A stretch of DNA of 64,000 nucleotides from a virus, in IMG/VR virus record IMGVR_UViG_3300021142_000004. One strand, written 5' to 3'. Positions within the stretch are counted from its first letter, which is position 1, and every line of letters begins with the position of its first letter. The notes beneath the pieces were generated by a model. The model saw only the letters and a program-made list of their open reading frames with translations, was not told where the DNA came from and did not search any database. The position numbers were made by a program, and so were the translations under genes. Shown piece after piece: positions 1 to 64,000 of the stretch.

Positions 1-287
1 TGAAACTCACCACCTACTGATTCTCTACCTTTTATAAACCCATATTGATGTGCTAATTCTCTACCTTCGCTACCTTTATAATAAGGAAACTCTTCCTCTG
101 CCAATTCCTCATCAGTCTTTGGTTTGCGGATAAGGGTGGAAGGGAGTAGATGGATACCATAAATAGAAGCGTAATTTTCATCAGTGGTAGCGATGTCAAT
201 AAGTTCTCCATTACGACTCTCTACTAATATTATATCTCCACTACTAATATGTAGTGTGTTTTTCTCAATACTAAAAACTTTATCCAT
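1..287 (-). CDS. hypothetical phage protein (3' end runs off window)
   Basis: Open frame MDKVFSIEKN... from ATG 287, promoter -7 box TATCTTTG at ~304-311. Confidence 0.7.
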   Translation of the reverse strand, partial: MDKVFSIEKNTLHISSGDIILVESRNGELIDIATTDENYASIYGIHLLPSTLIRKPKTDEELAEEEFPYYKGSEGRELAHQYGFIKGRESVGGEF

Positions 288-369
288 ATTTAAATATTTT
301 AGACAAAGATAAGGAAATAAAATTAATATGCAAAATAAAGATGTGGTATTTCTGCCAATGGTATTTATT

Positions 370-576
370 TTAGTGCATATAATCTGAGTCATTGGTGAAA
401 TACCCTCTATCATCCCATTTGAGATCCATTCCGAATGCAATAGCTGCGGTATAAGTTCCTGCTTTGTTTTTTATTGCAAGTTCCAAACTTTTTTCTAAAA
501 TTTTTATTTTCTGAGATGGAGTCTTTTTTTTGAAAAATGGGATTACTTCATTATCATTAAGATTAATTATTTCCAT
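370..576 (-). CDS. hypothetical protein
   Basis: ORF track; likely start MEIINL at 576. Confidence 0.65.
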   Translation of the reverse strand: MEIINLNDNEVIPFFKKKTPSQKIKILEKSLELAIKNKAGTYTAAIAFGMDLKWDDRGYFTNDSDYMH

Positions 577-577
577 A

Positions 578-769
578 TTATAATTTAAAAATTTTTTTAA
601 TAATTTGTATGAATAATGAATCAGGTTTTTCATTCCAACCTTCATAATTTTTACCACAAAGTGATTCACTTCTACTTAGAGAACAATAATAACCAAATCT
701 GGAACAACGTGCAAATTCACCGGAACGTATTTGATGTATGCAAGTTTTGCATGTTTTAACTTTACTCAT
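578..769 (-). CDS. small Cys-rich protein
   Basis: MSKVKTCKTC...C...C...C; start at 769 abuts upstream gene. Confidence 0.65.
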   Translation of the reverse strand: MSKVKTCKTCIHQIRSGEFARCSRFGYYCSLSRSESLCGKNYEGWNEKPDSLFIQIIKKIFKL

Positions 770-770
770 A

Positions 771-1010
771 TTAATTATTTTGTTTATCGTATTCTTCTTG
801 TGTTGAGGGTAATAAATCATTTGGATCACGATGTTCTGTCCAATGGAGTTCTTTGAAAAGATGTGGGTATTTATCGAGTTCCCAATCGTAAAAATCATCT
901 TCTGATTCAAAACTACTGGGGGTGATAATATCACCTATTTTACCGAAAGTATTATTAGGGTAATCAGCAATTATTAAATATCTAGGTATTAAAAGTTCTT
1001 CTGTTGTCAT
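771..1010 (-). CDS. hypothetical phage protein
   Basis: ORF track; PRY..IADYP...YPHLF..L.W pattern. Confidence 0.7.
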   Translation of the reverse strand: MTTEELLIPRYLIIADYPNNTFGKIGDIITPSSFESEDDFYDWELDKYPHLFKELHWTEHRDPNDLLPSTQEEYDKQNN

Positions 1011-1246
1011 TATTTGTTAGGTTTATCGGGTAATTCCATCCAGTGGGTAACGTAACTTGCATAAAAGTTATCATTACCTAAATATCTATCTTCTTTTCCT
1101 TCCATTGGTGTACCTTTTAAATCTTTTCTTTGTGTTATAAACACATATGCTCCACCCATATTGGGGTTACTATGTTTAGTTTCACCAAATACCAGGACAT
1201 TTTTAGAAAAATCTGGTAATTTATCATTTACTGAAATCCATTCCAT
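1010..1246 (-). CDS. DUF551-like phage protein
   Basis: MEWISVNDKLP...VTHWMELP signature. Confidence 0.85.
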   Translation of the reverse strand: MEWISVNDKLPDFSKNVLVFGETKHSNPNMGGAYVFITQRKDLKGTPMEGKEDRYLGNDNFYASYVTHWMELPDKPNK

Positions 1247-1431
1247 ATTATTTATTTTTTAATTCATTTTTCCAAGTATCTTCAAAGGATTCTGGTTTTT
1301 GTTTAAGTTGTCTTTTTAATTCAACTTCTCTACCTTTTTCAAAATAATAGTTACATATTGTTTTGAGATATGATTCCGCTTCTTGTTCTGAAACACCTTG
1401 TTTCACGAGTAACTTAATTACTTTATCCATG

Positions 1432-1791
1432 TTATTTGTTTTTTACTATATCAATAAGTTTATTAAGACAACCTAATTGAGCATCATGTTTGTTTTTATA
1501 TGAAACATCTTCATCCCAATTGGATAAGAAATTAGTGATTTCAAAACCATATCCATCTAATTTATTTAATAGGGATATGGGTTTAACATATGAGGTTAGA
1601 TTATATTTATCTTCAAACCAGTCGAATACTTGTGAGAATGTTGGTGCTTGTAAATGAACACCGTGATGTCTTCCGGGGCCTTCAATGACTAATCCACGAG
1701 TATCAGTCCAGTAGAATCCAAATGTTTCTTCATCAAAATCTAATTTTCTCAGTTCTAATGCTTCCTGATATGGTACATATTTTTCATCCAT
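1432..1791 (-). CDS. hypothetical phage protein
   Basis: ORF track; VPY..ALEL..L.FDE...APT.SQVF.WF pattern. Confidence 0.75.
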   Translation of the reverse strand: MDEKYVPYQEALELRKLDFDEETFGFYWTDTRGLVIEGPGRHHGVHLQAPTFSQVFDWFEDKYNLTSYVKPISLLNKLDGYGFEITNFLSNWDEDVSYKNKHDAQLGCLNKLIDIVKNK

Positions 1792-1795
1792 GAAC

Positions 1796-2068
1796 TTATA
1801 AAGTTTTAATTTTTTCTTCTAAACGTTTTGTTGCTTCATAATATTTTGCACGTTCTTCATCTAATTGGTCAATACTTTTAAAAAGGTCATTATTTTTAAG
1901 TAACGGCATCACCATCATTGAACCAAAAATACATATAAGAATCCCGACTAACAATACTATCACACCAATTTCTCTATTCCACGAACCCCAAACAGATAAC
2001 CACATAAAAGGAAACCAACCTAATAAAAGAGAATAGAAAGCAATATTATGCCATATTTTATTTTTCAT
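1796..2068 (-). CDS. membrane protein (2 TM)
   Basis: Two hydrophobic segments then a coiled tail. Confidence 0.7.
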   Translation of the reverse strand: MKNKIWHNIAFYSLLLGWFPFMWLSVWGSWNREIGVIVLLVGILICIFGSMMVMPLLKNNDLFKSIDQLDEERAKYYEATKRLEEKIKTL

Positions 2069-2392
2069 GATTTATTTAATTAAACTGTCCAAGAGAATTT
2101 TGTTATTTTTATTGTTTATTTAATATTGGTTAATGGATAAGCATTGAGGATAGAATCTTCATCAATATTACAAACATCTTGTCCATGAAGATCGCAAGTA
2201 ATTGTTTCTGCCTTTTCTTTTGCTTCGAACAACGCTGCTTGTACATATAATTTATTTTGATTAATTATTATATCTAAACATTCCTGAATTATTTCGGGAC
2301 AACATTCTTCAAGTTCATAATATTCCATATTACAAGAACTTAAAATTTTTCTTAATGTATCTTCTGCTGTTGGTATCATAATTTATTATTTT

Positions 2393-2680
2393 TTATTTAC
2401 TTACAACTTGTTTATAACGTTGAACTATTAATAGACAACTATCACCTACTTTCCATCTACCTTCATAGTTAAATGGTATTTCTACTTCTCTAGTATCTGT
2501 GGGAGATTGAACATATATTCTTGGTTTTTGACTAGGAACACCATAACCACCGTAAGTACCAGTTTTAGTGGCAGATATTCTACCTTCTATAATTTCTTGG
2601 TCAACAAATTGTAAGTTTTTATTGTCATTACAAGATAATAACAATGTTATGATTGATAATGTTAATAATCCTTTTTTCAT
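2393..2680 (-). CDS. putative lipoprotein
   Basis: Signal peptide with LLLSC lipobox. Confidence 0.7.
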   Translation of the reverse strand: MKKGLLTLSIITLLLSCNDNKNLQFVDQEIIEGRISATKTGTYGGYGVPSQKPRIYVQSPTDTREVEIPFNYEGRWKVGDSCLLIVQRYKQVVSK

Positions 2681-2697
2681 TATTTTTTATTTAATGA

Positions 2698-2735
2698 AGC
2701 AAAAATAAGGGGAATTTTTCAATTCCCCAAATTTA
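2698..2735 (-). promoter_or_regulatory. fused intrinsic terminator / host-sigma promoter (copy 1)
   Basis: Minus strand TTTG-GGGAATTGAAAAATTCCCCT-TATTTTTG; hairpin GGGGAAUU-GAAA-AAUUCCCC plus U-rich tail; identical at 14065 and 38103. Confidence 0.85.
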
Positions 2736-2738
2736 TTT

Positions 2739-3170
2739 TTACATAATTGATATTTTGATTATTTTATCACCACCTTGTATTTTATCAATGATATCGAGAC
2801 CATCAATTACTTTTCCGAAGCATGTATGGTTTCTATCTAGGTGTTGTGTATTTTGTCTATTATGGCATATAAAGAATTGTGAACCACCAGTATTTCTTCC
2901 AGCGTGTGCCATTGATAGTACTCCACGATCATGGTATTGTTTATCAGCGTTTACTTCGCAAGGGATATTATAACCGGGACCACCTGAACCAGTTCCATTT
3001 GGGCAACCACCTTGGATCATAAAGTTTGGTATAACTCTATGGAAAGTTAAACCATTATAGAATTCTTTTTCAATAAGTGATTTGAAGTTATTTGTTGTGA
3101 TTGGTGTTTCGTTATCGTATAGTTCAACGATCATATCACCTTTTTCTGTGTTAATTAAAACTTTACTCAT
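2739..3170 (-). CDS. cyclophilin-type peptidyl-prolyl cis-trans isomerase
   Basis: FHRVIPNFMIQGG, SMAHAG..TGGSQFFI, LD..HT.FG.V. Confidence 0.97.
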   Translation of the reverse strand: MSKVLINTEKGDMIVELYDNETPITTNNFKSLIEKEFYNGLTFHRVIPNFMIQGGCPNGTGSGGPGYNIPCEVNADKQYHDRGVLSMAHAGRNTGGSQFFICHNRQNTQHLDRNHTCFGKVIDGLDIIDKIQGGDKIIKISIM

Positions 3171-3319
3171 ATAATATTATTTTTATCAAATATAATAAAT
3201 GTTTTTTATAATTCAAAATTTATTATCCAAATTTATAAATTATATAAGCGAAGATAATTGCGGCGATGAAACTTAGTTATGCACCTGCCAATTGAAATAT
3301 TAAATTATTCCGTTTCATA

Positions 3320-3667
3320 TTATTCAATGATTATTATTTTATTTGTTGTATATGTTTTTTTCTTTCTTTCTTTGAATTCGATCCAACCATCTTTTGGTCT
3401 TAATTTCTTTTTACCGAATAATGGTTTATATTCTTCAATACTATTATCGGTCAATAAATTAATATCTCCTTTATAAGGATTATAACTATTTAAAATAATA
3501 CTACGTTTTGGTTTTTCACCAGTTATGGTATATTCACCATGTAAATTTGGACCTGATACTTCAACATTATAATGTGAATCATAATATGATATATAAGATG
3601 CATTAACTACTATTGTTCCATTATCAATGGTTATATTTGCTTCATCAAATATTTTATTTTCTACCAT
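3320..3667 (-). CDS. hypothetical protein
   Basis: ORF track. Confidence 0.6.
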   Translation of the reverse strand: MVENKIFDEANITIDNGTIVVNASYISYYDSHYNVEVSGPNLHGEYTITGEKPKRSIILNSYNPYKGDINLLTDNSIEEYKPLFGKKKLRPKDGWIEFKERKKKTYTTNKIIIIE

Positions 3668-3668
3668 A

Positions 3669-3977
3669 TTATTTTCTATTTAATTTAAAAGGTTTTCTAC
3701 CATATAATAATTCTTTCACATTTATTATATTATATGTCTGTCGATTTTCACGACTTAAAAATTCTTCGATATGATCATATGTTCTATGATAAATCCAATA
3801 ACAAGTATTTTCTTTATTAAATTGCCAATTATTATAATCTAAATAAGAACCCCCACCAACCCATTTATGTCCAAGGTTATGTGCAATGGACAATAATTCA
3901 TTTGCAATTTCTTCTGTTTCACAATGAAAGACATTCATTCTATCATCAAATAATTCTTCCCAATCTATATTGTTCAT
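3669..3977 (-). CDS. paralog family A protein with C-terminal RKPFKLNRK tag
   Basis: WEELF..FHCETEE..IAH.LG.KW; similar to 6831 and 9142. Confidence 0.8.
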   Translation of the reverse strand: MNNIDWEELFDDRMNVFHCETEEIANELLSIAHNLGHKWVGGGSYLDYNNWQFNKENTCYWIYHRTYDHIEEFLSRENRQTYNIINVKELLYGRKPFKLNRK

Positions 3978-4405
3978 TATCTATGAAGTTTAAATGGTTT
4001 TCTATGTTGAAATTTATTAACAACATATTTTTGAAATTGTTCAAAAGTAATTTCAGTATAATCATTTGGTAGTGTTCTTTTTTCGTGATAAACCCATCCA
4101 TTAATAAGATCCTCATCTATTAAATAATAAAAATAATGTTTTCTCAAAAGTGAACAATTACATTTATCCTCCATATCATATATCTGCCAATGTCCAAGTT
4201 CTTCTGAACCTCTTATGCACCATTTTTTGGGAAAAACCAGTTCAAAGTTACCAGGATTTAAACTATAAGGGTATGCATCAGTATATATGTGTTGAATAGA
4301 ATCTTCATAACCAACTGAGGTTACTTTGCATATTGTTCCAATTGGAACTGGTGCCCAATTATTATTTGTTCTTCTTATGATATCACCTTCATTAAACTTT
4401 CCCAT
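3977..4405 (-). CDS. paralog family B protein with C-terminal RKPFKLHR tag
   Basis: MGKF..GDI.RRT...NFELV.P.KW...ITFE.F.KYV shared with 5974. Confidence 0.8.
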   Translation of the reverse strand: MGKFNEGDIIRRTNNNWAPVPIGTICKVTSVGYEDSIQHIYTDAYPYSLNPGNFELVFPKKWCIRGSEELGHWQIYDMEDKCNCSLLRKHYFYYLIDEDLINGWVYHEKRTLPNDYTEITFEQFQKYVVNKFQHRKPFKLHR

Positions 4406-4481
4406 TATTTTAATTTTTCCATGTGTTGTTTATCTTGTGGGGTATCAGCAAAGTTAAGGAATTTAAGTGAGAATAAGAAAT

Positions 4482-4745
4482 TTATTTTATGGTATCTTGG
4501 ATTAATACTTCTTCGGTGTAACAGACTTTATCACCTATATTGTAAGTGAGGTAATCTTTGAGTATCACTTTTTTTAATGTACCATCAGTCATTAAAAAAT
4601 AATGAACAACTTCAAAGTTACCATCTGTTCCAATGGGTTCGTTCTCCATATGTTTATTCTTTATTTTATAACAAGTCGTTACATTTTCATAATGACCATT
4701 ACAAGATAAGAATAAAATTGAAAAGATTAATATTAAAAATTTCAT
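4482..4745 (-). CDS. putative lipoprotein
   Basis: LFLSC lipobox. Confidence 0.7.
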   Translation of the reverse strand: MKFLILIFSILFLSCNGHYENVTTCYKIKNKHMENEPIGTDGNFEVVHYFLMTDGTLKKVILKDYLTYNIGDKVCYTEEVLIQDTIK

Positions 4746-5229
4746 TATTTTACTTTTTTATATGTGTATTTTGGTTTGAAATTTTGTTTTTCATAATCAT
4801 CTTTCCACATTTCAATATGATCCAATGCTTCTTGTTCTGTTCTGTAATGGAAGATTGATTCATACCAAAATAATTGAAAAAACAAATCTTTTTTTTGTGG
4901 AACATAGTAGGTTTCACCTCTATGATCGGTATAAGTTTTTATTCTACATTTCATTATGAAATTCTATTTGCAAGGTTAATGATATATTCTTCTTCTTCTG
5001 TTGATAATGAAGAACTATGTCCTCTGAGTTTGAGAAGAGCTTCTTCAAACTTTTTACCGGTATAAGATCTAGGTGTGTCAATTTCTTCCAAAGTTCTCTC
5101 ATCAATATCACCGTTATCTTTTAGATAATCAATAACATTATCTATATCCCTTTTATCACAACTTGATAGGAACTCATAAACATCTACATCAACAAAATTA
5201 CCTGATTGATAAACTGATGGCATAATTTT

Positions 5230-5367
5230 TTATTTAATTAATTTATGAAAAATATTTTTTATAACTCTTTTGAAGTAACCGAAACTATAATCACAATCAT
5301 TACACCAGTCAGCGTATGTTGATGAACCGGTGTTAGTACTTCCACAATTTGGACATTTCCATCCCAT
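5230..5367 (-). CDS. small zinc-ribbon protein (not in ORF track)
   Basis: MGWKCPNCGS...WCNDCDY, 45 aa, read manually. Confidence 0.7.
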   Translation of the reverse strand: MGWKCPNCGSTNTGSSTYADWCNDCDYSFGYFKRVIKNIFHKLIK

Positions 5368-5973
5368 AATATTTATTTTTTAAATTGATTTATTTTTTCT
5401 TGTAAAAAGTCCCATGATTAAATAATATTATTTAATATTTCTTTTCCAAAATCGGAAACAATGTATGTTGGGTGCCAACTTTCACCATCTGATTCGATCA
5501 AACCATATTTTGATAAATCATAAATAAGATTGAGAGTACCATTAAAGTTTCTACTTAAAAACCATTCTTCGGTTCTAAGAAGAATATTATAATCATCAGA
5601 TTTTTTAAAATCTTCTAATGTTAAATGTTCGGTATCTCTATATTCAGCATAACCTTTATTGTTAATTTCTTTCAATAAGTTAAATGCTTCTTCAGTAATT
5701 TGAAATGATAATGTTATCATAATTTATTTTTTTTAATAAGAATCAGGATCAACATCATCTATATCCGTATCAAAACACCAACATATTATTAGTTTCAATA
5801 TGTATATTAAAAGTAAACCTAGTATTATTGCACATTCACAAATTAGACTGAATATAAAATTCTGAAAAAAACTCTGTGAATCATCAACTAACATTACAAA
5901 TCCACCACAAAATGCTGGTATCATTAATAAAACCAATATAACACCGAGAATTCTTTTAAAGATTGTCATAAAA

Positions 5974-6774
5974 TTAATTTTGTGGTAAGTTATTTAATAT
6001 TTCAGGAATTGGGTGAACATATTTCCATGTAATATTGCAAAAATGTTGATTATTTTTATCTATGGTAAACTCACCATTTCCATCTGAATATCTTAAACAC
6101 CATTCAGAATTTACGACATTTATACTAACCAAACATGGAGTACCTTTTGGAATATTTGGTTCATCTTTTCCAAATATTTCATCAAATAATTTATGTTGTG
6201 GTTCGGTACAAGCAATTCTCATTTGTTTATAATCATCATAAGATACGATTATTTCATCGGAGATTGCGAAATTCTTACCATATTTATTTTGTAATCTAAC
6301 TTTCCATTCAGGACAAGCAATTTTATGTATTCTTCGATAATTTTGTATGGATAACTTCCTTTCTTTCTTTTGTATAATTGGTTCTATTTCTTGTTTCAGG
6401 ACGTATTTTTTAAAATCTTCAAACGTTATTAATGGATATGATGGTGCAAAAACCATTTTTGGTACTCCAATACCATCGTAATCAATAAAGTATGTATCAT
6501 CTGTAAAAGTATTTCTATCAATTAATTTTTCATTGGAATTACACCATTGATTAATTATTTTATGATTATCTTTGGTTCTTAAAATAGACCATTTTCTTGG
6601 AATTACAAGTTCAAAATTGGCTTCACGATATTCACCACTTTTACCTTCTAATAAAATCCATCCTTCGGATGTAGAGACACCGAAAACTTTACAAACATCA
6701 TCAGTTTTAATTTCACCAGTAAACAAGTCAACTTTAGTTCTTCTTACAATATCACCTTTTAAAAACTTACCCAT
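5974..6774 (-). CDS. paralog family B protein, extended
   Basis: N-terminal half similar to 3977-4405. Confidence 0.75.
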   Translation of the reverse strand: MGKFLKGDIVRRTKVDLFTGEIKTDDVCKVFGVSTSEGWILLEGKSGEYREANFELVIPRKWSILRTKDNHKIINQWCNSNEKLIDRNTFTDDTYFIDYDGIGVPKMVFAPSYPLITFEDFKKYVLKQEIEPIIQKKERKLSIQNYRRIHKIACPEWKVRLQNKYGKNFAISDEIIVSYDDYKQMRIACTEPQHKLFDEIFGKDEPNIPKGTPCLVSINVVNSEWCLRYSDGNGEFTIDKNNQHFCNITWKYVHPIPEILNNLPQN

Positions 6775-6830
6775 AATTATTTGTTTTTTTGTGGATACAA
6801 AGATAAGGTTATTATATGAAATAGCAAAAT

Positions 6831-7151
6831 TTATTTTCTAAATAATTTAAATTTTATTCTACCTTCTAATAATTCGTTAAGGTCTATTCTATCTGATAAT
6901 AATTCTTTCACATCAATAATAATATAACCTTCATTTTCAAAATGAGATTTATTTCCGAACATACCCTCTTGAATTTTATAACATGTACTTTCTTCATAAA
7001 AAAACCAATAATTCACATCTAAAAAAGATTTACCATTACCCCATTGATATTCATAGTTATGAGCAATTCGCAATATTACATTTGCAACATCTTCTGTTAC
7101 GCAATGGAATACGATATGTTTATTTTTAAAAACTTCTTCCCAACTAATCAT
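6831..7151 (-). CDS. paralog family A protein with C-terminal RIKFKLFRK tag
   Basis: WEEVF..FHCVTE..IAH..W. Confidence 0.8.
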   Translation of the reverse strand: MISWEEVFKNKHIVFHCVTEDVANVILRIAHNYEYQWGNGKSFLDVNYWFFYEESTCYKIQEGMFGNKSHFENEGYIIIDVKELLSDRIDLNELLEGRIKFKLFRK

Positions 7152-7624
7152 CGTCTCCTGTTTTTATTAACATAATAAGTTGTTAATACTTTTGATGAAC
7201 TAGATATATCTGGTAGATATTTATAACCATGTTCTTTAATGGGTTTTAGTTTATCGTCCATTTCTGCAACGTATGCAAGTTTTCCGTTATAATATACGAA
7301 TATTGCATTACCTTCAAGAGATTCGATAACAGTTGTATATGAATCGGTCATTGCAGCACCACCAATCCCATTCCAACCACAAGCAGTACTTCCCCATGAT
7401 TGTAAAACTACATGGAGATTAATTTTATTCCATGCTCTTAAACTTTCTTGATCCATCCACTTCTTATCTTTGGAGAATTGTAACATTCTATCGTAATAGA
7501 TATTCAATCTTTCTCTTTGAGCTGGGTCCATTTGATTAAAGACTGAACATAATTTATTATAATCACTAACTGATTGCATAATATGAACCATTTCATCCAT
7601 ATCAAGATTCTGATCGTATCTCAT
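7148..7624 (-). CDS. hypothetical phage protein
   Basis: ORF track; QSWGSTACGW.GIGG.AMT motif. Confidence 0.75.
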   Translation of the reverse strand: MRYDQNLDMDEMVHIMQSVSDYNKLCSVFNQMDPAQRERLNIYYDRMLQFSKDKKWMDQESLRAWNKINLHVVLQSWGSTACGWNGIGGAAMTDSYTTVIESLEGNAIFVYYNGKLAYVAEMDDKLKPIKEHGYKYLPDISSSSKVLTTYYVNKNRRR

Positions 7625-7741
7625 TTTTTTTATTTTTTAATTCAATATTTAATTTAAACAACACCCAACCTACGATACATACTATTGCTGTTAAAACAAC
7701 TTCTTTTACGATGTATAATATATTTTTCATATGGTAATAAT

Positions 7742-7931
7742 TTATTTTGTGTTAGATCTGATTCTTTCATCGAAACGGGATTTCTTTAAGTAATCCCAAA
7801 AACCAGTTGCATCAAAAAAATCATATTTTTTTGGCAAGTTCTTCGGCAAAACCATTACAGATTTCTCTTACTTCAGATAGTGTGAATGTTGTTTCATTAC
7901 TATCATTATAAATGTGGGGTTCTTTTTCCAT
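7742..7931 (-). pseudogene. small gene frameshifted in an A7 tract
   Basis: MEKEPH...ELAKK then continues YDFFDATGFWDY...TK* if one A at 7826-7832 is removed. Confidence 0.5.
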
Positions 7932-8531
7932 TATTATTTAATTTATTATTACACAATTGGGTATAATTTCCTCATCATCTTCTAAAAATACTGGTTCTAA
8001 TGACCGAGATTTAAGATCTTCAACAAGAAAAATACCAGGTAAATTATATACTTTATGGTAATCATTACCTTCATCATCTATTGAATAGATTACTGGCAAT
8101 TCACCATAACCTTTTTCCCTGAGTTTAATTAACTCATTAATAAGTTGATTTACTCTTATCATATTAAATGAAATAATTTAAGTTCAATAATAATACCTAA
8201 TATTGCAATGAAGAATATTGATAATTTCATTAATGGTTCTTTTTCTGTCCATCTCATAAACATATAAGATAGAAAGACAATTGAATAAATGATGAAGATG
8301 TGTGTTAAAACTTGAATACTTGTCATATGTTTATTTTTTATTCCCAAATAATATAAAATCCAATTAACATTAATGATAAGATTGCAAATAATAATGATAT
8401 AATTGATATGGTATATAATATTTTATTATATTTTTTTAACAAATCAGACATATAAACAAACGCAGAGATTGTTCCAAAAAACAATATAATGTATAAAATC
8501 GTAATAAATATTTTAAATAATACCATAAAAT

Positions 8532-9068
8532 TTATTTTTTATTTTTGAATAGATAAACAATTGAAAATCCAAAGAAATTTTGATTTGTTGATAATCCATT
8601 TCCCGTGAAATAATATGTCCCGAAATTTACGTTATAAGACCATGATGGATTAACATCATATTCAACACCAGTTGTAAATTCATTCATGACATTTTGATTT
8701 GAATTTAATACATATCCAAAACCAATTGTTAATGTATTGGTAAACTTACCCTGTCTGAATACATTTAAATTTGGTTTAACTTCAAGATACCATTTTCCCG
8801 CTGGTGCAAGACTGTCATAATAACCACCTTGTTTTTCGATTGTGGTTTTACCAAGATCTAAACCTAAACTGATTGCATCCCATTGTCTACCAATTTCAAT
8901 ATCAAATGTTGTTCTTTGTGGTGGATTCGTTTTTAGTGTTCCACCATTTAATGATGTATAAAATGATGGTTGAATTGATATATATGTTTGTGAAATATGA
9001 TTACTATCTTGTGCATTTGAAACAATAGAAAGTAATAAAAATATAATAATAAATAAATTAATTTTCAT
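8532..9068 (-). CDS. secreted/outer-membrane beta-barrel-like protein
   Basis: Signal peptide (VSNA|QD), alternating beta-strands, terminal FGFSIVYLF. Confidence 0.65.
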   Translation of the reverse strand: MKINLFIIIFLLLSIVSNAQDSNHISQTYISIQPSFYTSLNGGTLKTNPPQRTTFDIEIGRQWDAISLGLDLGKTTIEKQGGYYDSLAPAGKWYLEVKPNLNVFRQGKFTNTLTIGFGYVLNSNQNVMNEFTTGVEYDVNPSWSYNVNFGTYYFTGNGLSTNQNFFGFSIVYLFKNKK

Positions 9069-9141
9069 TTTTTATGATTTAATAATGCAAATATATGGTT
9101 TTTAATTTAAAATTCCAAATTTTGTTCTCTAAATAATAATT

Positions 9142-9432
9142 TCATTTTCTTGATAATTTAAATGGTTTTCTTCCTCCTAATAATTCTAAAACATTTATTA
9201 CATTATACCCATCATTTATAAAATAAGTTTCACTTGCATAATGTCCTGATTTAATTTCATAACAAGTTTCATTTTCATAGATTTCCCAATGATGATCATC
9301 AATATAACTTTGATCATCACACCATTTATATCCAAGATCATTTGCAATGGTTAATAATTGACTTGCAATTACTTCTGTTTCACAATGAAATACTAATCCA
9401 TCTTGTTTGAATAGTTTTTCCCAATTAGTCAT
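9142..9432 (-). CDS. paralog family A protein with C-terminal RKPFKLSRK tag
   Basis: WEKLF..FHCETE..IA..LG.KW. Confidence 0.8.
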   Translation of the reverse strand: MTNWEKLFKQDGLVFHCETEVIASQLLTIANDLGYKWCDDQSYIDDHHWEIYENETCYEIKSGHYASETYFINDGYNVINVLELLGGRKPFKLSRK

Positions 9433-9437
9433 TTATT

Positions 9438-9752
9438 TTAATATAAATCTTCGGAAAATAAAGTTTGTTTTTCTTCTTTAATTTGTCCAGAATTAAATGC
9501 AATAATTGCACCTTCTTCTCTATTAACAAATCTATTTTTGTTTTTGAGGAATCCTTGTACATATTCACCACATTCAGTTGTTACACTTCTTAACCCAGTT
9601 ATACTGCACATTGTGTACATACATTGTGGATGTCTATGACCACAGAAAACTAATCCTACATCACAATTTACTGGTAAAACATTATGTTCAAATGTCTTTT
9701 TCAATTCAAGTTGTTTGTACCAAATTGCTGCGCATAATATTATTTCTATCAT
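9438..9752 (-). CDS. conserved phage hypothetical protein
   Basis: GHRH..C, QGFL...RFV.R.E, LFSEDLY. Confidence 0.8.
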   Translation of the reverse strand: MIEIILCAAIWYKQLELKKTFEHNVLPVNCDVGLVFCGHRHPQCMYTMCSITGLRSVTTECGEYVQGFLKNKNRFVNREEGAIIAFNSGQIKEEKQTLFSEDLY

Positions 9753-10586
9753 AGTACTAAAATAAATCTTTGTATATAAAACTCTTGATACAGATAATAA
9801 CCAATGATAAACCTAAAATTGAATATATGATAATGTTTTCAGTATCAAATCCAACATAACCTTCATTTATTTCTCTACACAATTTCCACCATGATGCAAC
9901 AGGGAAACCTATCGCTAAAAACCACCATACTGGACTTGAATCTAATAATTTTTTAAACATAATTTTTAACATTGTAAGCTTCATAATCATATAGATTACT
10001 ACTATAATGTGGATATTTCTCAGATACTGCGTAATCTATAATTTCACCTGTTGTTAAATTTTTACTTTTCCATTCCCATAAACCATCTTCATCTCTAACT
10101 GGTAAGGTAAGTACTTCACATTTAATACCAAGATTATATTCATACTCATAATGAATATCACCAATTTTAATTTCCTCAACAATAACATTTCCTTTTGTAT
10201 GTGTCATAATTATTTCTTTTTAGGTGGATGATAATTTTGTTCTAACCACAGTTGGGATATTTTATCAGAATCATCGTAACCATATTCATTATTATATCTA
10301 CTTACAATATCTTCCCAACTTTCTTGTTTTTCAATTTCAATTATCTTTGCGTACCATATTGTTTCTTTTGCAAGGAATTTCTTACCAAGATTATATTCCA
10401 CTTCCAAATTTAAATGTTTTTCCAACCATTCTAATGGATGATTATCTGTTGGGAACACTTCAAGTTCAATGTCCTTAGTTTGTTTATTGGTGAACATTGG
10501 TAAACCTTTACCATCCACCCCTGTTTTAGTAACAACAAACCATCTATCTTCTTTCTTTATTAATGTTCCATCATATACGTGTAATA

Positions 10587-10742
10587 TCATTTTCTATATA
10601 ATTTAAATTGCGTTCTATTACCTTTGATTAAATCAAAAGATTTGTCTTTACAAAAAGCTAAAATCGCTTCTTGATTATTTGCTCTAACTTTAGCGGCATC
10701 CTCTATTTGAGTAGCAATATTTCTTAAACTTTCAGGTATCAT
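10587..10742 (-). CDS. small protein with C-terminal RTQFKLYRK tag
   Basis: Likely start MIPES at 10742. Confidence 0.7.
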   Translation of the reverse strand: MIPESLRNIATQIEDAAKVRANNQEAILAFCKDKSFDLIKGNRTQFKLYRK

Positions 10743-11229
10743 TTTATTATTTTTTATTAAAGTATTCGTAATAATCTGACCAATTTTCATCTTTTTTAGA
10801 AGAATAAAAAGTAGAATCATTAATAATTAATTTGTAATATCCTTCATTATCTTCATCCCCATACATTTCAAATAATTCATGAACCATATCTTCACCACTA
10901 ATATCCATATCATTTTCTATCCAATCCATATCACATGAGTTACCACCATATTCTATACTATTCTTATACTCACTATCGTTTAGTTTAGATTCCATAAACG
11001 TTAATAAAATATTAACTCCAACTTCATCTAATCCATTTATTAATGCTTTTTTCATTTTTTACTTTTTTAGTTATTTTGATAAATCAAATATACGAAAATT
11101 ATTTATTAAAACAAAAAATTTTAACCATTTGGGTTATAGTAAATGTAAAAGGATGGACTAGTTTTGACCCCTACCCTTCTTTGGTCATCATACCATCGTA
11201 CGCTTTTAAACTCATATATTATTTATTTT

Positions 11230-12165
11230 TTAATTTATATCAACAATTTGATTATGGTCGAATCTCCAACCGGTCATTGCACTATGTTCATCAGTAATGG
11301 AATATATGTCACCATCTGGTGATATGAATGTTACTTCATATTCTAGTACTTGACTATCATGATACATTTCACCTTTTGATTCAATATCAATTGAATAATC
11401 TTTCAGTTTGGATATATCAATTCCATCGTCATCTTTCATTATTTTAATTAATATATCATCAATATATCCATTTTGATCAACATGGTCTAATAATGTCATT
11501 AATTCCCAACCCAAAAATTGGATAGGAAAATTTGGTCTTTTAACTTTTACTTTTGGTATAACTTTAGTTGGAACTGATATATATTTGATAATTTCATCAA
11601 TATCAAGTTCCAATTTAATGGTTTTAAAACTATTTTTAATTTTGGTTTTGAATTTAGAAGAATTAATTGTTTTTGTTGTTTCATCAACAAATTTATCCAA
11701 TCCTTCTAATACTTCAACATAATGTTCTTTTTTCTCATAAGTATCACCACCTCTACCAGTCGGAATACTACCATAATAAAAAAATGTATTATGGAATCCA
11801 AAACAGATTGATGTCCCGTATTCATTATTATTTAATAATTTTTTATTTAAAAAAACACTATCTTGCCAAATACTTTTGTCAGTTTCAATAAAATCATTAG
11901 GATTTTTTTCCCACCCCTTAATAATTTTATTGAGTACTTTTCTCAAATTTTTAGAATCTTTATCGAGTTCTTTTAATAAACCCTCAATAATATTTTCTAC
12001 AACAATGTCTGAGTTTTCAACATTTTTTATTCTGAAAGTACCTTGATATAAATCTAATTTGGTAATTTCTACCATTATCTTATTATCACCAAAATGTACT
12101 ATGTCTCGATTTTTATAATCGTTACTTAAAACATATTCCTTACCAATATTCTTTAAAAATTCCAT
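11230..12165 (-). CDS. hypothetical protein
   Basis: 311-aa ORF. Confidence 0.8.
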   Translation of the reverse strand: MEFLKNIGKEYVLSNDYKNRDIVHFGDNKIMVEITKLDLYQGTFRIKNVENSDIVVENIIEGLLKELDKDSKNLRKVLNKIIKGWEKNPNDFIETDKSIWQDSVFLNKKLLNNNEYGTSICFGFHNTFFYYGSIPTGRGGDTYEKKEHYVEVLEGLDKFVDETTKTINSSKFKTKIKNSFKTIKLELDIDEIIKYISVPTKVIPKVKVKRPNFPIQFLGWELMTLLDHVDQNGYIDDILIKIMKDDDGIDISKLKDYSIDIESKGEMYHDSQVLEYEVTFISPDGDIYSITDEHSAMTGWRFDHNQIVDIN

Positions 12166-12346
12166 ATTATTTATTTAATTTCATCATTAATTATTAAATC
12201 CATTAATTGAAGATTGGAACTCTTATTTATTTTTCTTGAAATAGAATAACGTTCCAATCTAACTTTATAGTCGGCATTAATTTTCTCCTCTAAAGTTTGA
12301 GTCTCAATATATCTAGCCTTCTTTTCCATGTTGCAAATATAAGGGA

Positions 12347-12664
12347 TTAAAATGATAAATCATTAAAACGACCCCATTTTCTATATAATTTAAATGGATT
12401 TCTATACTTCATATTATGTTTAATTACACCATCTCCTCTAATTAAACATTGTCTTCCATCTTTATGTTGAACAGCTAAAATAATTTCATTTACCCATCTT
12501 TCATGTTGTTCTAACCCAAAAACAATACCTTCTTCCCCCGTTAAAAATTCCTTATTATATTTTTTATTTTTAAAATCAAAATATTCAAAATATTCAATAT
12601 AATGAGAATAAGTACTACCTGGATTAATTATTTCAACATAATCTCCAATATTAAAATCACACAT
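12347..12664 (-). CDS. SH3/KOW-like small protein with near-terminal RNPFKLYRK tag
   Basis: IGDYVEII..G..Y...G.EG.V; tag followed by TGG where some other copies have TGA. Confidence 0.75.
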   Translation of the reverse strand: MCDFNIGDYVEIINPGSTYSHYIEYFEYFDFKNKKYNKEFLTGEEGIVFGLEQHERWVNEIILAVQHKDGRQCLIRGDGVIKHNMKYRNPFKLYRKWGRFNDLSF

Positions 12665-12671
12665 AAAAAAA

Positions 12672-12923
12672 TTAATTAAATCTTTCAATATAAATTGGTG
12701 TTCTTTCTCCTACATATGCACAATAAACATTATATTCCAAATATTCAATTGCGTCAGAGTATTCCATTTCTTTCATAAGAATTTCGATCATTAATTCTTT
12801 ATCATAAACTAATTTCATAGAGTTTGTTTCAATACCGATTATTGCTTCATCAAACCCATCTGCTTTAAGTAATTCTTCATCAGGATAATTCTCAATGATA
12901 GAATCTAATATATTTTTTCCCAT
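12672..12923 (-). CDS. conserved phage hypothetical protein
   Basis: ADGFDEAIIG...AIEY.EYN...AYVGE.TP. Confidence 0.85.
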   Translation of the reverse strand: MGKNILDSIIENYPDEELLKADGFDEAIIGIETNSMKLVYDKELMIEILMKEMEYSDAIEYLEYNVYCAYVGERTPIYIERFN

Positions 12924-12989
12924 GAAATCAAATATAATAAAAATATTTGACTATTAGAAATTTTAAGTGATGTTAAACGTATAAAATGT

Positions 12990-13250
12990 TTCATTCGTTA
13001 AAAATGAATCGGGGCCGAATCCCAACAATCTATTGCTTTTTCATTTTACCAATAGTCTAACACCACTTAATTTTCCAAGGTAGGAATAGTTCTCTTCCAT
13101 TTCACCTACCAATGAGACAACTTACTAGAGTATTATTACAGTCTCTTACCCGTTTTTAAACCTGAACTATTACGGATCGTTATATATCACACTCCACTCT
13201 ATTAAAGTGGGTGAATCAGGGTTTTTGGGGTGTTTATCATTTCAACCCCT
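12990..13250 (-). ncRNA. candidate structured non-coding RNA
   Basis: Intergenic, GC-richer than flanks, about 8 helices with G-U pairs favouring the minus strand, possible CCUGA/UCAGG pseudoknot. Confidence 0.65.
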
Positions 13251-13255
13251 AAGAC

Positions 13256-13582
13256 TTATAATATTATTTTTTTTTCAAATTTATGTTTTGATAAATTAAT
13301 ATCTGCTTTCCAAGATATTGCTAAGTTAGCTAAACTACATAATGATGTTGCAACTAACATTGGTTCTGGTTTCATGTTAAATATTGAACCTACAACAACA
13401 ATACCAATTGATAATAAAGTAAGTTTATCGGAAATTACATTTTGTTTACCATAATTCCTTAATGTATTATCAATATTATCTAATCTAATTGAATCAGATT
13501 TAATATCCCTAATTTGTGAGTACGATGATGTTGTTATAATCATCATTAAAAATAATAAAAAAATTTTAATCTTTTTTCTCAT
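13256..13582 (-). CDS. secreted/membrane protein
   Basis: Signal peptide plus two hydrophobic segments. Confidence 0.65.
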   Translation of the reverse strand: MRKKIKIFLLFLMMIITTSSYSQIRDIKSDSIRLDNIDNTLRNYGKQNVISDKLTLLSIGIVVVGSIFNMKPEPMLVATSLCSLANLAISWKADINLSKHKFEKKIIL

Positions 13583-13812
13583 AAAAATATCCTTTTTCAT
13601 CATAACATAATTTCCTTAATTCTTCCCATGTTGGTTTTGTATTTTCAGGGACAAAGAATTCAATCCCCCATCCTGATGCACATACTTCATCCACTTCACC
13701 AGTTAAATCTAAATATGCTACTCTAACTGCAATTCTTAAAGGATAATCTGAACCACTAGGTAATTCACCTATATCACCACCAATTAAACAACTCCAATAT
13801 TTTTTTGCCATA

Positions 13813-14049
13813 TTATTTTCTATATAATTTAAATTTACCTCTATGTACTTTTTTAACGTATGGTTTATAAACACCATTACCATTAACTCCACCAAAATAT
13901 ACTACATCATCATCACTAGATTTAAAGATACTCTCAACAATAAATTGTAAACCAGATTTAAATCCATATCCAAGTTGAGAACAATCCAAATGTAAACCTC
14001 TTAATTCGATACATTCAACCAAATTACCAACCTTAATTTCATCTTCCAT
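13813..14049 (-). CDS. SH3/KOW-like small protein with C-terminal RGKFKLYRK tag
   Basis: IKVG.LVEC..; tag at terminus. Confidence 0.75.
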   Translation of the reverse strand: MEDEIKVGNLVECIELRGLHLDCSQLGYGFKSGLQFIVESIFKSSDDDVVYFGGVNGNGVYKPYVKKVHRGKFKLYRK

Positions 14050-14064
14050 AACTAAAATTTTTTA

Positions 14065-14102
14065 AGCAAAAATAAGGGGAATTTTTCAATTCCCCAAATT
14101 TA
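14065..14102 (-). promoter_or_regulatory. fused terminator/promoter (copy 2)
   Basis: 38-bp identity to 2698-2735. Confidence 0.85.
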
Positions 14103-14109
14103 ATTTTTA

Positions 14110-14412
14110 CTATTGATATACCGTGATTACCCGTTCTTGGGGGGTAACTTGTGTACATTCACCCCAACCCTCGAAATCAGTACCATCGTAAGAAGAATAA
14201 TAACCAGTAACCTTGATGTAAACATCATGATCTTTGAAGTGTTTAACACTTTCCCAATGTGAACCTTGATCCATACCACCTTCTTGGTGTACTTCCACAA
14301 TTTCACCAAGACCTAAATCTTCTTTGTCATAATCTTCATATGCAAAGTCACTTACACTACCAATTTTTTCTTCTAAGATCTCCATGATCTCATCAAATGT
14401 TTTCTTTTCCAT
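14110..14412 (-). CDS. conserved acidic phage protein
   Basis: EGG..QG..W..V.HF...VYIK..GYYSSYDG. Confidence 0.8.
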   Translation of the reverse strand: MEKKTFDEIMEILEEKIGSVSDFAYEDYDKEDLGLGEIVEVHQEGGMDQGSHWESVKHFKDHDVYIKVTGYYSSYDGTDFEGWGECTQVTPQERVITVYQ

Positions 14413-14433
14413 TTTGTTTTTTTTTAATTGTTA

Positions 14434-14745
14434 TTAAACTGGTTCATATTGAATGACCATTTTTTCAGTTGCTCTTGCAAATTGAATTGATACAACTCTT
14501 TCATTATAACCATATGAATCAGTTCTGATTTCAATTTTCAAAAATAAATCATCGAATGGTAGTTGATAGATTTCGTACTTTATACCTTCTACACCTTGTT
14601 CACCATCACCATGAACTTCTTTTTCTACTTTGGTTTCTACTCTTGTAGTCCCATTTAATTCTGAAGGTAATTGATAATACCTGTTTGGTTGATTACGAAT
14701 GATAGTTACATTCGCTAACACTAAATTAATTTTCTTTAAATCCAT
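14434..14745 (-). CDS. hypothetical phage protein
   Basis: ORF track. Confidence 0.75.
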   Translation of the reverse strand: MDLKKINLVLANVTIIRNQPNRYYQLPSELNGTTRVETKVEKEVHGDGEQGVEGIKYEIYQLPFDDLFLKIEIRTDSYGYNERVVSIQFARATEKMVIQYEPV

Positions 14746-14756
14746 GTTGTTTTTTT

Positions 14757-15479
14757 TTATTTGTTATTTAATTGTGATTCAATCAATTTAAAATAATTTC
14801 TCATAGGTTTTTGTAATAAAACATAATTCTCTATGATAAAAATTGCTTCCCATATCGGTGCATGATTAAGTATGAACTTTTTTAACATCATATTATATGC
14901 CACACGATAATCAGTATTTTTATACCTCTCAAACGACATAATCATCACTTCTTCTCTTACCAAGTTACATTTATCCTCAAAAGATAAATTATTAAATTTT
15001 TCTTCACTCACATCCACTTCCTCACCATCTTTCAATACTTTGGTGTATGTTGGTATTGGATTAAGTAATGTATGGAGATAATCATGGTCATATTCACATT
15101 TAACAGCGTTGTTAAAGAAATCAGCACCGGTCATATCCAAATCACTACGTTTATTTGGTTCGTGAATTGTATTCCAAAATTCATATAACTTGAAGAATAA
15201 CTCTCTATCTAATGTACAACCCTTTTGTTTTAAGAATTGTGCATCAAACATATGTTTTTCCCAATTTATATCCCAACCTACTACATGACTTGCTTTCAAT
15301 GTATATAGTAGGTTAGGTTCGGCAATACCTTCTAAATGTCCAATAATGGGATTATATAGATATTCAACTTCTCTTGAACTCTTTAAAGAATTGTCAGTTA
15401 CCGCATAATCACTATCTTTTGGATCTCTCTTAAAGTCAGGATAATGATGTTTTATTGCTTTACTACCTATTAATACCAT
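14757..15479 (-). CDS. nucleotidyltransferase-like phage protein
   Basis: LIGS.A...F.R.PKDxD N-terminal motif; LYTLK.SH; YDHD.LH. Confidence 0.65.
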   Translation of the reverse strand: MVLIGSKAIKHHYPDFKRDPKDSDYAVTDNSLKSSREVEYLYNPIIGHLEGIAEPNLLYTLKASHVVGWDINWEKHMFDAQFLKQKGCTLDRELFFKLYEFWNTIHEPNKRSDLDMTGADFFNNAVKCEYDHDYLHTLLNPIPTYTKVLKDGEEVDVSEEKFNNLSFEDKCNLVREEVMIMSFERYKNTDYRVAYNMMLKKFILNHAPIWEAIFIIENYVLLQKPMRNYFKLIESQLNNK

Positions 15480-15484
15480 AACTA

Positions 15485-15539
15485 TTTATTTTAATGATGC
15501 AAATATATGGTATTATTTTTTACTGAACAAATTTACTTT
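15485..15539. repeat. 55-bp promoter-containing direct repeat (copy 1)
   Basis: Matches 17697-17751 with one mismatch. Confidence 0.9.
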
Positions 15540-17691
15540 CTTTTTTAAATTCAACAATTTTTTCTTTAATGTTGTAATAGTTATCTTTATTTTTTATATC
15601 AATATCGTACTTTTTAACCATATTCCTGATTTGATTTTCAGTAAGTTGTGAATTAACAGATAAATAGTCAATCATCTCCATTAAAAGATCCTTATATTTA
15701 TCCATGACTTCATCAACTTCTTTTTCTGCTGTTTCAATTAATTTTTTTGATATTTTTTCAGCATCTAACAATAAATTTTCACTCCTAAATGAAACAATTT
15801 CAGAATCCGTATGTCTTATAACAAATGGAGAATTACCATGACCATAAGCTTTAATCATCATATTAGAGGTTTCAGTTACTGAAGATAAATCAGAATAAGA
15901 ACCAGACGATAACATTTCTTCACTTTTTAGTACGTATTTTTCCGCTGCCCTACCACCTAAAGCAATTAAGATGTTTAAATATTGTATCTCTTTAGTTTTA
16001 ATATCAGGTAATTCAATTCGACAAAATCCTTCCGCATTTGATGCAGTTTTAGATACTACTAACTTAGGTATTAACTTAGCCTTAATAATTGAAACAAGTG
16101 CATGTCCAGATTCATGAATTGCAGTATATGATTGATTTTCAGATGAATCTGATTTTCTTAAATTTTCAATTTTTAATGTTACTGGATATTCAAATTTCAC
16201 ATCATCAGTTTTTGTCTTAATAATAATTTCATGTGAACTATCAATATAATTAAATGACCATATAATATTATCCGTATCAATACCCTTTAAAATTACATCA
16301 CTAATAATCTTAGTGATAAAAGAATCTATAAAAGTACTTATTGTTGATAAAACTGGTCTAACACCTTGACTGGGAAATACAGATTCTTTATAAACAATGT
16401 CTTCAAGACTTTCAGTAAAAAATAAGTTTATATCAAATTCAGATTTGAAATAATCAATTCTTTGTTTTAGTAACTTTTTAATTATTTTTCTATAAGATTC
16501 ACAAGAAAATGACGGATAAATAATGATATTATTACCCAACCTACCTATCTGCTCCATTCTAAATCTAGTGGATAAAGCATGTTTAATTTTTGATGGTGTT
16601 ATTTTTAAAGAATGTTCATGAAAAATATCAGCATCAGCGTCGGGATTTGATGAATGAGTCATGTTATATGCCTCATCAATATTACCAATAATAAAAATAA
16701 GTGATTTAGATAAATCAAATTTTAATAAAGACTTACCATCAATTAAAACACTATAAAAATGTTTTATTAAATCATCTTTAGTTTCAAACTTAGTTAAAAA
16801 CTCCAAATAACTTGAGTGAGTATGTGTTGAAAAGAAATTTGGATTATTAATTGCCATTTTCTTAAATAAACTTTCAGGGACAATAGTTAACCCTGTAATC
16901 TTATCAACATTAGTAATGCCTAAATCTTTAACATTATATGCTAGTAATTTTTTAGTATCAATAAAATTGTCAATACTAATACAATCTGGATATTCACGTT
17001 TTATAATGTCAATTGATGATTGAAAAAGACAATTTACATGAATAGTATTAATATCGGATGTTTTATAGTATTGTGAAATGTTAGCGTTGCTTTGTAAATC
17101 AGAAATAATCCTAGTTGTTTCAAGAGATTTAGTTCTTAAATTTTTATCAAAAAACATTTTTAAATCCATTTCTTCTAATTGTTTGAAATATCTAAAAAAA
17201 TTAGACTCAAGACGCTTTGGTGCAGTTAAAATACCTGAATCAATAACTTCCCACATAGAACGTAAAGATTGTCTAGCGATTTCAGCACCCTTTTCATCAA
17301 TTGTTCTACCAAATTGTATTTCATCAAAAACAATAACCATATTGTTATCATTTTTTTGACAAACTTTATCGGTTAAATCATTTTTTAATTTCCATTCACT
17401 ATCATTAGCATATTCACCAATATCAAACCTTACATACTTATTTTCTAAATCAAGTAATTTAACTAAACGTTCAACTAAGTCTGTTTTACCAGTTGCAGTC
17501 ATACCAAATAAATTAATAATTAATGGTCTCTTTAATGACTTTGGAAAAACATAATAAGATCTAATATTATCTATAATATTATCAATAACCGAATCTAAAC
17601 CTATATACTCACTTTTTAATTGTTCTTTAACAATTTCCAAATTAGCGTTTTTCTTAACAATATTTTTTCTTTCTTTTAATGTTATTTTCAT
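15520..17691 (-). CDS. soluble Clp-type AAA+ ATPase fused to M41 (FtsH-type) zinc protease
   Basis: Walker A GMTATGKT, Walker B IVFDE, GVRP sensor-2, HESGH, GGRAAE, GSYSDL; no TM segment. Confidence 0.88.
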   Translation of the reverse strand: MKITLKERKNIVKKNANLEIVKEQLKSEYIGLDSVIDNIIDNIRSYYVFPKSLKRPLIINLFGMTATGKTDLVERLVKLLDLENKYVRFDIGEYANDSEWKLKNDLTDKVCQKNDNNMVIVFDEIQFGRTIDEKGAEIARQSLRSMWEVIDSGILTAPKRLESNFFRYFKQLEEMDLKMFFDKNLRTKSLETTRIISDLQSNANISQYYKTSDINTIHVNCLFQSSIDIIKREYPDCISIDNFIDTKKLLAYNVKDLGITNVDKITGLTIVPESLFKKMAINNPNFFSTHTHSSYLEFLTKFETKDDLIKHFYSVLIDGKSLLKFDLSKSLIFIIGNIDEAYNMTHSSNPDADADIFHEHSLKITPSKIKHALSTRFRMEQIGRLGNNIIIYPSFSCESYRKIIKKLLKQRIDYFKSEFDINLFFTESLEDIVYKESVFPSQGVRPVLSTISTFIDSFITKIISDVILKGIDTDNIIWSFNYIDSSHEIIIKTKTDDVKFEYPVTLKIENLRKSDSSENQSYTAIHESGHALVSIIKAKLIPKLVVSKTASNAEGFCRIELPDIKTKEIQYLNILIALGGRAAEKYVLKSEEMLSSGSYSDLSSVTETSNMMIKAYGHGNSPFVIRHTDSEIVSFRSENLLLDAEKISKKLIETAEKEVDEVMDKYKDLLMEMIDYLSVNSQLTENQIRNMVKKYDIDIKNKDNYYNIKEKIVEFKKESKFVQ

Positions 17692-17696
17692 AATTT

Positions 17697-17751
17697 TTTA
17701 TTTTAATGATGCAAATATATGGTATTATATTTTACTGAACAAATTTACTTT
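17697..17751. repeat. 55-bp promoter-containing direct repeat (copy 2)
   Basis: Matches 15485-15539. Confidence 0.9.
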
Positions 17752-19046
17752 TTTAAACTATCATATTCATCGTTCATCAGTTTAGCACTGAATTTACTAT
17801 CCAATGTTCTTAAAACGATACCTTCGACCATGTTATTCTTAAAGTATTCTTTACATTCCTTTTCAATTTCTTCTCTTGAATTGAATTCTTTTTTGAAGAT
17901 TTCTTTACATCTTTCAAAACCAAAAATATCCATGTAAATTTTGAAAGTATTATTATCTAGTTTAAGAGCAACACCACTTGAATAATCATCCATACCATAA
18001 AACTTAATGTTTGGTTGATTTTTTGAATCAGGATTATTCTTATTACCAGAACCTTTCCAAGATTGACCGTTTGCTTCACCTCTTAAAATGAATTTTTTTG
18101 GAAAGTCCTCATTATTAAGTTTTTCTTTGATTTTTTCAATGTATGGTTTTGCCAATACAATGAATTGATCATCACTTTCCACCATTTCTCTAATTAACAA
18201 ATCAGGTTTATAACCAAAGAATTTTTTAATTTTTTCCCATAATGTTGGTTCTCTATTTCCAATGACTTTGGAAATCATTACTTCTTTAAGATATTTTCTA
18301 GAAGCAACACTTATTTTACCATTATCAACAATCAATGAAATACTAGAACCATCACATTTTATAGAACCAATTAATGTTACAGGATAACCAATTTTATTTT
18401 CAATATGTCCCCAAAGATTTTTACAATTCATTTCATCTGTCTTATAAACACCAGATGGTAATGGTTTACCACTTCTAACTTTCATTCCATGATTATCAGT
18501 ATTATCAGGTTCTTCCCATTTGGTAATACCTAATTCTTTTGCTAGATCTCTACCCTCACCAGGTCCGTAGTAGTGGTAAAAATGTAGTAGATCATCGTCC
18601 GTATAATCATCCTTCTGCAAGTACTTAACAACTTCTTCAATTGGTAATAAAATACCAACAGAATATGTTGGTTCCAAATCACCAGTATGAAGATTGAATT
18701 TCACCGCTCTAATACGATAGTTTGAACCAAGTTTTGATTTCTTTGAATCACCAAATGGTCTGATAAATGATTCAAACAATGGAATATCACTCAATGAATA
18801 ATCAGGTTGAATATACACCGCCTTATCACCTATTTCATATAGGTCTTTCTGTGCAACCAAACTGAAACCATTTTCTTCAATTTCAATTTTTTCAATTGCA
18901 TTTGCTTGTTCATCACCCTTGAATAGGGGTATTTTATTTTTAATTGTGACGATTTGAACTGGGTTGATTTTTACTTCCTCAACATCTGTACCTCCAGCAC
19001 TTTCAAATCCAACAACAAAATCTCTTTGTAATCTAATTAAGTTCAT
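17745..19046 (-). CDS. ATP-dependent RNA ligase (DRB0094-like)
   Basis: N-terminal OB-like module (A..IE, GD.AVY..PD), KCDGSS, LRGE, EGIVLR, AKL.N..Y. Confidence 0.88.
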   Translation of the reverse strand: MNLIRLQRDFVVGFESAGGTDVEEVKINPVQIVTIKNKIPLFKGDEQANAIEKIEIEENGFSLVAQKDLYEIGDKAVYIQPDYSLSDIPLFESFIRPFGDSKKSKLGSNYRIRAVKFNLHTGDLEPTYSVGILLPIEEVVKYLQKDDYTDDDLLHFYHYYGPGEGRDLAKELGITKWEEPDNTDNHGMKVRSGKPLPSGVYKTDEMNCKNLWGHIENKIGYPVTLIGSIKCDGSSISLIVDNGKISVASRKYLKEVMISKVIGNREPTLWEKIKKFFGYKPDLLIREMVESDDQFIVLAKPYIEKIKEKLNNEDFPKKFILRGEANGQSWKGSGNKNNPDSKNQPNIKFYGMDDYSSGVALKLDNNTFKIYMDIFGFERCKEIFKKEFNSREEIEKECKEYFKNNMVEGIVLRTLDSKFSAKLMNDEYDSLKK

Positions 19047-19686
19047 TATTTTATTTTTTTATTGTACAAATTTATTTTTTATAAATCTAAAAAATCTGAA
19101 TACCAATTCACCTAAATAAAATCCACCAAAAATTATTGAAACTATTGTCTCAACAATAAGTGTATATGGATTATTAAAAAATGAATCACTATACCTATTA
19201 AAATCGGTTATTGTTGCAAATATTGTACCTAATGAAAGAAACATTATTGTCCATAACGTCAATTCAAAATAGGATAATCTTATAAAATAAAAATATTTTA
19301 CCATGTTTATTTTGTTTTATCAATTATTGTTATGTAGGGAAATTTACTAATAATTTCTGTTGCCCAAGATCTTGCTTCCTCATCACTATCGAAATACACT
19401 ATTTCCCTTAAAGGTTCTTTAGTTCCAACAGAATACCATACAGTAACATACGGTTTTTTCCATATTTCATTATTTTTTAAAATATAATAATCATAGTTAT
19501 TAATAATTTCAAAACTTTTAGGATATTCATCATCATCTTGTATCCAACCACCTTGAATCGTTTCGAATCTTTTTTTAAAGAAACCTTTTTTCACCTGATA
19601 AGTGTCTTTCCATTTATATGAAGTCTTAATACTATGTCTAATTTCAACTTCAAAAATTGTGTCTGATTTAATGTAATTTATTTTCA

Positions 19687-20130
19687 TTATTTTATTTTTA
19701 ATTCTTTTTCCATATCTCTCTTAATATCCTTCTCTTTAAGGGATTCTTTTTTGTTGGCGTGGTTCTTACCCTTAGCCAGGAATATTTCGACCTTTAATAG
19801 TCCCTTATCGTTACAAAACACACGATAAGGAACAATCGTTAAACCTTTAACCAATTCTTTTTTCAGTCTATTTAATTCAACCTTCTTTAATAGGAGTTTT
19901 CTATCTCTTGTTGATTTATGACTATATGGTGAATCAGTCTCAGGAATATTAGAATTCCTTATGAATAGTTCATCATTATCAAATATACAGAACGATTCTG
20001 ACAATGATAGTTTACCTGCGAAGATTGATTTTACTTCAGTACCAGTTAATACTATCCCTGCAACTTCATTACGAATAAATTCATAATCAAACTTAGCTCT
20101 CTTATTTACTATGTTAATATTCCGTGACAT
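19687..20130 (-). CDS. smpB: SsrA-binding protein
   Basis: NKRAKFDY, AGIVLTGTEVKSI, RDRKLLL, GLTIVP, AKGK. Confidence 0.96.
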   Translation of the reverse strand: MSRNINIVNKRAKFDYEFIRNEVAGIVLTGTEVKSIFAGKLSLSESFCIFDNDELFIRNSNIPETDSPYSHKSTRDRKLLLKKVELNRLKKELVKGLTIVPYRVFCNDKGLLKVEIFLAKGKNHANKKESLKEKDIKRDMEKELKIK

Positions 20131-20152
20131 GTTGCAAATATAGGTAAAATAA

Positions 20153-20536
20153 TTAACCCACCAAAATTTCTTTTATTTTTCTTGAATTTCCTTTAGTAAA
20201 ACCCTGAGCGTATATTGATGAATTACCATTTGTACCAATAATGATTTGACAACCATCAGCACTCCAAAAGTTTTCTACAACCTGAACACTATTAATTGTT
20301 CTTCTTTGAATGGTTACAACATTTGTTTTATCAAAATAACCCAATTTCTTTGAATAAGTTACATTCTTTGGTGTTATTGTTATTGTTGCAGGAAATACCA
20401 ATGAACCACTAGATCTTGAAGACGATTTGAAAATATATGTACTTCCATTCGTTTGATATTCTAAACTATCATTACCGATTAAATACATAAAAATGTATAG
20501 GAGAAATAATCCTCCAAGAAAATAAATTAAAAACAT
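20153..20536 (-). CDS. membrane-anchored bacterial PH-like domain protein
   Basis: N-terminal TM then beta-rich domain (I.SV.V). Confidence 0.55.
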   Translation of the reverse strand: MFLIYFLGGLFLLYIFMYLIGNDSLEYQTNGSTYIFKSSSRSSGSLVFPATITITPKNVTYSKKLGYFDKTNVVTIQRRTINSVQVVENFWSADGCQIIIGTNGNSSIYAQGFTKGNSRKIKEILVG

Positions 20537-20626
20537 ATTATAAAAATAATAATTTATAAGTTAAAAATAATTGAAAATCACAAACCCAGTGAATTACCAA
20601 TATATAAAATATTTCATTTAATGAGA

Positions 20627-21004
20627 TCATAGTTCTTCTATTGTTTTTCCTGCTAATTTATGTCTTGTTGGGTGACCATTTTCATCCACTCTAACAAAAA
20701 CAATTTTATCCATTTTTAAAATACTTTCTTTTGTTCTTTTATTTCTAACTTCACATTTAAAAGTAATTGAGGTTGTACCAATTGCAACCATTTCCATTCC
20801 AATTTCAACCACATCACCAAGTTTTGCTGGTGATAAGAAATTAACCTCAGACATGAATTTGGTAACAGTCATTTCGGTATCCAATTGACAATAAGAAAAG
20901 ATTGCTGATTCCTCGTCAACCCACATTAAAATTTTTCCCCCATATAGTGTACCTCTTGGATTTAAATCTTCGTATTTTACTAATCTTCTACTTCTGAATT
21001 CCAT
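20627..21004 (-). CDS. acyl-CoA thioesterase (hotdog fold)
   Basis: DLN..GTL.GG..L.W.DE, F..P...GD, FV.VDE.G.P. Confidence 0.92.
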   Translation of the reverse strand: MEFRSRRLVKYEDLNPRGTLYGGKILMWVDEESAIFSYCQLDTEMTVTKFMSEVNFLSPAKLGDVVEIGMEMVAIGTTSITFKCEVRNKRTKESILKMDKIVFVRVDENGHPTRHKLAGKTIEEL

Positions 21005-21005
21005 A

Positions 21006-21320
21006 TTATTTTCTTTTTAATTTGAAAGGTTTTCTTTCATCTTTATTTATTGGGTCGGTATTTCCAATAGTAACGTTAACGTCATTTTCTATAAGAATAT
21101 CCCTAAGAAAACCCAAATTAAATGATGTTTTACCCCCTGTCGCCGGTCCTCCGATGATAGTGCCAGGATATTCACCCACATTTAGACCACTTGAAAGGGG
21201 TGGTTCATCAAAATTATCAAAAACATTACTAAAATAATAATTACCGTAAAGACTAAATCCACCATTATTATGGACATGTTTAACGTATGTGTCAATATCA
21301 ATTATGTTAACCTTTTTCAT
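21006..21320 (-). CDS. small protein with helicase-like P-loop fragment and RKPFKLKRK tag
   Basis: GL..GE..TIIGGPATGGKTSF without the rest of an ATPase. Confidence 0.65.
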   Translation of the reverse strand: MKKVNIIDIDTYVKHVHNNGGFSLYGNYYFSNVFDNFDEPPLSSGLNVGEYPGTIIGGPATGGKTSFNLGFLRDILIENDVNVTIGNTDPINKDERKPFKLKRK

Positions 21321-21337
21321 TTTTTAATAATTTTTTT

Positions 21338-21496
21338 TTACCAATGTCTTATGATTCCTGCAACAATGAAAAGATTTGTTATTATATAAATTGCAACAAT
21401 AATGGTTCTTACTATTGCAATTTTATCTGCTTCATCGTTTGAGTTACCAGATTTTTCTCCAAGGGACTTTGCCCATATTCTCCAAATACTATTCAT
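21338..21496 (-). CDS. small conserved phage membrane protein (not in ORF track)
   Basis: WRIWAKSLGEK...EADKIA..RT...TN.FIVAG..RHW. Confidence 0.8.
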   Translation of the reverse strand: MNSIWRIWAKSLGEKSGNSNDEADKIAIVRTIIVAIYIITNLFIVAGIIRHW

Positions 21497-21628
21497 CAAA
21501 TAATTTAATTAAATATTGAAACATTTCACTGTTTATCATTTTGAAATATTTTTATTACTGCAAATATAATTCTTTTTTTTTAAATAAAAAAAATGAAATT
21601 CATATGGTAATTGATATATTTATATAAT

Positions 21629-22354
21629 ATGGACTATAAAAAACATTATGATAAATTAATTGAAACAAGAACTAAAAGGATCATTAATAAAAATGAATAC
21701 TATGAAGAACACCATATTATACCTAAAAGTCTTGGTGGAACCGATTCAAAAAACAATTTAATATTTTTAACTGCCAGAGAACATTTTATCGCTCATTGGT
21801 TATTATGGAGAATTTATAGAAACAAAGAAATGGCATTTGCTTTTTTTGCTATGGTTCATATGGGTAATAACCAAAAAATTAATTCATCTAGAATTTATGA
21901 AGAATGTAAATTAGCTAGACGTGAATTTATTATTATTAATAATAAAAAATACCATAAAAATAAAACAATATCTCAAAAACAAATTAAAATAATAAGTGAA
22001 CTATTTAAAAATAAACAAAAAACTAAAGAACATCGTAATAAAATATCTGAATCGTTAAAAAATAAACCAAAAACAAATAGTCACAAAAATAATTTATCAA
22101 AATCACTTAAAAATTTTGATTGGTCAAATCATTTAGAAAGAAATAAAAAAATTTCATTATCTAATAGTGGTGAAAAAAATGGTAGATCAAAAAAAGTTTT
22201 TATGTACAATGAAAATAATGTTTTATTGTTAACTTTTAACACAATGAAAGATGCGTTAGAATATATAAATAAAACAAAAAAATTTACTAAAACTACATTT
22301 TATCGTTATGTTTTAAACAAAAAAATGATAGATTCGATATTTTTTTCTTTTTAA
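21629..22354 (+). mobile_element. HNH homing endonuclease with NUMOD-like repeats
   Basis: EEHHIIPKSLGG...NL..LTAREHF.AH; KT.EH..KISES repeats; opposite strand to neighbours, TATTTAT upstream. Confidence 0.92.
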
Positions 22355-22881
22355 TTGTTTTTTAAAATTTCAATAGACTTTTCAAGTCTATCCCACAATG
22401 TTGTGTGTTCACCATCAATAAATAATTTATTTTTAAACTCATCATGTTCTTCCAAATACATTAATGATTTATCATGATTACCCATTCTTATTCCATGTTC
22501 AATGTTTGCAATTCTATCTGCAAGTTTAGTAGGTTTTGCTTTTGGATATTGTTGAAGTTTTAACATTACCCTTTCTTTTTTTTCTTTCCTGTTTCTAACA
22601 TCTGAAGGATCAGTACAAGCTAAAACAATTTCCGCAACATTATAACCAAAAACCTTTTTAATTTTACTATAAGTTAAATTACCATCTTCAATAGTATCAT
22701 GTAAATAACCTCCAATAATATCATCACCAGAATAACCATGTTCTTTAAGAACATTTACAACATCTTCAATATGTTTTTCATATGGAAAAATATCGTACAT
22801 AATATTCTTATGTGTTACATATGCAACCATTTTTGCCTCAGTAATCAACTTATCATAATTAATTTTTTCCTTTATTGACAT
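22351..22881 (-). CDS. RelA/SpoT-type HD hydrolase (Mesh1/small alarmone hydrolase-like)
   Basis: PY..H...V, LHDTIED, KLADR..N. Confidence 0.88.
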   Translation of the reverse strand: MSIKEKINYDKLITEAKMVAYVTHKNIMYDIFPYEKHIEDVVNVLKEHGYSGDDIIGGYLHDTIEDGNLTYSKIKKVFGYNVAEIVLACTDPSDVRNRKEKKERVMLKLQQYPKAKPTKLADRIANIEHGIRMGNHDKSLMYLEEHDEFKNKLFIDGEHTTLWDRLEKSIEILKNN

Positions 22882-22884
22882 AAA

Positions 22885-23433
22885 CTATCTTTTATATAAA
22901 CGATTGTTATTATAAAATGCAACTGGGTTTGTTTCCGCAATTAAACCATATTCTTTGGTTACATTCTCATGGATAAGTTCTCTATCCTCATTGATGTATT
23001 TGGCGATAATATGACAGAATCCATAATTCGATTCGTCAACAATATCTTGGTCTGTACCAAAAACACCACAATATGTTGCCTCACCAACTTCAGATATAAA
23101 CATCCCTGAATAGAAACCTTTAAGTTGATACTTATCAACGAATTTATCGGCATTACACCAAATGAATACGTTATTTTCTTTTTCATTTAACAATGGTACC
23201 ATTGAAAAATCAATGATTGTACCATAAGAACCGGGGAATTGTCCAACTGAAAACAAACCACCAGGATAACCATGACCCATGAACATACATCGGTCATGTT
23301 CCTTAATTAATAGGGCAACTTCTTCTTTCATAACTCCACCAGTTATAACTGTTTTGTTTGGAATATCTTTATAAACGATATCCAAGAAAGATGTTGACGG
23401 GTCTTTTGGGTGTATTATTAATGTCTTATTCAT
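22885..23433 (-). CDS. conserved phage hypothetical protein
   Basis: IHP.D.ST.FL, MGHG.P.GL, IWCNAD, SGMFISE. Confidence 0.8.
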   Translation of the reverse strand: MNKTLIIHPKDPSTSFLDIVYKDIPNKTVITGGVMKEEVALLIKEHDRCMFMGHGYPGGLFSVGQFPGSYGTIIDFSMVPLLNEKENNVFIWCNADKFVDKYQLKGFYSGMFISEVGEATYCGVFGTDQDIVDESNYGFCHIIAKYINEDRELIHENVTKEYGLIAETNPVAFYNNNRLYKR

Positions 23434-23475
23434 AATGCAAATATATGTTTTTAATTTTAATTAAACAAATTTATT

Positions 23476-24990
23476 TTATCCTGCTTGTTCATCTTGTGAT
23501 TCATCTCTCAATTGTGGACGTTCTATGGTAATATTTGTTGTAATCCAACCTGATCTTCCAAGTCTGTCACTCATTTCTGTTAGAAAATTATTAACTGATT
23601 CCTCAACATCACCATCAATTTCTCCCACCATTTCTTCACCATAATCTTCTGCCACCATATCTTCACCAGCTTCTGGCATTGGTTCAGCTTCAACACCATA
23701 GTCTTCTTCTTCATCTTCTCTTGATTCCATTTCAGAAATAAAATCTCGGTCAACATATTCTTCTTGTTGATGTTGTTCTTCCAATTGTCTCATTTGAGAA
23801 ATAAATTCACTCTCAACATCTTCATTTGCTTCTTGAATTCGATCCACTTCAAGATTATGAATATATTCTTGTCGTCTAGCAATTGCATCAACAAGATCGG
23901 CAACTCTTAATCTAGTCGGTTGTGGTTGATCTACAGGTCTATCTTCAACATCATCAGTCATTAACTCCCTAACACGTCTTGTTCTAACATTGTTAGTTAA
24001 ATCATTAATACGTTGTGCTAGTCTACCAAATCTATCATTTTCTACTCCATGAGCAAGTTCACCATAATTTATATCAGGTAACATACCAGGAACTACCTCT
24101 CCAGCAAGTTCTTGTTCTTCTTCATTAATGATTGTTTCACTTATACCAATTGTTCTTCTTTTCTTAAAAATTTCCTCTTCTTTTGGTACTTGAACTTTAT
24201 TTCTTTTTGCATAAACTTCCAAGTTAGTATAAGGATTGTTATTAATTTCCTCCATTAATATTGATTTAATATAATCAGGTAATCCCGATTCCATTGAATC
24301 AATTCTAACATCTTTCTGATCCCAAAATGAAAATTCTCTTGCAACACCACCAAGACTATTACTATCACTATGTTTTAATGACCTAAATACAGCAACTTTA
24401 ACACCGGTTTTTTTATTAATAAAATAAATTAAAATACCATTCTTAGTGTACTTATCAAAGTATGTTCTTTCATTATGTGTTGTACACCATTTGGTATTAG
24501 AACCATACTTTCTTGATGATTCATATGTTAATGGTCTTAATACTAACCATTCTTCATCGTCAGAAATTTTCTGTACTTGTTTCTCCATTTCTTTCTCAAT
24601 ATGTCTAGATTCAGATTTGGAAACCTCGTTCTTTAATTCATCAATTGATGTGTATGTTAATACATCATTTTTTTCAATTAAACCACGTTCATTTAAATTA
24701 ACAAACTTTTGGAATAATTTTATATCTTCAGACATATTTTCAGTAATCAAATAATGAATATATGTTGAAAACGATGTTAACATATCAACCTCTGATTGTG
24801 GTATATCAAAAATTTTTGAAATCAATGTACCATAAACATTATTTTTTTTACCACCTATTTTTTTATTCTTGTAAAGTTTACAAAATAATTCAAGGTACTT
24901 TGCTTTATTTGTTTTTGTAACAAAACTCATAACATCAACCAAACTGATGTTGTACTCCGGATTAGACTTTAGTTGTTTGTAATTTGACAT
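23476..24990 (-). CDS. paralog family C protein with long acidic tail
   Basis: PLTYE.S..YG.NTKWC.T shared with 45072-45743. Confidence 0.8.
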   Translation of the reverse strand: MSNYKQLKSNPEYNISLVDVMSFVTKTNKAKYLELFCKLYKNKKIGGKKNNVYGTLISKIFDIPQSEVDMLTSFSTYIHYLITENMSEDIKLFQKFVNLNERGLIEKNDVLTYTSIDELKNEVSKSESRHIEKEMEKQVQKISDDEEWLVLRPLTYESSRKYGSNTKWCTTHNERTYFDKYTKNGILIYFINKKTGVKVAVFRSLKHSDSNSLGGVAREFSFWDQKDVRIDSMESGLPDYIKSILMEEINNNPYTNLEVYAKRNKVQVPKEEEIFKKRRTIGISETIINEEEQELAGEVVPGMLPDINYGELAHGVENDRFGRLAQRINDLTNNVRTRRVRELMTDDVEDRPVDQPQPTRLRVADLVDAIARRQEYIHNLEVDRIQEANEDVESEFISQMRQLEEQHQQEEYVDRDFISEMESREDEEEDYGVEAEPMPEAGEDMVAEDYGEEMVGEIDGDVEESVNNFLTEMSDRLGRSGWITTNITIERPQLRDESQDEQAG

Positions 24991-25004
24991 TTTCTATTTA
25001 ATTT

Positions 25005-25658
25005 TTAATTTTTCCACTCGATTATTGGACAAGCCCTTTTATATATTGCAACTACCATTTGTTTTGGTACTTGTATGAAATTTGTATAATATAATTTTAA
25101 ACAAACATATCTAAATCCTTTAAATGTATAATAAAAAAACACAATGGATAATATAATTCCTAATACAACTAAAATACCAGCACCAATAACCTTTAAAATA
25201 TATAACCATCCATATTTAGTAACACCATCGTAAAAACAATATACGATACCAAGTAAAACTCCTATTATAATAATACCAAAGAGTACTTTACCGATAATTA
25301 CAACTGTCTTTAATTTTCTTAGTTCTTTATCATAATCGTATTCTTTTTCGACTTTTGGTTTATTAGTTTTAAATTTACTTCGAATATAATAAAATAATTT
25401 TTTAACACCCAAAATAGGTAATATTATTGGTGATAATAATATTAAAAATACCATAGACCAATAATATGGACATAATACTTTTGGTTGTTCTTTTGAGAAG
25501 ACATTTGAATAGTACCAAAAATGCCAGCTATTCTTATTAAATTTTATTGTTTTACTGATTGTTCCATCAGATTCTACTGATAGTGAATTTGAACTTTTAA
25601 TGAATAAGGTGATCCCAATTAAAATAATAATACCTAAGATTAAATAAATGAATACCAT
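25005..25658 (-). CDS. multi-pass membrane protein
   Basis: Several TM segments, LCPY.W, CP.I.W. Confidence 0.75.
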   Translation of the reverse strand: MVFIYLILGIIILIGITLFIKSSNSLSVESDGTISKTIKFNKNSWHFWYYSNVFSKEQPKVLCPYYWSMVFLILLSPIILPILGVKKLFYYIRSKFKTNKPKVEKEYDYDKELRKLKTVVIIGKVLFGIIIIGVLLGIVYCFYDGVTKYGWLYILKVIGAGILVVLGIILSIVFFYYTFKGFRYVCLKLYYTNFIQVPKQMVVAIYKRACPIIEWKN

Positions 25659-25699
25659 TTTAAAATTTTTTATTTGTTATTAATAGAACAAAGATAATA

Positions 25700-25735
25700 A
25701 AAAAACCCCAATAAAAAAAATTATTGGGGTTTTTA
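25700..25735 (-). terminator. intrinsic terminator
   Basis: AAAAACCCCAATAA...TTATTGGGGTTTTT inverted repeat. Confidence 0.8.
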
Positions 25736-25749
25736 TCTAATTTATTTTT

Positions 25750-26880
25750 TTATTTAAAACCAATTTTGGTTTTTTCTTCCGATTTGAACTCTTCCTCATT
25801 GACATTATATATTTCAGTTAATGTCATTGGTTTTGTTGCAACAAAATCTTTGATCTTCAAGTGATTAACCAATTTATTTGATTCCTCAATGGATAATTTA
25901 TCAAATTTATGTTCAGCAATTAATCTACCTTTACGGAGTAATGCTTCATCAATCTTCTTCTTATCCATATTAAATGTTGCCACAATCTGAATATTCAACA
26001 TATCACTTAATATACCATCAGTAATGTTAAGGATGTTTGAAACCCCAGCAGTTCCTCCAGTATTTCTATCGGTGATCACCCTTTCAGCATCCTCAATGAA
26101 GAGGATACTATCGGAATTATCAATAAGGAATGGTGTCATTTCAGGTGAGGTGATAAAGTCTGCCAGATGTGGTGGAACAAATATTACTCTCTTATCCTTA
26201 ATCTTACTTGCCAAGTACTTTAAATAGTGGGTTTTACCTGTACCAGGTGTACCATGTAACAATACCAACCCTTTACCATTAGGTTTATTAAGATGTGTTA
26301 TTATTTTATTATGTACCTTTGTGAAATGAGAACCATAATTCAATTCAATATCCATCTTTTGTTTTGGTAATTCAAATAGAACAGTACTATAACCAGATTT
26401 AGATGTTGTAATTAAACGAATGTTATTTTCTTTTTCCTTTTCGGGTTTACCTAAGATAGTTAATTCATTAATTAATTGACGATAAGTATCTTCAGATGTG
26501 TTTGAAAACACATAAGGAGAACCACCGGTATTTTTATTTTTACCTTTTCTTTTATTTTTAATGTTTCTACCACCGAAAGAGATTACAATTATACCACCAT
26601 CATTGTATTTTTTATAATAATGTGATACTAAATAATGTCTCTCTTTTGATTGATATTCTTTTGTGTGAACATGAATAAATCCTTTTTCAGTTATTAACTT
26701 GAAAATCTCATCACCGTTATACTTTATTTCTTCGGAAGGTTTAAAATATCTATCAATCGGCTTACCTGTTTTATTCATAATAAAAGGTCCCACCGGAAAA
26801 TCATCCGAATCAAACGGACGATAAAATGTCTCTTCGTGTATTCCATCCATATCTAATATATTTTTAAACTCCTCCTTCAC
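25750..26880 (-). CDS. AAA+ ATPase
   Basis: GTPGTGKT, FIEDAE, LN..DG, D.ALLR.GRL. Confidence 0.93.
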   Translation of the reverse strand: MKEEFKNILDMDGIHEETFYRPFDSDDFPVGPFIMNKTGKPIDRYFKPSEEIKYNGDEIFKLITEKGFIHVHTKEYQSKERHYLVSHYYKKYNDGGIIVISFGGRNIKNKRKGKNKNTGGSPYVFSNTSEDTYRQLINELTILGKPEKEKENNIRLITTSKSGYSTVLFELPKQKMDIELNYGSHFTKVHNKIITHLNKPNGKGLVLLHGTPGTGKTHYLKYLASKIKDKRVIFVPPHLADFITSPEMTPFLIDNSDSILFIEDAERVITDRNTGGTAGVSNILNITDGILSDMLNIQIVATFNMDKKKIDEALLRKGRLIAEHKFDKLSIEESNKLVNHLKIKDFVATKPMTLTEIYNVNEEEFKSEEKTKIGFK

Positions 26881-26889
26881 TTTTTTTAA

Positions 26890-27501
26890 TTATTTTACAC
26901 CCATTGCGTTCTTGGAAATATCCAACATTTTTTGTGCTTCATCTGTACTAATTACCGCTAATTTAGAAACTGGTTGATTGAAGTGTAATGGAACAGTTGA
27001 TGTAATATATTTCATATTACTTTCAATATATATGTTCTCAGGTGTGAACCCAAATACAGCGTCACCATTTGTTCCATAAGAACCCGCCTCATCTGGAGAT
27101 GGGACTACTGCAACTTGCCCAACCGGTAAATCATTTCCACTTCTTGCACCTGATATGATCTGCATTGTATTGGTTAATTGACTATTAACTGATGATACTT
27201 TATTAACTTGATAATAACCAATTGGTGTTCCAACTCCTTCAATGAAGATATACATATAGAACATAACCGCTCTATCATTTTGAAGTTTAAAACGTTTGAT
27301 AAGGTTATCACGTTCCAACGACCAACTGATTGTCGGTGCAGGTTGTACCTCATTTAAATTTTGTTGATTACTCTCGGTGTGAGCCTGTTCTTTAATTGCC
27401 GATGTGTTATCCGGAACTTCTTGATTTACATTACAACCTGTATTAGACATCATAATTGTCATTAATACGAAAACTGATACTACTGTTAAAAACTTTTTCA
27501 T
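26890..27501 (-). CDS. putative lipoprotein
   Basis: Signal peptide ending TGC; KVSS..S.LT, GSYG...D..F.FT. Confidence 0.75.
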   Translation of the reverse strand: MKKFLTVVSVFVLMTIMMSNTGCNVNQEVPDNTSAIKEQAHTESNQQNLNEVQPAPTISWSLERDNLIKRFKLQNDRAVMFYMYIFIEGVGTPIGYYQVNKVSSVNSQLTNTMQIISGARSGNDLPVGQVAVVPSPDEAGSYGTNGDAVFGFTPENIYIESNMKYITSTVPLHFNQPVSKLAVISTDEAQKMLDISKNAMGVK

Positions 27502-27517
27502 TTTTTTTGTTTTTTTT

Positions 27518-27907
27518 TTATTTGTTATAATTAGAAAAATCATTTACATTTAACTGATATGGTAATGCATCAGATTTCCACCATTTCTTATCAATATGTT
27601 TACTCTTTGCGTTGTATTCTTCAACCCATCTATTCAAATTGGATTTCGTTGCGTTAATACGTTGTGCCTTTGTAAACTGTTCAAACTGTCTGTCAGTTTC
27701 TGGTGTTGATTGTACAATACCCAAATCAGTATTTAACTGATCACAAGTTGCTTTGATGTTCTGATACTCATCATAACTAATCACAGCGTTTTCCATACTA
27801 TTCTCTACATGTCTTTGTAGAATGTCACATGACCTACATGTGAATGACAATAGTGTAATCCCCATTAGGATTAAAACCACTAACATAATTTGTCCGAATG
27901 TCCTCAT
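27518..27907 (-). CDS. membrane-anchored protein
   Basis: N-terminal TM; EYNA.S...W....LP. Confidence 0.7.
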   Translation of the reverse strand: MRTFGQIMLVVLILMGITLLSFTCRSCDILQRHVENSMENAVISYDEYQNIKATCDQLNTDLGIVQSTPETDRQFEQFTKAQRINATKSNLNRWVEEYNAKSKHIDKKWWKSDALPYQLNVNDFSNYNK

Positions 27908-27976
27908 TTTTTTTTAATTTATTATTGTTATTTAATGATGCAAATATAAGTGAATTGTTTGAGATAAAAAAATAAA

Positions 27977-28282
27977 TTATAATTTTTCTATTAATTTAAT
28001 TCTTTTTGCTAGAATCCATTTACCACCTTGTTTCTCAGGTCTAATCATTTCAGTATAATCTTCAACTTGAACTTTACACCAAACTCTATTCTTTAAAGTT
28101 AAATGTGGTGCGGTTGGGTTCTCTGTACAATGAAAATAAGGTCTGAATTTATAACCCTTTGTTGGATATTCCTTTGCTTCAATCCATTGATTAAATGGAT
28201 AGGTTTCTTTTTTATTGATGAATAAAGATGATATTGAACCATCTTTCCTCAATCTGAATAGTTTATAAACTATCATGAACAA
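27977..28282 (-). CDS. conserved phage hypothetical protein
   Basis: YKLFR.RKDG...LFIN, RP..H....P.APHL, QGG.W. Confidence 0.8.
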   Translation of the reverse strand: MFMIVYKLFRLRKDGSISSLFINKKETYPFNQWIEAKEYPTKGYKFRPYFHCTENPTAPHLTLKNRVWCKVQVEDYTEMIRPEKQGGKWILAKRIKLIEKL

Positions 28283-28818
28283 ATTTTAAACGTTCTTTCT
28301 AATATTGATTGTAACTCATTATCTTTATCAAGATGGATTGTATTCCAAAGTAACATATCAAGATGACCAGAGATTCCAAAATCTTCTTCTGTTCTAAGAA
28401 TTGAATTTAATTTAGATAACTCGTTTAATGATTCAACACGATCCGGTCTTTGATTGAAGATACGATATTCTTCCATTTTTTCTTCCGGATTTTGTGTTTT
28501 GAATTCTTCTTTATATTGTTTTTGACGAATATTTATTAATTCTTGTCTTCTATCACTCTGTTCCTCAGTTAATTTATTAACATAACGATGAAGTGTAAGG
28601 TTAAAAAAATCAGTTTGACGAATTGACTTATGGAAATCATAAAACCAATCTTCTTTGTTTTCTTGGTAATGTGATAACCAGTATTCCAAATTTTCTTTTA
28701 ATTCTTTTTCAGGAAATATGGAAAACAAATGATGATACATTGAACATATATCACTATATTTTGATTTCAAAATTTCTTTAAACTCTTTTACAATGTCTTC
28801 CATGTCTAATTAATTTAT

Positions 28819-28855
28819 GCAAAAATAAGGTGGAACTTTCATTCCACCAAATTTA
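28819..28855 (-). promoter_or_regulatory. fused terminator/promoter, GGTGG/CCACC variant
   Basis: TTTG-GTGGAATGAAAGTTCCACCT-TATTTTTG; near-identical at 36017-36053. Confidence 0.8.
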
Positions 28856-29217
28856 TTTTTTTAACAACGATAATTTACATCATCCTCACTTGGGAATAAT
28901 AATCTTCATCAAACGTGTCTTCCGTACTATCGAATGTATTTTCCATAAAATTATTTTTTTTTTAATTCGTACCATTCATCAAAAGATTGTTTACTAACTT
29001 CTTTTAATTTATCTAACCTTTTAATCCTTTCCTCAGTTTCTTTAATTATACCATTTATGGTTTTAATATAAACTTCATATTCATGTTTATATGATTCTTT
29101 AGGTTTAACCTCTTTTACTTTTTCATCAACCGATTTTTTTTCATTAAAACAATCATTGGTACAAGGACCATGATCACAGTACCAACAATGTAATCCAATT
29201 CCAATTGCCATGGTTAA

Positions 29218-29718
29218 TTATTTTTTATTGTATTTAACCATTGTAACATCCATATCCTTTAACTCTCGTTTAATTATTGGTAAAACAATATTAATGTCTC
29301 CCCCAGCAAGACCACAACCTATAACATAAGGGAGACCAATATGTTTACCTTTGAAGATATGATTAATCTTTCTCATACACATGGTAATTGCCTCATAATC
29401 TACTGGTTTTTCAACACCATCAGTATGGTTTTTACCATAATAAAATTGAGTGTAACTATTAACAACAATCAAATTTTTTATTACATTACCAGATGTGTTT
29501 AATAATGGAACATATTCCCAATCAATTTGACCTAATTTATTTATATTACCTTTATATTGATTTTTTTCAAGTTCAAAACGATCAGTACCAAATGTTTTAA
29601 CCATTTGTGGTGCGATTCCCGCCTGCATTGTGCAAAAACAATTGCAACCATGTGATATAACATCAAAATTTCCTTCAAGACCCAATTTTATTAAGTCACC
29701 TTCTATTTCTTTATACAT
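29218..29718 (-). CDS. macrodomain (ADP-ribose-processing) protein
   Basis: GDL, HGCNCF.TM.AGIA, NSYTQ, P..IGCGLAGG. Confidence 0.92.
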   Translation of the reverse strand: MYKEIEGDLIKLGLEGNFDVISHGCNCFCTMQAGIAPQMVKTFGTDRFELEKNQYKGNINKLGQIDWEYVPLLNTSGNVIKNLIVVNSYTQFYYGKNHTDGVEKPVDYEAITMCMRKINHIFKGKHIGLPYVIGCGLAGGDINIVLPIIKRELKDMDVTMVKYNKK

Positions 29719-30130
29719 AATATTTTTTAATTTTCAACTTCAACATCAAATTTTTTTATTGGAGTGACCAATTCATATTTACGTTGATCACTCCATGATA
29801 GTCTACAATATTCAACTTCAGTTATTGTAATTGAATGGTCAGAAATAAGACGATAGTAATTACCCATTAAACTTAGTTTTATTTTTTTCTTTATGTTCCA
29901 AATACTTCACATGAACTTTTTCTGCATATTGCATTAATTCAATTACTGCAAATGTATCATTATGATGTCTTTTTACATTTACAAAAAATGAATTGTCATC
30001 AAGTGTCCAAAAATCTGCATATGTTAGTACCCAAAAATATGTTTCCTTGTGGATAATATATTCAGTATCAATACCACGATAGACTATTTCACCAGTACCA
30101 TCTTTTTTTTCTGACCACTTAATTTCCATA

Positions 30131-31030
30131 TTAAAATACGTTATATTGTGTAACCTTTGTTTTTACAAATTCATTTTCATTTAACACTAATTTAGGAATA
30201 TCCTTAACTGAATTTGTACAATAGATACCATCAAAGTATTCACTTAATGTTTCAAAACTTGCACTGAATATACCATGTGTTACAACTAAGTAAATTCTAG
30301 CATCAGGATAAGTTTCAATGATAACTTTTGCAATCTCAATAAATGTTCTACCACCATCACAAATGTCATCAATAATAACAAATGATTTGTTACTATGTTC
30401 AGGAGTAAGAGGAACATCAGTTCTCAAAATCCTACCAGTTTCAACATCACGATGTTTTGATGCAATTAATATATTATTTTTATAACCAATACCTTCTGCA
30501 ACATGATAAATCTTCTTCATTGCACCAGCATCAGGTGAAACAATAACAGATTGAGTTAATCCAATTGCTGGTGGTACAATATTGGTTATTGCAAACTTAA
30601 CAAGGTTTACGTTATCAATAATATTAAGGTTCTTAATACAAGCAGCTGCAACATCACTATGTGCATCCATTACTGTTACACTTTCATAATCTTGTGCATT
30701 TAATATTGGTGCAATCACATCAACAAGATAAGAGTTACCACCAGATAAAAATTGACGATCTGAACGTGCCCCAAGTAAATAAGGAATGTAAAGATGTATT
30801 TCTTTTACTTTCAATCTACGAAGTGCTTTAGTTGCACATATAATTAATTCCAAGTCCTTAAATGAGTTGAAACGTGATTTAATCTGTATCACTTCATTAG
30901 AACCAATATCGGTTATATTTGAAGTGAATTTCCAACTAATTAATGTGATGTCTTGTTGACCATCAGGAAATGTAGATATTCTGAATTTAATGTCAGATTC
31001 TCCATAATTTGTTAAGTTTAAAACTTTCAT
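30131..31030 (-). CDS. ribose-phosphate pyrophosphokinase-like enzyme (candidate NARP1 ADPR-PP synthase)
   Basis: FPDGQ, PYL.GARSDR, DAHS, SPDAGA, DDICDGGRTF, THGIF. Confidence 0.92.
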   Translation of the reverse strand: MKVLNLTNYGESDIKFRISTFPDGQQDITLISWKFTSNITDIGSNEVIQIKSRFNSFKDLELIICATKALRRLKVKEIHLYIPYLLGARSDRQFLSGGNSYLVDVIAPILNAQDYESVTVMDAHSDVAAACIKNLNIIDNVNLVKFAITNIVPPAIGLTQSVIVSPDAGAMKKIYHVAEGIGYKNNILIASKHRDVETGRILRTDVPLTPEHSNKSFVIIDDICDGGRTFIEIAKVIIETYPDARIYLVVTHGIFSASFETLSEYFDGIYCTNSVKDIPKLVLNENEFVKTKVTQYNVF

Positions 31031-31082
31031 ATTTTTATTTTAATGTTATGCAAATATAAGTAAAATGTATTAATTAAAAAAA

Positions 31083-32987
31083 TTAATACATAGAAATTTT
31101 ACCGATTTGGGTTATTTTTACCCCTCTAAACTCTTTATGACCTGTAATAATACCATAGAATGAAATTTTTGAACCTACATTCACTTCCAATCCATCATCA
31201 TTTAAAAATCTCCTATCAATCTCACCAAATTTTGATAAGACATTTTTTCTAGTATCAACCATTTCATATACCTGGGTTTCACCAAATTTACCATTAACAA
31301 CTCTGATGGATGTAATTGTTGCATCAAAATTCATTTTTGCACCAATATTACCAAGATGTTTACTCTCAACCAATGGTTTAACATTCTGACTTTGTGATTC
31401 ATGTGTTTTCCAAGCATCAAAATCATTAATAAACCCTAACATTTTCTTTGCTCTTGTATATGCAACATAAATTAAATTTTGTTCCTGATCTCTCTGCCAT
31501 TGTGTCTTTGCATTCTTTGATGGCATCAATTCACGATGAATAATAAAAACCCTCTCCGCTTCTAACCCCTTGGACTTATGAATGTTACTTAAACATATCC
31601 CTACCTTCTTATTATCAGAAAATAATGTATTAATTTTTTCAATTACTTCCAAAGGATTTGTTATATTTCTTGATAATGCTTCAATCACATTGATTTTTTC
31701 GGTATATAACACAACATGATTATCTTCCAATGCATCTTCACGACTTATACCATGATTTGTTGCTATTTTTTCAATTAACTTATCTTTCTCATTATATAAC
31801 CTGGAAAAAACATTTTCCATTGTAAATTCTTCAGTGATTCTTTCACAATCCTTTATCATTGTAACCAATGATAATCCAATGTCTGAACCAATGATATATG
31901 CCTTCTTTCCATCACTTAATAAACGAATACATAATGAAACTATCGGGAATGTTTGACGACATAATACCATATCACCATCCTGTAAATCTTTATAAGAAAA
32001 ATCATCTTCAACAACCCCCTCATTGTTTTTCTTATGTGGTTTGATAAATGGATTAATACTTGTAACCATATTAACAATCTGTGAATGACAACGATATGTT
32101 ATTGACAATGGTAATTGTATTGTGTTTGGAATATCACATAATTTTTTAAATGATTCATGGTCAGCACCAGAAAATCCATAAATTGACTGTTTTTCGTCGC
32201 CAACGGAAATAAATCTTCCTCCATTTGGGTTAATTGCACGTAACATTAATTCTCTTTGTACTGTATTTAAATCTTGTACTTCATCAACAAAAACAAAATC
32301 AAATGTTTCATTTGGTAAATTAAATATAATTGGAAAATAAACCATATCAGTAAAATCAATTATATTTCTAATATATAAACCTAATTTAATTAAATACCAT
32401 GCAACTTCACATTCACCATCTTCATTATCAATTAAATGGTGTTCTGAAATTTCTTTTAATTTATCAAGACCTTTTGTTTTACTAATAACATCAACCAAAT
32501 TTAATCTCCCTAAATTACATAATGAAATTACATTTTCTGTAAACTTTTTAATATCAAGTTCATCATTTTTAACTGATGAACTCATACGTCTTATATAAGA
32601 AAAACAATCTTCATCAAACTTATAATCATTTATTGGATCTTTACTGTTCTTCTGATAATACTTAACAATATTATTAAATAATTTTTTATACTTGTTATTA
32701 TCAATAGTAAACTCCATTCCACCTGATAAAATAGAATGACCAAACCCATGAACGGTTTTAACAACAATATTACCAGTCTTTGGTACACGTTCCGCCAATT
32801 CATTGGCAATACTTTTATTGAATGCCATAAATAAGACACGTTTATCCAACGGAATTAATTTAAGTGCTTCAATTAATGTGGTTGTTTTACCACTACCAGC
32901 AACTGCTGAAATGATTGCATTTTTATTATCATTCTTAATAAAATTAAAAATGTCTTTCTGATTCTTACTCGGTGTAAACTTAGCCAT
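31083..32987 (-). CDS. UvrD/Rep-family SF1 helicase
   Basis: AVAGSGKTT, DEVQD, VGD.KQSIY.F.GA, H.SKGLE, YVA.TRA. Confidence 0.95.
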   Translation of the reverse strand: MAKFTPSKNQKDIFNFIKNDNKNAIISAVAGSGKTTTLIEALKLIPLDKRVLFMAFNKSIANELAERVPKTGNIVVKTVHGFGHSILSGGMEFTIDNNKYKKLFNNIVKYYQKNSKDPINDYKFDEDCFSYIRRMSSSVKNDELDIKKFTENVISLCNLGRLNLVDVISKTKGLDKLKEISEHHLIDNEDGECEVAWYLIKLGLYIRNIIDFTDMVYFPIIFNLPNETFDFVFVDEVQDLNTVQRELMLRAINPNGGRFISVGDEKQSIYGFSGADHESFKKLCDIPNTIQLPLSITYRCHSQIVNMVTSINPFIKPHKKNNEGVVEDDFSYKDLQDGDMVLCRQTFPIVSLCIRLLSDGKKAYIIGSDIGLSLVTMIKDCERITEEFTMENVFSRLYNEKDKLIEKIATNHGISREDALEDNHVVLYTEKINVIEALSRNITNPLEVIEKINTLFSDNKKVGICLSNIHKSKGLEAERVFIIHRELMPSKNAKTQWQRDQEQNLIYVAYTRAKKMLGFINDFDAWKTHESQSQNVKPLVESKHLGNIGAKMNFDATITSIRVVNGKFGETQVYEMVDTRKNVLSKFGEIDRRFLNDDGLEVNVGSKISFYGIITGHKEFRGVKITQIGKISMY

Positions 32988-33774
32988 TTTCTCCTAATCT
33001 TTTTAATATAATATTATAGAACTCTAGTTCTTTCTCAACCATAACGTAATTTCTATTCAGGTTCTTTGCCGCCAATCCGGTAGTTCCTGATCCTGCAACA
33101 TTATCCAATATCAAATCACCTTCATCAGTATATGTTTTTATCAAATACTCCATCAATGCGACAGGTTTTTGTGTTGGGTGGATAGTACCATCCAATTTTG
33201 TTTTTTGCTTGTCAGATGGGAAGATTTGGATACTTCTTGGGTATCTATCAGTTTCTCCACCACCACTCACATCTTTATCTGTCTTTCCATAAAGAGTAGT
33301 TTTATTTTGAACTTCTACCTTCTTTGTATATGAATTAACTGGTTTATGTCCAGTTGTTTTTTGTGGATTGTACTTTGGTAATTTCTTGTAAAATACTAGT
33401 ATCGACTCATGTGCAACCATTGGCATTCTTTTGGCATTAAGAAATCCAGTTGCCTGTGTTTTTTCCCAAATCCATTCATATCTTAATAATTTAAGATTTG
33501 AACAACCCAAAATTTTATCAAATGGGTTTTTAGCGAAAAGTAATATTACTCCATTATCTTTGATAACCCTTTCATATTCAATCCACAATTTCTCTAAATC
33601 TAATGGAATGTCCCATGATGCATTATTTAAACAACCATAAGGTAAATCTGCAATAATTGCATCAATACTTTTATCCTTAATAAAAGGAAAAACATCAAAA
33701 CAATTTCCATAAATACATGAATTAATTGGAACTTCTTCTAATTTTTTAATTTCATCCACATTAAACTTACCCAT
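32980..33774 (-). CDS. N6/N4 DNA methyltransferase
   Basis: DLPYG, HPTQKP, D..AGSGTT; likely start MGKFN at 33774. Confidence 0.93.
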   Translation of the reverse strand: MGKFNVDEIKKLEEVPINSCIYGNCFDVFPFIKDKSIDAIIADLPYGCLNNASWDIPLDLEKLWIEYERVIKDNGVILLFAKNPFDKILGCSNLKLLRYEWIWEKTQATGFLNAKRMPMVAHESILVFYKKLPKYNPQKTTGHKPVNSYTKKVEVQNKTTLYGKTDKDVSGGGETDRYPRSIQIFPSDKQKTKLDGTIHPTQKPVALMEYLIKTYTDEGDLILDNVAGSGTTGLAAKNLNRNYVMVEKELEFYNIILKRLGENG

Positions 33775-33775
33775 A

Positions 33776-33878
33776 TTAAAATTTATATTTTTCAACTGTT
33801 TTATTTTCATTTATTACTATAAATTCACATTTAAGAAATCTAATAATTTCATTTCTTCTATCAATATCTTTTTTTTTT
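33776..33878 (-). pseudogene. C-terminal relic of a Vsr/DUF559-type endonuclease
   Basis: Start-less frame KKDIDRRNEIIRFLKCEFIVINE...YKF*. Confidence 0.55.
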
Positions 33879-34085
33879 AATTATTAATATTGAATTACAA
33901 ATATTCAATAGAAATTTTTCAATTTCCCAAATTTATTTATGTAAATAATCTCTAAACCATTTTGAAAGATGTTTCTTTTTAAACTCAGTTAATTTATTAA
34001 CCATTTTCCACCATTTTAATTTAATTGATAAATTAATTAGAAATGTCATTAAATTAGTTAAATTAGAAAAAAACCTATACCTCAT

Positions 34086-35009
34086 TTATCCGTGATTGAA
34101 ATCTTTTATATATTTTAATACTGCAATGTCTTTAGATTTTGCTTCTATTTCAATATCGAATGTTTCTCCAAATGTTTGGATTTCTTCATATATGAAATCA
34201 GCATGTGCAGTTTTTACTACTTTGGTATCCTCATGATGTTTTGATGATGACATATGTGTTAATGGTTTAACTTTCCATGTTTTTAAAGCCAATTTGAGAG
34301 CTTCTTCAAGTGATTGATCTTGGAAACCAAAGTTAAAATGATGTTGGTCAAAAACAATAGGTATATTCGTATGTTTATAAACAAGATTATGTAACATCTT
34401 AACTGAGTATTGATTCGGTGAATCATCATTCTCTATGGTAAGTCTTGATTTACAAGAATCTGATAATAATTTAAAATTTTCCACAAATCTACTAGCAGCA
34501 ATTTCTCTTGTAGGTTTAGTGGTGTTGATGTGTATATTAATTGGATAATAGTGTGATTGGTCTAATCCCATTAAGTCCATCAATTCAGCATGTTGATTGA
34601 GTTCGTAGATAGTTTTTCTAACTACATTTTCGTTTTCACTTGCAAGTACGTTAAACGGACCTGGATGATAACTGGTTCTAATATCATTATTTTTAATTTT
34701 ATTACCAATTAATGTTAGATAAGATTTAATAACATTAAATTTTGGTAAGTCTTGAAATTTATATTCTGACATCCAAGGAAATGAATCAGATGATAAACGA
34801 TAAACGAATATCTTCTTTTTAATGTTATAATCAAGTAATTTTAATGTGTCTTTTAAGTTCTCAATAACTATCTCTGAAACATATTCAAGACCCTTTTCTT
34901 GGAAAGTTTTTTTAACCATACCTCGGTTAACTGTAATGTGATCTTTTTTCTTTAGATTTTCATTACATCCGATAGAAATACAACAATAACCAATTCTATT
35001 TTTATTCAT
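34086..35009 (-). CDS. uvsE: UV-damage endonuclease
   Basis: IGYCCI, YRLSS..FP, HPG.F.VL.S, IENDD, FD.HH, HAD, EAK.KD. Confidence 0.94.
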   Translation of the reverse strand: MNKNRIGYCCISIGCNENLKKKDHITVNRGMVKKTFQEKGLEYVSEIVIENLKDTLKLLDYNIKKKIFVYRLSSDSFPWMSEYKFQDLPKFNVIKSYLTLIGNKIKNNDIRTSYHPGPFNVLASENENVVRKTIYELNQHAELMDLMGLDQSHYYPINIHINTTKPTREIAASRFVENFKLLSDSCKSRLTIENDDSPNQYSVKMLHNLVYKHTNIPIVFDQHHFNFGFQDQSLEEALKLALKTWKVKPLTHMSSSKHHEDTKVVKTAHADFIYEEIQTFGETFDIEIEAKSKDIAVLKYIKDFNHG

Positions 35010-35493
35010 AATATAAATGTATTGTGCAAAAATAAAATGGATTTCTCAATCCACCAAATTTATTATGTTCTATAAATTAATTCATTATTTTTGTCAAAGA
35101 TTGATATACAAGTTCCCTGACCAAATGTCCAAGCAAATGTAAAATCATTATACTTCATCAACAAACTTGAAAAGTTCCTTGTTAAATCATCAACTGGCAT
35201 AACCTCATCCCCACCACGTTGTACAATATCTAATACACCATACATCAAATTCCAAGGATGTGGTTGATAACCATTATTATAACAAACATCTTCCCATCTT
35301 TGGTCATGTTTATCAATTAATTTTAATAAGAAAATTTCAAATGATTTTTCATCATTAAAGAATAAACGAGCACGTTTAATATCCCTTTCTTTTTTATCCT
35401 GAATATCTTTATAACGTTTTTTCATTCGTTCTATCACTTCTGGATCTTCCAATTTCTTTTTTAAATCATCTAACATCTTTCCCATAATATAAT

Positions 35494-35991
35494 TTAATGA
35501 AATATTAAAATACCCTCATTAGATACCATCCTAAAACCTTCAGTAAAATCATCATATACACTACAATAATAATCAACAGATCCACCACCTACTGATTTGA
35601 GGTACTGAACAAATTTTTCCCTATTCTCCACAAAATCATTATGTAGTTTCTTACATACTGCAGGACCCATACATCCTTCACAATCAGAAAAATTAATAAT
35701 TTCGTACATTGGTTTACCCTTGTATTCTTCACTTTTTTCCCAAACGGTTTCATCAGGTACACCTAAAATACTTTTAGATAAAGTATTTCTAAACAAATTA
35801 TATCCTGAATATGATCCAGCACGGAAATGATGACGTACACCTATACCATCATAATAACCTTCTTCAATATCTAATGAACGATCATATTCATCATTGGATA
35901 TTGTAACATGTGCAGAATAATCACCATTCTCAATTTTTTCAAGGTCGGTAATTTTTTGAATTTTTGTGTAAACTGAAATATCTAATCCCAT
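35494..35991 (-). CDS. conserved phage hypothetical protein
   Basis: MGLDI, FRAGSYSGYN.FR, INFSDCEG. Confidence 0.8.
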   Translation of the reverse strand: MGLDISVYTKIQKITDLEKIENGDYSAHVTISNDEYDRSLDIEEGYYDGIGVRHHFRAGSYSGYNLFRNTLSKSILGVPDETVWEKSEEYKGKPMYEIINFSDCEGCMGPAVCKKLHNDFVENREKFVQYLKSVGGGSVDYYCSVYDDFTEGFRMVSNEGILIFH

Positions 35992-36036
35992 AATTTATAA
36001 TTTATTTTTTTCTATTGCAAAAATAAGGTGGAATTT

Positions 36037-36909
36037 TCATTCCACCAAATTTAGTTTCATTAAAATTGTCTTTTTTACTATTTCATAATTTTTATGTATA
36101 TCATATTCCCAAAATCTAACAAATTCAATTGAATTTTCAATTAACATTAGATTTTTACGTCTATCTCGGTCATTATTTTTTAGTTGTATATCATTTAACA
36201 TATTTTTTTTATAAAATAAAGGATTCCCATGCCAATAATCACCATCACACTCAATAACAAAATTATAATCAAGTAAAAAAAAATCACATAAAAACCCATT
36301 TAATGGATAGTTTTTTTTATATTTAATTTTTAATTCATCTAATAAATTTTTTATTTTTAATTCAATTTTTGTTGGTTTTTTTGTTTGGATCATCGCGTCA
36401 TTCAATCTTTTTATTATTGTTTTTTTCTCATCTTCAGTTTTTATTTCCCATTCATTTTTCTTTGATATACTATTTTTAATTCCATAATTTTTTATTCTTT
36501 CATCCGTCAATTTCGTTAATCCATTGTTCCAAGATTTTTTACCATACATTGGGTTATTTTGACCTTGATGTGATGGTAAAATACCTGTTAAAAATAATTG
36601 TTTTCTAGTTTTTGATATTTTTTCACCGGCAATTTTTATTCTTTCTGAATTATTTTTAGTTAAACCATTATTTGGTGATTTTTTACCATACATTGGGTTA
36701 TTTTCTCCACTTAATAAACGTTGTTTTATTTTTTTTGTTTGTTCGTTAGTATGTTTTAATTTTAATCGTTTTATTTTTATCCAAATACTTTCACATGTTC
36801 TTTCATGTTTTTGCATAAATAAAGGACATATCTCTATTTTAGATAGTCCTTTATTTACATATAAATCAATTAAAAATTTTATTTCTTCTTCTGACCATAA
36901 ATTTCCCAT
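36037..36909 (-). mobile_element. homing endonuclease, NUMOD3 repeats plus Vsr/DUF559 nuclease
   Basis: G.NNPMYGK repeats, T.IE, DF, IECDGDYWH, RFWE. Confidence 0.9.
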
Positions 36910-36958
36910 ACATTCCTTTCATAATAAATATATCAAAACATTCAGAAAGGAACATTCA

Positions 36959-37693
36959 TTATGATTTATTTGTTGGTTCTAACCATAAATTCGTATTTTT
37001 AAAAATATAATCCCTTAATGTTGGTATTTCATTTAAACATAATATTGTTTTTAAACTATCACACCTAAAACATTTATATAATTCTTCTCGAATTCTTTCT
37101 TCAGAAATAACAAACATTTTTTCTTGGTAATTATAAACTTTCATCACATTAAAACATTCAGTATCAATTTTAAATCCTTTTGTGATTGAAAACCTTAAAA
37201 ATCTAATAATTCTAAGACAATCATCATCAAATGTTTTTACAGGATCTAATGGTGTTTTTAAAATACCATTTTTTAAATCTTTTATACCATCAAAATAATC
37301 AATTATGTTACCATTTTCATCTTTTGCTAATGCATTTAAAGTTGCATCTCGTCTTTCAAGGTCATCATATAATGTACCAGGTTCAACGATTGGTGTTCTT
37401 GTACCAGGTATATAACCAATCTCTTTTCTAGCCATAACCACGTCTGCAACACCTTCATATTTGTGGTCTTTTGGAAACTTTGCCCTGATAGTATAACAAT
37501 CATGAGTTATCAAAAAAATTTCAAACTTTTCATTTGTTAAATGTTCTATCAAAACATCAAACATTTCTTTTGCAGTTTTAAACTTGGATAACAAATCTTC
37601 ATTTGGAACTGCAACATAATCAACATCCTTAGATTTTAATCCAAGAAGTTCATCCCTCACTTTTCCACCAACCTCATACATTTTAAATAACAT
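36959..37693 (-). CDS. cca: tRNA nucleotidyltransferase (CCA-adding/polyA polymerase family)
   Basis: VGG.VRD.LLG..KDVD, RRD.T.NALA, DD.LRI.R..RF, S.ERI..EL. Confidence 0.9.
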   Translation of the reverse strand: MLFKMYEVGGKVRDELLGLKSKDVDYVAVPNEDLLSKFKTAKEMFDVLIEHLTNEKFEIFLITHDCYTIRAKFPKDHKYEGVADVVMARKEIGYIPGTRTPIVEPGTLYDDLERRDATLNALAKDENGNIIDYFDGIKDLKNGILKTPLDPVKTFDDDCLRIIRFLRFSITKGFKIDTECFNVMKVYNYQEKMFVISEERIREELYKCFRCDSLKTILCLNEIPTLRDYIFKNTNLWLEPTNKS

Positions 37694-38102
37694 ATTTTTA
37701 TTTTTAATCTTTAAATTCATCAATCAAATCAAAAAAGAATTTAGGTATTGATAATTTAATGTTTTCTTCTTTTTCAATTTCAACTAATCTGTTTATTTGA
37801 GTCTCAGATAACCAATTTAATTCTTTTTGTGAACATATACTACTAAGATAAGTTTTATTATGTTCATTGGACAATTCCTTACTAAACTTATAACAAGAAC
37901 CAAAAATGGCATGTAATCGTTCTATATTTGAATTTTTAACCTGTGTATCAAGATATAGATATATCTTACAGACATTCGGGTTCTTTAAATTGTTTTCCCG
38001 ATTATTCAATTCAACTTTACAAACTATTGGATAACTCAAATAATCAAAAATCTTTTTTCTGTCAATAATTTTTGTTATCCGTATCATACTTGTTATTTAT
38101 GG

Positions 38103-38140
38103 AGCAAAAATAAGGGGAATTTTTCAATTCCCCAAATTTA
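38103..38140 (-). promoter_or_regulatory. fused terminator/promoter (copy 3)
   Basis: 38-bp identity to 2698-2735. Confidence 0.85.
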
Positions 38141-38147
38141 TTTTTAA

Positions 38148-39026
38148 TTAAAGATATTGAGATAATCTTTCTCTTATCTCAGATAATGAAGTTTCTTTAA
38201 CCAAAACACCATCATCAAAAATTGTCTCTAATTCACCAGTACGTTCTTTCTCCCAAGAAACATTATCTTCAAGGTAATATTCACCATTTTCATTTTTACC
38301 GACATACAAAAGACCCTTTGCAGATTTCTTTGTACCATCATCAGTAATTGGGTCTTTGAATATTACCCTTCCGATTACTTGTGGAGTATCCATTGTTCCA
38401 ACTTCACCAATTGATTTACCAATGTTACTTGTTAATTCAACATAAGTTGCCTTAACTGCTCCACCTTGGTTATCTCTGGTTGCGTAACCCATTGAATATG
38501 AACCAACACCCAATACAATGTTTGTTGATGCAAATCCTTTTGCTTCCAATCTTTTACAGATTTCATTTGCACGTTCCAATGTAATTGAATCTCCATAGAT
38601 TGCTCCAATATGTGGATCTAATACCTTGTAGCCTTGTTCATTTACAGTACCACCAAATACATCCCAAAGTAATTCGATTACCCCTTTAGTATCAGGTTTA
38701 TTCGGATAATCAGAGGTTTTAAATCCACTATTTGAATTAAAACCCCCATCACAAGGAATTAAAATACCATCTTTTTCCTTATTGTAAGTTCCACAAATAA
38801 TATCCACCGGATTACCACTATCAGGTCTGATTACCAATTTACCATCTCTTGAAAGAATTAAGTCTTTAAATTCCGGAAGAAATACTGTTATCATTTTCCA
38901 TAAATCAAATTGATCTGACACTAAACTAACAATACCAGTTGGGTAAGTTTTGAGAATATGACTTATATATGGTCTCTCATTAATAACTTTTTTAACTACT
39001 TTTCTTTTTTCAATTACTTTTTTCAT
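38148..39026 (-). CDS. nicotinamide phosphoribosyltransferase-like, C-terminal half
   Basis: YPTGIVS.VSD, IRPDSG, IYGDSIT, GVGS, KDP.TD..KKSAKG. Confidence 0.93.
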   Translation of the reverse strand: MKKVIEKRKVVKKVINERPYISHILKTYPTGIVSLVSDQFDLWKMITVFLPEFKDLILSRDGKLVIRPDSGNPVDIICGTYNKEKDGILIPCDGGFNSNSGFKTSDYPNKPDTKGVIELLWDVFGGTVNEQGYKVLDPHIGAIYGDSITLERANEICKRLEAKGFASTNIVLGVGSYSMGYATRDNQGGAVKATYVELTSNIGKSIGEVGTMDTPQVIGRVIFKDPITDDGTKKSAKGLLYVGKNENGEYYLEDNVSWEKERTGELETIFDDGVLVKETSLSEIRERLSQYL

Positions 39027-39029
39027 TTT

Positions 39030-39125
39030 TTATTTTTTATTTTTTAGTAAACCTAAGTTCCAACCATCAAATAGATATTTATCTAATTCTTCTTTTTTAA
39101 TTCTTTTATTTACACCATCTTTATT
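39030..39125 (-). pseudogene. C-terminal relic of a homing endonuclease between the NAMPT halves
   Basis: Start-less frame NKDGVNKRIKKEELDKYLFDGWNLG..*. Confidence 0.6.
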
Positions 39126-39940
39126 AAAATTTCTGAGATTTTATTATTGTTGTCGTCATATGTAACTAAATATTCTTCTTCTATTTCCACTTCATTATAG
39201 TCTAAATGTGAACATGAAATAGAATGTTCTGTCGCCGGAACACTAAACCCAACGTTTTCAGAATTGTAATAATATTGCGATGCTTGTAATGCAGGGATTG
39301 TATCAGTACCAGAGAAACTGGTCAAGAAACCTAAACCTGAAGATATTGCACTTTCAGGATGTTGCATCCCTCTGAAACTAAAATCATGACCTTGGAAATT
39401 AACAAAACCAAGATTATTTTTATCGGTTTTCTTTGCCCAATCGGTTAATATTTTTTTATAACCAAATGCCAATGATGCGGAATGTACTGGTTTCCATATC
39501 AAACTTGAGATCAATGTTTCAAGGAAGTTTGGTAACCAGAAGAACTCAGGGTGTGTGTTATATATTGTCAATACTGGTATTTTTTCACCAACAATAGTAC
39601 CTTCTTTCAAAGTCTTAACACGAATAGGTAAATAACCCAAATCATGAAGTTTTTCAAAGTGTGTAACATCATAGCCACAACCCAAATAACTTGAAAGGTA
39701 TTTCTTAGCTTCACCGATAACCTGTTCTTTTGGTTTATCGAAGAAATTCTTTTTATAGATTTCGTCAATATACTTCATTGTATACTGAGCACCAAACACA
39801 ACTATTTGTTTTGCGTTTTCTGGCATGTATTTTACATTTCTTAATGTGAAATTAGAATAAACACAAGTCGTGTTCTCCGGGTACATTTTGTGATGAGAGG
39901 TTTTATAACCATCTGTTAATAACAAGGGATTTTTTTCCAT
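39110..39940 (-). CDS. nicotinamide phosphoribosyltransferase-like, N-terminal half
   Basis: TDGYK.SH..YP, LGYLPI, HDFS.RG, GTDT, VPATEHS. Confidence 0.93.
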   Translation of the reverse strand: MEKNPLLLTDGYKTSHHKMYPENTTCVYSNFTLRNVKYMPENAKQIVVFGAQYTMKYIDEIYKKNFFDKPKEQVIGEAKKYLSSYLGCGYDVTHFEKLHDLGYLPIRVKTLKEGTIVGEKIPVLTIYNTHPEFFWLPNFLETLISSLIWKPVHSASLAFGYKKILTDWAKKTDKNNLGFVNFQGHDFSFRGMQHPESAISSGLGFLTSFSGTDTIPALQASQYYYNSENVGFSVPATEHSISCSHLDYNEVEIEEEYLVTYDDNNNKISEILIKMV

Positions 39941-40453
39941 TTTTTTACTTTTATTTTTATTGTTATGCAAACATAAGGGATAATTTTTTATCCACCAACT
40001 TTTTTAGGAAAAACTTCATCAAATCTTTCATTAAAAGTTTTAGTGAAATCTTTTTTATTATTATTAAACCATATCTTAAATTTAAGATACCAATATAAGG
40101 TATATGGGTCAAAATAAGTTAATGATCCATTATGAATGTACTCCAAATCACCACCACTTAATTTAATTGATATACTATCATTCTCTTTAATAAAAATTAA
40201 AATATTACTATCATCATCATCATTAGATAATAATGAAGTATTTTTCTCTTTATGAGTAAAGGTATAAATATCATTTAAACCCTCAAGATTGGTTCTATAT
40301 TCAAAGATAAAATCTTTGTTAACCAACTTTTCATAAGTTGATTTATAGTATTTATAACGACCATAATTGGTTAATATTGTTGCTAAACAATACCCAAATA
40401 ATAAAAGAAAAAAGACTGCTGAAAAAATAGATAAAAATTCCATAATTTAAATT

Positions 40454-41485
40454 TTAATATGACATGAATGAAAAATGTTTTTGTTTTGCTGGTTCAACAC
40501 TATATTGAACATGTTTCACGTTATTGTCCTTATCTGTTTCTTCAATGATAAATGTATCATTAGATAAAACAGACAAAATTTCACCAAGATATACGTCATT
40601 TACATAGAATTCATCACCAATTGAATCCATTGTTATTTTTCTTGGTGAGATTGTTGCATCACCTCTATATAACTCAGTAAGATTATTTGGTTGTTTGGTG
40701 ATAAACACATTAAATTTATCATCCAACATTTTAATATTGAAGACATCTTTAAAGTTCAATGGATCTTCATTGTGAATATTAACTTCATCAATTACTGCAT
40801 TAACAATATCAACAGAAATAGTTTCCAATGTTGAAATGAAATCAACTGTACATTCTTTAAGGTCTTTGTGTACCAATCTATCTTCAACAATTTCTGTAAT
40901 AACAGATAATGTTAAATCTTTATATGTCTTTAAATATCTAATACGACCTGGACGTTGTAAAAGATTTTGATTGATGTATAAGTTATTTGTTGTAAATATA
41001 AACACCTTACGATAACCATTATCCAAAGCACCATCCATAATGGTTAAGATTTCTTCATCTTTATTTTCTCTTTGATTAAAAACTTTTTCAAATTCATCAA
41101 CAAATATAATAACATTTTGTTGAATATCATTAATAAAATTTGGTATATTATTATATCCCTTATGAATAATAATAACTGGTAATTCTAATAAATTACAAAT
41201 TTGTTTTGCGGTAACTGTTTTACCAGTACCTTTAACCCCATTCATAAGGATACCCAAGTTTGAACTGGTACTATCGTATGTTTTCTTAACACGATTAATA
41301 AAATTAGATTCAATACCATATACCTTAGATGGAAGTTTAAATGAATCGTCAATAAGTGTAACATATAATTCACCAGTTTTCTCATTTAGATTTAATTTAT
41401 AAACCCCCCTTTCTAATTTTTCCACGTTCTGTGAAACTTCTCTAATGTAGAAATCATTAGAGGTCTTAACCCATTGATTGTTCAT
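40454..41485 (-). CDS. AAA+ ATPase
   Basis: GVKGTGKT, FVDEFEK, RPGRIRY. Confidence 0.92.
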   Translation of the reverse strand: MNNQWVKTSNDFYIREVSQNVEKLERGVYKLNLNEKTGELYVTLIDDSFKLPSKVYGIESNFINRVKKTYDSTSSNLGILMNGVKGTGKTVTAKQICNLLELPVIIIHKGYNNIPNFINDIQQNVIIFVDEFEKVFNQRENKDEEILTIMDGALDNGYRKVFIFTTNNLYINQNLLQRPGRIRYLKTYKDLTLSVITEIVEDRLVHKDLKECTVDFISTLETISVDIVNAVIDEVNIHNEDPLNFKDVFNIKMLDDKFNVFITKQPNNLTELYRGDATISPRKITMDSIGDEFYVNDVYLGEILSVLSNDTFIIEETDKDNNVKHVQYSVEPAKQKHFSFMSY

Positions 41486-41525
41486 TTATTTTTTTTTAAT
41501 GTTATGCAAATATAAGTGATAAATT

Positions 41526-41774
41526 TTAATTACCCAAATCTTTTTTTCTTTTTAATTTAAAAGGTTTTCTTACTTCCTTACCATTAACCAAATTTTTTTC
41601 TTTTCGATAGAACTGTTCTTGTAATAATGTCATATACATACCTCTAAAATATTTTTTTTTCAATAGAAAATTTATAATATTAGACAAATGACTATCTGTA
41701 AGATCTTTAACAAGAATACGTTTACCTTCTTGAGTTGTCCAATAATTAGTTTCCCTTAATTCAGAATGTTTCAT
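41526..41774 (-). CDS. small phage protein with near-terminal RKPFKLKRK tag
   Basis: W.T.EG..I...D.TDSHL.N.I. Confidence 0.75.
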   Translation of the reverse strand: MKHSELRETNYWTTQEGKRILVKDLTDSHLSNIINFLLKKKYFRGMYMTLLQEQFYRKEKNLVNGKEVRKPFKLKRKKDLGN

Positions 41775-41776
41775 AA

Positions 41777-42241
41777 TTAGATATTTAAATCCAATAATAA
41801 TGTATCTAATGTATTATACAATGGGATGTTATAAAACCAACAAAATATTTCAACGTTTCCTTTTCTACAATACCCATCAGGACAAACAACATAAATTTTA
41901 CCAGAATCTTTATGTGCACCCAATTCCATCATAGAAATTATTGATTTTGTATTTGGGTCAAAATACATAACAATCATATCTGCTTGTTCTAGGGCATTTA
42001 ACTCCCAAGTTACTTGTTGGAAAAACTGTGGATTACTAAATTTTTGTTCCCACGTTGAATCCCACGTTGAACGTCTAGGATTGAACACATCAAATCCATT
42101 ATCATGAAATGTTTTCTCTAATGGTGTCTGCCAATCTTCACATAAATCACCATTTTCACCCATAATTGAACCCGCTAAAAAAACAGATTTTCTGTTTCTA
42201 TCTCTTAATGCGATATTTTCTGGTGCTCGGTATATTGCCAT
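41777..42241 (-). CDS. nucleoside 2-deoxyribosyltransferase-like protein
   Basis: VFLAGSI, WQ, NPRR, QV.WE..AL..AD, IS..ELG. Confidence 0.88.
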   Translation of the reverse strand: MAIYRAPENIALRDRNRKSVFLAGSIMGENGDLCEDWQTPLEKTFHDNGFDVFNPRRSTWDSTWEQKFSNPQFFQQVTWELNALEQADMIVMYFDPNTKSIISMMELGAHKDSGKIYVVCPDGYCRKGNVEIFCWFYNIPLYNTLDTLLLDLNI

Positions 42242-42245
42242 ATTA

Positions 42246-42851
42246 TTAATTTTTTTCTAAACTGTTAGGATAGTACAAAATCGAGGGGTTCTTTTTTTGA
42301 ACATCGACCCCATGATATTGTTTACTAAAATTCAACATATCAAATTTCTTTGTTATTAAATGATAACCATTCTTAGTTGGAACAATATGTTCAACCTTAT
42401 CACCTTCTGGTTTTAATTTACTTAAATCCAATATTAATTTATTAATATATTCATCATCCTTGGTGTCTATATCAACAATCCATCTCTTTTCATGAGTTTT
42501 TAATTGTCCTACAACACTATCAAAAATGTTTTTTTGATTATATGAATTGGATTTAATTCTTTCAACCAATTCACCCATCAGGTTTAATGAAACATCTCTA
42601 TGATTTTGTTTTTGAACATGGATATATGCCCTTGCTTTAAAAACCTCACATAGAAGTTTAATTTCTTCATATCTTTGATCCAAATAATCAATACTTTCGA
42701 TACAATAAGTTTTTATTGTTCGTACTGATTGATGATTACTTCTTTCTTCTTCTGGTTGATCTTTTTTTCTGCGTAAAATGAGTAGATAATAAAAATCTCC
42801 AGGATTTTCAAAATTCAGTAAATTCTTTATTATGTTTATATTGTCTATCAT
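42246..42851 (-). CDS. AEP (primase-polymerase)-like phage protein
   Basis: WIVDID and TKNGYH motifs. Confidence 0.55.
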   Translation of the reverse strand: MIDNINIIKNLLNFENPGDFYYLLILRRKKDQPEEERSNHQSVRTIKTYCIESIDYLDQRYEEIKLLCEVFKARAYIHVQKQNHRDVSLNLMGELVERIKSNSYNQKNIFDSVVGQLKTHEKRWIVDIDTKDDEYINKLILDLSKLKPEGDKVEHIVPTKNGYHLITKKFDMLNFSKQYHGVDVQKKNPSILYYPNSLEKN

Positions 42852-43135
42852 ATTGCAAATATAGGTGAATTATATGGAATAAAAAAATCCCCGAAGGGAT
42901 TTCTTTATGATTTTTTTTCTACTCTTGAAATTAAACGGAATCTTCGACCTTTATAATTAAAAAAAGTTTGGTCTCCTGCGTTCTCATTGGTACTCCACGT
43001 TTCTATGAAACCTTCTTTTCCTTCTAATGGTTTTGTAACCGCCTTTTTTTCTGTGAATTTAATGTAACCTTTTATCTCTCTTTCCATATAATGAATTTTA
43101 TCAAATATAGTAAAAAGATATTATAAAAAAAAATG

Positions 43136-43606
43136 TTATAGTCCCAATTTTTTTAATTGTTTAATAGTATCTTCTGTTGAGGTATGTAATATTCCAATAC
43201 CACCTGATTCATTCCAATCATTGATATTACTTTCCCTATCATCAATTAATATTGATTCAGGGTTTGCAAATTCTTTTTTTCTACCAGCACTTCTTAATAT
43301 TAAATGGACACCTGGTAGTTCTCTTTGTGCCCATAATTTCTTTCCAACAATTGAACTATGATCTCTTGTTGGTGCTGATAAAAGTTTTGGATTACATTTT
43401 TTAACATAATTCCATAGTTCTTTTCCATCAGGAGTCCATTCAAGATTTTCCCAATATTTTACACCTGCTTTAGTTATCGGTGCAAAGAATTCTGGACTAC
43501 TATAATGATTATCACCAATATCAATACCGGTTAAATCATAATAACCTTTATTGAAGTCAACAAGAACTCCGTCAAGGTCAACAAATAAATTATAATTTTT
43601 TTCCAT
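43136..43606 (-). CDS. HAD-family 5'(3')-nucleotidase
   Basis: FVDLDGVLVDF, GK..W, LIDD. Confidence 0.88.
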   Translation of the reverse strand: MEKNYNLFVDLDGVLVDFNKGYYDLTGIDIGDNHYSSPEFFAPITKAGVKYWENLEWTPDGKELWNYVKKCNPKLLSAPTRDHSSIVGKKLWAQRELPGVHLILRSAGRKKEFANPESILIDDRESNINDWNESGGIGILHTSTEDTIKQLKKLGL

Positions 43607-43689
43607 GATGCAAATATAATGGAAAAAGTTTAATAAAACAAAAAACCCACATAAAAATATGTGGGTTTACATTTTGGTTTTTATAGTGA

Positions 43690-43953
43690 TTATTCTGCCG
43701 CTTGTCTTACTTGATTCATTCCGAAATCTTGTTTCGTTTTCTTATCTATCATTTCCAATGAACCATCATCGTTTATTTTACACAAATATAAAATATTTGG
43801 ATCTTCTTTTGATTGGAATACACCTAATTTAATAACATTAGGTTTATCATTCATTTTAACGACTTTACCACCATTAAACTCATCTTGTTGTTCAAGAATA
43901 TTCATGGCAATTTGTGTAACATCTGATTGTTTTAATTTTATAACTTTTTTCAT
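43690..43953 (-). CDS. late-class hypothetical protein
   Basis: KKVIKL.QSD N-terminus; TATTTAT upstream. Confidence 0.7.
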   Translation of the reverse strand: MKKVIKLKQSDVTQIAMNILEQQDEFNGGKVVKMNDKPNVIKLGVFQSKEDPNILYLCKINDDGSLEMIDKKTKQDFGMNQVRQAAE

Positions 43954-44114
43954 TTATTCTTTTTATATAAATATCTTGGATTATGTCTTTTTCTTATGAA
44001 AACCTTTTTTTTGATTCATCTTACGGGTTTTCTTACCTATTTGAATTCTATTCTCTTTTTTTATTTCCCTTTTTGTCATATTATTAAATATTTTAAAAAA
44101 GGGAAAAAGAATTA

Positions 44115-44779
44115 TTATCCAACGACATTTTTCATATCATCACTATGATGGTCAAATAAAAGATCAGATTTTATTTCTCTTTTATCCATTAAGGGAATAA
44201 TTTCTGTTTTTAAATTGTAAGGTCTGAATTCTGGATGACCATCCATACCAACATCCATTTTTTTACCTTTACCAAATTTCAAATGATTTGGTAAATGTAC
44301 ATGTCCATGAAGATGAATATGACCTTTATTTAAACCATCCCATGAACTAATTGGGTAATGCATAACTTTGAAGTTACGACCACAGTATTGAAAAACTTTA
44401 TAATGAGATGTTGAAAGAAATAAATCTCCACAATTTTCCCTATTATTTTCAATATGATGGTCATGATTACCATAAATCAAATGAATATTTTTACAATTTA
44501 ATCTCCTATGAAATTCAAAGATTTGTTCAATCCCACCAAATGACCAGTCTCCCAAACAGATTAAAATATCATCCTGACCTGCAACATTATTAATATTATT
44601 AACAATCGCATTATTCATTTCATCGAGATTTTGAAAATCCCTTGTTTGTTCTATTGGTATTTTTCCATCTTCAGTTCTCCAATTGGTTACACCACGACAT
44701 ATATTTTTATGTGAAAAGTGTGTTAAGTGTCCGAGGTAATCCAAACATTGGAATCCTCGGACAAAATAATTTTATTCAT
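44115..44779 (-). CDS. calcineurin-like metallophosphoesterase with a 5-nt coding gap
   Basis: MNK...WITSDT* then, in another frame, HFSH.NI...LGD...GNHD...HYP...HGHVH...DVG.D. Confidence 0.85.
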
Positions 44780-44817
44780 TAATTTAATTTTATTTATACA
44801 AATATAAGTTATTATTT

Positions 44818-45081
44818 TTAATTTTCAAAATAATTTTTTATATAATTTTTTTTGTCATACCTTTCACCATTTTGATATGAAATGATTAAACAAAGACATT
44901 TTTCTTGTTCATAATAATCAATATCCCATTTTTTTATTCTTTCAAATAAATCATTTAATATAATTATACTATCATTATTTTTTCTACTTTTTTTAATATT
45001 TTCACTATGAGTTATTAATTGACAATTAGTAGGGTGTCTTACAATTTCCGGAAACACTTTTTCTGAAAATCCTATTTTGTG
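44818..45081 (-). pseudogene. C-terminal relic of an HNH endonuclease
   Basis: GF..KVFPEI.RHP.NCQ.ITHSEN..K with no N-terminus. Confidence 0.6.
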
Positions 45082-45743
45082 TTATATAATTGTTCTTTTG
45101 GTTTCTTCACTTCCTCAATGATTTTACCCATTACATCGAAAGGTATTGGTAACAACATTGGTGAAGTTTCCTCATCATCAGCCAACCAAGCTTGGATATT
45201 TTTTGGATCATTAAATTCTCTAGACACAGCGAATTTATCATTTGTTTTCTTACTTAAAATGAAGAAAATTCTATGACTATCTTGATAACGTTTGTAATGT
45301 GATTCTTGTGTTACACACCATTTGGTATTTGCACCATATGATTTAGATGCTTCATAACTCAATGGTGTTAAAACTAACCAATCCTCAGTTTCATAAAGTT
45401 TTGCAACTTCTTTCTCAAGACGCTTCAATTTAACTGCTTCGTCAGCTTTCTTAACTGCGATATCCAAATCCTCAAAAGACTTGTATTGAGTGATATCAAG
45501 TTTTTCCAAACGTTTTGCTTTGGAATGTTCTTCAAACAAACTAAGACATTCGGATTCTTTTTTTGTTAAGAAGTGAGAAGCTAACTCTCTTTTAACTTCA
45601 TCAATATTGACTTCTTTTTTAATTGACTTAATAATGAAGTCGGTGTACTTGTAAGTACTTGTTGGGTCTAAACTGACAATGATGTCTAAAAAAGAGACAT
45701 TTAAATCTGGATGTTGTTTACGAAGTTCATCAATACGTGCCAT
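45072..45743 (-). CDS. paralog family C protein
   Basis: PLSYEAS..YGANTKWC.T. Confidence 0.8.
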   Translation of the reverse strand: MARIDELRKQHPDLNVSFLDIIVSLDPTSTYKYTDFIIKSIKKEVNIDEVKRELASHFLTKKESECLSLFEEHSKAKRLEKLDITQYKSFEDLDIAVKKADEAVKLKRLEKEVAKLYETEDWLVLTPLSYEASKSYGANTKWCVTQESHYKRYQDSHRIFFILSKKTNDKFAVSREFNDPKNIQAWLADDEETSPMLLPIPFDVMGKIIEEVKKPKEQLYNTK

Positions 45744-45831
45744 AATTAATATTTTTTTTCTTACGAGAGCAAATATAGGAGGAAATATTTAAATGGCAAA
45801 AAAAAATCCTGATTTCTCAGGATTAATTTTT

Positions 45832-47415
45832 TTATTTGTACATTATTTCTTTTATGACATTTTTAATTATTTGATTTATCTGATGTTCATAAAGTTCATT
45901 TCCACCTTCAATTGGTACACTAACTTTCATTAACATGTCACTAAGATCAATTGATTTAATATCATTTGAAAGATCCTCTAACATCGCAATTAATGCGAAT
46001 CTAACTTCTGGTACTTCTGTTATTAATCTTGGTCTTTCTATTATATCATTTTCACGTCTAAACTTACCGATTGCAAAAGTATCTTTATTTAATGGTACTT
46101 TTTCAGTTCTATTAAATGATTTATCATTTAAATATTGACCAATACGAGGGTCTTCTTTTAGTTTTTGACCATATTTAACAATAAACTCAGATCTTAATTC
46201 AAGATAATAATCATTAGAACCATTTTCTAAATCAGTATAAACTTTTACAATTTCTTCTTTTATTTGATCTTCACTTTTTTGAACATTATTTAAATTAATA
46301 TCACTATTAGTTCCATAACATAAATCACCAGTATTATTATTTTTAATTCTCCCAACAATTGTTAATCTATCAAAAATACTCATAGTAACATTATCGGGAA
46401 CTCTACCTAAATAATTTAATCCATAATATGGTGTGAAACCTTTTTGAGTTTTTTCATTAAATTTACGTCTAATATTTTCCATACTAGTTTGGTCAATACC
46501 CCAATTGTTATAAATTTTGTTATGTTGTCTCGCAGTGTGTATTGTTTTTAAATTTTCAACATCAATACCTGACATTTTTTTAACCAATGTATCTAAATAT
46601 TGTGAAACACCCTCTGGTATATTTTGAACATCAGGATCAAGTGGTATCATATTACCATCGGCATCCATATCTTCTGTTGGTGTACCAAACACTAAATAAC
46701 CATGAGACTGTAAATGGAGATTAAAATTAGTCATTTTACCTTCATGTCTATTTAAAAACTCCCTTTTTACATTAATTTCAGGTAACATTAAATCTTTATA
46801 TACTTTTACCATAGGTGATCTTTCTGCAATTGCATCTCTCACGATTGAATAAAGATTCAATTTGTTCATTTTTGACTCAGATGCGGGTGTTTCAAATTTT
46901 GTTTCGGTATTGATAACCGCACCTTTACCCCCATGAAATATAGGATTTAAAACAATTGCCTTTTTTCTAGGATGGAACTTCGGTAAAGATCCTGATGTCC
47001 AAGTTAAATCCATACCATATTTTTCTTTAAGTTCCTCAAACACTTCTGGGTATTTATTAATCCATTCATCGACAGTAGGTCCATCAGCAGGATCAACATA
47101 AATTACCGGTACTTCTCTTTCTTCTACTCGGTCATATATTGTACGACCAACATATGTCCCACCTTTATAAATTGGAGTATTTGTTTCTATTTTTCTACCT
47201 GTTACATTAACTCTTTTTTTTAAATCATTACCGGAGTCTGCCTTTGTTATTTCATCACTATCTTTCCAATTTGTAGCTGGTGCATTTCTTGTTGGTTTAT
47301 AAGATGAAAGTCTAGGATCATTAACTTCTGAATCATCATAAAAGTCATCATTTTCATCATTTTCATCTTCTTCATTTATTATCCTTAATAAATCTTTTTT
47401 AAGTATTTCTTTCAT
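45832..47415 (-). CDS. late-class large hypothetical (possible internal virion) protein
   Basis: L.RIINEE N-terminus, I..IIK.VIKE C-terminus, TATTTAT upstream. Confidence 0.7.
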   Translation of the reverse strand: MKEILKKDLLRIINEEDENDENDDFYDDSEVNDPRLSSYKPTRNAPATNWKDSDEITKADSGNDLKKRVNVTGRKIETNTPIYKGGTYVGRTIYDRVEEREVPVIYVDPADGPTVDEWINKYPEVFEELKEKYGMDLTWTSGSLPKFHPRKKAIVLNPIFHGGKGAVINTETKFETPASESKMNKLNLYSIVRDAIAERSPMVKVYKDLMLPEINVKREFLNRHEGKMTNFNLHLQSHGYLVFGTPTEDMDADGNMIPLDPDVQNIPEGVSQYLDTLVKKMSGIDVENLKTIHTARQHNKIYNNWGIDQTSMENIRRKFNEKTQKGFTPYYGLNYLGRVPDNVTMSIFDRLTIVGRIKNNNTGDLCYGTNSDINLNNVQKSEDQIKEEIVKVYTDLENGSNDYYLELRSEFIVKYGQKLKEDPRIGQYLNDKSFNRTEKVPLNKDTFAIGKFRRENDIIERPRLITEVPEVRFALIAMLEDLSNDIKSIDLSDMLMKVSVPIEGGNELYEHQINQIIKNVIKEIMYK

Positions 47416-47445
47416 TTTTTTTATTTATATATAAATAGTTTATTT

Positions 47446-48897
47446 TTAAACGTTTGTTTTATTCTGATTAATAATTTGTTTAGATATATTATTCACCCTA
47501 CTTGCAACTTTACTAATTTCAGTTTCATAATTAGTTTCAGCAGCATATCTTTGATTATCTTTATTAACGAAATTCTTAAATAAATCACTCGCAGTTTTAC
47601 CCTTTCCAATGTAATTTTTTGCAATTAATAAATAATATTCATTTATTGCTTGTTGAATAGATGCAAATTCTTTAGTTCCTGTTTCCGTATTACCAACATC
47701 AAAAGGATTCTTTGTTCTAATTGGTTTTGCATTAGGATCTTTACTTAAACCACCTTCAACAGTTAATTGTGATAATGCCAATTCAGGTGGAACATATTTG
47801 TGATATTCATAGTATGCTTGTTTTGCACCATATGCCAACATATCACCACTAATTCCAGCGTTTGGATTAACTGAATTAAGATATGTCTGACAAATTTGAG
47901 AATATTGGTCATATCCTTCTTTTGTTGTCAAATCCAAATCGGTTAAATTATCTCCACCTCCAGTTTTAACCACATCAATATACTTACTTAATTCATCAGG
48001 TGTAACACCCTTTTCTCTTAATTTTTCAATTAAAACCTTTACCATTGCTGGTGTGATGACAGATTTTGTTATATTAATCATGGAATCTAATTTGAAACCA
48101 CTTTTATCAATATAATCCAATGGATCAACTAATTGACCATCTTTCTTTAATTCAAAATGTAAATGTGCACTGGTTGAATTACCAGCACCTTTATCTCCTT
48201 TATTACCACCACTTATACCAATAAGATCACCTTGTGATACAGTTTGTCCTGGTGTAACATTAATTTCTTTTAAATGACAATATCTACTTTGGAAATGGTC
48301 ATCATGTTTTATTGTTACAGTACCACCACATGCAGTATTTGAAAATTCAGCATTTATGACAGTACCATTTGCTGGTGATTGTACTTTTGTTCCTGACATT
48401 GCTCTCAAATCAACACCAGGATGACTTGATTCATGGTTATTTGATACACCAAATGGTTGTGTAACCATTGTTGTTGGTAAAGGGGAATCTAATGTACTTT
48501 CACTTAAAGTATCAGAAATATTATTGTCTTTCTTAAATTTATTAACAGCAGTTGCGGTTTCGGGTCCAAATAAACCATCAACACCATATTGTGGTAGAGG
48601 ATAACCAAGAAGTATTAGTGCTATTTGTATTGTTTCAACTTCTTTCTGATACTCCATTGTACCTAATTTCTGTTGGTAAATATTGGAATCAATACTTTCT
48701 AAAGTATTATAAAAATCACCAACATCATTGGAAACATAATCCGCTTTCTTCGGATCGTCAAATTTTCTTGTTTGGTCACTTACATAATCCCCAAAATGTA
48801 AAATCTTATCCAAGAAACCATTTTCAGATAAGATTTTCTCACCATAGGTTAAGGTATGAATTCTCTCCAATTCCTCTTTTAAAGTCATTTTCCTCAT
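47446..48897 (-). CDS. peptidoglycan hydrolase: PG-binding + M23 peptidase + lysozyme-like domain
   Basis: Q.AL..LGY...GVDG.FGPET..AV..F; HPGVD, Y.HL, STSAHLHFE; LA..Q..VEG. Confidence 0.9.
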   Translation of the reverse strand: MRKMTLKEELERIHTLTYGEKILSENGFLDKILHFGDYVSDQTRKFDDPKKADYVSNDVGDFYNTLESIDSNIYQQKLGTMEYQKEVETIQIALILLGYPLPQYGVDGLFGPETATAVNKFKKDNNISDTLSESTLDSPLPTTMVTQPFGVSNNHESSHPGVDLRAMSGTKVQSPANGTVINAEFSNTACGGTVTIKHDDHFQSRYCHLKEINVTPGQTVSQGDLIGISGGNKGDKGAGNSTSAHLHFELKKDGQLVDPLDYIDKSGFKLDSMINITKSVITPAMVKVLIEKLREKGVTPDELSKYIDVVKTGGGDNLTDLDLTTKEGYDQYSQICQTYLNSVNPNAGISGDMLAYGAKQAYYEYHKYVPPELALSQLTVEGGLSKDPNAKPIRTKNPFDVGNTETGTKEFASIQQAINEYYLLIAKNYIGKGKTASDLFKNFVNKDNQRYAAETNYETEISKVASRVNNISKQIINQNKTNV

Positions 48898-48924
48898 AAT
48901 ATATAAATATAAGGAAATCCTAGT

Positions 48925-49425
48925 TTATTTTATAGTTTTATTTATTAAATTAAGGATTTTATTCTTATGATTGGTTTGTTTTAATCCTTCTGTATCTTTG
49001 CAGATAATAAAATTACCATTTTTTAAATATACTGATAATGGTAAATCATCCAGTATTACATAATCAGTAATATTATGTTCTTTTATGTATAAATCAATTT
49101 CGTTAGCACGATCTTTTTCCAAATCTCCAAAAGAGATTGGATGGTTACCAGTAACATCTACTGGTGATTGAATAACCTTGTTCCACTTAAATATTTTATC
49201 CAATTCTTCTAAAGTCCAATGATGTCTCCAATCTGAAGATAACACAATCTGACATTCAGTTTCTTGAAGTATTTCATTTAATATTTTAACACACTTCTTA
49301 TTAAAATGATAAGGTATCCTCATTTCTTTTGCATCAGGATTCTTTAACCAAAATTTTCTTTGGCTTTGCATCATTTCATAATGAGTTGTTATAACTCCGT
49401 CAATATCAAGAAATATTGTTGTCAT
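48925..49425 (-). CDS. HAD domain protein (Swiss-Army-Knife RNA-repair type)
   Basis: IFLDIDGV, IVLSSDWR, R..EI, YVILDD. Confidence 0.85.
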   Translation of the reverse strand: MTTIFLDIDGVITTHYEMMQSQRKFWLKNPDAKEMRIPYHFNKKCVKILNEILQETECQIVLSSDWRHHWTLEELDKIFKWNKVIQSPVDVTGNHPISFGDLEKDRANEIDLYIKEHNITDYVILDDLPLSVYLKNGNFIICKDTEGLKQTNHKNKILNLINKTIK

Positions 49426-49739
49426 TATTCATTTTTTTCTTTAACGCTTCAATAAGTTTACTTGAGGCATATTCTTTACCATACCTAACTTGTCCTATTT
49501 TTTTCCACTTTTCCAATTCTTCCGGTGTCATATCATGACTTATTTTATATACCTTACCATCAGAACCATCCAATGATAAATGGAAATTTTTCATTGTTGA
49601 TATATAAGGAATATTATAATGTATTCCCAATTCACCATCAACTATTTCTTGATAACCAAACCATTTAACTTCACCAAAATTTATACTACCATACTTCGTA
49701 AAATGTACATATTTTGAACCGGGTGTAAATCCTAAATCA

Positions 49740-49841
49740 TTATTCATTTTTTTTTAATTTATTTAATCTTTTTGTTTCTAACATTTTTTTTATTGACTCT
49801 TCCGATGGTTTTATACCTAAATGTGATTCTCTAAGTTTTTT
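49740..49841 (-). pseudogene. C-terminal NUMOD3-like relic of a homing endonuclease
   Basis: Start-less frame KLRESHLGIKPSEESIKKMLETKR..*. Confidence 0.6.
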
Positions 49842-50447
49842 TTTAATTTAAAAAATCCTCACCATTATAATCAGGATGATTTTCTTTCATGTGATCAATT
49901 CCTTTACCCCAAAAATATCCAATTAAACCAGCAATTGTACATGAAATTATAATACTAATTATTATTGTCATACTTTTTCTTTTTAAAAAGGTCTTTTAAT
50001 TTTTTTTCTTTTACTATAACATTTCCACTTTCATCTAATAATGGTGCTTCCCATAAAAAATATAGAAGAAGAATCATCATTATAATGTAAAATAAAAATA
50101 AATAATCTATCATTGTATAAAATATTTTGACTTCCAAAACTGGAACCATTTTCTTTTTATTACTGGTTTACATTGAGAAAATGGGTTTTCTCCGAAAGAT
50201 ACTTTATTTAAATACTTTGAGGTTAATACATTTAAGAATACTTCATGATATTCTTTTGGAATATCACAAAAATCACCTGTTATCTCTATTTTAAGGTCAA
50301 TAGGACCACTTTCAGTATATACTGTAAATACTTCATGTAATTTAACCACAGTACTTGTTTTTAAATTAACATAGTGATTACCTAAATTGTACGATGTTTT
50401 ATTTTCCATTATGCAAATATAATGTAATGAGTTTGATTAAAAAAATA

Positions 50448-52328
50448 TTAGATAAAAAATTGTTCTCCAAGCCATACCCTGTTAAATTCGATATCTGTTC
50501 GTGGTGGTGGTATTTCAGATTTAACTTCAATACCATTAATCTTTGCCCTAACTTTCTTTTTTGACAATGAATTTAACATACCATACCTTGCATATTTATT
50601 GGTCTTATCACATAATAATTCCAATGCAATTTTAAAATATTCTGGTGGATCTGCATTACAGAAATGTCTTGATTGTACTCTCATTCCTGTTTGTGTTAAA
50701 AATTCAGAAGTTACTCTATCTGATTTATCTTCAGTTCTTAATGAAATGATAATAGAACTTTGTCTATCTGCATAAGTACCAACACAATGATGCATAAATG
50801 CACCTTCTTCCGCATACTCTTCTTCTCTTTTAAGTATGTGAGGATATAGGGTTATTTTTTCCTTATCTTTAAGAACCTCAATTGGTGTTTCAACATCCTC
50901 TACCATCTTTTCATTAAATTCATATTCTATCACCCAACCCTTTCTTATTTCCAACATCATCTTAGATAATTCAAGATGTTCAGTATTGAAATCAGAATAT
51001 GTCTTAGATCTAATAATAAATTCCGGAATATAATCTCTTATTTTTCTAATCATCATAAGATGATCAATATATTCACCTATAAATGCATCTACATTGTTTA
51101 TATTTTCAATTGAATTTAATATATGTATAAGATTTTCTTTTTCTTTGTCTTCCAATATTAAGTTATTATTATTATTTATTTCACGATAAAATGATTTATT
51201 ATGTAGTTCTTTTTGTTTTCCACTATTTCTTTCTTTTTTATTTTCTAATTTAAACAGTTCTAACCTTAAATTAGCAATATACTTTGAATAATCATTACCA
51301 ATTAAACTACATACAAGAATAAAAAAACTAATATCAATATTAGGTACTAAATGAAATAATTTAATTGTTGATTTGGATTTATATCCAAAATAATCTAAAA
51401 TACTAGCAATTAATTTATTTTCATTCTTTTTTAAGAATTTCTGTGTTGGGTAAAAATTAATTAAAAGGTCTTTATAATCATTAGGTACTTTAATACCTTT
51501 ACGTTCAACAAACTTTTTTATAAATGAATCAAAAAAGTTGTGTCTATCGGTAACATCAGTTCTTGTAATTCCTAATTCACGACATACCACATCATAAAAT
51601 TCTTCATCATTAAAGATATTATCAAAATCTTTAGTTAATTCATCATAATGTGATGGGATTAAATTTGTTTTCTTACCAAATAGTCCATAATTTGTTGTGA
51701 TAATTTGTTGAAATGTTTTAAATGAATTTTTTCTAAAAATTTTTTTATTTGAATTTGAAGTTTTTTTTATAGAAAGAGTGATAAAATTAAAATTTTTATC
51801 AATTGTTACTGAATGGACAGATGTTACTTTGCGATAAAATCTACAAAAAATATCTCTCTTTTTTTCTTGTCTATATATTTTAATAGTAATTCTATCACCT
51901 TTAATACGAATAGATCTACTCAATCTAATTAAATTAACCTCGGAAAATGGGTTAATGAAATGTTTTTTTATGGTTTCTTCCTTATTTGTATATAAACTAT
52001 TTGTATTGACACTAGGATGTTTATATGCAAAGTTTATCTGAATTTTTTCACCAAGATTTTCAACCCCACTATAAAAGAATTTGGTATCCTTCTTTGGTTC
52101 TCTATGAGTTAAAATAACAAATTTACCAATTTTATTTTCACTATTTATAAATCTGATATTACTATGTAAAGTTTTATTACCAAAAAAATCTTCATCATCA
52201 ATTTCATCAATTTCATCAATTTCACCCACAAAAGTATTCATTGATTTACGTCTTTCACTTAAATCACTATAATTCTTAAATGGTGTAATAACCGCATAAT
52301 CAAAAATCTGTTCTAATAGTGTCTCCAT
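50448..52328 (-). CDS. PcfJ-like domain protein
   Basis: C-terminal EEG..MHHCVGTY...I.SLR. Confidence 0.75.
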   Translation of the reverse strand: METLLEQIFDYAVITPFKNYSDLSERRKSMNTFVGEIDEIDEIDDEDFFGNKTLHSNIRFINSENKIGKFVILTHREPKKDTKFFYSGVENLGEKIQINFAYKHPSVNTNSLYTNKEETIKKHFINPFSEVNLIRLSRSIRIKGDRITIKIYRQEKKRDIFCRFYRKVTSVHSVTIDKNFNFITLSIKKTSNSNKKIFRKNSFKTFQQIITTNYGLFGKKTNLIPSHYDELTKDFDNIFNDEEFYDVVCRELGITRTDVTDRHNFFDSFIKKFVERKGIKVPNDYKDLLINFYPTQKFLKKNENKLIASILDYFGYKSKSTIKLFHLVPNIDISFFILVCSLIGNDYSKYIANLRLELFKLENKKERNSGKQKELHNKSFYREINNNNNLILEDKEKENLIHILNSIENINNVDAFIGEYIDHLMMIRKIRDYIPEFIIRSKTYSDFNTEHLELSKMMLEIRKGWVIEYEFNEKMVEDVETPIEVLKDKEKITLYPHILKREEEYAEEGAFMHHCVGTYADRQSSIIISLRTEDKSDRVTSEFLTQTGMRVQSRHFCNADPPEYFKIALELLCDKTNKYARYGMLNSLSKKKVRAKINGIEVKSEIPPPRTDIEFNRVWLGEQFFI

Positions 52329-52403
52329 TGAGTAAAATTTATTTATAGCAAATATATGTTTAAAAAATATAATCACCAAATATTTATTGAAAAAATAATA
52401 ACT

Positions 52404-52532
52404 ATGGCAGCAAAAGCAAAAGGTGGTGTATCCTCAAACAAAGTTACATTTGGTAAAAGAAAAGGTGGTAAAGCAAAAAAATCTTTTAACAAACATGAAA
52501 ACAAAAAAGTTTATAGAGGTCAAGGTAGGTAA
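52404..52532 (+). CDS. small basic phage protein ending YRGQGR (not in ORF track)
   Basis: MAAKAKGG...KKVYRGQGR*, TATTTAT upstream, terminator downstream. Confidence 0.85.
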   Translation: MAAKAKGGVSSNKVTFGKRKGGKAKKSFNKHENKKVYRGQGR

Positions 52533-52534
52533 TT

Positions 52535-52563
52535 AAAAAAGGGAGAATTTATTTCTCCCTTTT
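52535..52563. terminator. bidirectional intrinsic terminator
   Basis: AAAAGGGAGAA-TTTAT-TTCTCCCTTTT between convergent genes. Confidence 0.85.
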
Positions 52564-52568
52564 AAATA

Positions 52569-53372
52569 TTAATAATTCATCCATAACGTTTCAACCTTTG
52601 TCTTTTTATTGAAGTTACCATCAATTGTTTTAACCTCAAAGTTTAGTTTTTTAAACCCATTATCTGTTAGTCGGTCATACAAATCACATTCATAACCACT
52701 AATAATGATTTTAGATTTACTTTCAATTACTGCATCCAAGAACTCAATATGACCATTTCTATCCATATCGACTTTATATCTAGCAGATGTTCTAGTGGAT
52801 TGTTCATATGGTGGATCCAAATATAATAAATTATTTGGACCATCATATTTTTTTATTAACTTTACACCATCGGTATTTGATACAATTACTCTTGATAATC
52901 TATCATGTAATTCAGGTAATCTATCAATACATGATAAAAAATCGGATACCGCTTTACTCATACCTCTACGAATACTAGAATTCATTGAGAATCCACCAAT
53001 ACCATTATGTGAGGTTCTATTAACATAGAAGAAATAGAATGCCCTGGTGATTATATCCAAGTCATCAAATTTCAATTTCTCTTTGAAATCCTTTCTTAGA
53101 TCCTCAGAATAGATTGTTAAATCACATTTTTGTTTGAATGATTCAAACATATCTTTGTCAGATATTACTTTATATAATGAATAAACATTTTGTTCCAAAT
53201 CATTATATACTTCAATTTTGGATGGTTCTTTTTTAAGACCTATACTAAAAGAACCTCCATACGCCTCAACGTATGTGTCGTATTCACTATTTAATGGAAA
53301 ATGTTGAATTATGTTATTTGCCATGTTAAATTTACCTCCATAATATCTAATTGGTGGGTTTATACTTTTCAT
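52569..53372 (-). CDS. Dam-like (D12 class) DNA adenine methyltransferase
   Basis: YYGGK, YVE..GG, EVYND, YLDPPY. Confidence 0.93.
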   Translation of the reverse strand: MKSINPPIRYYGGKFNMANNIIQHFPLNSEYDTYVEAYGGSFSIGLKKEPSKIEVYNDLEQNVYSLYKVISDKDMFESFKQKCDLTIYSEDLRKDFKEKLKFDDLDIITRAFYFFYVNRTSHNGIGGFSMNSSIRRGMSKAVSDFLSCIDRLPELHDRLSRVIVSNTDGVKLIKKYDGPNNLLYLDPPYEQSTRTSARYKVDMDRNGHIEFLDAVIESKSKIIISGYECDLYDRLTDNGFKKLNFEVKTIDGNFNKKTKVETLWMNY

Positions 53373-53383
53373 TTTATTTAATT

Positions 53384-53947
53384 TTATATAATGTGTGAAT
53401 AAAAACAGTTGCTATCAATATCATTTGATTCCTTAATAATAGTATTAATCATGAAATTATTTGGTAGGGTATTACATGTTAAAATCATTTTAACATAATT
53501 TTGATTTAAATGATAAGGTATTGAGTTAGTGATTCGATCTATGTTATTATCATGATATGAATCAATATTATCAATAATAATGACATTAAAACTTTTACCA
53601 TGAATCGTACTTAAAAAAGTATTTTCTGTACAAAAACGTACTTTACAACCGTTAAAATACGTAATGTTATAATATATTCCTTGTAAAATATTACCATTAT
53701 TAATCATATTTAAAATTGTTTTATATTGTTCAATATTTGGTAATACAAATAAAATATTTAAATTTATATTATTCTGAATAAGATGTTTCACATAATAAGA
53801 TAAAAGATATGTGATACCAACTTGTCTTTCTTGTTGTATTACGATATTATTATATGAATCATCATTTAAAACATTAAACAATTTTAATTGATGTGGGTAA
53901 AGTTCACTAGAGAACTCATTTTTTCTATATAATTTAAAAATTCTCAT
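53384..53947 (-). CDS. degenerate terminase-ATPase-like protein with N-terminal RIFKLYRK tag
   Basis: LYPHQ, RQVGIT (Walker A Lys absent), G.S...IIIDN. Confidence 0.65.
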   Translation of the reverse strand: MRIFKLYRKNEFSSELYPHQLKLFNVLNDDSYNNIVIQQERQVGITYLLSYYVKHLIQNNINLNILFVLPNIEQYKTILNMINNGNILQGIYYNITYFNGCKVRFCTENTFLSTIHGKSFNVIIIDNIDSYHDNNIDRITNSIPYHLNQNYVKMILTCNTLPNNFMINTIIKESNDIDSNCFYSHII

Positions 53948-54339
53948 TTAAATTCCTTATATTTGCGGATTATCAGTTCTTTGAATTAAAAACTCATCTA
54001 TTTCTCGTTCAGTAAGTCCCACACCTGGTAGTGAACTTAGTGATGTTATTCTTTTACCAAAAGTCTCAACAAAATCATCACTAAGATATGCTGGTATTAC
54101 TTTTGTCTTTAATCTAAGATTTAAAGAACCAAAAGTTCCACCGTCCTCTTCTCTTTCCATAAAGAATGCAGCAAACCCCGGTAGATCATGTGGTAAAAAT
54201 TCTTCAGACAATTGTTTATGAACATCATCTAAAAGTCCTTTACCATGTTCAATACGTGTCCTGTAATACTTATTTCTATCAATGGTAGTAGATGCTAGTG
54301 TATTGTCATTATCGTCTAAAATACTTAATCTAATTTTCA

Positions 54340-54750
54340 TTACTTTTTAATTAAAAGTCTATCATAAAATAAACTGAACATAAAATTTCTTGTAATACCT
54401 AATATCAAAAGATATGATAAAAGTAATATTATTCCATAATGAAATGTTATGAATCCTGCTAGTACAATTGCAACACCATTAAAAATTTCTCTCATCATTT
54501 TCAAGAAATGCCATGCGTCTGTTAATTGTACTGGTTTAGTAACAAATATAGTAAAAATTTTCCATTTTACCAAACCGTTCTTAGGATTTCCATCAACATA
54601 TTTATTCTTCCAACTAAATAATGGATTCCAAAATAATTGATTTTTATCTCTAAAAATACTGATATTATAGTGGTGGGATAATGTGTCCATAATTGCATCA
54701 CATATACCACTTAGACAATATATGATGATTGGGATGATCGTGTAATACAT
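54340..54750 (-). CDS. conserved phage membrane protein
   Basis: A.MD...H, WNP..SW.NKY, TDAWH..K. Confidence 0.8.
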   Translation of the reverse strand: MYYTIIPIIIYCLSGICDAIMDTLSHHYNISIFRDKNQLFWNPLFSWKNKYVDGNPKNGLVKWKIFTIFVTKPVQLTDAWHFLKMMREIFNGVAIVLAGFITFHYGIILLLSYLLILGITRNFMFSLFYDRLLIKK

Positions 54751-54751
54751 A

Positions 54752-54979
54752 TTAACGTTTTTTTCTTTTTAATTTAAATGATTCTCTATATGAAATTGGT
54801 AATGTAATACATATATCAACATCAATATGTTCTATTGAACCAACATAATCAAGATAAAATAATTGTCCTGATGGCATTGGTAATGATGCAATTTGAAGAG
54901 ATAAAATATCTATTAATTCTTGTTGATGATAAATAAATAGTATATCATCTTTTCTATATAATTTAAATGGTGTCCTCAT
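54752..54979 (-). CDS. small protein with capsid-like fragment and FKLxRK tags at both ends
   Basis: PMPSGQLFYLDY core; MRTPFKLYRK and RESFKLKRK. Confidence 0.7.
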   Translation of the reverse strand: MRTPFKLYRKDDILFIYHQQELIDILSLQIASLPMPSGQLFYLDYVGSIEHIDVDICITLPISYRESFKLKRKKR

Positions 54980-55319
54980 TTGTTTTTTTTAAAATCTCTT
55001 CAACTTTAGATTCGATAACATCTTCTTGTGATTCAATATGTTTAACAAGAACATCAATATCTTTAGTTAATTTTAATATATGTTCCATCATTTTATCAGA
55101 TTTATCTGACGATTTTCTTGCGGTATACCCTAATACTGGTAATGCAATCCCCTGAAAAACAACTGAACAAAGATATTGTGCCCATGTCACAAGTGTTGTC
55201 GGAGCACCAGGATAAAATAATGGTATTATTACCAGTGCTGTGACAATATAAAATGTTGTCATCATTGATAATATCAAAGATAACTTATCTGCAATGTAAT
55301 CATTAAACTTTTTTAACAT
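54963..55319 (-). CDS. DUF1003-like membrane protein
   Basis: KFN..IA, two TM segments, Q.IALP, coiled tail. Confidence 0.55.
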   Translation of the reverse strand: MLKKFNDYIADKLSLILSMMTTFYIVTALVIIPLFYPGAPTTLVTWAQYLCSVVFQGIALPVLGYTARKSSDKSDKMMEHILKLTKDIDVLVKHIESQEDVIESKVEEILKKTNEDTI

Positions 55320-55811
55320 AATAACTAAATATTTATTAATAATAAATACTAGTTATTTTTTTCCTCTAAACACTTTGGACATGGTACATTTACTGGATGT
55401 AAAATTCCATGTTTATCACATAATTTTGTTTCTTCCATAATTTAACATTCGGGGTTATATGAAACATCGGTTGTTAATTTAAATACCATATCAAGTAAGT
55501 CAAACATTGTACTTGTCATTGTGTCTCCATTTCTATCAACCGGTTTTGCCAATTCTTCAATTGCAACCGCAGTGTCTCTACATTTCTTTTTATATGCATA
55601 ATTATACACAACTGAAACACCTTTTATTGGTAACCATGATCGTTGTTTTATATTATACATTCCACTATAATCACCTTCGAGTTCTAATTGATCTTTACGA
55701 ATACCAACTATTTCTAGTGGTTCTCTATGTTCATAGACATCTCTATGATAAACTATTTGTCCGATATGAAAATCCATAATTTAATTATTTATATGTGTAA
55801 TTCAAAAAAAA

Positions 55812-56642
55812 TCATATACCTAGTTCTAATTCACTAATTAATGGTGTTGGTTTATCAAAATTTATGAATTCAAAATCGTTAATTGTGTAATCATAAAAAT
55901 TCTTTTTTTCTTTTAAATGGAACATTGGGTAATCATTTAATGGTGTTTTATTTAATAATTCATTAACTGCATTGATATGTCTGTCATATATGTGTAAATT
56001 TTGTACTAAGTGACAAAATTTACCTAAATTATAATCACAATGACCAGCAACTATCATTTGTAACGCTAAATATTGACCCTTATTAATTGCATTTGCAACT
56101 ATATAATCTGAACTACGTTGAACAAGTGTTAAATCTAAATATAATTTATCATCAACATTTCTTACTGACCATAATGTTTCGTATGCACAAGGGTCTAATC
56201 CTTTAGTTTCGTTCAAATCAGATTGTTGGTATAATGTAATAATATGTCTTCTTGAAAATGGGTTATTAATTAAACCATCCAATAAATTATCAATTAATTT
56301 CCATTTACTAACCGTTGCACCATATCTTTGTCCTATTGTGCCGTCACCAATATCCCATTCATCCCACCATTTTATACCCATACCATGAGCGTCATCTAAT
56401 GAAGATGATTGTTTTTGATAAATCCAAAGAACTTCTTTTATTCCTGTTTTAATTGCGGTATTTCTTAAAGTAGGTATTGGAAACTCTTCATTTGATATAT
56501 CATATTCTTCAAATACACCTGTTATAAATTTGGAATGAGCTGGCGTACCATCATTATATTTAGGTCTTGGGTCAATATCCCAACAACCATTATCTAATAT
56601 TTTTTTTAAATTAGTTTTATAATTAAAATCAGCTTTGTTCAT
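55812..56642 (-). CDS. thyA: thymidylate synthase
   Basis: RP.Y.DGTPAH, E.LWI, SRR, PC, QRSSD, N..QY, HIYDRH. Confidence 0.95.
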   Translation of the reverse strand: MNKADFNYKTNLKKILDNGCWDIDPRPKYNDGTPAHSKFITGVFEEYDISNEEFPIPTLRNTAIKTGIKEVLWIYQKQSSSLDDAHGMGIKWWDEWDIGDGTIGQRYGATVSKWKLIDNLLDGLINNPFSRRHIITLYQQSDLNETKGLDPCAYETLWSVRNVDDKLYLDLTLVQRSSDYIVANAINKGQYLALQMIVAGHCDYNLGKFCHLVQNLHIYDRHINAVNELLNKTPLNDYPMFHLKEKKNFYDYTINDFEFINFDKPTPLISELELGI

Positions 56643-56735
56643 GAAAAAAATCAATTAGGTCTAAATGTGTAATTAATGAATTATCTTCTAATAATGATCT
56701 ATAAAAAGATTCTGTTTTCATTGGGATTAATTTTT

Positions 56736-56822
56736 TTAACTTTTTCTGTTTTTCTTCTTTACTCCATTATCAAGTATATCTTGAAGGAGATCTGTATACT
56801 GCTTATCTAATGAATTATTCAT
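56736..56822 (-). pseudogene. 5' stub of a second, different thymidylate synthase
   Basis: MNNSLDKQYTDLLQDILDNGVKKKNR|KS*. Confidence 0.7.
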
Positions 56823-58063
56823 TTTTTAAAATATTAATTTTGTTCCAATCCAATACCTAATAAAAAAACCTGTTGGGTCGACTAAGTATGTGTGTTTATT
56901 ACCTTTTTCATCTTTAAAGGTCAATGTTCTATTCCCCATAACTTTGCAAATTTATTATTTGTTTTAATTTTAGACTTAAATTCTTCTTCTGTTAAAAGTT
57001 CATTTAAGTCTAAAATAAGATCTTTTTTAAAACGTTTAGGTATGTCAGCATTATTTACATCATTATTATGTGATATATAATTTTTTTGACATACTTTTAA
57101 ATAAGTTGAATACATATTATATATTTGTTTTATTTATTAACCTGATTATATTTTTCAAAAACACTTTCTTTCGTTAATAGTTCCACTAACGTTGAATGTT
57201 CTTTTGATTTATAATATATGGATTTTTCACGATTTCCATTAAAGAAATCATTTTCCGTATTACGATCAATTGCGTACCATAGATCTTGATATTCATTATA
57301 CCAAAATACATAATTGTATAAATTTCCCATTTTATTTTTTATTAAATTCTTATTATATTTAGAAATAACCTAAAAAACAAAGATAACTTTACTCCATATA
57401 TATTTAAAGTTAAATTACCATTATTTATTTTATATCCAATTACATTAATAGTATTGTTTTTATTTTCATCAAACCACTCATCTATTATTTTTTTTTCTTT
57501 TGGATTTATAACATAACATAAATTTCTTAATGTTTTTTTAAATGAATTTTTTTTTATTATAAGGTACACCATACTATTTTCACCATTTTTATACCATCCA
57601 CTATTATAAAATTTATTCGTATACGAAAATGTTATTTTTTCTTTTATTAAATTAATAAATTCATTCTTATAGTTATTTGAATTTTTTATTAAAAAATATT
57701 CACTATGTTGTTTATTATTTAAACAATATGATATTATTATTGGTAATTCATCTATCTGAGATGAGTATTCAATATATATTTCTGTTAATTGGTTTGAATA
57801 TCCTAATATAATACTATGTATTTTATCTCCATATTTTTTTTTAGATTCATTAATAAATAAAGTAACATCCTGATGATCAAAAAAAAAATTCATTTATAAA
57901 ATGAGTTAAATTATTTTCAGATATACTATTTTTTTTAATTATTATACCCACTCGATCTATATTAATAGAATTATTAGTTATTTTTAAACTATGTTCAAGA
58001 ATATATTTAGGTTTAATATTTAATTTTTGACATGTATCTTCAAATTTACGGATAAAATCAAAT

Positions 58064-58900
58064 TTATTCATCTAATCTTTTTATTACGTCTTTTATGTTA
58101 AGGTACGATGTCATTATTGCTGGTAATCCTAATAATGAATTACAGAAATCAAACATATACCGATATGTTGAAAACACACTACCGATTGTTACTCTATTAT
58201 ACATTACATAATATGTTAATATTGATGTAACGCTACCATAAACAATAAACTGAATAATCAAATAGAAATTTGTATTTATATTTGCTCTTCTTATTGATAT
58301 CTTTTGAGTTTTTCTTAATAAATTATTTATTAAACCAATTTTTCTTTGACTAATAATATCAGTTTGTTCTTCTGAAATATCATTTGTTTGTCTAGTTAAA
58401 TCTGCCAACTTTGGTGAGTAATAATAACTGGTTCCAATTATTGCAACACCTGATATTAATAAAAAACCAACTACTTTCCAACTAACCAATGATAAGAAAT
58501 ATAATGATCCTATAACACCAAAAGTGGTTTGTAAGACATTTATCATATCAAATTCAAAGAAATTAACAATATAACTCATCATTGTCAATCTTCCATTTAT
58601 TTTGGTTGTTTCAACCCCATTATCAATTTGTTTATTGATTTCATTGGAGGAAAACTTCCTGTATATACCAGAGAATATCTTTACATCATATATTCGACTA
58701 ATATAACCAAAAAACATCATTAAACCAAATGTTAATACCAAATACCATATGTATGAATATTGTCTTAATATCATATGGTCAATTGCATTACCCAATACCT
58801 TTGGATATATTAACATCAATATTGAATTGATAGAAAATAGTGAATATGAAAATATTATTGATTTCCAATTATCCTTAAATATTATTTTTAATTTATCCAT
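58064..58900 (-). CDS. stand-alone ABC-transporter six-TM domain protein
   Basis: P..LG.AID, six TM segments, TIG...S..Y; no NBD nearby. Confidence 0.75.
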   Translation of the reverse strand: MDKLKIIFKDNWKSIIFSYSLFSINSILMLIYPKVLGNAIDHMILRQYSYIWYLVLTFGLMMFFGYISRIYDVKIFSGIYRKFSSNEINKQIDNGVETTKINGRLTMMSYIVNFFEFDMINVLQTTFGVIGSLYFLSLVSWKVVGFLLISGVAIIGTSYYYSPKLADLTRQTNDISEEQTDIISQRKIGLINNLLRKTQKISIRRANINTNFYLIIQFIVYGSVTSILTYYVMYNRVTIGSVFSTYRYMFDFCNSLLGLPAIMTSYLNIKDVIKRLDE

Positions 58901-59399
58901 AATCTATTTTTAACCATTACATGAATCAACAAGTGGTAAATCTTCCCATGTTAAATGCATTATTACACTATTTTTACACCACCCTTTACCAAAATCAACA
59001 ACATGACTGGTACTAAAAAATTGTCCAGTTATGTGGTTCTTTACTGAGAAAAATAATTCCCTATCCTCAAAACCTTCTGATTTTGCCAATTCATATAATT
59101 CTTTTATGGTTAATCCACCATTTATTACAAAATCATCCATTTCATTTTTTTCCCTCATATATTATTTTTTTTAATTATTTCACCAACTATCAAAATCTGT
59201 TAAATCAATATCCATTTCTGGTACATCCACTCTACCTGCTGTTACCATTATCCCAATACCTGTTGGAATAAATTTAATCCAGTATCCACCACCGGCAACA
59301 CCAAAATGACCTTCTGGTAACTTTGGTAGAGTTTTTTTCCATTCCTCATATTTCTTTATCTCAACCTCATTTAATTCAAATGAATATTTATTTTTCATT

Positions 59400-59792
59400 T
59401 TAAAAATTATAATTAAAAATTTTACATTCAGGGTTTAGATTTCTGAAATCGGGAAATGTTGTGTCACCAATTGTATTATCATTTATGTGTGATATATGTA
59501 ATTCTGTAAATAAATGACAAAATTTCTCATATGTTTTTTTTCCACCTATACACCAGTCTACTTTTTCTAATACATTTAATTCAGGATTAAACATATAGTC
59601 TCCACGAATGTCCATTAATACAGATCGACCCTCTAGATGTGGAAGGGTACTATAGGTGTTATATCCAACCAGTAATGTACAACCCATTGTTTTTTCTTTG
59701 AAGTGTTTAAAATCTTTTTTATTTGGTGACCAAGGTAAAGATTTATTTAACCCAATGTACCCAAGATTGTTAACTGCAATTATTCCTTTCAT
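59400..59792 (-). CDS. folA: dihydrofolate reductase
   Basis: IG....LPW, D..HFK..T, G..TY, IGG, GDT.FP. Confidence 0.92.
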   Translation of the reverse strand: MKGIIAVNNLGYIGLNKSLPWSPNKKDFKHFKEKTMGCTLLVGYNTYSTLPHLEGRSVLMDIRGDYMFNPELNVLEKVDWCIGGKKTYEKFCHLFTELHISHINDNTIGDTTFPDFRNLNPECKIFNYNF

Positions 59793-60643
59793 TTTTTTTC
59801 TGTTGCTAATTTTACTAAATAATTTTGAAAATCAATATATGGTTTTGTGGGATAAGGTAATACTATGTTATACCTCTTACCTTTTCCTAATAAATCAACT
59901 TCCATTACCACATGAACATCATATTCAACCCCTTTAACTTTAAATTGTTCTGGTTCACATACCTTAACAACTTCTAAAATCTTTTGGTTAGGTCTATCCT
60001 TCCTTATTAGTTCCAACATTTCCTGATTCGTCATCAATATTAAAATTTTGTTCATCTATATCATTTAAAATATAGATTTCTTTTGTTTCTTTATCTGCAA
60101 ATAACGTTGTCACTGGGTTACCTACTCTGTAATACTTATCTCCTTCTATTTGTCCGAATTCACCATTCACAACAATATACCCCAAATATTCTTCGGGAAC
60201 TTTATTAATCCATTCTTTTAATTCTGATAATAACATATTTTTATTTTTTTCCTTTTAAATAATCCAATATTATATTAAACGATCCCAACGCAATAACTGT
60301 TCCACCAAAAAAAGGTTCTAATGGGTTATTGGTTTTTAACCCATACTTACTGATTAGAATCCCCGTCAGTATCATTATTACGTAAATTACCGTCTTTATT
60401 TTCATTTTCTTTAAGTTTTAATAGACAATTATATAAACAATATGATTCTTGAATAGAATATAAACCTTTTTTTTGTCCATATTCTATTGCCAATTCTAAA
60501 ATCTTTATTGATGATTGTTTATCCATATTAATTGTGAATAAAACCAAATCATCTTCTGATTCAAATTCAAATAAACCATCAAACATTGTTTTCATGAAAT
60601 CAAATATAGTAAAAATTATTGAGATTTCCAAATATTTATTGAT

Positions 60644-61000
60644 ATGAGTATAAGAATAAACAATATTACATTTCCTGCTGAATATCTTTCTGAACCTGAA
60701 GACCTACAAAGAGGAATGATGGGTAGAGATAACCTTGATGGTTGTATGGTATTTAAAATGGGAAAGGGATTCCACAGTTTTCATATGTTGAACTGTAAAA
60801 TTAAATTGGATATTGTATTTGTTAATAATAGTAGAATCAGTCGTATTCATTCAAACTGCCAACCATGTGATGGTGAATGTTCTCAGAAATTTACTGGTAT
60901 TGGTGACCATGTTATCGAGTTCCCTGCTGGTACTGCTAGTAAATTTAAAAATGGAGATCGTGTTATGTATTTAGGATCTCCACTTAATCCTATAGCGTAA
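60644..61000 (+). CDS. DUF192 family protein
   Basis: GMM.R, M.F, F.M.N....LDI.F, VIE..AG. Confidence 0.85.
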   Translation: MSIRINNITFPAEYLSEPEDLQRGMMGRDNLDGCMVFKMGKGFHSFHMLNCKIKLDIVFVNNSRISRIHSNCQPCDGECSQKFTGIGDHVIEFPAGTASKFKNGDRVMYLGSPLNPIA

Positions 61001-61724
61001 TTTCATCCCCACTTAAATCAATAAATTCCTCAGATGTGGTATCAATCATTGGTGCTTCAAGTGTATGTGAAATTGGTATTGTAATTTTATATTGTACCTT
61101 TGGTTTTGTTTTTTGGAAAACCCAGAAATAAGAATGATATTTTCTTGCATGTTCTTGTTTTGTCCATTTTGAACCAAAACTATTTATTCTCATCTTTGCA
61201 AGTAGGATGAATAAATCTTTTGGATAGAATCCCAATTCCATTGCCATATTCATAACCATAACATGACTAAAATGGTTTTTTCCACCGGATACAGTATCTT
61301 GACATTTGAATACAATATATCCATCGTCTTCACATACCCTATAAAGTTCTTTTAAGGTGTTGTAGTAGTTGTTTTTAAGATGGTTAAAGGTTTCATACCC
61401 TTCAAATCTTTTTGCAATGATTGAACTACCTTCTTTATTATCTCTGTATGTTTTCCCAACAACAACGAATGGTGGATCGTACATGATACTTTTCATTGAA
61501 TTATCATCGAAGGGTAAACTCTCTGAGCTTGCTCTCACTACTGATTCATTTACCGGATAAATATCCGATTTGAATTTTGGTTGGGGTAGGTCTTTCCAGA
61601 ATGCACCCTTTGAATACGTACAATCCAAATCAAATTGTTCAATACCATATAACTTCATGATATTTGTTATCGCTTCGAAGTTGGTATTGTAAACACTTTT
61701 AACCGGTTTAAAATCTTTTTCCAT
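60990..61724 (-). CDS. amino-methyltransferase (DPPF)
   Basis: D.TY..G.FW, YDPPF, E..RV....G...FKCQD. Confidence 0.85.
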   Translation of the reverse strand: MEKDFKPVKSVYNTNFEAITNIMKLYGIEQFDLDCTYSKGAFWKDLPQPKFKSDIYPVNESVVRASSESLPFDDNSMKSIMYDPPFVVVGKTYRDNKEGSSIIAKRFEGYETFNHLKNNYYNTLKELYRVCEDDGYIVFKCQDTVSGGKNHFSHVMVMNMAMELGFYPKDLFILLAKMRINSFGSKWTKQEHARKYHSYFWVFQKTKPKVQYKITIPISHTLEAPMIDTTSEEFIDLSGDEITL

Positions 61725-61817
61725 TTTTGTTTACTTTTTATTTTATTTTAATTATGTTTGTCAAATATAAGAAATATAATTGGGTTTACCAAATATTTAT
61801 TAAAAAATTATAATATC

Positions 61818-61979
61818 ATGGCGTGTAATTGCAAGAAAAGAAATCAACCGAAACCACAACCGGTTCCAGTACAAATTAAATTAACTGAAACAAAGCCAGA
61901 TGCTGGTGTGGTATTAACACCTGATCAACAAATACAGGTGGAAGTGATTGTTGATAGAATCAATCAATTAAGAAGGTAA
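61818..61979 (+). CDS. small late protein
   Basis: MACNCKK; TATTTAT upstream. Confidence 0.65.
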   Translation: MACNCKKRNQPKPQPVPVQIKLTETKPDAGVVLTPDQQIQVEVIVDRINQLRR

Positions 61980-61981
61980 TT

Positions 61982-62016
61982 AAAAAAAATATCAAGTTTA
62001 AGACTTGATATTTTTT
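61982..62016 (+). terminator. intrinsic terminator
   Basis: AAATATCAAGT-TTAAG-ACTTGATATTT inverted repeat. Confidence 0.75.
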
Positions 62017-62042
62017 TAAACATTAATTATATATATTTATAT

Positions 62043-62240
62043 ATGAAAATAGAAAAAAAGTTAACAAGCGTGAATGTCTTGGATGATGTTTATAAAAAAT
62101 TTAAAATTGCGTCAATACAGAATTCTATTAATTTTCAGAAGGTTGTAAATAGATGTTTAGATTTATATAATAAGGATGATGAATTTAGAAAAAAGGTAAA
62201 TGACCATAATTCTTTATCTAATCAGAGTTCAAAATATTAG
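62043..62240 (+). CDS. small ribbon-helix-helix-like protein
   Basis: LTSV.V...Y..FK......FQK.VNR...LY. Confidence 0.55.
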   Translation: MKIEKKLTSVNVLDDVYKKFKIASIQNSINFQKVVNRCLDLYNKDDEFRKKVNDHNSLSNQSSKY

Positions 62241-62283
62241 TGAAATATTTTGAATTATAAGAAATAATAATTATATTTGATTT

Positions 62284-63690
62284 ATGATAACAATAGGATA
62301 TAGTACTAGAAAAAGTAATCCTGAATATAAAGAGTACCTTCAAAAAACATGTATGTTTAAAGAGGTTGAGATAATTGAAAAAGTAAATGATGGTGAAAAA
62401 TCATTATCTCAAGTTTATAATGAAATTATAAAAGAATCGACTAATGATATTGTTGTATGTTTACATGATGATTTAGAATTTGATACAAAAAATTGGGGTG
62501 AAAAACTTTTAAAAAATTTTGAAAAGACTGATTTTGGAATAATTGGGTTAGCTGGTAGTACTTCAATTCCTGAAAGTGGAAAATGGTGGGAAGTACCATT
62601 AACAATGAGGGGTATTGTTAATCATAAAAAAGACGATAAGAAATGGGAATCAAAATATTCAATTAATGATGGTAAAATATCTAATGTTTTACTTATTGAT
62701 GGTTTATTTATTGCATTCGATAAAACAAAAATAATGAAAGAATTTGATGAGTCTGTTCAAGGATTTCATTTTTATGACTTAACGTTTTCTTTTTCAAATT
62801 TTTTAGAAGGTGTTAAGATTGGGGTTACTTATGATGTTAGAGTTACCCATTTATCTATGGGTGAAACTAATGAAAAATGGGAAGAAAATAGGGTTAAATT
62901 TATTGAACAATTTAAGAATGATATTCCAAAAAAAATAAATGAATCAATTGATATTACAACTTTTATTATTTGTCATGATCAATCAATCATTAAGAATAAT
63001 ATACTATCCAAAAAATTTAATTCTTTGGGTGATGTTAAATTTTTATATGTTGGTAAAAATGAATTTGATGATATTAATTTATACCCAAATGTTATTATTG
63101 TTAGAGATTTAAAATATAATATAGAACAATATCCAAGATTTACTGCATTTACTGCATGGTATGCAATTTGGAAGAATAATTTATGTACTACAAAATATCT
63201 TAACTTGTTAGAATATGATGTTAATTTAAATGAGGATTTTAATTTTTATTTATCAAATGTGATTAAAATGAAACCTAAAATTGTTAGTTACTTTCCGTTA
63301 ACAATGAGAAATTATCATTATATTAATAACCCAGATTGGGTAACATCCATTTCAAAAGGAATTAAACTTGCATATAAAACTGATATTAGAAATTTTGTTA
63401 CTGGAATTATAATTGATTCAATGAATAAAAATGTTGAACTCATATGGCCAACAACAAACAATGTGTGTTTTGAATATACGACATTTGAAAAATATATGAA
63501 ATGGATACAACCATTAATAAGTTATATGAAAGATGACCCATATTCAGGTCATAATCAAGAAAGAGCCCTTTCTTTCTTTTCTTTAATGAATAAAGTACCT
63601 GTTGCATATTTCCAAGGTTATATTGAACATGTTCAAGCAGATTCACATAAGACACAAGGACATGAAGTGACAAATACAATACAATTATGA
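62284..63690 (+). CDS. two-domain glycosyltransferase (GT-A)
   Basis: YN, HDD, G.AG, DG.F, FDE...FHFYD; second domain with EYD. Confidence 0.85.
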   Translation: MITIGYSTRKSNPEYKEYLQKTCMFKEVEIIEKVNDGEKSLSQVYNEIIKESTNDIVVCLHDDLEFDTKNWGEKLLKNFEKTDFGIIGLAGSTSIPESGKWWEVPLTMRGIVNHKKDDKKWESKYSINDGKISNVLLIDGLFIAFDKTKIMKEFDESVQGFHFYDLTFSFSNFLEGVKIGVTYDVRVTHLSMGETNEKWEENRVKFIEQFKNDIPKKINESIDITTFIICHDQSIIKNNILSKKFNSLGDVKFLYVGKNEFDDINLYPNVIIVRDLKYNIEQYPRFTAFTAWYAIWKNNLCTTKYLNLLEYDVNLNEDFNFYLSNVIKMKPKIVSYFPLTMRNYHYINNPDWVTSISKGIKLAYKTDIRNFVTGIIIDSMNKNVELIWPTTNNVCFEYTTFEKYMKWIQPLISYMKDDPYSGHNQERALSFFSLMNKVPVAYFQGYIEHVQADSHKTQGHEVTNTIQL

Positions 63691-64000
63691 GATATTTAAG
63701 TTTTAGTTTATGGGGTGATAAACCCATTTATAATATTGGTGCAATTAAAAATGCAGAACTATGGAAAACAATATATCCAGAATGGAAAATGGTTGTTTAT
63801 TATGATTCAACAGTACCAAAAGAAACAATTGATGAATTAGAAAAGTTAGATGTTTTAACTTTTGATGTTACAGAAAAAAATATCTATGGTATGTTTTGGA
63901 GATTTTTTGCAACTAATTTACCTGATGCAACTTATTGTGTTTTTAGAGATACTGATTCTAGGATTAGTGTTAGAGAAAAAGTTGCGGTAGATGAATGGAT
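63687..64000 (+). CDS. glycosyltransferase-like protein (partial)
   Basis: SFSLWG...Y..GA..NA, MFWRF, RDTDSR...RE..AV.EW. Confidence 0.8.
   Translation, partial: MRYLSFSLWGDKPIYNIGAIKNAELWKTIYPEWKMVVYYDSTVPKETIDELEKLDVLTFDVTEKNIYGMFWRFFATNLPDATYCVFRDTDSRISVREKVAVDEW

Follow-up and report, generated by a model that had tools for sequence, protein, structure and literature searches.

The window examined here is a 64,000-nt stretch of DNA from an uncultured giant freshwater phage, in which about a dozen small proteins carry at one end the nine-residue basic peptide R-x-x-F-K-L-x-R-K, hereafter the tag (Table 1). Six-frame translation of the window identified 12 copies of FKL.R, all at the places listed in the first-pass annotation; each of them is in a coding frame, no more than 15 residues from a protein end, and on the minus strand, which is the coding strand. 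Ten copies are C-terminal, with 0–10 residues after the FKLxR core, and two are N-terminal, right behind Met. The 12 copies belong to 11 carriers, because one 75-aa protein is tagged at both ends. In the 149.5 kb scanned of the 163.5-kb contig there are 13 copies, all terminal and on the coding strand, including three N-terminal ones; the thirteenth, outside the window, adjoins a primase gene. Approximately one gene in 16 (6%) is tagged here in the genome of the huge phage. As claimed earlier for enzymes, none of the enzymes encoded in these 149.5 kb carries the tag, and no structural protein does either.

Table 1. Tagged proteins and their tags in the 64,000-nt window.
Feature	Positions	Strand	Tag and remarks
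Carrier, 102 aa, family 1	3669..3977	-	C-terminal RKPFKLNRK-stop; tag DNA 3672-3698
Carrier, 142 aa, beta-rich N-domain family	3977..4405	-	C-terminal RKPFKLHR-stop; tag DNA 3980-4003
Carrier, 106 aa, family 1 paralogue	6831..7151	-	RIKFKLFRK-stop; tag DNA 6834-6860
Carrier, 96 aa, family 1 paralogue	9142..9432	-	RKPFKLSRK-stop; tag DNA 9145-9171
Carrier, 77-aa ORF	10587..10820	-	RTQFKLYRK-stop; tag DNA 10590-10616
Carrier, 105 aa	12347..12664	-	RNPFKLYRK, then WGRFNDLSF-stop; tag DNA 12377-12403
Carrier, 78 aa	13813..14049	-	RGKFKLYRK-stop; tag DNA 13816-13842
Carrier, 104 aa	21006..21320	-	RKPFKLKRK-stop; Phe encoded by TTC; tag DNA 21009-21035
Carrier, 82 aa, basic body	41526..41774	-	RKPFKLKRK, then KDLGN-stop; tag DNA 41544-41570
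Carrier, 187 aa, weak terminase-ATPase likeness	53384..53947	-	N-terminal MRIFKLYRK; tag DNA 53921-53947
Carrier, 75 aa, mini-fragment of T4-type major capsid protein	54752..54979	-	Tags at both ends
N-terminal tag of the 54752 carrier	54950-54979	-	MRTPFKLYRK
C-terminal tag of the 54752 carrier	54761-54787	-	RESFKLKRKKR-stop

Such a number of copies is far above chance. From the composition, 0.31 copies of FKL.R are expected in the window; shuffling the residues 2000 times produced 0.27 copies on average and never more than 3, against the 12 observed. Residues within 15 positions of an end account for 19% of the total, so that the terminal location of all 12 copies has P ~2e-9, and the terminal enrichment over shuffled sequence anticipated by the first-pass annotation is borne out. 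At the DNA level, the pattern AGA-N6-TTTAAATTA-N3-AGAAAA with up to two mismatches has 11 matches in the window compared with 0.15 expected, and none of its copies there is out of frame, non-coding or on the opposite strand. Internal, out-of-frame or non-coding copies of the motif, which would mark it as a DNA artefact, were found neither in the window nor in the 149.5 kb.

Comparison with Pfam and PHROGs placed the carriers in no significant family, weak matches aside; P0039, an orthologue of the double-tagged 54752 carrier, matches Pfam Gp23 with 31.7 bits (cut-off 24.4). The true start of the 10587 carrier is probably a later Met at 10790, which would give a protein of 67 aa, and the 13813 carrier is the first gene behind a promoter at 14067–14098. 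The extensions past the tag at 12347 and 41526 arise where the end of the gene reaches into the –33 box of the promoter that follows. The 3' end of the 41526 gene overlaps the promoter of the AAA gene at 40454–41485, and a relative of the 12347 carrier from the same family ends straight at FKLNR, with no extension. The tag is kept in orthologues of the 21006 carrier (P0023, P0031, P0034 and P0035) and in the G001 orthologue of the 53384 carrier, where Lys is encoded by AAG.

With relatives included, 45 unique carriers fall into approximately 14 body families. The earlier claim that the carriers come from many families therefore stands in general but not for every pair, as the 3669, 6831 and 9142 carriers are paralogues (40–49% identity) and those at 3977, 12347 and 13813 may have a common SH3-like N-terminal strand. 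An hhalign alignment between family 1 and the 3977 family is limited to the tail, which spans 11 columns. Two carrier bodies have relatives without the tag in other phages; the family-1 body occurs untagged in an unrelated 89.6-kb phage and also as Ruminococcus phage gp53. Fold searches with the family-1 model yielded no match in the PDB with Foldseek and a best Z of 2.9 in a wide VIA-align search; a likeness to T4 RegA, suggested by a protein-atlas lead (score 0.85), is unsupported by these searches. Most carrier bodies are acidic (pI 4.2–6), and the tag has a net charge of +4 to +5 and contains Phe and Leu. AlphaFold2 models predict that the tag is a disordered tail in two different folds: the 3669 carrier has a fold with pLDDT 88 and a tail (residues 93–102) in which pLDDT falls from 62 to 47, and the tail of the 3977 carrier (134–142) stays below 50, both tails being modelled with no secondary structure. 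The tag thus has the general properties of short linear motifs: it is short, lies in a disordered segment, is conserved amid divergence and is found on unrelated proteins. The description of the bodies as variable binding domains is conjecture.

Among 16 family-1 proteins with 45–60% identity, R94, F97, K98, L99 and R101 are invariant, and no segment is better conserved than the tag within one family at 49% identity. The codons for F, K, L and R in 49 unique contexts show synonymous changes only (TTC; AAG; CTT, TTG or CTA; AGG or CGT); these contexts were gathered by their match to FKL.R, so that replacements are invisible in them and the family-1 alignment serves as the independent test. Synonymous variants invoked earlier in favour of peptide-level selection are all present (TTC, CTT and CCA/CCT), as is AGG. 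Selection at the peptide level is supported, and the tag is portable, being carried on unrelated bodies at either terminus.

Codon choice in the tag is, however, more uniform than selection on the peptide by itself would lead one to expect: TTA is used in 86–100% and AGA in 95–100% of cases, versus 56–62% elsewhere (carrier bodies and other gene ends). A position effect was rejected as the cause, because the last 15 codons of other genes have TTA at 61% and AGA at 62%. Besides peptide selection, either copy-and-paste spread or some pressure on the DNA or RNA itself is thus at work. One could go further and regard the DNA or RNA as the selected object and the peptide as a by-product, the element being a recombination hot-spot for cassette shuffling or a re-initiation signal at the adjacent start codon. 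Apart from the unusual codon choice, six of the ten C-terminal tags lie directly against the start codon of the following gene, with AGAAAATAATATGG at three of the junctions and CGTTAATATG at a fourth, and the tag of the 3669 carrier is flanked by a 12-nt direct repeat. Yet this element, with stops in all three frames, is read in a single one; behind four of the tags comes a promoter instead of a gene, the contig has three N-terminal copies, Leu is preserved across the two-base change from TTA to CTT, and the non-coding DNA of the 149.5 kb has zero copies. We assign very little probability to a peptide that is only a by-product.

Searches with the DNA pattern and with a tail profile located the tag, among the matches listed, in one freshwater clade of huge phages only. 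The profile search of 1.84 billion representatives gave nine clusters at E≤0.001, a number that is not a full census, as matches to the tail only fall under the listing threshold. A giant-virus bin includes one tagged contig, which is probably a mis-binned piece of phage, and the bin shows no enrichment of the motif (49 versus 43 in the control). No relevant paper was retrieved when variants of the tag were searched as literature strings. Promoters in the clade are of the host type TTTG…TAnnTTTG, which indicates Bacteroidota hosts. Carrier genes lie in operons with such promoters, amid genes of nucleotide metabolism and distant from structural genes, and judging from these promoters the carriers may be early proteins. 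The tag is a portable short linear motif, selected at the peptide level and confined to this one clade; we put at about 0.75 the probability that it acts as such in the form of a disordered tail, C-terminal and sometimes N-terminal, on many unrelated small proteins from operons with host-type promoters.

Shared terminal peptides such as degrons, clamp tails and cargo-loading peptides route unlike proteins to one machine. The XB tail of SspB (…LRVVK) docks on the N-domain of ClpX and tethers this adaptor to the unfoldase. It has, like FKLYR, a C-terminal hydrophobic-basic-hydrophobic-x-basic pattern, the likeness being confined to pattern and terminal position; SspB is a single proteobacterial adaptor family, whereas the tag is found on some 14 families, also N-terminally, and its x is often polar. 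Basic-hydrophobic ClpX signals, such as RRKKAI of MuA, were reportedly described by Flynn et al. in 2003, with N-motif 2 consisting of Met-basic-hydrophobic. ClpX recognition classes comprise N-motifs 1–3 and C-motifs 1–2 (PMC12723719). These signals and ssrA are similar to the tag in being short, unstructured and placed at either terminus of unrelated proteins for one machine. However, the tag fits none of the classes, its core is far more invariant, and it is gene-encoded on chosen phage proteins; it is basic and ends in R-K, in contrast to the non-polar tail, …LAA or the like, that tmRNA adds. The tag also differs from the Tat signal (S/T-R-R-x-F-L-K plus h-region) in its F-K-L order, its lack of a hydrophobic stretch and its mostly C-terminal position, and from PDZ-type C-terminal ligands, whose motif includes a free carboxylate at the C-terminus, in having 0–10 residues beyond its core and three N-terminal copies in the contig.

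Encapsulin cargo-loading peptides and T4 capsid targeting peptides occur at either end of a protein, where a single shell or scaffold protein recognises them; the T4 sequence is N-terminal, approximately 10 aa long, and ends in the prohead-protease site Leu/Ile-x-Glu. As portable terminal peptides on unrelated cargo they are comparable to the tag, which might accordingly be a sorting signal by which small proteins are loaded into the procapsid for injection, or into some other phage-made compartment or assembly. Disorder, clade specificity and the use of either terminus would suit such a signal, and the 54752 carrier is itself a fragment of a capsid protein. We nonetheless consider sorting unlikely, since the consensus sequences are unlike the tag, which is mostly C-terminal, has no L/I-x-E behind its N-terminal copies and no prohead-protease cleavage motif beside it, the linkers are very short, and the carriers are encoded outside the structural module, in operons with host-type promoters and nucleotide-metabolism genes.

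Docking to a hub other than a protease, as exemplified by clamp-binding tails and the Vps4 MIT-MIM interaction, is another reading with a rather small chance of being correct. Its hub could be a replisome clamp or SSB, RNA polymerase, the ribosome, or a phage AAA ATPase (25750–26880 or 40454–41485). The tag is unlike any known clamp, SSB or RNA polymerase motif, and no replication enzyme is tagged in 149.5 kb, although the thirteenth copy stands beside the primase gene. Clamp-binding (PIP-box) tails and the C-terminal tail of SSB are likewise short terminal peptides common to many clients, but they are acidic or hydrophobic, occur on replication enzymes and fit a pocket of the hub, whereas the tag is strongly basic and sits on small uncharacterised proteins. 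For an AAA hub speak the position of the 41526 carrier just upstream of an AAA gene and the unassigned 190-residue N-domain of the 376-aa AAA protein; the invariant core points to a structured pocket. The charge of the tag, its Phe and Leu, and the acidic bodies could also be taken to mean that the tag anchors proteins non-specifically, by its basic and aromatic character, to nucleic acid or an anionic membrane. Electrostatic anchors, however, tolerate shuffling of residues, and the F-K-L-x-R order is fixed in the 49 contexts (selected by FKL.R); the tag has neither an amphipathic pattern nor the GRP core flanked by basic residues that marks AT-hooks, with F-K-L invariant and Pro in only 36 of these 49 contexts. 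We regard an anchor as improbable.

The invariance of four out of five consecutive residues, together with the restriction to one clade, leads us to infer one specific receptor, probably phage-encoded or co-adapted; that it is proteolytic is likewise something we infer. Our best guess, held tentatively, is that the tag could be a terminal degron or a docking signal for AAA+ proteolysis. An unfoldase would engage or dock the exposed tail, the candidate readers being host ClpX with phage ClpP or the soluble Clp-D2/FtsH-M41 protease of the phage, and the tagged proteins, perhaps with whatever they hold, would be cleared as one group. The contig encodes ClpP (188.6 bits, with Ser/His/Asp motifs) and SmpB (E 3e-42). 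The phage protease, a soluble Clp/FtsH chimera, consists of a ClpB/ClpC-type D2 and M41 without an N-domain. ClpX recognises unstructured degrons whether N- or C-terminal (PMC12723719), and this, along with ClpP and SmpB on the same contig, adds circumstantial weight to a link with proteolysis. SmpB also prompted the idea of a phage tmRNA that encodes an FKL-like tag; it found no support, as ARAGORN and Rfam detected no tmRNA in the window, the 149.5 kb of the contig (the genome being larger than the contig) or related loci. Known degrons read by the pore tolerate far more sequence variation than the invariant core of the tag, and such invariance is more in keeping with a structured pocket than with an AAA+ pore. 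Proteases of the Clp/M41 family occur far beyond the range of the tag, and a 22-kb stretch around an 82%-identical copy of the phage protease in a 375-kb relative is free of tags, so that the protease is no predictor of the tag; IMG/VR yielded no close relatives of the protease. An extension of the proteolytic reading, which we regard as very improbable, is that the carriers, among them the double-tagged capsid mini-fragment and the terminase-like ATPase remnant, are a collection of small domains that bind or act as decoys, and that the tag turns them into adaptors, each delivering a target from the host, such as a defence sensor of capsid or terminase, to a protease under phage control (phage ClpP with host ClpX, or Clp/M41). 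If true, this would be a natural modular system of targeted degradation.

The tag resembles an address label meant for a single reader. Identification of this reader would define a shared fate for an entire group of uncharacterised proteins and could show how the early proteins of a large Bacteroidota phage are timed or targeted. In Bacteroidota research, the tag might find use as a compact and portable label of nine residues.

A six-frame scan of the window recovered 12 copies of FKL.R, the core of the terminal tag R-x-x-F-K-L-x-R-K, all on the minus strand, in the frame of an ORF and 0 to 15 residues from its end, as the first-pass annotation had claimed; the codon context given there also agrees with the sequence at the copies. 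Composition predicts 0.31 copies, and when residues were shuffled within proteins, 0.27 copies arose on average and never more than 3. Residues at most 15 positions from a protein end make up 19% of the total, and the finding of 12 terminal copies among 12 has P ~2e-9. At the DNA level, the pattern AGA-N6-TTTAAATTA-N3-AGAAAA (<=2 mismatches) matches the window 11 times (0.15 expected), and each of these 11 matches lies in frame, within a gene and on the minus strand. The copies are distributed over 11 carriers, named here by their lower coordinate, one of which, a protein of 75 amino acids (54752-54979), is tagged at both ends.

The window is the end of an ENA contig of 163,504 bp, of which 149.5 kb were read. 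This stretch contains 13 true copies, the 12 of the window and one more (see table). The remaining FKL.R strings are two chance matches, one in a 33-codon ORF and the other split by a stop codon. The statement that the tag is seen on no enzyme holds across the 149.5 kb, where the baseplate or tail giants, RNR, the RecA-like protein, the sigma factor, the sugar-modification cluster and other enzymes are all untagged. Scanning IMG/VR with the DNA pattern identified a 52.7-kb contig, 80-99% identical to and syntenic with window positions 33-64 kb, which retains its four copies; in one of them Lys is encoded by AAG. In metagenomes, a stricter pattern returned 17 loci, all from freshwater samples and nearly all of them true copies, and a more distant 251-kb scaffold carries six terminal copies within 20 kb, with the variants TTC, TTG, CTA and AGG. 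The tail-profile search yielded 37 protein clusters, every one in the same clade, and an exhaustive HMM search with the tails listed only nine 50% clusters at E<=0.001. By these pattern, profile and HMM searches, the tag is real and recurrent, and its occurrence is limited to a single clade of huge phages from fresh water. A tagged gene of family 1 (the family of the paralogous carriers 3669, 6831 and 9142) is also found on a 5.7-kb contig (L052 / IMGVR_UViG_GVMAG-M-3300009182-39_000001) assigned to a 955-kb 'giant virus' bin; the motif is not enriched across that bin overall, so the contig is probably a piece of phage DNA that was mis-binned.

When the tag is masked, 45 unique carriers group into 14 families. 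The description of the carriers as mostly unrelated needs qualification, in that three of those in the window are paralogous (family 1), whereas the others have only the tag in common. When the profiles of family 1 and of the 3977 family are compared, only 11 tail columns align, and the AlphaFold architectures differ, family 1 being alpha/beta and 3977 having a beta-rich N-domain. The family-1 body is also found untagged, as part of larger proteins in Ruminococcus phages and in an unrelated phage of 89.6 kb. Orthologues of 54752 match Pfam Gp23 above threshold via two capsid-protein segments, and 53384 bears a weak likeness to terminase ATPase. The bodies are therefore of differing origin, and the tag is an addition to them. 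Proteins of the 54752-54979 type (orthologues P0019, P0038 and P0039) are 75-98 aa long and consist of two conserved T4-type major capsid protein segments in swapped order (Gp23 profile 171-195, then 13-45), with a tag at either end; compared with P0019, the window copy lacks 23 internal residues.

Synonymous changes had been taken as a sign of peptide-level selection. In 49 unique contexts, all codon changes at F, K, L and the second R are synonymous, including the two-base change TTA -> CTT; these contexts were gathered by their match to FKL.R, so that a replacement could not appear, and the independent test is therefore the family-1 alignment (16 proteins, 45-60% identity). Here R94, F97, K98, L99 and R101 are invariant, P96 is nearly so, and the tail is the best-conserved segment, in support of that view. 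Against a purely peptide-level account, the tag codons are oddly uniform (TTA 42/49, AGA 47/49; 14/14 in family 1), whereas in the same genes the conserved Leu codons outside the tag are free to vary, and TTA and AGA use is 56-62% in carrier bodies and in the 15 codons that end other genes. This excess speaks for a DNA or RNA element, but only one frame of the tag DNA is ever used, with stop codons in the other two, the contig has three N-terminal copies, and four of the C-terminal ones precede promoters, not genes. Uniform codons would fit copy-and-paste spread or gene conversion among tags of a portable element, or a further constraint that acts on the RNA.

Features of the window, the contig and relatives
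Feature	Location	Strand	Remarks
13th tag copy	149.5 kb of contig		MRTPFKLYRE at N-terminus of 169-aa protein; adjoins primase gene
12-nt TATGGTAGAAAA, both sides of 24 nt encoding PFKLNRK and stop of 3669	window 3657-3704	-	may be footprint of tag acquisition, or coincidence with next gene's start
Clp/M41 protease	window 15520-17691	-	ClpB/ClpC-D2-type AAA+ module fused to FtsH M41 protease; no membrane anchor, no N-domain
SmpB	window 19687-20130	-	Pfam E 2.8e-42
Two further AAA ATPases, UvrD-type helicase, RNA ligase, M23 peptidase	window		
Thymidylate synthase, DNA methylases	window		
UvdE, PRPP-synthase-like protein, CCA-adding or poly(A) polymerase head domain	window		
ClpP	L102:9289-9963 (same contig, record 60667-61341)		CLP_protease 188.6 bits over whole Pfam model; GMAASMG and HQ motifs
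IS605 OrfB/TnpB-like gene (Cas12f1-like_TNB)	L105:6214-7458 (same contig)		between third RNR fragment and gp25-like baseplate gene
Bacteroidota-type promoters (TTTG-N19/20-TAnnTTTG), examples	window 2700-2731, 14067-14098, 38105-38136, 28820-28851, 36018-36049		
tRNA with anticodon TTA (ochre suppressor by ARAGORN) beside tRNA-Leu(TAA)	L077:11346-11742, L085:8789-9185 (relatives)		both tRNAs near truncated family-1 gene copy

The window has a G+C content of 27%, and its minus strand holds nearly all genes. The Clp/M41 protease has more than 130 relatives, many of them on contigs of 140-720 kb, so its family is common in huge-phage-sized sequences. The ClpP of the contig is a bona fide one; PHROGs labels it a head maturation protease, and its gene adjoins genes for an SbcC-like protein and a sigma-70-type factor and is not within a head module. 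SmpB is the protein partner of tmRNA; neither tRNA nor tmRNA was found in the window or the 149.5 kb of contig. The pattern TTTG-N17-21-TAnnTTTG occurs 26 times in the window (5.9 expected), 24 times on the coding strand and mostly just upstream of genes, and in flavobacteria TAnnTTTG serves as the -7 box for sigma-A (PMC9723704). In several promoters, a perfect hairpin takes up the entire spacer (GGGGAATT-GAAAA-AATTCCCC or GGTGGAAT…TTCCACC); such promoters may double as terminators or may be operator sites. Shine-Dalgarno sequences are missing at start codons in the window, as is likewise described for Bacteroidetes in PMC6847099. The promoter pattern and the Shine-Dalgarno absence point to a Bacteroidota host, whose RNA polymerase would transcribe the window genes; such transcription is the only basis for calling the carriers 'early'.

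In the AlphaFold models of family 1 and the 3977 family, the tag directly follows the terminal helix and has no secondary structure, with pLDDT falling from 62 to 47 in the former and below 50 in the latter; so modelled, the disordered tag would behave as a short linear motif awaiting a partner. The tag could be an electrostatic anchor, but the invariant F-K-L-x-R, which fixes both peptide faces, favours a single specific pocket on a protein over adhesion by charge. Its limitation to one clade argues for a reader that would be phage-encoded or co-adapted. We tentatively rank first, with a probability of about 0.3, a scheme in which AAA+ proteolytic machinery would read the tag as a terminal degron or docking signal, because many genes in its context serve proteolysis or ribosome rescue (those for ClpP, SmpB and the soluble Clp/M41 protease) and because ClpX reads unstructured degrons at either terminus (PMC12723719). 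Two weak points of this proteolytic reading are that the Clp/M41 protease family is much more widespread than the tag and that no tag was found in 22 kb around the 82%-identical protease copy of a 375-kb relative. Another is that known pore-read degrons are far looser in sequence than the invariant tag core. The tag could instead be a cargo or localisation signal or dock on a non-proteolytic hub.

A literature search with the tag motif strings returned no relevant paper, and no Pfam or PHROG family covers the carriers. Shared terminal docking peptides are known as a kind; the peptide, the set of proteins that carry it and the clade of phages in which it occurs are new.

Follow-up and report, generated by a model that had tools for sequence, protein, structure and literature searches.

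The window, i.e., the whole stretch of 64,000 nt of phage DNA that was analysed, is AT-rich (GC 0.274 overall), and a crude greedy gene map assigns 113 of its 129 genes to the minus strand. According to the same crude map, no other stretch of the window without an ORF is as long as positions 12924-13255 (332 nt), a gap bounded by two minus-strand ORFs (13256-13603 and 12672-12923), and stops crowd all six of its frames. An earlier note, made from the sequence alone, had pointed to the region because of its size and elevated GC content and had read it as a multi-hairpin RNA encoded on the minus strand. Both observations were reproduced, as the GC content of the gap is 0.33 versus 0.274 for the window overall, with a peak of 0.36 at 13000-13199 (200-nt windows), and all eight proposed helices were found at their minus-strand coordinates. 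The predicted RNA, in the following referred to as the element, was found in two phage clades, designated type A (including the window) and type B. The features of the locus, in the direction of the minus strand, are as follows:

14067-14098, minus strand: closest upstream exact promoter motif, likely the start of the operon, with the element at the operon's 3' end
13256-13603, minus strand: upstream ORF of 115 aa, hydrophobic, no family, accompanies the element in type A
12990-13255, minus strand: whole element, an RNA of about 256-266 nt, 5' end at the base after the upstream stop codon
13227-13249, minus strand: H1, GGGGU / ACCCC with a 13-nt loop, compensatory G-C to A-U change in type B
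13216-13220, minus strand: CCUGA, 5' strand of a candidate pseudoknot, partner UCAGG at 13161-13165 in the H3 loop
13190-13213, minus strand: H2, hairpin of 10 bp (type B: 9 bp), position shared by the two clades
13148-13177, minus strand: H3, AUCCGU / ACGGGU with an invariant 18-nt loop, one double and one single compatible change
13164-13171, minus strand: AAUAGUUC, candidate kissing-loop strand in the H3 loop, complements GAACUAUU
13114-13145, minus strand: H4, GAGAC / GUCUC, loop of 22 nt, one G-C pair replaced by G-U in type B
13079-13110, minus strand: H5, GGUAGG / CCUACC with a 20-nt loop containing GAACUAUU (13085-13092), one double and one single change
13060-13078, minus strand: single-stranded junction UUGGAAAAUUAAGUGGUGU, 19 of 19 positions identical between the clades
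13030-13055, minus strand: H6, CUAUUG / CAAUAG, weak, four of six pairs kept in type B
13000-13026, minus strand: H7, GUUGGG-AUUCGGC-CCCGAU followed by UCAUUUUU, terminator-like
12990-13008, minus strand: H8, UUCAUU / AAUGAA, overlaps the U-tract, one double and one single change in type B
12929-12960, minus strand: host-type promoter of the 83-aa gene, TTTC-N20-TATATTTG, read from the sequence, outside the RNA
12672-12923, minus strand: downstream gene of 83 aa (phrog_13182), widespread, mostly without the element nearby

The stems are short and the loops comprise 13-22 nt, and the element finishes either in the U-tract of the terminator (13000) or with H8 (12990). The ORF of 115 aa shares 38 nt (13566-13603) with a further ORF of 109 aa (13566-13895), which lies upstream of it. 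As the protein of this further ORF finishes with ...YFYEKK in relatives, the ATG at 13582 is the likelier start of the membrane-protein gene (108 aa). Other genes near the element encode an RNA ligase, a soluble AAA+/M41 protease and a DUF7275 protein, along with many small uncharacterised ORFs. The gene of the 723-aa AAA+/M41 protease is flanked by near-identical promoter copies at 15500-15531 and 17712-17743. ARAGORN identified no tRNA genes in the 64-kb window.

Homologues of the element were reached via the neighbouring proteins and their contigs. Type A comprises the window, an identical copy (L114), a copy with a single difference within the H4 loop (L113) and a partial copy (L088), and type B comprises two identical copies (L091 and L092) and one with two differences (L112). 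The contigs belong to the ENA series GROS21, KRAE22 and BUCK21 and to JGI 3300013094, with lakes as their source. Types A and B share 76% identity overall, with 69 differences over about 286 aligned positions. The covariance model R1, which was built from both types, scored 329 bits at window positions 12978-13256 and 338-345 bits for the type-B copies. It detected no further copies of the element in the window, in 114 loci and in 151 sampled Bacteroidota genomes, and weak matches in two loci (L109 and L111) appear to be spurious. A blastn search with 1.1 kb against a phage GenBank collection yielded no match. Pattern scans with the exact invariant loop motifs gave no match in viral contigs. 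In metagenome contigs they gave one chance match (L102), a weak negative since the pattern-bearing JGI contig of L113 went unreturned, and in genome contigs two matches within coding regions (a pyrH-like and an oxidase-like gene), both of which were judged to be due to chance. The carrier is a freshwater T4-like phage, and the element was found in just two lineages.

Most relatives of the downstream gene do without the element. In 80 IMG/VR loci with an 83-aa gene (47-63% identity), blastn, nhmmer and R1 identified no element upstream. Even in four relatives (L089, L090, L098 and L099) whose 83-aa protein is 94-98% identical the element is absent, and about 91 unrelated bases replace window positions 13571-12967, that is, the 115-aa gene together with the element; the promoter stretch 12929-12960 is retained in relatives lacking the element. 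Conversely, in the L081 clade a homologue of the 115-aa gene (70% identity) is present without the element, and the spacer downstream of this homologue is AT-rich and unrelated. The existence of close relatives without the element indicates that it is an accessory, dispensable and swappable cassette, and the setting of this cassette is a small-ORF region bounded by promoters. A transposon was rejected as its vehicle, as the only repeat flanking type A is a weak direct repeat (79% over 29 AT-rich nt).

As only a single sequence had gone into the proposal of the helices, type B provided an independent test of the fold. The covariation check asked for in the earlier note came out in favour of the structure: compensatory double changes between types A and B, which represent two lineages only, occur in H1, H2, H3, H5 and H8. 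H1 (G-C to A-U), H3 (C-G to U-A), H5 (A-U to G-C) and H8 (U-A to G-C) carry one double change each; H2, which lies in a segment that is just 59% identical, displays a C-G to U-A double change and an A-U to G-U single change. Further single changes compatible with G-U pairing in type B are found in H3 (U-G to U-A), in H4 and H5 (both G-C to G-U) and in H8 (C-G to U-G). All 37 modelled pairs are standard in both types, including four double and four single compatible changes, with H2 outside this set; with H2 the totals are five double and five single compatible changes. The claim that G-U pairs work on the minus strand only held as well, since the five single changes are G-U there and A-C on the plus strand, indicating that the folded strand is the gene-sense strand. 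H7 is invariant in type B except for its outermost pair, the outermost pairs being broken in both H7 and H8, and for H6 type B prefers a shifted register. RNAalifold independently recovered H1, H3, H4, H5, H7 and H8. The partial type-A copy L088 is otherwise the same but has a 2-nt insertion in a linker and a G to A change, which represents an independent U-G to U-A replacement in H3. On this comparison of sequences, six to seven of the eight predicted helices are conserved in type B by compensatory or wobble-compatible changes.

Hairpins called in the identical manner in the flanking coding DNA of the alignment between the window and L091 served as control. Among the changed pairs, 11 of 18 were still paired in the helices compared with 17 of 52 in the coding control (Fisher p 0.03). 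Compensatory doubles amounted to five in 50 pairs of the helices but only one to two in 198-383 control pairs (Fisher p 3e-4 to 1.4e-3), and the hairpin density of the element is about three times that of coding DNA. A rough neutral expectation, which depends on the assumed rates, is 0.8-1.3 doubles (p ~0.001-0.01), and a covariation shuffle control returned 24/500, with a floor of 1/16 for two sequences. As there are only two independent lineages, the covariation represents a single pairwise comparison.

The folding energy does not add to this evidence. The earlier note had named dinucleotide shuffles as the yardstick, and by this measure the whole fold does not exceed chance: the minimum free energy (MFE) of the minus strand has a z of -1.16, and 21 of 200 shuffles were as good. 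The plus strand has a z of -0.34, the homologue L091 of type B one of 0.10 and the core from H3 to H5 one of -0.13. Local stability beyond shuffles is limited to H2 (z -2.9 in the window and -2.1 in type B) and, in the window only, to H6 (z -3.0). As the energy equals that of shuffles in both clades, evidence from a single sequence alone would not carry the claim of a structured RNA. Taken as a conserved structured ncRNA, the element thus exhibits compensatory changes (p ~1e-3, two clades) but no folding stability beyond that of shuffled sequences.

The conservation is concentrated in the core. From H3 to the junction the two types are 88% identical, compared with 80-83% for the coding flanks, and the H3 loop (18 of 18 positions) and the H5 loop (19 of 20) are virtually unchanged, while the 3' half of the H4 loop is conserved; the element overall is less conserved than its flanks. 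The H3-loop strand AAUAGUUC (13171-13164) is the exact 8-nt complement of the H5-loop strand GAACUAUU (13092-13085). A loop match of at least 8 nt occurred in 44 of 20000 loop shuffles, which corresponds to p of about 0.1 once all 45 comparisons between loops are taken into account. Since neither strand varies, the kissing loop is a candidate contact that covariation does not support. The same applies to the pairing of CCUGA (13220-13216) with UCAGG (13165-13161) that the earlier note had suggested: both strands are present and identical between the clades, in contrast to the variable flanks of CCUGA, which leaves a candidate pseudoknot, read from the sequence, without covariation. The recurrence of UGAAA could be confirmed (four occurrences versus 1.3 expected, p ~0.04); the likeness to T-loops seen in it could not, as there is no loop of the GUUCGA or GUUCAA type.

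Homology between types A and B begins at most about 10 nt from the upstream stop codon, and the upstream genes are unrelated between the clades. For the Bacteroidota-type promoter motif TTTG-N18-22-TAnnTTTG, the window contains 25 sites (e.g., 14067-14098, 2700-2731 and 38105-38136) where 6.5 would be expected, and 24 of the 25 are located on the minus strand. Three of the promoter copies, all the same 32-mer, have a GGGGAATT-GAAA-AATTCCCC hairpin as spacer. No exact promoter motif is present between 14098-14067 and the element, which would therefore constitute the 3' end of an early transcript of about 1.1 kb with three small ORFs. In type B (L091, 2378-2667), a duplicated promoter (TTTG-N20-TATATTTG) is followed by two tiny ORFs (33 and 48 aa), both hydrophobic, and then by the element; neither ORF is related to the 115-aa protein of the window. 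At the other end, a scan for terminators matched H7 (13026-13008, tail TCATTTTTAA), the only terminator-like site in 12500-13800, where 0.2 were expected. With its GC-rich stem and U-tract, H7 may well be an intrinsic terminator and is here referred to as terminator-like. H8 overlaps the U-tract and yet covaries, indicating that some transcripts probably reach about 12990. We infer this layout of the transcript from the positions of promoters and terminator.

The earlier note had considered the element to be a novel ncRNA to which no family could be assigned, and this view was upheld: Rfam and ARAGORN were negative, while the type-B homologue keeps six to seven of the eight predicted helices together with the invariant loops. 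Rfam 15 gave no match at the gathering threshold in the window and none at E<=10 inside 12924-13255. The tRNA- or ribosome-interacting and sponge roles offered as examples received no direct support, as no T-loop, tRNA-like domain or similarity to tmRNA was identified. ARAGORN and the Rfam tRNA model were also silent with regard to a tRNA or a tRNA-like cloverleaf with T-arm and acceptor stem. A riboswitch or leader of the 83-aa gene was excluded because this gene's own promoter separates the element from the ATG and because over 80 loci have this gene but not the element. T-box and group I intron were rejected for lack of Rfam support and because of the promoter between the element and the next gene. 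A hidden protein gene was rejected, as the six frames are full of stops and only a frame of 19-23 codons is common to both clades.

Our preferred reading, which is tentative and held with somewhat less than even confidence, is that the gap encodes a genuine structured ncRNA of about 260 nt outside the described families, encoded last in an early operon and probably acting in trans. With regard to its parts, selection on the structure appears quite probable, and, if the structure is selected, action in trans is moderately probable. According to the proposed mechanism, the RNA would form the closing section of an early transcript, which would start in the window at the host-type promoter 14098-14067 and in type B at a dedicated promoter followed by the two tiny ORFs. 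The RNA body would then be compacted by the loop-loop contact between H3 and H5, perhaps also by the CCUGA/UCAGG pseudoknot. It could act in trans via its invariant loops and the junction, most plausibly as a decoy or sponge for a host or phage protein. Its role would be that of an accessory early function, the type of which is swapped by phages in hyperplastic regions. As no conserved promoter precedes the element, we infer rather than observe an independent trans-acting RNA. A bolder version, in which kissing loops assemble the RNA within one molecule or as an RNA-only oligomer and in which a phage of Bacteroidota uses it in trans as a decoy for counter-defence or host takeover, is quite unlikely.

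The main rival is a module acting purely in cis, i.e., a 3' UTR whose conserved structure closes the early operon with H7 and H8, protects the upstream message against 3' exonucleases and insulates the promoter of the 83-aa gene from read-through, while a free RNA would have no function. We regard it as unlikely but serious, since the homology starts just past the upstream stop codon in both clades with no promoter ahead, H7 is the sole terminator-like site of the region and is directly followed by a promoter, and small upstream ORFs are always part of the cassette. However, a terminator or stabiliser does not need invariant loops of 18-20 nt, a 19-nt junction or an 8-nt complement between loops. 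In addition, the RNA is conserved while the upstream genes are unrelated between the clades, and there are relatives without any terminator at the same position. It is rather unlikely that no structure is selected at all and that the gap represents DNA in decay (what remains of a lost gene, for example, or a mobile cassette or ancient promoter hairpins), with helices and paired changes that arose by chance in a GC-richer patch. This reading retains some probability because the energy test fails and only two lineages are available. In line with it, MFE z values lie near zero, the overall identity (76%) falls short of the flanks, indels cluster in this region, and the 5' half of H1, GGGGUUGAAA, is similar to the hairpin spacer TTTGGGGAATTGAAAAATTCCCC of the promoters. 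It accounts poorly for five doubles in five blind-predicted helices against one to two in 198-383 control pairs, for a core conserved beyond the coding flanks with no gene remnants in any frame, and for a near-identical strain (L088) that differs only in ways tolerated by the fold.

Two further alternatives centre on the short frame that is the sole ORF kept in both clades. The frame (UUG)-GUA-GGU-GAA-AUG..., whose AUG lies in the open H5 loop, could be a tiny gene encoding MEENYSYLGKLSGVRLLVK (MKENYSHLGKLSGVLL in type B), with a merely regulatory structure. This is improbable, as one synonymous difference (GUU to GUC) contrasts with three replacement differences after the AUG, the frame lengths differ, two of the changes are compensations within the H5 stem, and the conservation reaches far 5' through H3 and H4. 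The element could also be a non-canonical tmRNA-like partner of a phage SmpB with the frame as tag. This idea was tested because the phage carries SmpB and because the conserved frame (GEMEENYSYLGK...) loosely resembles Bacteroidota tags. A full-length smpB gene is located 6.5 kb away (19687-20130, minus strand; Pfam PF01668, E 2.8e-42, entire profile covered), neither ARAGORN nor Rfam identified a tmRNA anywhere in the 64-kb window, GE..ENYSY is loosely similar to the tags GENNYALAA and ADDYSYAMAA, and GGGGUUG at the 5' end can pair with CGGCCCC at the 3' end. Nevertheless, a tRNA-like domain is absent from the element, as are a GGUUCGA T-loop, an arm ahead of the supposed acceptor strand and a terminal CCA, whereas four Bacteroidota tmRNAs that were compared all possess T-loop, arm and CCA end and none is similar to the element. 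ARAGORN and the Rfam tmRNA models were silent on the element, and with the same tools tmRNA scored above cut-off in four out of five genomes of Bacteroidota. For the G-to-A change in the 5' GGGG, the compensating base lies within the local H1 and not in CGGCCCC, and the frame ends with ...RLLVK* in type A and ...GVLL* in type B, while Bacteroidota tags end with AMAA or ALAA. Finally, L093 has SmpB near the locus but no element in its 5.8-kb locus. As every tested feature failed, tmRNA (RF00023) was rejected, and a tmRNA-like partner of SmpB is highly improbable; its likeness to the element amounts to a similar length, the SmpB in the phage and the loosely tag-like frame. Either a phage tmRNA is encoded outside the window, or SmpB works with the host tmRNA. 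The SmpB of L093, encoded two genes upstream of the homologue of the 83-aa gene, is 91% identical.

Among known systems, the closest analogues of the structured RNA that we favour are, by description, other orphan phage RNAs such as RNAC and RNAD of T4. The latter are stable, co-transcribed with other genes and located in the tRNA cluster. They are small phage RNAs whose function is still unknown and which are classed as late (PMC9697503). The element would likewise be a small orphan ncRNA of a T4-type phage. In contrast to RNAC and RNAD, it resides in an early-type small-ORF region with Bacteroidota-type promoters and with no tRNA in 64 kb. Bacterial sRNAs derived from 3' UTRs, such as CpxQ and SroC, share the terminator of their mRNA, comprise about 50-100 nt, depend on Hfq and act by base-pairing. 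The element resembles them in its position directly past a stop codon, in having no promoter of its own and in ending at the operon terminator, but differs by its length of about 260 nt, its eight hairpins and its long invariant loops. It also comes from a phage of Bacteroidota, which generally are not known to possess Hfq. ROOL and GOLLD, both represented in Rfam, are phage-borne accessory RNAs with elaborate folds in which loop-loop contacts matter and whose function is unknown; compared with these (>500 nt) the element is much smaller, has no Rfam match and has no tRNA genes nearby.

The modules of hyperplastic regions in T4-like phages are bounded by PeSL promoter-terminator cassettes (PMC2839356, PMC4122927). 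The element and its upstream ORF similarly form a swappable cassette between promoter-bearing boundaries, which is present or absent in close relatives, and in type B the duplicated promoter stands at either side. The PeSLs themselves are short regulatory motifs responsible for the shuffling, whereas here the cargo itself would be a conserved RNA of 260 nt. Structured RNAs of phages are few and mostly have no known function, and phages of Bacteroidota are especially under-explored with respect to RNA biology. A compact, defined fold, candidate tertiary contacts and natural variants with and without the element in nearly identical phages make it a tractable candidate for an accessory phage RNA. 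We consider it a well-supported orphan candidate from two uncultured lineages and not a mechanistic discovery. The reading as a decoy or oligomer would, if true, represent a class of phage RNA effectors without a described family.

A guide RNA of TnpB was also rejected as an identity of the element, given that it has no Rfam support and that TnpB, about 1 kb away in some type-B contigs, is absent from L112. Where present, the TnpB of 456 aa (Cas12f1-like_TNB) is encoded about 640 nt downstream of an 86-aa gene, and L112 has different genes at this position. The TnpB gene of these type-B contigs seems to be a recent arrival with no relation to the element.

Follow-up and report, generated by a model that had tools for sequence, protein, structure and literature searches.

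A candidate five-nucleotide ribosomal hop over a stop codon in phage metallophosphoesterase genes, at the edge of a homing-endonuclease cassette

Utilised translational bypassing has, to our knowledge, been described in very few cases: those of T4 gene 60 and its relatives, the byp elements of yeast mitochondria, and a Streptomyces phage terminase. The byps of Magnusiomyces capitatus mitochondria (Lang 2014) reportedly comprise many natural gaps that are bypassed, are flanked by matched codons and are mobile. The gene 60 family has been treated in a paper that deals with topoisomerase genes only and contains no metallophosphoesterase (MPE) case (10.1101/2022.08.31.505936). For T4 gene 60 itself, pairing of the mRNA as it exits the ribosome has been proposed to drive forward bypassing (Wills et al., 10.1101/2024.12.09.627546). 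Hops of +5 and +6 were obtained in synthetic constructs in E. coli, in which matched codons flank a stop (Weiss, Dunn, Atkins, Gesteland 1987; reviewed in PMC5009743). A 2016 review of recoding describes such short stop-hops in constructs, with no natural case known, and notes that shorter counterparts of gene 60 have ‘long been presumed’ (PMC5009743). A search of the literature for work linking MPE with bypassing or frameshifting found nothing.

The locus described here lies in phage DNA from lake water. The window, by which we mean the whole stretch of 64,000 nucleotides that was analysed, is a gene-dense region transcribed from one strand, with genes for a helicase, an RNA ligase, an M23 peptidase and NT5C; no tRNA genes were found in it. 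On its minus strand, the part of an MPE gene that codes for the metal-binding DxH motif, SDTH, is split by a stop codon and two further bases (Table 1). The mRNA reads GAC ACU UAA CA CAC UUU, and the remainder of the enzyme (HFSHKNICRG ... GDWSFGG ... GNHD ... HGH) follows in the +2/-1 frame, down to position 44115. Omission of UAACA gives a product of 219 aa, which aligns with uninterrupted homologues free of gaps across ...VWITSDTHFSHKNICRG.... The junctions predicted for simple shifts are SDTLTH (-1) and SDTTH (+2), and the version chosen by gene callers is an ORF of 209 aa that begins at TTG 44744.

Table 1. Features of the interrupted MPE locus (coordinates are those of the window), with compensatory stems and layout examples from related cassettes.
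Feature	Sequence	Position	Strand	Basis or detail
Whole inserted cassette: endonuclease stub, promoter region, new 5' end of MPE gene, hairpin, stop		44723..45073	(-)	comparison with L336
Start-less C-terminal stub of a homing-endonuclease-like gene, with HNH-like motif	...RHPTNCQLITHSENIKKS...	44818..45081	(-)	homology to full-length upstream genes
Promoter-like box (TAnnTTTG type), 19 nt before ATG	TATATTTG	44799..44806	(-)	box count and spacing in window
ORF0, 18 codons, true N-terminus of enzyme	MNKIILSEDSNVWITSDT	44726..44779	(-)	opens with ATG 44779-44777; aligns with N-termini of uninterrupted homologues
Hairpin: outer stem (9 bp) plus small inner stem-loop	UGUCCGAGG / CCUCGGACA	44728..44763	(-)	folding, covariation, link to gap
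Take-off codon (Thr18)	ACU	44726..44728	(-)	ACN in 53/53 cassettes: ACT 28, ACC 14, ACG 10, ACA 1
Coding gap	UAACA	44721..44725	(-)	stop UAA 44725-44723 overlaps landing codon ACA 44723-44721
Resume codon (His19) and remaining MPE gene including its stop	CAC ...	44115..44720	(-)	open frame, catalytic motifs kept, dN/dS, PHROG score, fold
Compensatory stem, L338	GUCCGGCGUA / UACGUCGGAC			
Compensatory stem, L340	AUCCGAC / GUCGGAU			
Compensatory stem, L341	GUCCGC / GCGGAC			
Compensatory stem, L347	GUCCGCAA / UUGCGGAC			
Compensatory stem, L354	UCCGCGG / CCGCGGA			
Layout example, L081	GAT ACC TAA CT CAC			
Layout example, L083	GAC ACT TAG CT CAC			
Layout example, L084	GAC ACT TGA CT CAC			

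ATG 44779 looks like a real gene start, because the box that precedes it is of a type that recurs, similarly spaced, ahead of many other genes of the window. The coding strand has 98 copies of TAnnTTTG, compared with about 50 in shuffles, and many start codons of the window have one 16-21 nt before them (examples are the boxes at 19074, 17719, 15507, 31058, 41514, 9095 and 44806). A sigma-70-like site at 44828-44801 matches at 10 of 12 positions. The box resembles what we take to be the -7 promoter element of the Bacteroidota type; together with the nearest cultured relatives, which are Flavobacterium and Cellulophaga phages, the boxes suggest a Bacteroidota host. An earlier note on this stretch of DNA had traced the frame from ATG 44779 to the TAA at 44725-44723 and found the remainder of the enzyme in another frame. 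It had also placed a promoter box above the ATG, recognised that a hop would rebuild SDTH in a product of 219 aa and that a -1 shift would insert residues into the motif, and described a strong hairpin at 44763-44728 that ends on the first take-off base and is built from GC-rich codons unusual here. All of these statements hold.

The 5 nt, which the earlier note had wanted to see confirmed in raw reads, are real DNA. A contig from an independent lake metagenome (X4, depth 17) spans 44600-44900 without indels, and the stretch is present in the sequencing runs of about 18 studies. Among the contigs compared, X4 is the only one that bridges the site cleanly, the X8 contig having about 20 nt on one side. 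The X2 contigs end exactly between 44728 and 44729, at the boundary of hairpin and take-off codon, and the X10 contigs end nearby; such ends could reflect population variants, or merely low depth.

By its motifs and modelled fold, the gene is predicted to encode a calcineurin-like MPE. The GD, GNHD and HGH motifs are invariant, and DxH is present only in the hop product. An AlphaFold model of this product (pLDDT 86, pTM 0.84) finds its best structural match in the MPE 1xm7 (E = 4e-9), followed by 1s3l, YfcE, Vps29, Mre11 and lambda phosphatase. In the model, a strand formed by residues 12-16 (VWITS) leads into D17-T18-H19, which occupies the place of motif I. The PHROG phosphoesterase score is 1e-35; Pfam scores fall below the gathering cut-off for the whole subfamily, and there the hop product does no better than the truncated ORF.

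Most of 120 close homologues are uninterrupted proteins of 216-221 aa. Twelve of them have been called as ORFs of 208-212 aa whose start, (M/V/L)DYLG(H/Y)L(T/A)H, results from reading the W-I-T-S-D-T-stop region out of frame; their DNA has the layout of the window in other bases (L081, L083 and L084 in Table 1). IMG/VR and metagenomes were then scanned by pattern, and in all 53 distinct cassettes were obtained that share this layout: a hairpin, a Thr codon and a stop, with a Thr-like codon just ahead of that for His. In most cases the search pattern fixed either the hairpin's 3' arm or the C of the landing codon, and evidence on those two features comes only from smaller, unbiased sets. MPE subfamilies of very different kinds are represented, the HFGHxNIxxYCNRPF type among them, and the sources are gut, soil, sludge and freshwater samples. 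A stop follows the Thr codon directly in all 53 (TAA 28, TGA 15, TAG 10); as all three stops are used, it is apparently the stop as such that is selected. In the closest cultured relatives, Flavobacterium phage immuto and Cellulophaga phage phi17:2, the genes are uninterrupted. Searches of cultured-phage records gave no match to the region by blastn and chance matches only to short cassette queries, with no laboratory phage carrying a cassette among them. A scan of bacterial genome contigs with a loose pattern returned 120 rows, all of which were chance matches in GC-rich bacteria, and no true cassette.

Patterns of substitution indicate that the downstream frame is under purifying selection. 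Between the window and its nearest uninterrupted relatives, L335 and L336, dN/dS is 0.12 and 0.18, and the median among interrupted pairs is 0.17; the decay of this frame that the earlier note had named as grounds against a hop is not seen. The 46 complete downstream frames have no further breaks and contain GNH(D/E), although an open frame was required when they were selected, and the independent evidence is dN/dS.

The gap is 5 nt long in 48 of the 53 cassettes, 6 nt in four and 9 nt in one, a second 9-nt case having been found later. The 6-nt gaps (TAGACT, TAGACC, TGAACA and TGAACT) and the 9-nt gaps (TAGTAAACA and TAGTGAACT) all end in ACN directly before CAY and all stand behind the same hairpin. 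These longer gaps are in frame, and if they were read through, DxH would gain 2-3 internal residues. Where the gap is 5 nt, the stop and the landing codon have one base in common, the last of the former and the first of the latter, so that the landing codon is ACN after TAA or TGA and GCN after TAG. The GCN landing codons thus appear to be forced by TAG, and with them a G-U pair to anticodon position 36 is still possible. Among 22 distinct cassettes found without any constraint on the gap, the landing codon is RCN in 21, where 16% C would be expected (p = 5e-16, for rows that are not phylogenetically independent). One cassette, L376 (ACC TAATT CAC), is the sole one to land on AUU and not on RCN; a GGU anticodon pairs with this codon only via two G-U pairs, and the site may be weak or decaying.

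The hairpin is the predicted minimum-energy structure (z = -3.8 compared with shuffles), and it extends as far as the A with which the take-off codon ACU opens. The codons that form it are rare in the window, which has 27% G+C: TCG makes up 2.2% and TCC 5.6% of Ser codons, and ACC (13.5% of Thr), GAC (13.9% of Asp) and GAG (14.8% of Glu) are scarce as well. Only seven such stems exist on this strand of the 64 kb, and the one in the MPE gene has the highest G+C among them; in a scan of the window, it is also the only GC-rich stem with a stop directly after it. The AT-rich phage has three further intragenic stems of 10-15 bp, also fairly GC-rich, on the minus strand, at 29336-29296, 19833-19800 and 15317-15272. 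A role of the hairpin as a terminator was ruled out, there being no T-run and no terminator-like site.

Comparison of the 53 cassettes shows what is kept in this structure and what is free to vary. Each has an uninterrupted stem of 7-14 bp (median 9) whose 3' end is offset from the take-off codon by -1, 0 or +1 nt, and the length of the stem interior ranges from 5 to 44 nt. In searches made without a fixed 3' arm, compensatory changes appear at five stem positions (Table 1), which is the covariation, beside a conserved gap, that had been proposed as a check. The four basal pairs UCCG / CGGA are invariant. G-U pairs are common, with 18 at one stem position, which points to pairing of RNA and not of DNA. 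Depending on the gene, the 5' arm encodes S-E-G/V or F/V-R-G; because it is read in two different frames, it would be at the nucleic-acid level that the hairpin is conserved.

The hairpin appears to exist only together with the gap. In IMG/VR, a hairpin followed by an uninterrupted GAY-ACN-CAY gave 0 matches. Ten uninterrupted genes that do have ACC-TCG-GAY-ACN codons form best stems of just 3-6 bp, and 53 other uninterrupted relatives, used as controls, have a median best stem of 5 bp and varied Ser codons. We also considered the hairpin-plus-stop pattern in other genes of IMG/VR and rejected it, as the remaining matches are those of chance in GC-rich DNA. Several short-loop cassettes from other habitats have a Shine-Dalgarno-like motif 5' of the hairpin, which is absent in the window; in L105, L123, L156, L163, L372 and L376, AGGAGG or GGAG stands 3-8 nt before the hairpin's 5' base. 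In these six cassettes, formation of the stem would bring this motif close to the take-off and landing codons.

The origin of the gap can be read from the closest uninterrupted relatives, L335 and L336, which have the same gene order as the window. Homology to L336 runs in two blocks, 45800-45074 (92%) and 44722-44069 (86%), and between them 351 nt of the window stand in place of 71 nt of L336. As the homology resumes at 44722, the 3' border of the insert falls exactly at the stop codon. The stub within the insert is 59% identical to residues 249-326 of a 332-aa protein encoded upstream of the L175 cassette and 63% identical to the corresponding protein of L145, and it matches positions 203-245 of 246 in phrog_23051. 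Zinc ribbons, an HNH-like motif and NUMOD3 are present in the upstream proteins of this 320-aa class (those of L175, L145 and others); ahead of other cassettes stand endonuclease genes of the classic HNH or LAGLIDADG types. A quick tree of the 120 homologues requires 10 or more gains or losses to account for the 12 interrupted genes, with 7 or more of these events forced by well-supported branches, and each interrupted gene in it adjoins an uninterrupted sister. A second border mapping, of L188 against L397, gave no borders, the two phages being too different outside the gene. The locus thus has what is found in free-standing homing-endonuclease cassettes, namely an adjacent endonuclease gene or stub, precise replacement borders and a sporadic distribution. 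On these comparisons, the interruption is best described as the 3' margin of a mobile homing-endonuclease cassette, which has taken the place of the gene's original 5' end; in the window, the nuclease gene has apparently decayed to a stub and the hop module persists. The gap probably breaks the nuclease's target site, which would render the carrier immune. Just upstream of the cassette, a 223-aa protein (45072-45743) matches phrog_17056 and phrog_28193, as does a 504-aa protein at 23476-24990; the two may be paralogues.

With the sequences compared here as our guide, we think it probable that a 5-nt hop of peptidyl-tRNA-Thr over the coding gap gives an intact S-D-T-H, and that the gap is the edge of a homing-endonuclease cassette. 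Such a hop is favoured because it alone would yield S-D-T-H across the 5-, 6- and 9-nt gaps. The locus has matched take-off and landing codons 5' of the resume codon, an adjacent stop, and a conserved, covarying structure, all of which are marks of bypassing. From the anatomy, conservation and covariation that we observe, and from the selection on the gene and the borders of the cassette, we infer the hop itself, a pulling role for the hairpin and a role in immunity, as follows. After initiating at AUG 44779, ribosomes would melt the hairpin and translate the first 18 codons. A pause would follow, in which the P site has peptidyl-tRNA-Thr on ACU and the A site has UAA, which is slow to decode. 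The tRNA would unpair, the mRNA would slip forward by 5 nt, and the anticodon would re-pair with ACA, which overlaps the last base of the stop; CAC (His) would be decoded next, giving the 219-aa enzyme with its motif intact. The hairpin directly behind the take-off codon would serve as the stimulator. With ACU in the P site, its 5' arm would already be outside the ribosome and its 3' arm still inside, occupying the exit channel and E site. As the stem refolds, with the basal pairs GUCCG + CGGAC closing last, it would pull the mRNA forward until the anticodon reaches the next Thr-like codon, and the five basal pairs would correspond to the five-base slide. In this way, the gap would destroy the nuclease target, and so provide immunity, while the hop would preserve the enzyme. 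The efficiency of the hop may be low without a nascent-peptide signal of the T4 gene 60 type. The earlier note had interpreted the site as a programmed 5-nt hop from ACU to ACA, stimulated by hairpin and stop, and the comparative data support this. Its suggestion that the hop is ‘possibly regulatory’ stands as one possible reading, to which immunity to the nuclease is at least as likely an alternative.

Several other explanations would account for part of these observations. Arithmetically, a 5-nt gap is a +2/-1 shift, and a +2 or -1 frameshift at ACU-UAA in which the tRNA does not re-pair specifically with the Thr codon downstream would give SDT-T-H or SDT-L-T-H. A stop in the A site and a nearby structure stimulate frameshifts too, and an inserted Thr or Ala would be tolerable in principle. 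Nonetheless, G-GAC-ACU-UAA has no slippery X-XXY-YYZ motif, the sequence expected for programmed -1/+1 frameshifting, and tRNA-Thr would be unable to re-pair at -1 (CAC) or +2 (UUA). DxxH or DxxxH occurs in no homologue, and the in-frame gaps of 6 and 9 nt, which have the same hairpin and take-off context, are beyond rescue by a frameshift. An upstream hairpin, moreover, favours forward and not -1 movement, as upstream attenuator and stimulator duplexes do, which counts further against a frameshift, and we regard this explanation as quite unlikely. A still smaller chance, and in our judgement a very slight one, attaches to the idea that the two frames do not make one protein, the gene being either a decaying pseudogene or the source of an N-terminally truncated enzyme made by re-initiation at a TTG, ATG or GTG of the downstream frame. 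The annotated 209-aa ORF, the M/V/L-DYLG... starts in relatives and the decay of the neighbouring nuclease gene are all in keeping with it. Yet the truncated product would be without the Asp of DxH, and in 21/53 cassettes the downstream frame offers, ahead of the His codon, no start codon at which re-initiation could occur. ORF0 retains homologous N-terminal sequence, the layout is conserved across subfamilies, and a pseudogene would not be expected to have purifying selection on its body and to be free of further breaks in 46 complete copies.

The remaining two explanations turn on the hairpin. As it is conserved and adjoins the site, and as the phage and its relatives have RNA ligase genes, the 5 nt might be removed or corrected in the RNA, either by hairpin-guided cleavage and religation by the phage RNA ligase or by editing. 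This would leave no role for the stop, which nevertheless always follows the Thr codon, and none for the Thr-like codon that always ends the gap. We also know of no mRNA splicing of this kind, over 5, 6 or 9 nt, in bacteria or phages, and consider RNA repair exceedingly improbable. Alternatively, the hop could be real at a low level from the stop and matched codons alone, and the main role of the hairpin could be a different one, as a DNA palindrome (for protection from the nuclease or transfer of the cassette), in mRNA stability, or as a brake on initiation. The hairpin belongs to the mobile cassette, the same hairpin is found beside nucleases of several families, and in the shortest forms of ORF0 it begins right after the start codon, all of which would suit such a role. 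Against this, its 3' end stays within 1 nt of the take-off codon in 53/53 cassettes even though the interior varies from 5 to 44 nt, the tolerated G-U pairs (18 at one position) fit RNA and not DNA pairing, and the hairpin is never found without the gap; a role of the hairpin apart from the hop is, we think, unlikely.

Returning to the hop of peptidyl-tRNA-Thr, we see strong comparative support for a form of translational bypassing. Most likely, the locus is a natural short stop-hop, of a kind seen before only in synthetic constructs, and if this is true, it would be the natural counterpart of the synthetic stop-hops of 1987. We lean, with moderate confidence, towards a broader reading: a portable minimal bypass module in which a hairpin reaches to the take-off codon, a stop follows, and a matching codon lies 5-9 nt further along. 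This module would work in different host groups and without a nascent-peptide signal, with mRNA refolding as the sole driver, and would let homing endonucleases colonise the most conserved DNA of a gene, which codes for its catalytic motif, without killing the gene. The family offers dozens of natural variants of a minimal hop, with three gap lengths, three stops, covarying stems and interiors of 5-44 nt. As such, it is a ready-made mutational series for asking whether refolding of mRNA behind the ribosome can drive forward sliding. For annotation, it means that genes of this kind are now called as truncated ORFs of 208-212 aa that are without the catalytic Asp. For the biology of selfish nuclease cassettes, it suggests that they can occupy catalytic-motif DNA at little cost to the host gene.

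How does this proposed hop compare with the systems described to date? As in T4 gene 60 and the MobA cassette (Huang 1988; Bonocora 2011; Manning & Atkins 10.1101/2022.08.31.505936), one polypeptide would be made from two ORFs, and a free-standing homing-endonuclease insert, which brings its own upstream coding copy, has the gap as its 3' terminus. The sporadic distribution and the decayed nuclease genes are likewise shared. T4 gene 60 also has a stop directly after the take-off codon, matched take-off and landing codons, and a 5' mRNA stem implicated in forward movement; the pulling by the hairpin that we propose matches the role that Wills et al. give to pairing of the exiting mRNA there. 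The differences are nonetheless considerable. T4 gene 60 encodes a topoisomerase large subunit and uses Gly GGA codons, whereas here the gene is an MPE and the codons are Thr ACN. The gap of gene 60 is 50 nt, or 20 nt in the shortest known clade, and not 5, 6 or 9 nt. In gene 60 the take-off stem-loop holds the stop, whereas here there is no structure in the gap and the sole structure is wholly upstream. The gap here has no Shine-Dalgarno sequence, and there is no nascent-peptide signal, for which an ORF0 of 18 codons, or about 10 in its shortest forms, would leave no room. The nucleases, too, are of other families than those of gene 60 and MobA, and the locus does not appear to belong to the homologous family of these two.

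The mitochondrial byps differ in having gaps of 27-55 nt with the hairpin inside the gap, in being read by mitochondrial ribosomes, and in having no link to homing endonucleases. With the +1 frameshifting of prfB and antizyme, the site shares a poorly decoded stop in the A site and an element just 5' of it that promote forward movement of the mRNA. Those frameshifts are by +1, with overlapping re-pairing and with Shine-Dalgarno pairing or a pseudoknot, whereas here the movement would be by +5, +6 or +9, to a codon that overlaps barely or not at all. It is the synthetic stop-hops that have the same geometry, in that the re-pairing codon overlaps the stop (+5) or follows it (+6). Those were low-level events in artificial constructs, whereas the candidate hop described here is natural and conserved, lies in a catalytic motif, and is accompanied by a covarying hairpin.

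Follow-up and report, generated by a model that had tools for sequence, protein, structure and literature searches.

A stand-alone terminase ATPase core and a capsid-derived mini-protein with a shared terminal tag in a T4-like phage

Genes of the thyA-to-dam string

The 64,000-nt stretch analyzed here (hereafter the window) comes from an uncultured, AT-rich, large, T4-like phage, the host of which, judged from promoter boxes, is probably a member of the Bacteroidota. Its source contig (L015) is ENA ERZ27271897 k141_585283, of 163.5 kb. One tightly packed, non-structural gene string runs from thyA to dam and contains two small genes, termed herein the mini-terminase and the mini-capsid, arranged with their neighbors as follows:

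52569..53372, minus: Dam-type N6-adenine DNA methyltransferase (Pfam MethyltransfD12, E 2.2e-20)
53384..53947, minus: mini-terminase, 187 aa, an N-terminal tag followed by a stand-alone TerL ATPase core
53957..54750, minus: two conserved genes between the two mini-genes, encoding a 136-aa hydrophobic protein and a 127-aa protein
54752..54979, minus: mini-capsid, 75 aa, a deleted copy of a 92-98-aa gp23-derived mini-protein
54963..55319, minus: 118-aa protein with hydrophobic segments, the upstream neighbor in the same string, absent in the L005 lineage

The Dam methyltransferase gene lies 11 nt downstream of the mini-terminase, and the 136-aa and 127-aa genes are syntenic in L001, L005, L006, L024, and L025. 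An earlier note on this DNA had placed the two small genes outside any structural module, and the presence of thyA, Dam methylase, PcfJ-like, and M23 peptidase genes in the neighborhood agrees with this. In relatives, the region also carries mobile elements, specifically a GIY-YIG endonuclease within thyA, HNH genes, and an intein in dam. The 118-aa upstream protein matched no Pfam or PHROG family, and the idea that this membrane ORF is fused to the mini-capsid by a frameshift at an A8 run was rejected, because the L005 lineage has the mini-capsid without the 118-aa ORF.

Searches at the nucleotide and single-sequence level recovered little. Neither blastn nor tblastn with the region and the mini-terminase found a match among 50,697 phage records; in these records, the sole match of one distant mini-terminase member was to the genuine TerL of Rhodothermus phage RM378, and P0021 matched nothing. 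Likewise, tblastn of T4 gp17, gp23, and gp24 against the window returned nothing significant, and the similarity of the two mini-genes to these T4 proteins is seen by profiles only. PADLOC and NCBIfam scans of both mini-genes gave no match, while those of the neighbors gave two weak PADLOC matches (AbiEii, E 0.002; HEPN_IX, E 0.0074) and none in NCBIfam. A 52.7-kb IMG/VR relative (18% complete) has both mini-genes but no real TerL or capsid gene.

The mini-terminase and its family

The core of the mini-terminase corresponds to about residues 137-310 of T4 gp17. As a single sequence it matched Pfam GpA_ATPase with an E-value of 5.9e-4 (20.0 bits, below the 25.6 cut-off) and, weakly, PHROG phrog_675 (E 6.5e-3). 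A profile of the 11-member family aligned to gp17 residues 137-307 with E 1.6e-18, and Terminase_6N was matched by four of the 11 relatives in Pfam searches (best E 2.5e-8). Moreover, the closest PDB structure to the AlphaFold2 model (pLDDT 80) in Foldseek was 2o0h, the ATPase domain of T4 gp17 (TM 0.72, E 4.5e-8), and the BFVD matches of the model were terminases throughout. Three short features mark the protein:

53921..53947, minus: N-terminal tag MRIFKLYRK, conserved in P0001 and P0003
53810..53827, minus: degenerate Walker A RQVGIT, residues 41-46, located by HMM alignment to gp17 SRQLGKTT
53567..53581, minus: degenerate Walker B IIIDN, residues 123-127, with N127 at the position of the catalytic E256

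The mini-terminase and gp17 subdomain I (PDB 2o0h, 3cpe, 3ezk; Terminase_6N) share one fold and one strand order, and the adenine Q-motif, the RQxG portion of the deviant Walker A, and the Asp of Walker B occur collinearly in both. Specifically, Q20 is equivalent to gp17 Q143, R41-Q42-x-G44 to R162-Q163-x-G165, I45 to K166, D126-N127 to D255-E256, and T157-C158-N159 to T285-T287, the coupling Thr (T287) being replaced by N159. In contrast to gp17, with which it shares 16% identity, the mini-terminase has K166, E256, and T287 replaced, and lacks the N-terminal region, subdomain II, and the nuclease domain; unlike TerL, it is not located beside TerS or portal genes. The C-terminal RNase H-like nuclease domain is absent from the family as well as from the window protein, which stops at residue 187, the relatives all being 134-244 aa long, and a search for longer or fused forms among longer proteins found none, although this counts as weak evidence. 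These results uphold the earlier note, which had recognized terminase-ATPase landmarks at 53384-53947, a Walker A Lys changed to Ile, a Walker B DE changed to DN, and no nuclease domain, and had proposed profile and Foldseek comparison with TerL. The mini-terminase is a catalytically dead, stand-alone TerL ATPase core.

The substitutions are not peculiar to the window copy. Walker A position 45 is Ile in eight of 11 family members and Lys in just one, Asn occupies the catalytic-Glu position in 8/11, and the K-to-I and E-to-N changes are common to eight members that range from 24 to 88% identity to the window protein. R41 and G44 are invariant, and Q20 nearly so, across the family (n = 11). Because relatives down to 24-30% identity have equivalent catalytic replacements, we regard this as an old pseudo-ATPase family, and the shared I/N substitutions, alongside the retained R41, G44, and Q20, argue for a conserved non-catalytic function. 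The distant members also sit among replication genes rather than packaging genes, in unrelated contexts and with no tag. Presence of the gene varies among relatives: it has been precisely deleted in L025, by a microhomology deletion, and L024 has a replacement in the region. With the residues for ATP binding and hydrolysis replaced, the mini-terminase is incapable of powering packaging and has to work through binding.

The mini-capsid and the shared tag

On its own, the 75-aa window ORF had no Pfam or PHROG match and was not found by tblastn with T4 gp23. Its resemblance to a segment of gp23-type capsid proteins, suggested earlier from the core of the ORF, was substantiated through a 96-aa orthologue (L005:5063-5350) that passes Pfam Gp23 (PF07068; E 1.4e-7, 31.7 bits, cut-off 24.4) and matches major capsid genes in 47 T4-like phages. 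The family comprises nine clusters, and its profile aligns to T4 gp23 residues 99-131. In the window copy, the following parts are present:

54950..54979, minus: N-terminal tag MRTPFKLYRK
54845..54883, minus: remaining gp23-like core LPMPSGQLFYLDY, residues 33-45, located by alignment to P0015 and by the profile to T4 gp23 99-131
54755..54787, minus: C-terminal tag RESFKLKRKKR

In members of the family, two R-x-P-FKLxRK tags enclose two gp23 segments that have exchanged places, Pfam Gp23 profile positions 167-196 coming before 13-45. Ahead of the conserved gp23 99-131 segment stands a helix resembling gp23 residues of about 282-308, and this second, swapped segment has modest scores (E 1.9e-4 to 5.5e-4). 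Relative to full-length members, the window copy carries a 23-aa in-frame deletion, with its junction between S32 and L33, just upstream of LPMPSGQLFYLDY; P0015 is near-identical to it on either side of the gap. Because of this deletion the window mini-capsid retains just LPMPSGQLFYLDY of the gp23 segment, and half of the capsid-like core is gone. The exact 75-aa form was present on seven contigs, the four shown coming from four samples. Across the nine clusters no indel breaks the frame, and PxGQLFYLD forms a conserved core. With lengths of 75-137 aa, the proteins do not have the complete HK97-type fold of several hundred residues, and the low-confidence AlphaFold2 model of the 96-aa form has one helix and is otherwise disordered (pLDDT 55), which fits a peptide that folds on a partner. 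The mini-capsid is a non-catalytic, fragment-like derivative of a gp23-type capsid protein.

The tagging described in the earlier note is genuine: FKLxRK peptides bracket the 75-aa ORF, another opens the 187-aa ORF, and they persist in all relatives. M1, R2, F5, L7, Y8, and R9 of the N-terminal mini-capsid tag are invariant in 9/9 family members, as are R, F, K, L, K, and R of the C-terminal one. In the mini-terminase, residues 1-12 are disordered in the AlphaFold2 model (pLDDT below 50), and no alternative in-frame start codon would take in the Q-motif. We found 12 copies of the tag, all in one reading frame. Unrelated genes carry nearly the same tag DNA, with codons varying less than codon usage predicts, so part of the conservation may act at the DNA level. 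A role as the translation-initiation region of the next gene was rejected, since a start codon follows only about half of the copies and 12/12 copies keep one reading frame. A -1 frameshift site was rejected as well, since the ORFs are in the frame of the tag well upstream already.

The nine other tagged ORFs had no significant Pfam match and weak PHROG matches (best E 3.9e-4), these being to families of unknown function except for one marginal match (E 0.16). A helicase fragment that had been proposed at 21006-21320 is among these nine. The mini-terminase and the mini-capsid are the only tagged proteins that profiles support as pieces of core phage proteins, and a general rule by which such pieces are joined to the tag was rejected on account of the other nine.

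Selection and possible roles

Under neutrality, the chance that the frame stays open is 5e-5 for the mini-terminase and 0.004-0.006 for the mini-capsid. Neither is a neutral pseudogene, and selection keeps both frames open, contrary to the neutral decay that the earlier note had weighed against its own proposal. Both evolve faster than their neighbors across relatives, with dN/dS of 0.45-0.73 for the mini-terminase and 0.33-1.29 for the mini-capsid (near 1 in mid-gene) versus 0.05-0.42 for neighboring genes, within which the 136-aa and 127-aa genes are at 0.08-0.42 and the Dam methyltransferase at 0.05-0.10. Such fast evolution and variation between relatives is often seen in conflict genes. 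Weak or lapsing function would, however, account equally well for the mid-gene values of the mini-capsid, its 23-aa deletion, and the clean removal of the mini-terminase from L025.

The reading that we tentatively favor is that both are real accessory genes, the products of which would act as non-catalytic mimics, competing for factors whose usual ligands are freshly synthesized terminase or capsid protein. Judged from sequence and models, molecular mimicry of these two proteins fits the findings: the mini-capsid is a short, mostly disordered peptide presenting the most conserved gp23 segment, the region of the Gol type, and the candidate partner would be on the host side, either a sensor or, for the capsid peptide, EF-Tu or a chaperone. 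The shared tag may provide for common handling of the two proteins, through turnover or through targeting to the membrane or the particle.

Known systems offer partial parallels for both genes. Stand-alone terminase-like proteins are already published: T4 vs.8 (219 aa), the gene for which lies in the early region between vs.7 and denV, has been shown to activate EcAvs2 (PMC13601566), and Ksap2 (Bas60_220), a small protein of Stephanstirmvirinae, triggers KpAvs2 (PMC11564622), both being small terminase-ATPase-like proteins bound by Avs2 (PMC13601566, PMC11564622). Like the mini-terminase, vs.8 resembles a terminase ATPase, stands alone, and is encoded by a T4-type phage amid early and DNA-repair genes rather than in the packaging module. 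It differs in keeping a Walker A GKS and a Walker B DE, where the mini-terminase has GIT and DN, and its hhalign match to the mini-terminase family (E 0.003, probability 11%, 102 columns) is far weaker than the gp17 match. Given this weak profile similarity, vs.8 is probably an independent derivative. For the mini-capsid, the parallel is the Gol/Lit/EF-Tu exclusion system, in which Gol is the most conserved stretch of gp23, in its first quarter (PMC3014915). The conserved core of the mini-capsid aligns to gp23 99-131, likewise in the first quarter. We take the 29-residue Gol peptide to lie at about gp23 93-122, overlapping the mini-capsid-aligned segment. Unlike Gol within gp23, the segment in the mini-capsid belongs to a gene product of its own, in which a second gp23-like helix is attached in transposed order and basic tags lie on either side.

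A more specific form of mimicry, proposed in outline in the earlier note, is that the two proteins are decoys that occupy terminase sensors (Avs1-3, Upx) and capsid sensors (CapRel, Lit, Avs7-type) without activating them, while the tag leads the complex to degradation or sequestration. The mimic nature of both proteins is confirmed, and their fast evolution and presence/absence variation would suit an arms race. Avs2 and Upx recognize the ATPase domain alone, and Upx tolerated alanine at both the Walker B and the nuclease aspartates in most of the terminases examined (PMC13601566). A phage-encoded protein resembling an ATP-dependent protease (15520-17691) could read a degron. Avs2 and Avs3, however, contact terminase-bound ATP and active-site residues (PMC13601566) and would probably not bind the mini-terminase, from which the Walker A Lys and the catalytic Glu are missing; the published analogues vs.8 and Ksap2 set off Avs2 instead of blocking it (PMC13601566, PMC11564622); and a November 2026 review has no published phage decoy of this type (PMC13728456). 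Neither protein has a defence-related profile match, the mini-terminase is cleanly lost in L025, the window mini-capsid lacks half its capsid-like core, and profiles back a core-protein origin for no tagged proteins but these two. On balance, we consider the decoy role unlikely, and slightly less likely still is its full form, a matched pair of tagged mimics made ahead of the late proteins that blunts host immunity against two classic triggers, with FKLxRK as a targeting or turnover signal. If true, that form would be the first case in nature of decoys directed at bacterial immunity that senses proteins. The sensors Avs1-3, Upx, CapRel, Lit, and Avs7 recognize terminase or capsid because phages cannot easily change these proteins, and selected, fast-evolving look-alikes of both are obvious candidates for a counter-strategy, of which no publication that we found gives a demonstration. 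Aside from defence, the mini-terminase family is a clean natural pseudo-enzyme with three like catalytic substitutions over deep divergence, the mini-capsid family isolates a Gol-type peptide as a separate gene, and the shared terminal tag represents a short, portable candidate signal.

The partners could instead lie within the phage itself. The dead core might join or cap terminase or TerS/portal, and the capsid peptide might time or interfere with capsid folding and assembly, whether of the same or of a co-infecting phage, and the mini-genes could then add a previously unrecognized level at which head assembly and packaging are controlled. Docking onto terminase partners could be mediated by the retained Q-motif and by the invariant Arg equivalent to gp17 R162, the capsid peptide has the most conserved gp23 segment, and genes for small hydrophobic proteins flank the mini-capsid on both sides; T4 head assembly begins at the membrane. 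We give this a small chance, given that the genes are far from packaging and head genes and beside those of DNA metabolism, as in distant members, are dispensable in relatives, and evolve much faster than expected for partners of highly conserved machines. A comparably improbable account sees left-over fragments of genes 17 and 23, copied by recombination or homing-endonuclease traffic, that persist through a useful or self-spreading tag module while their resemblance has no function. The mobile elements of the region in relatives, the high dN/dS, the deletion in the window copy, the L025 and L024 events, and tag DNA more alike between unrelated genes than codon usage would lead one to expect are all in keeping with this. 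Against it, the mini-terminase fold and substituted motifs are kept at 24-30% identity in unrelated contexts and without a tag, open frames are kept far too well for neutrality, and the nine mini-capsid clusters have only in-frame indels around a conserved core. Lastly, the dead ATPase core is very unlikely to bind a small molecule, for instance by soaking up a nucleotide signal as a sponge through the Q-motif and a remodelled P-loop, with the capsid peptide unrelated: terminases and helicases alone, and no known sponge families, appear in the Foldseek lists, even though conserved Q20, R41, and G44 alongside the K/E/T to I/N/N changes suggest a pocket that was remodelled rather than decayed.

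Homology of the two small proteins to terminase and capsid

Both small tagged proteins had been picked out by the earlier note as resembling pieces of phage core proteins, and this observation was confirmed and extended.

53384-53947, minus strand: mini-terminase, 187 aa, FKLxRK tag at the N-terminus
54752-54979, minus strand: mini-capsid, 75 aa, FKLxRK tag at both ends

As a single sequence, the mini-terminase gave only sub-threshold terminase matches in family searches. Exhaustive searches exposed close relatives at 88%, 75%, and 56% identity and a wider set of 180-244 aa (27-34% identity over matched stretches, 23-30% in global alignment), and an 11-member profile matched T4 gp17 over residues 137-307 (E 1.6e-18), with weaker matches to herpesvirus and other terminases. 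The AlphaFold2 model (pLDDT 80), in which residues 1-12, forming the tag, were disordered, was closest to the gp17 ATPase domain (2o0h, TM 0.72); other large terminases followed, including an Avs3-bound one (8dgc), and the top viral predicted structures were terminases without exception. In the HMM alignment to gp17, the adenine-binding Gln (Q20, equivalent to gp17 Q143), R41, Q42, and G44 were retained, while I45 replaced the Walker A Lys and N127 the catalytic Glu, just as the earlier note had read them, and N159 replaced the last Thr of the coupling motif. Ile and Asn stand at the Walker A Lys and catalytic Glu positions in 8 of the 11 members, and only the most distant members retain Lys or Asp-Glu; the mini-terminases are a pseudo-ATPase family of long standing, and the gene was not broken recently. 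The one relative with both the Walker A Lys and Asp-Glu intact, P0011 (197 aa, contig region L011:1848-3671), has an N-terminus, MGIYKTYKN, that faintly resembles the tag; 3' of it are a gene for an HNH endonuclease and a 183-aa ORF, and the endonuclease may have split a terminase-like gene here.

By itself, the 75-aa mini-capsid had no family match in Pfam or PHROG. Its orthologues in sister contigs were 92-98 aa long, and a 96-aa one scored above the Pfam Gp23 cut-off (31.7 bits vs 24.4), bearing out the proposed likeness to a gp23 segment, in two stretches that stand in swapped order relative to gp23. Residues 36-68 matched profile positions 13-45 (residues 99-131 on solved T4 gp23), and residues 15-43 matched positions 167-196 (approximately residues 282-308 of the T4 gp23 precursor), the latter at modest scores (E about 2e-4 to 6e-4). 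On its own, the stretch 36-72 matched genes annotated as major capsid in 47 T4-like phages. The 99-131 stretch lies within the first quarter of gp23 and is the most conserved part of that protein, and a review describes the EF-Tu-binding Gol region in the same terms of placement and conservation (PMC3014915). The mini-capsid family comprised at least nine clusters, all starting MRxPFKLYRK and carrying RxxFKLKRK near the end, with the PxGQLFYLD core conserved throughout and every indel in frame; AlphaFold2 rendered the 96-aa form as a single helix, the remainder being disordered. The window copy corresponds to the family sequence P0015 with a deletion of 23 residues that lay between two Ala-Ser pairs. 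Since this 75-aa form recurs on seven contigs, of which four come from four samples, it is a real variant, and assembly error is excluded as its source. In relatives, a 59-61-aa ORF with a basic LKKRKKR-like tail and no family match lies directly 3' of the mini-capsid gene (L005:5350-5529, L006:1499-1678, L024:3080-3265); it is missing from the window.

Distribution of the FKLxRK tag

At up to two mismatches, the 18-nt motif TTTAAATTAWAWAGAAAA occurred 12 times in the FKLxRK frame, against 1.4 expected overall, and all copies were on the coding strand at protein ends. Ten were C-terminal, and the two N-terminal ones fell on exactly the mini-terminase and the mini-capsid.

3672-54967, minus strand: tag sites at 3689, 6851, 9162, 10607, 12394, 13833, 21026, 41561, 53938, 54778, and 54967, and a looser one near 3977
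21006-21320, minus strand: 104-aa tagged ORF, proposed as a helicase P-loop fragment but with no Pfam or PHROG match at E <0.5
15520-17691, minus strand: 723-aa protein matching an ATP-dependent protease PHROG (E 5e-13)

The tags were kept in orthologues, where some codons next to the core differed synonymously, and in the window the tag codons varied less than codon usage would predict (TTA 12/12, p 0.0015; AGA 12/12, p 0.0065; AAA 24/24, p 0.004), so the copies share DNA ancestry or are homogenized, though always read as peptide. Unrelated genes have up to about 35 nt in common (e.g., at tag copies 3689 and 21026), and the tag behaves as a portable coding module that spreads by recombination. 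Were it a degradation signal, the 723-aa protein would be a candidate reader. The nine other tagged ORFs had no significant Pfam match and weak PHROG matches (best E 3.9e-4), to families of unknown function save for one marginal match (E 0.16), and core-protein fragment plus tag is thus ruled out as a general rule.

Genomic setting, gene loss, and selection

The window (G+C 23-31%) derives from a 163.5-kb contig of a metagenome assembly and carries almost all of its genes on the minus strand. Those that were recognizable were non-structural, in line with the earlier note: thymidylate synthase, Dam-type methylase, PcfJ-like, RNA ligase, helicases, AAA ATPases, M23 peptidase, and an ATP-dependent protease-like protein. 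An IMG/VR relative of 52.7 kb is rated only 18% complete, implying a genome of several hundred kb; a DNA-level search of 50,697 deposited phage genomes found nothing like the window. There were 24 copies of the box TANNTTTGCA (4 expected), 21 of them on the coding strand; the TATATTTGCA-type boxes, likewise 24 against 4, spanned 9086-50421 (minus strand), mostly immediately 5' of genes. Their likeness to the -7 promoter element of Bacteroidota suggests a host in that group. The coding strand of 50421-56945 held no TATATTTGCA-type box, so thyA to PcfJ may form a single long transcription unit.

55812-56654: thyA, unbroken
55342-55430, minus strand: 29-codon remnant (CDKHGILHP...CPKCLEEKNN) of a 64-aa zinc-ribbon-like ORF

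In sister phages, thyA is split by a GIY-YIG (I-TevI-like) endonuclease gene or DUF7487 genes (L005:2533-4831, L001:3917-7483), the zinc-ribbon-like ORF is complete (L005:4831-5025, L001:8270-8464), and the dam of one relative contains an intein with a LAGLIDADG domain.

On the related contig L025, a 121-aa gene orthologous to the 127-aa ORF in the window precedes what is left of the mini-terminase, its initial 36 nt, which encode the tag and NEF and are joined directly to the start codon of dam. The join falls within a shared ATGAATT (L025:2706-2800 vs L001:9960-10640), as expected if the whole gene was lost by microhomology deletion between two ATGAATT copies. On L024, an unrelated 86-aa ORF occupies the position. 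Distant members lack the tag and lie either between a 5'-3' exonuclease and DnaB, near dNMP kinase and a PD-(D/E)XK nuclease, or near IMPDH, UDG, and primase; placement among DNA-metabolism genes is thus a trait of the mini-terminase family.

By the Nei-Gojobori method, the mini-terminase had a dN/dS of 0.45-0.73 and the mini-capsid one of 0.33-1.29; over the same genome pairs, dam gave 0.05-0.10, the two in-between genes 0.08-0.24 and 0.25-0.42, and the peptidase ~0.1. When the observed number of substitutions was placed at random, an open frame survived in a fraction of only 5e-5 of the mini-terminase trials and 0.004-0.006 of the mini-capsid trials. With frames open far beyond neutral expectation, counter to the neutral decay raised in the earlier note, and with high dN/dS, both genes are retained, loosely or under diversifying pressure.

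Possible roles of the two proteins

That both proteins are non-catalytic mimics is a reasonable reading, to which we would give somewhat less than an even chance. Other readings are modulation of assembly or packaging, a nucleotide-binding role of the dead ATPase, its adenine-binding Gln being in place, and left-over fragments carried along by the tag module, a reading that the open frames speak against. The specific model of immune decoys that occupy host sensors, with the tag delivering the complex for degradation or sequestration, is unlikely, and some published facts run against it. Stand-alone terminase-like accessory proteins have precedents, and these act as triggers: T4 vs.8, an early 219-aa gp17-ATPase homologue with intact Walker motifs, activates EcAvs2 (2026 study, PMC13601566), and Ksap2 of phage Bas60, with a weak terminase-ATPase-like fold, triggers KpAvs2 (PMC11564622). 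A November 2026 review has no terminase- or capsid-fragment phage decoy among its entries (PMC13728456). Avs2 and Avs3 touch the active site of terminase and the ATP bound there, and Upx grips an unfolded ATPase core and, for most of the terminases tested, tolerated alanine in place of the conserved aspartates of Walker B and the nuclease (PMC13601566). We located vs.8 in the T4 record, and it aligned weakly to the mini-terminase family. Unlike vs.8 and Ksap2, that family has lost features that those sensors read, a loss that could itself be an escape from sensing.
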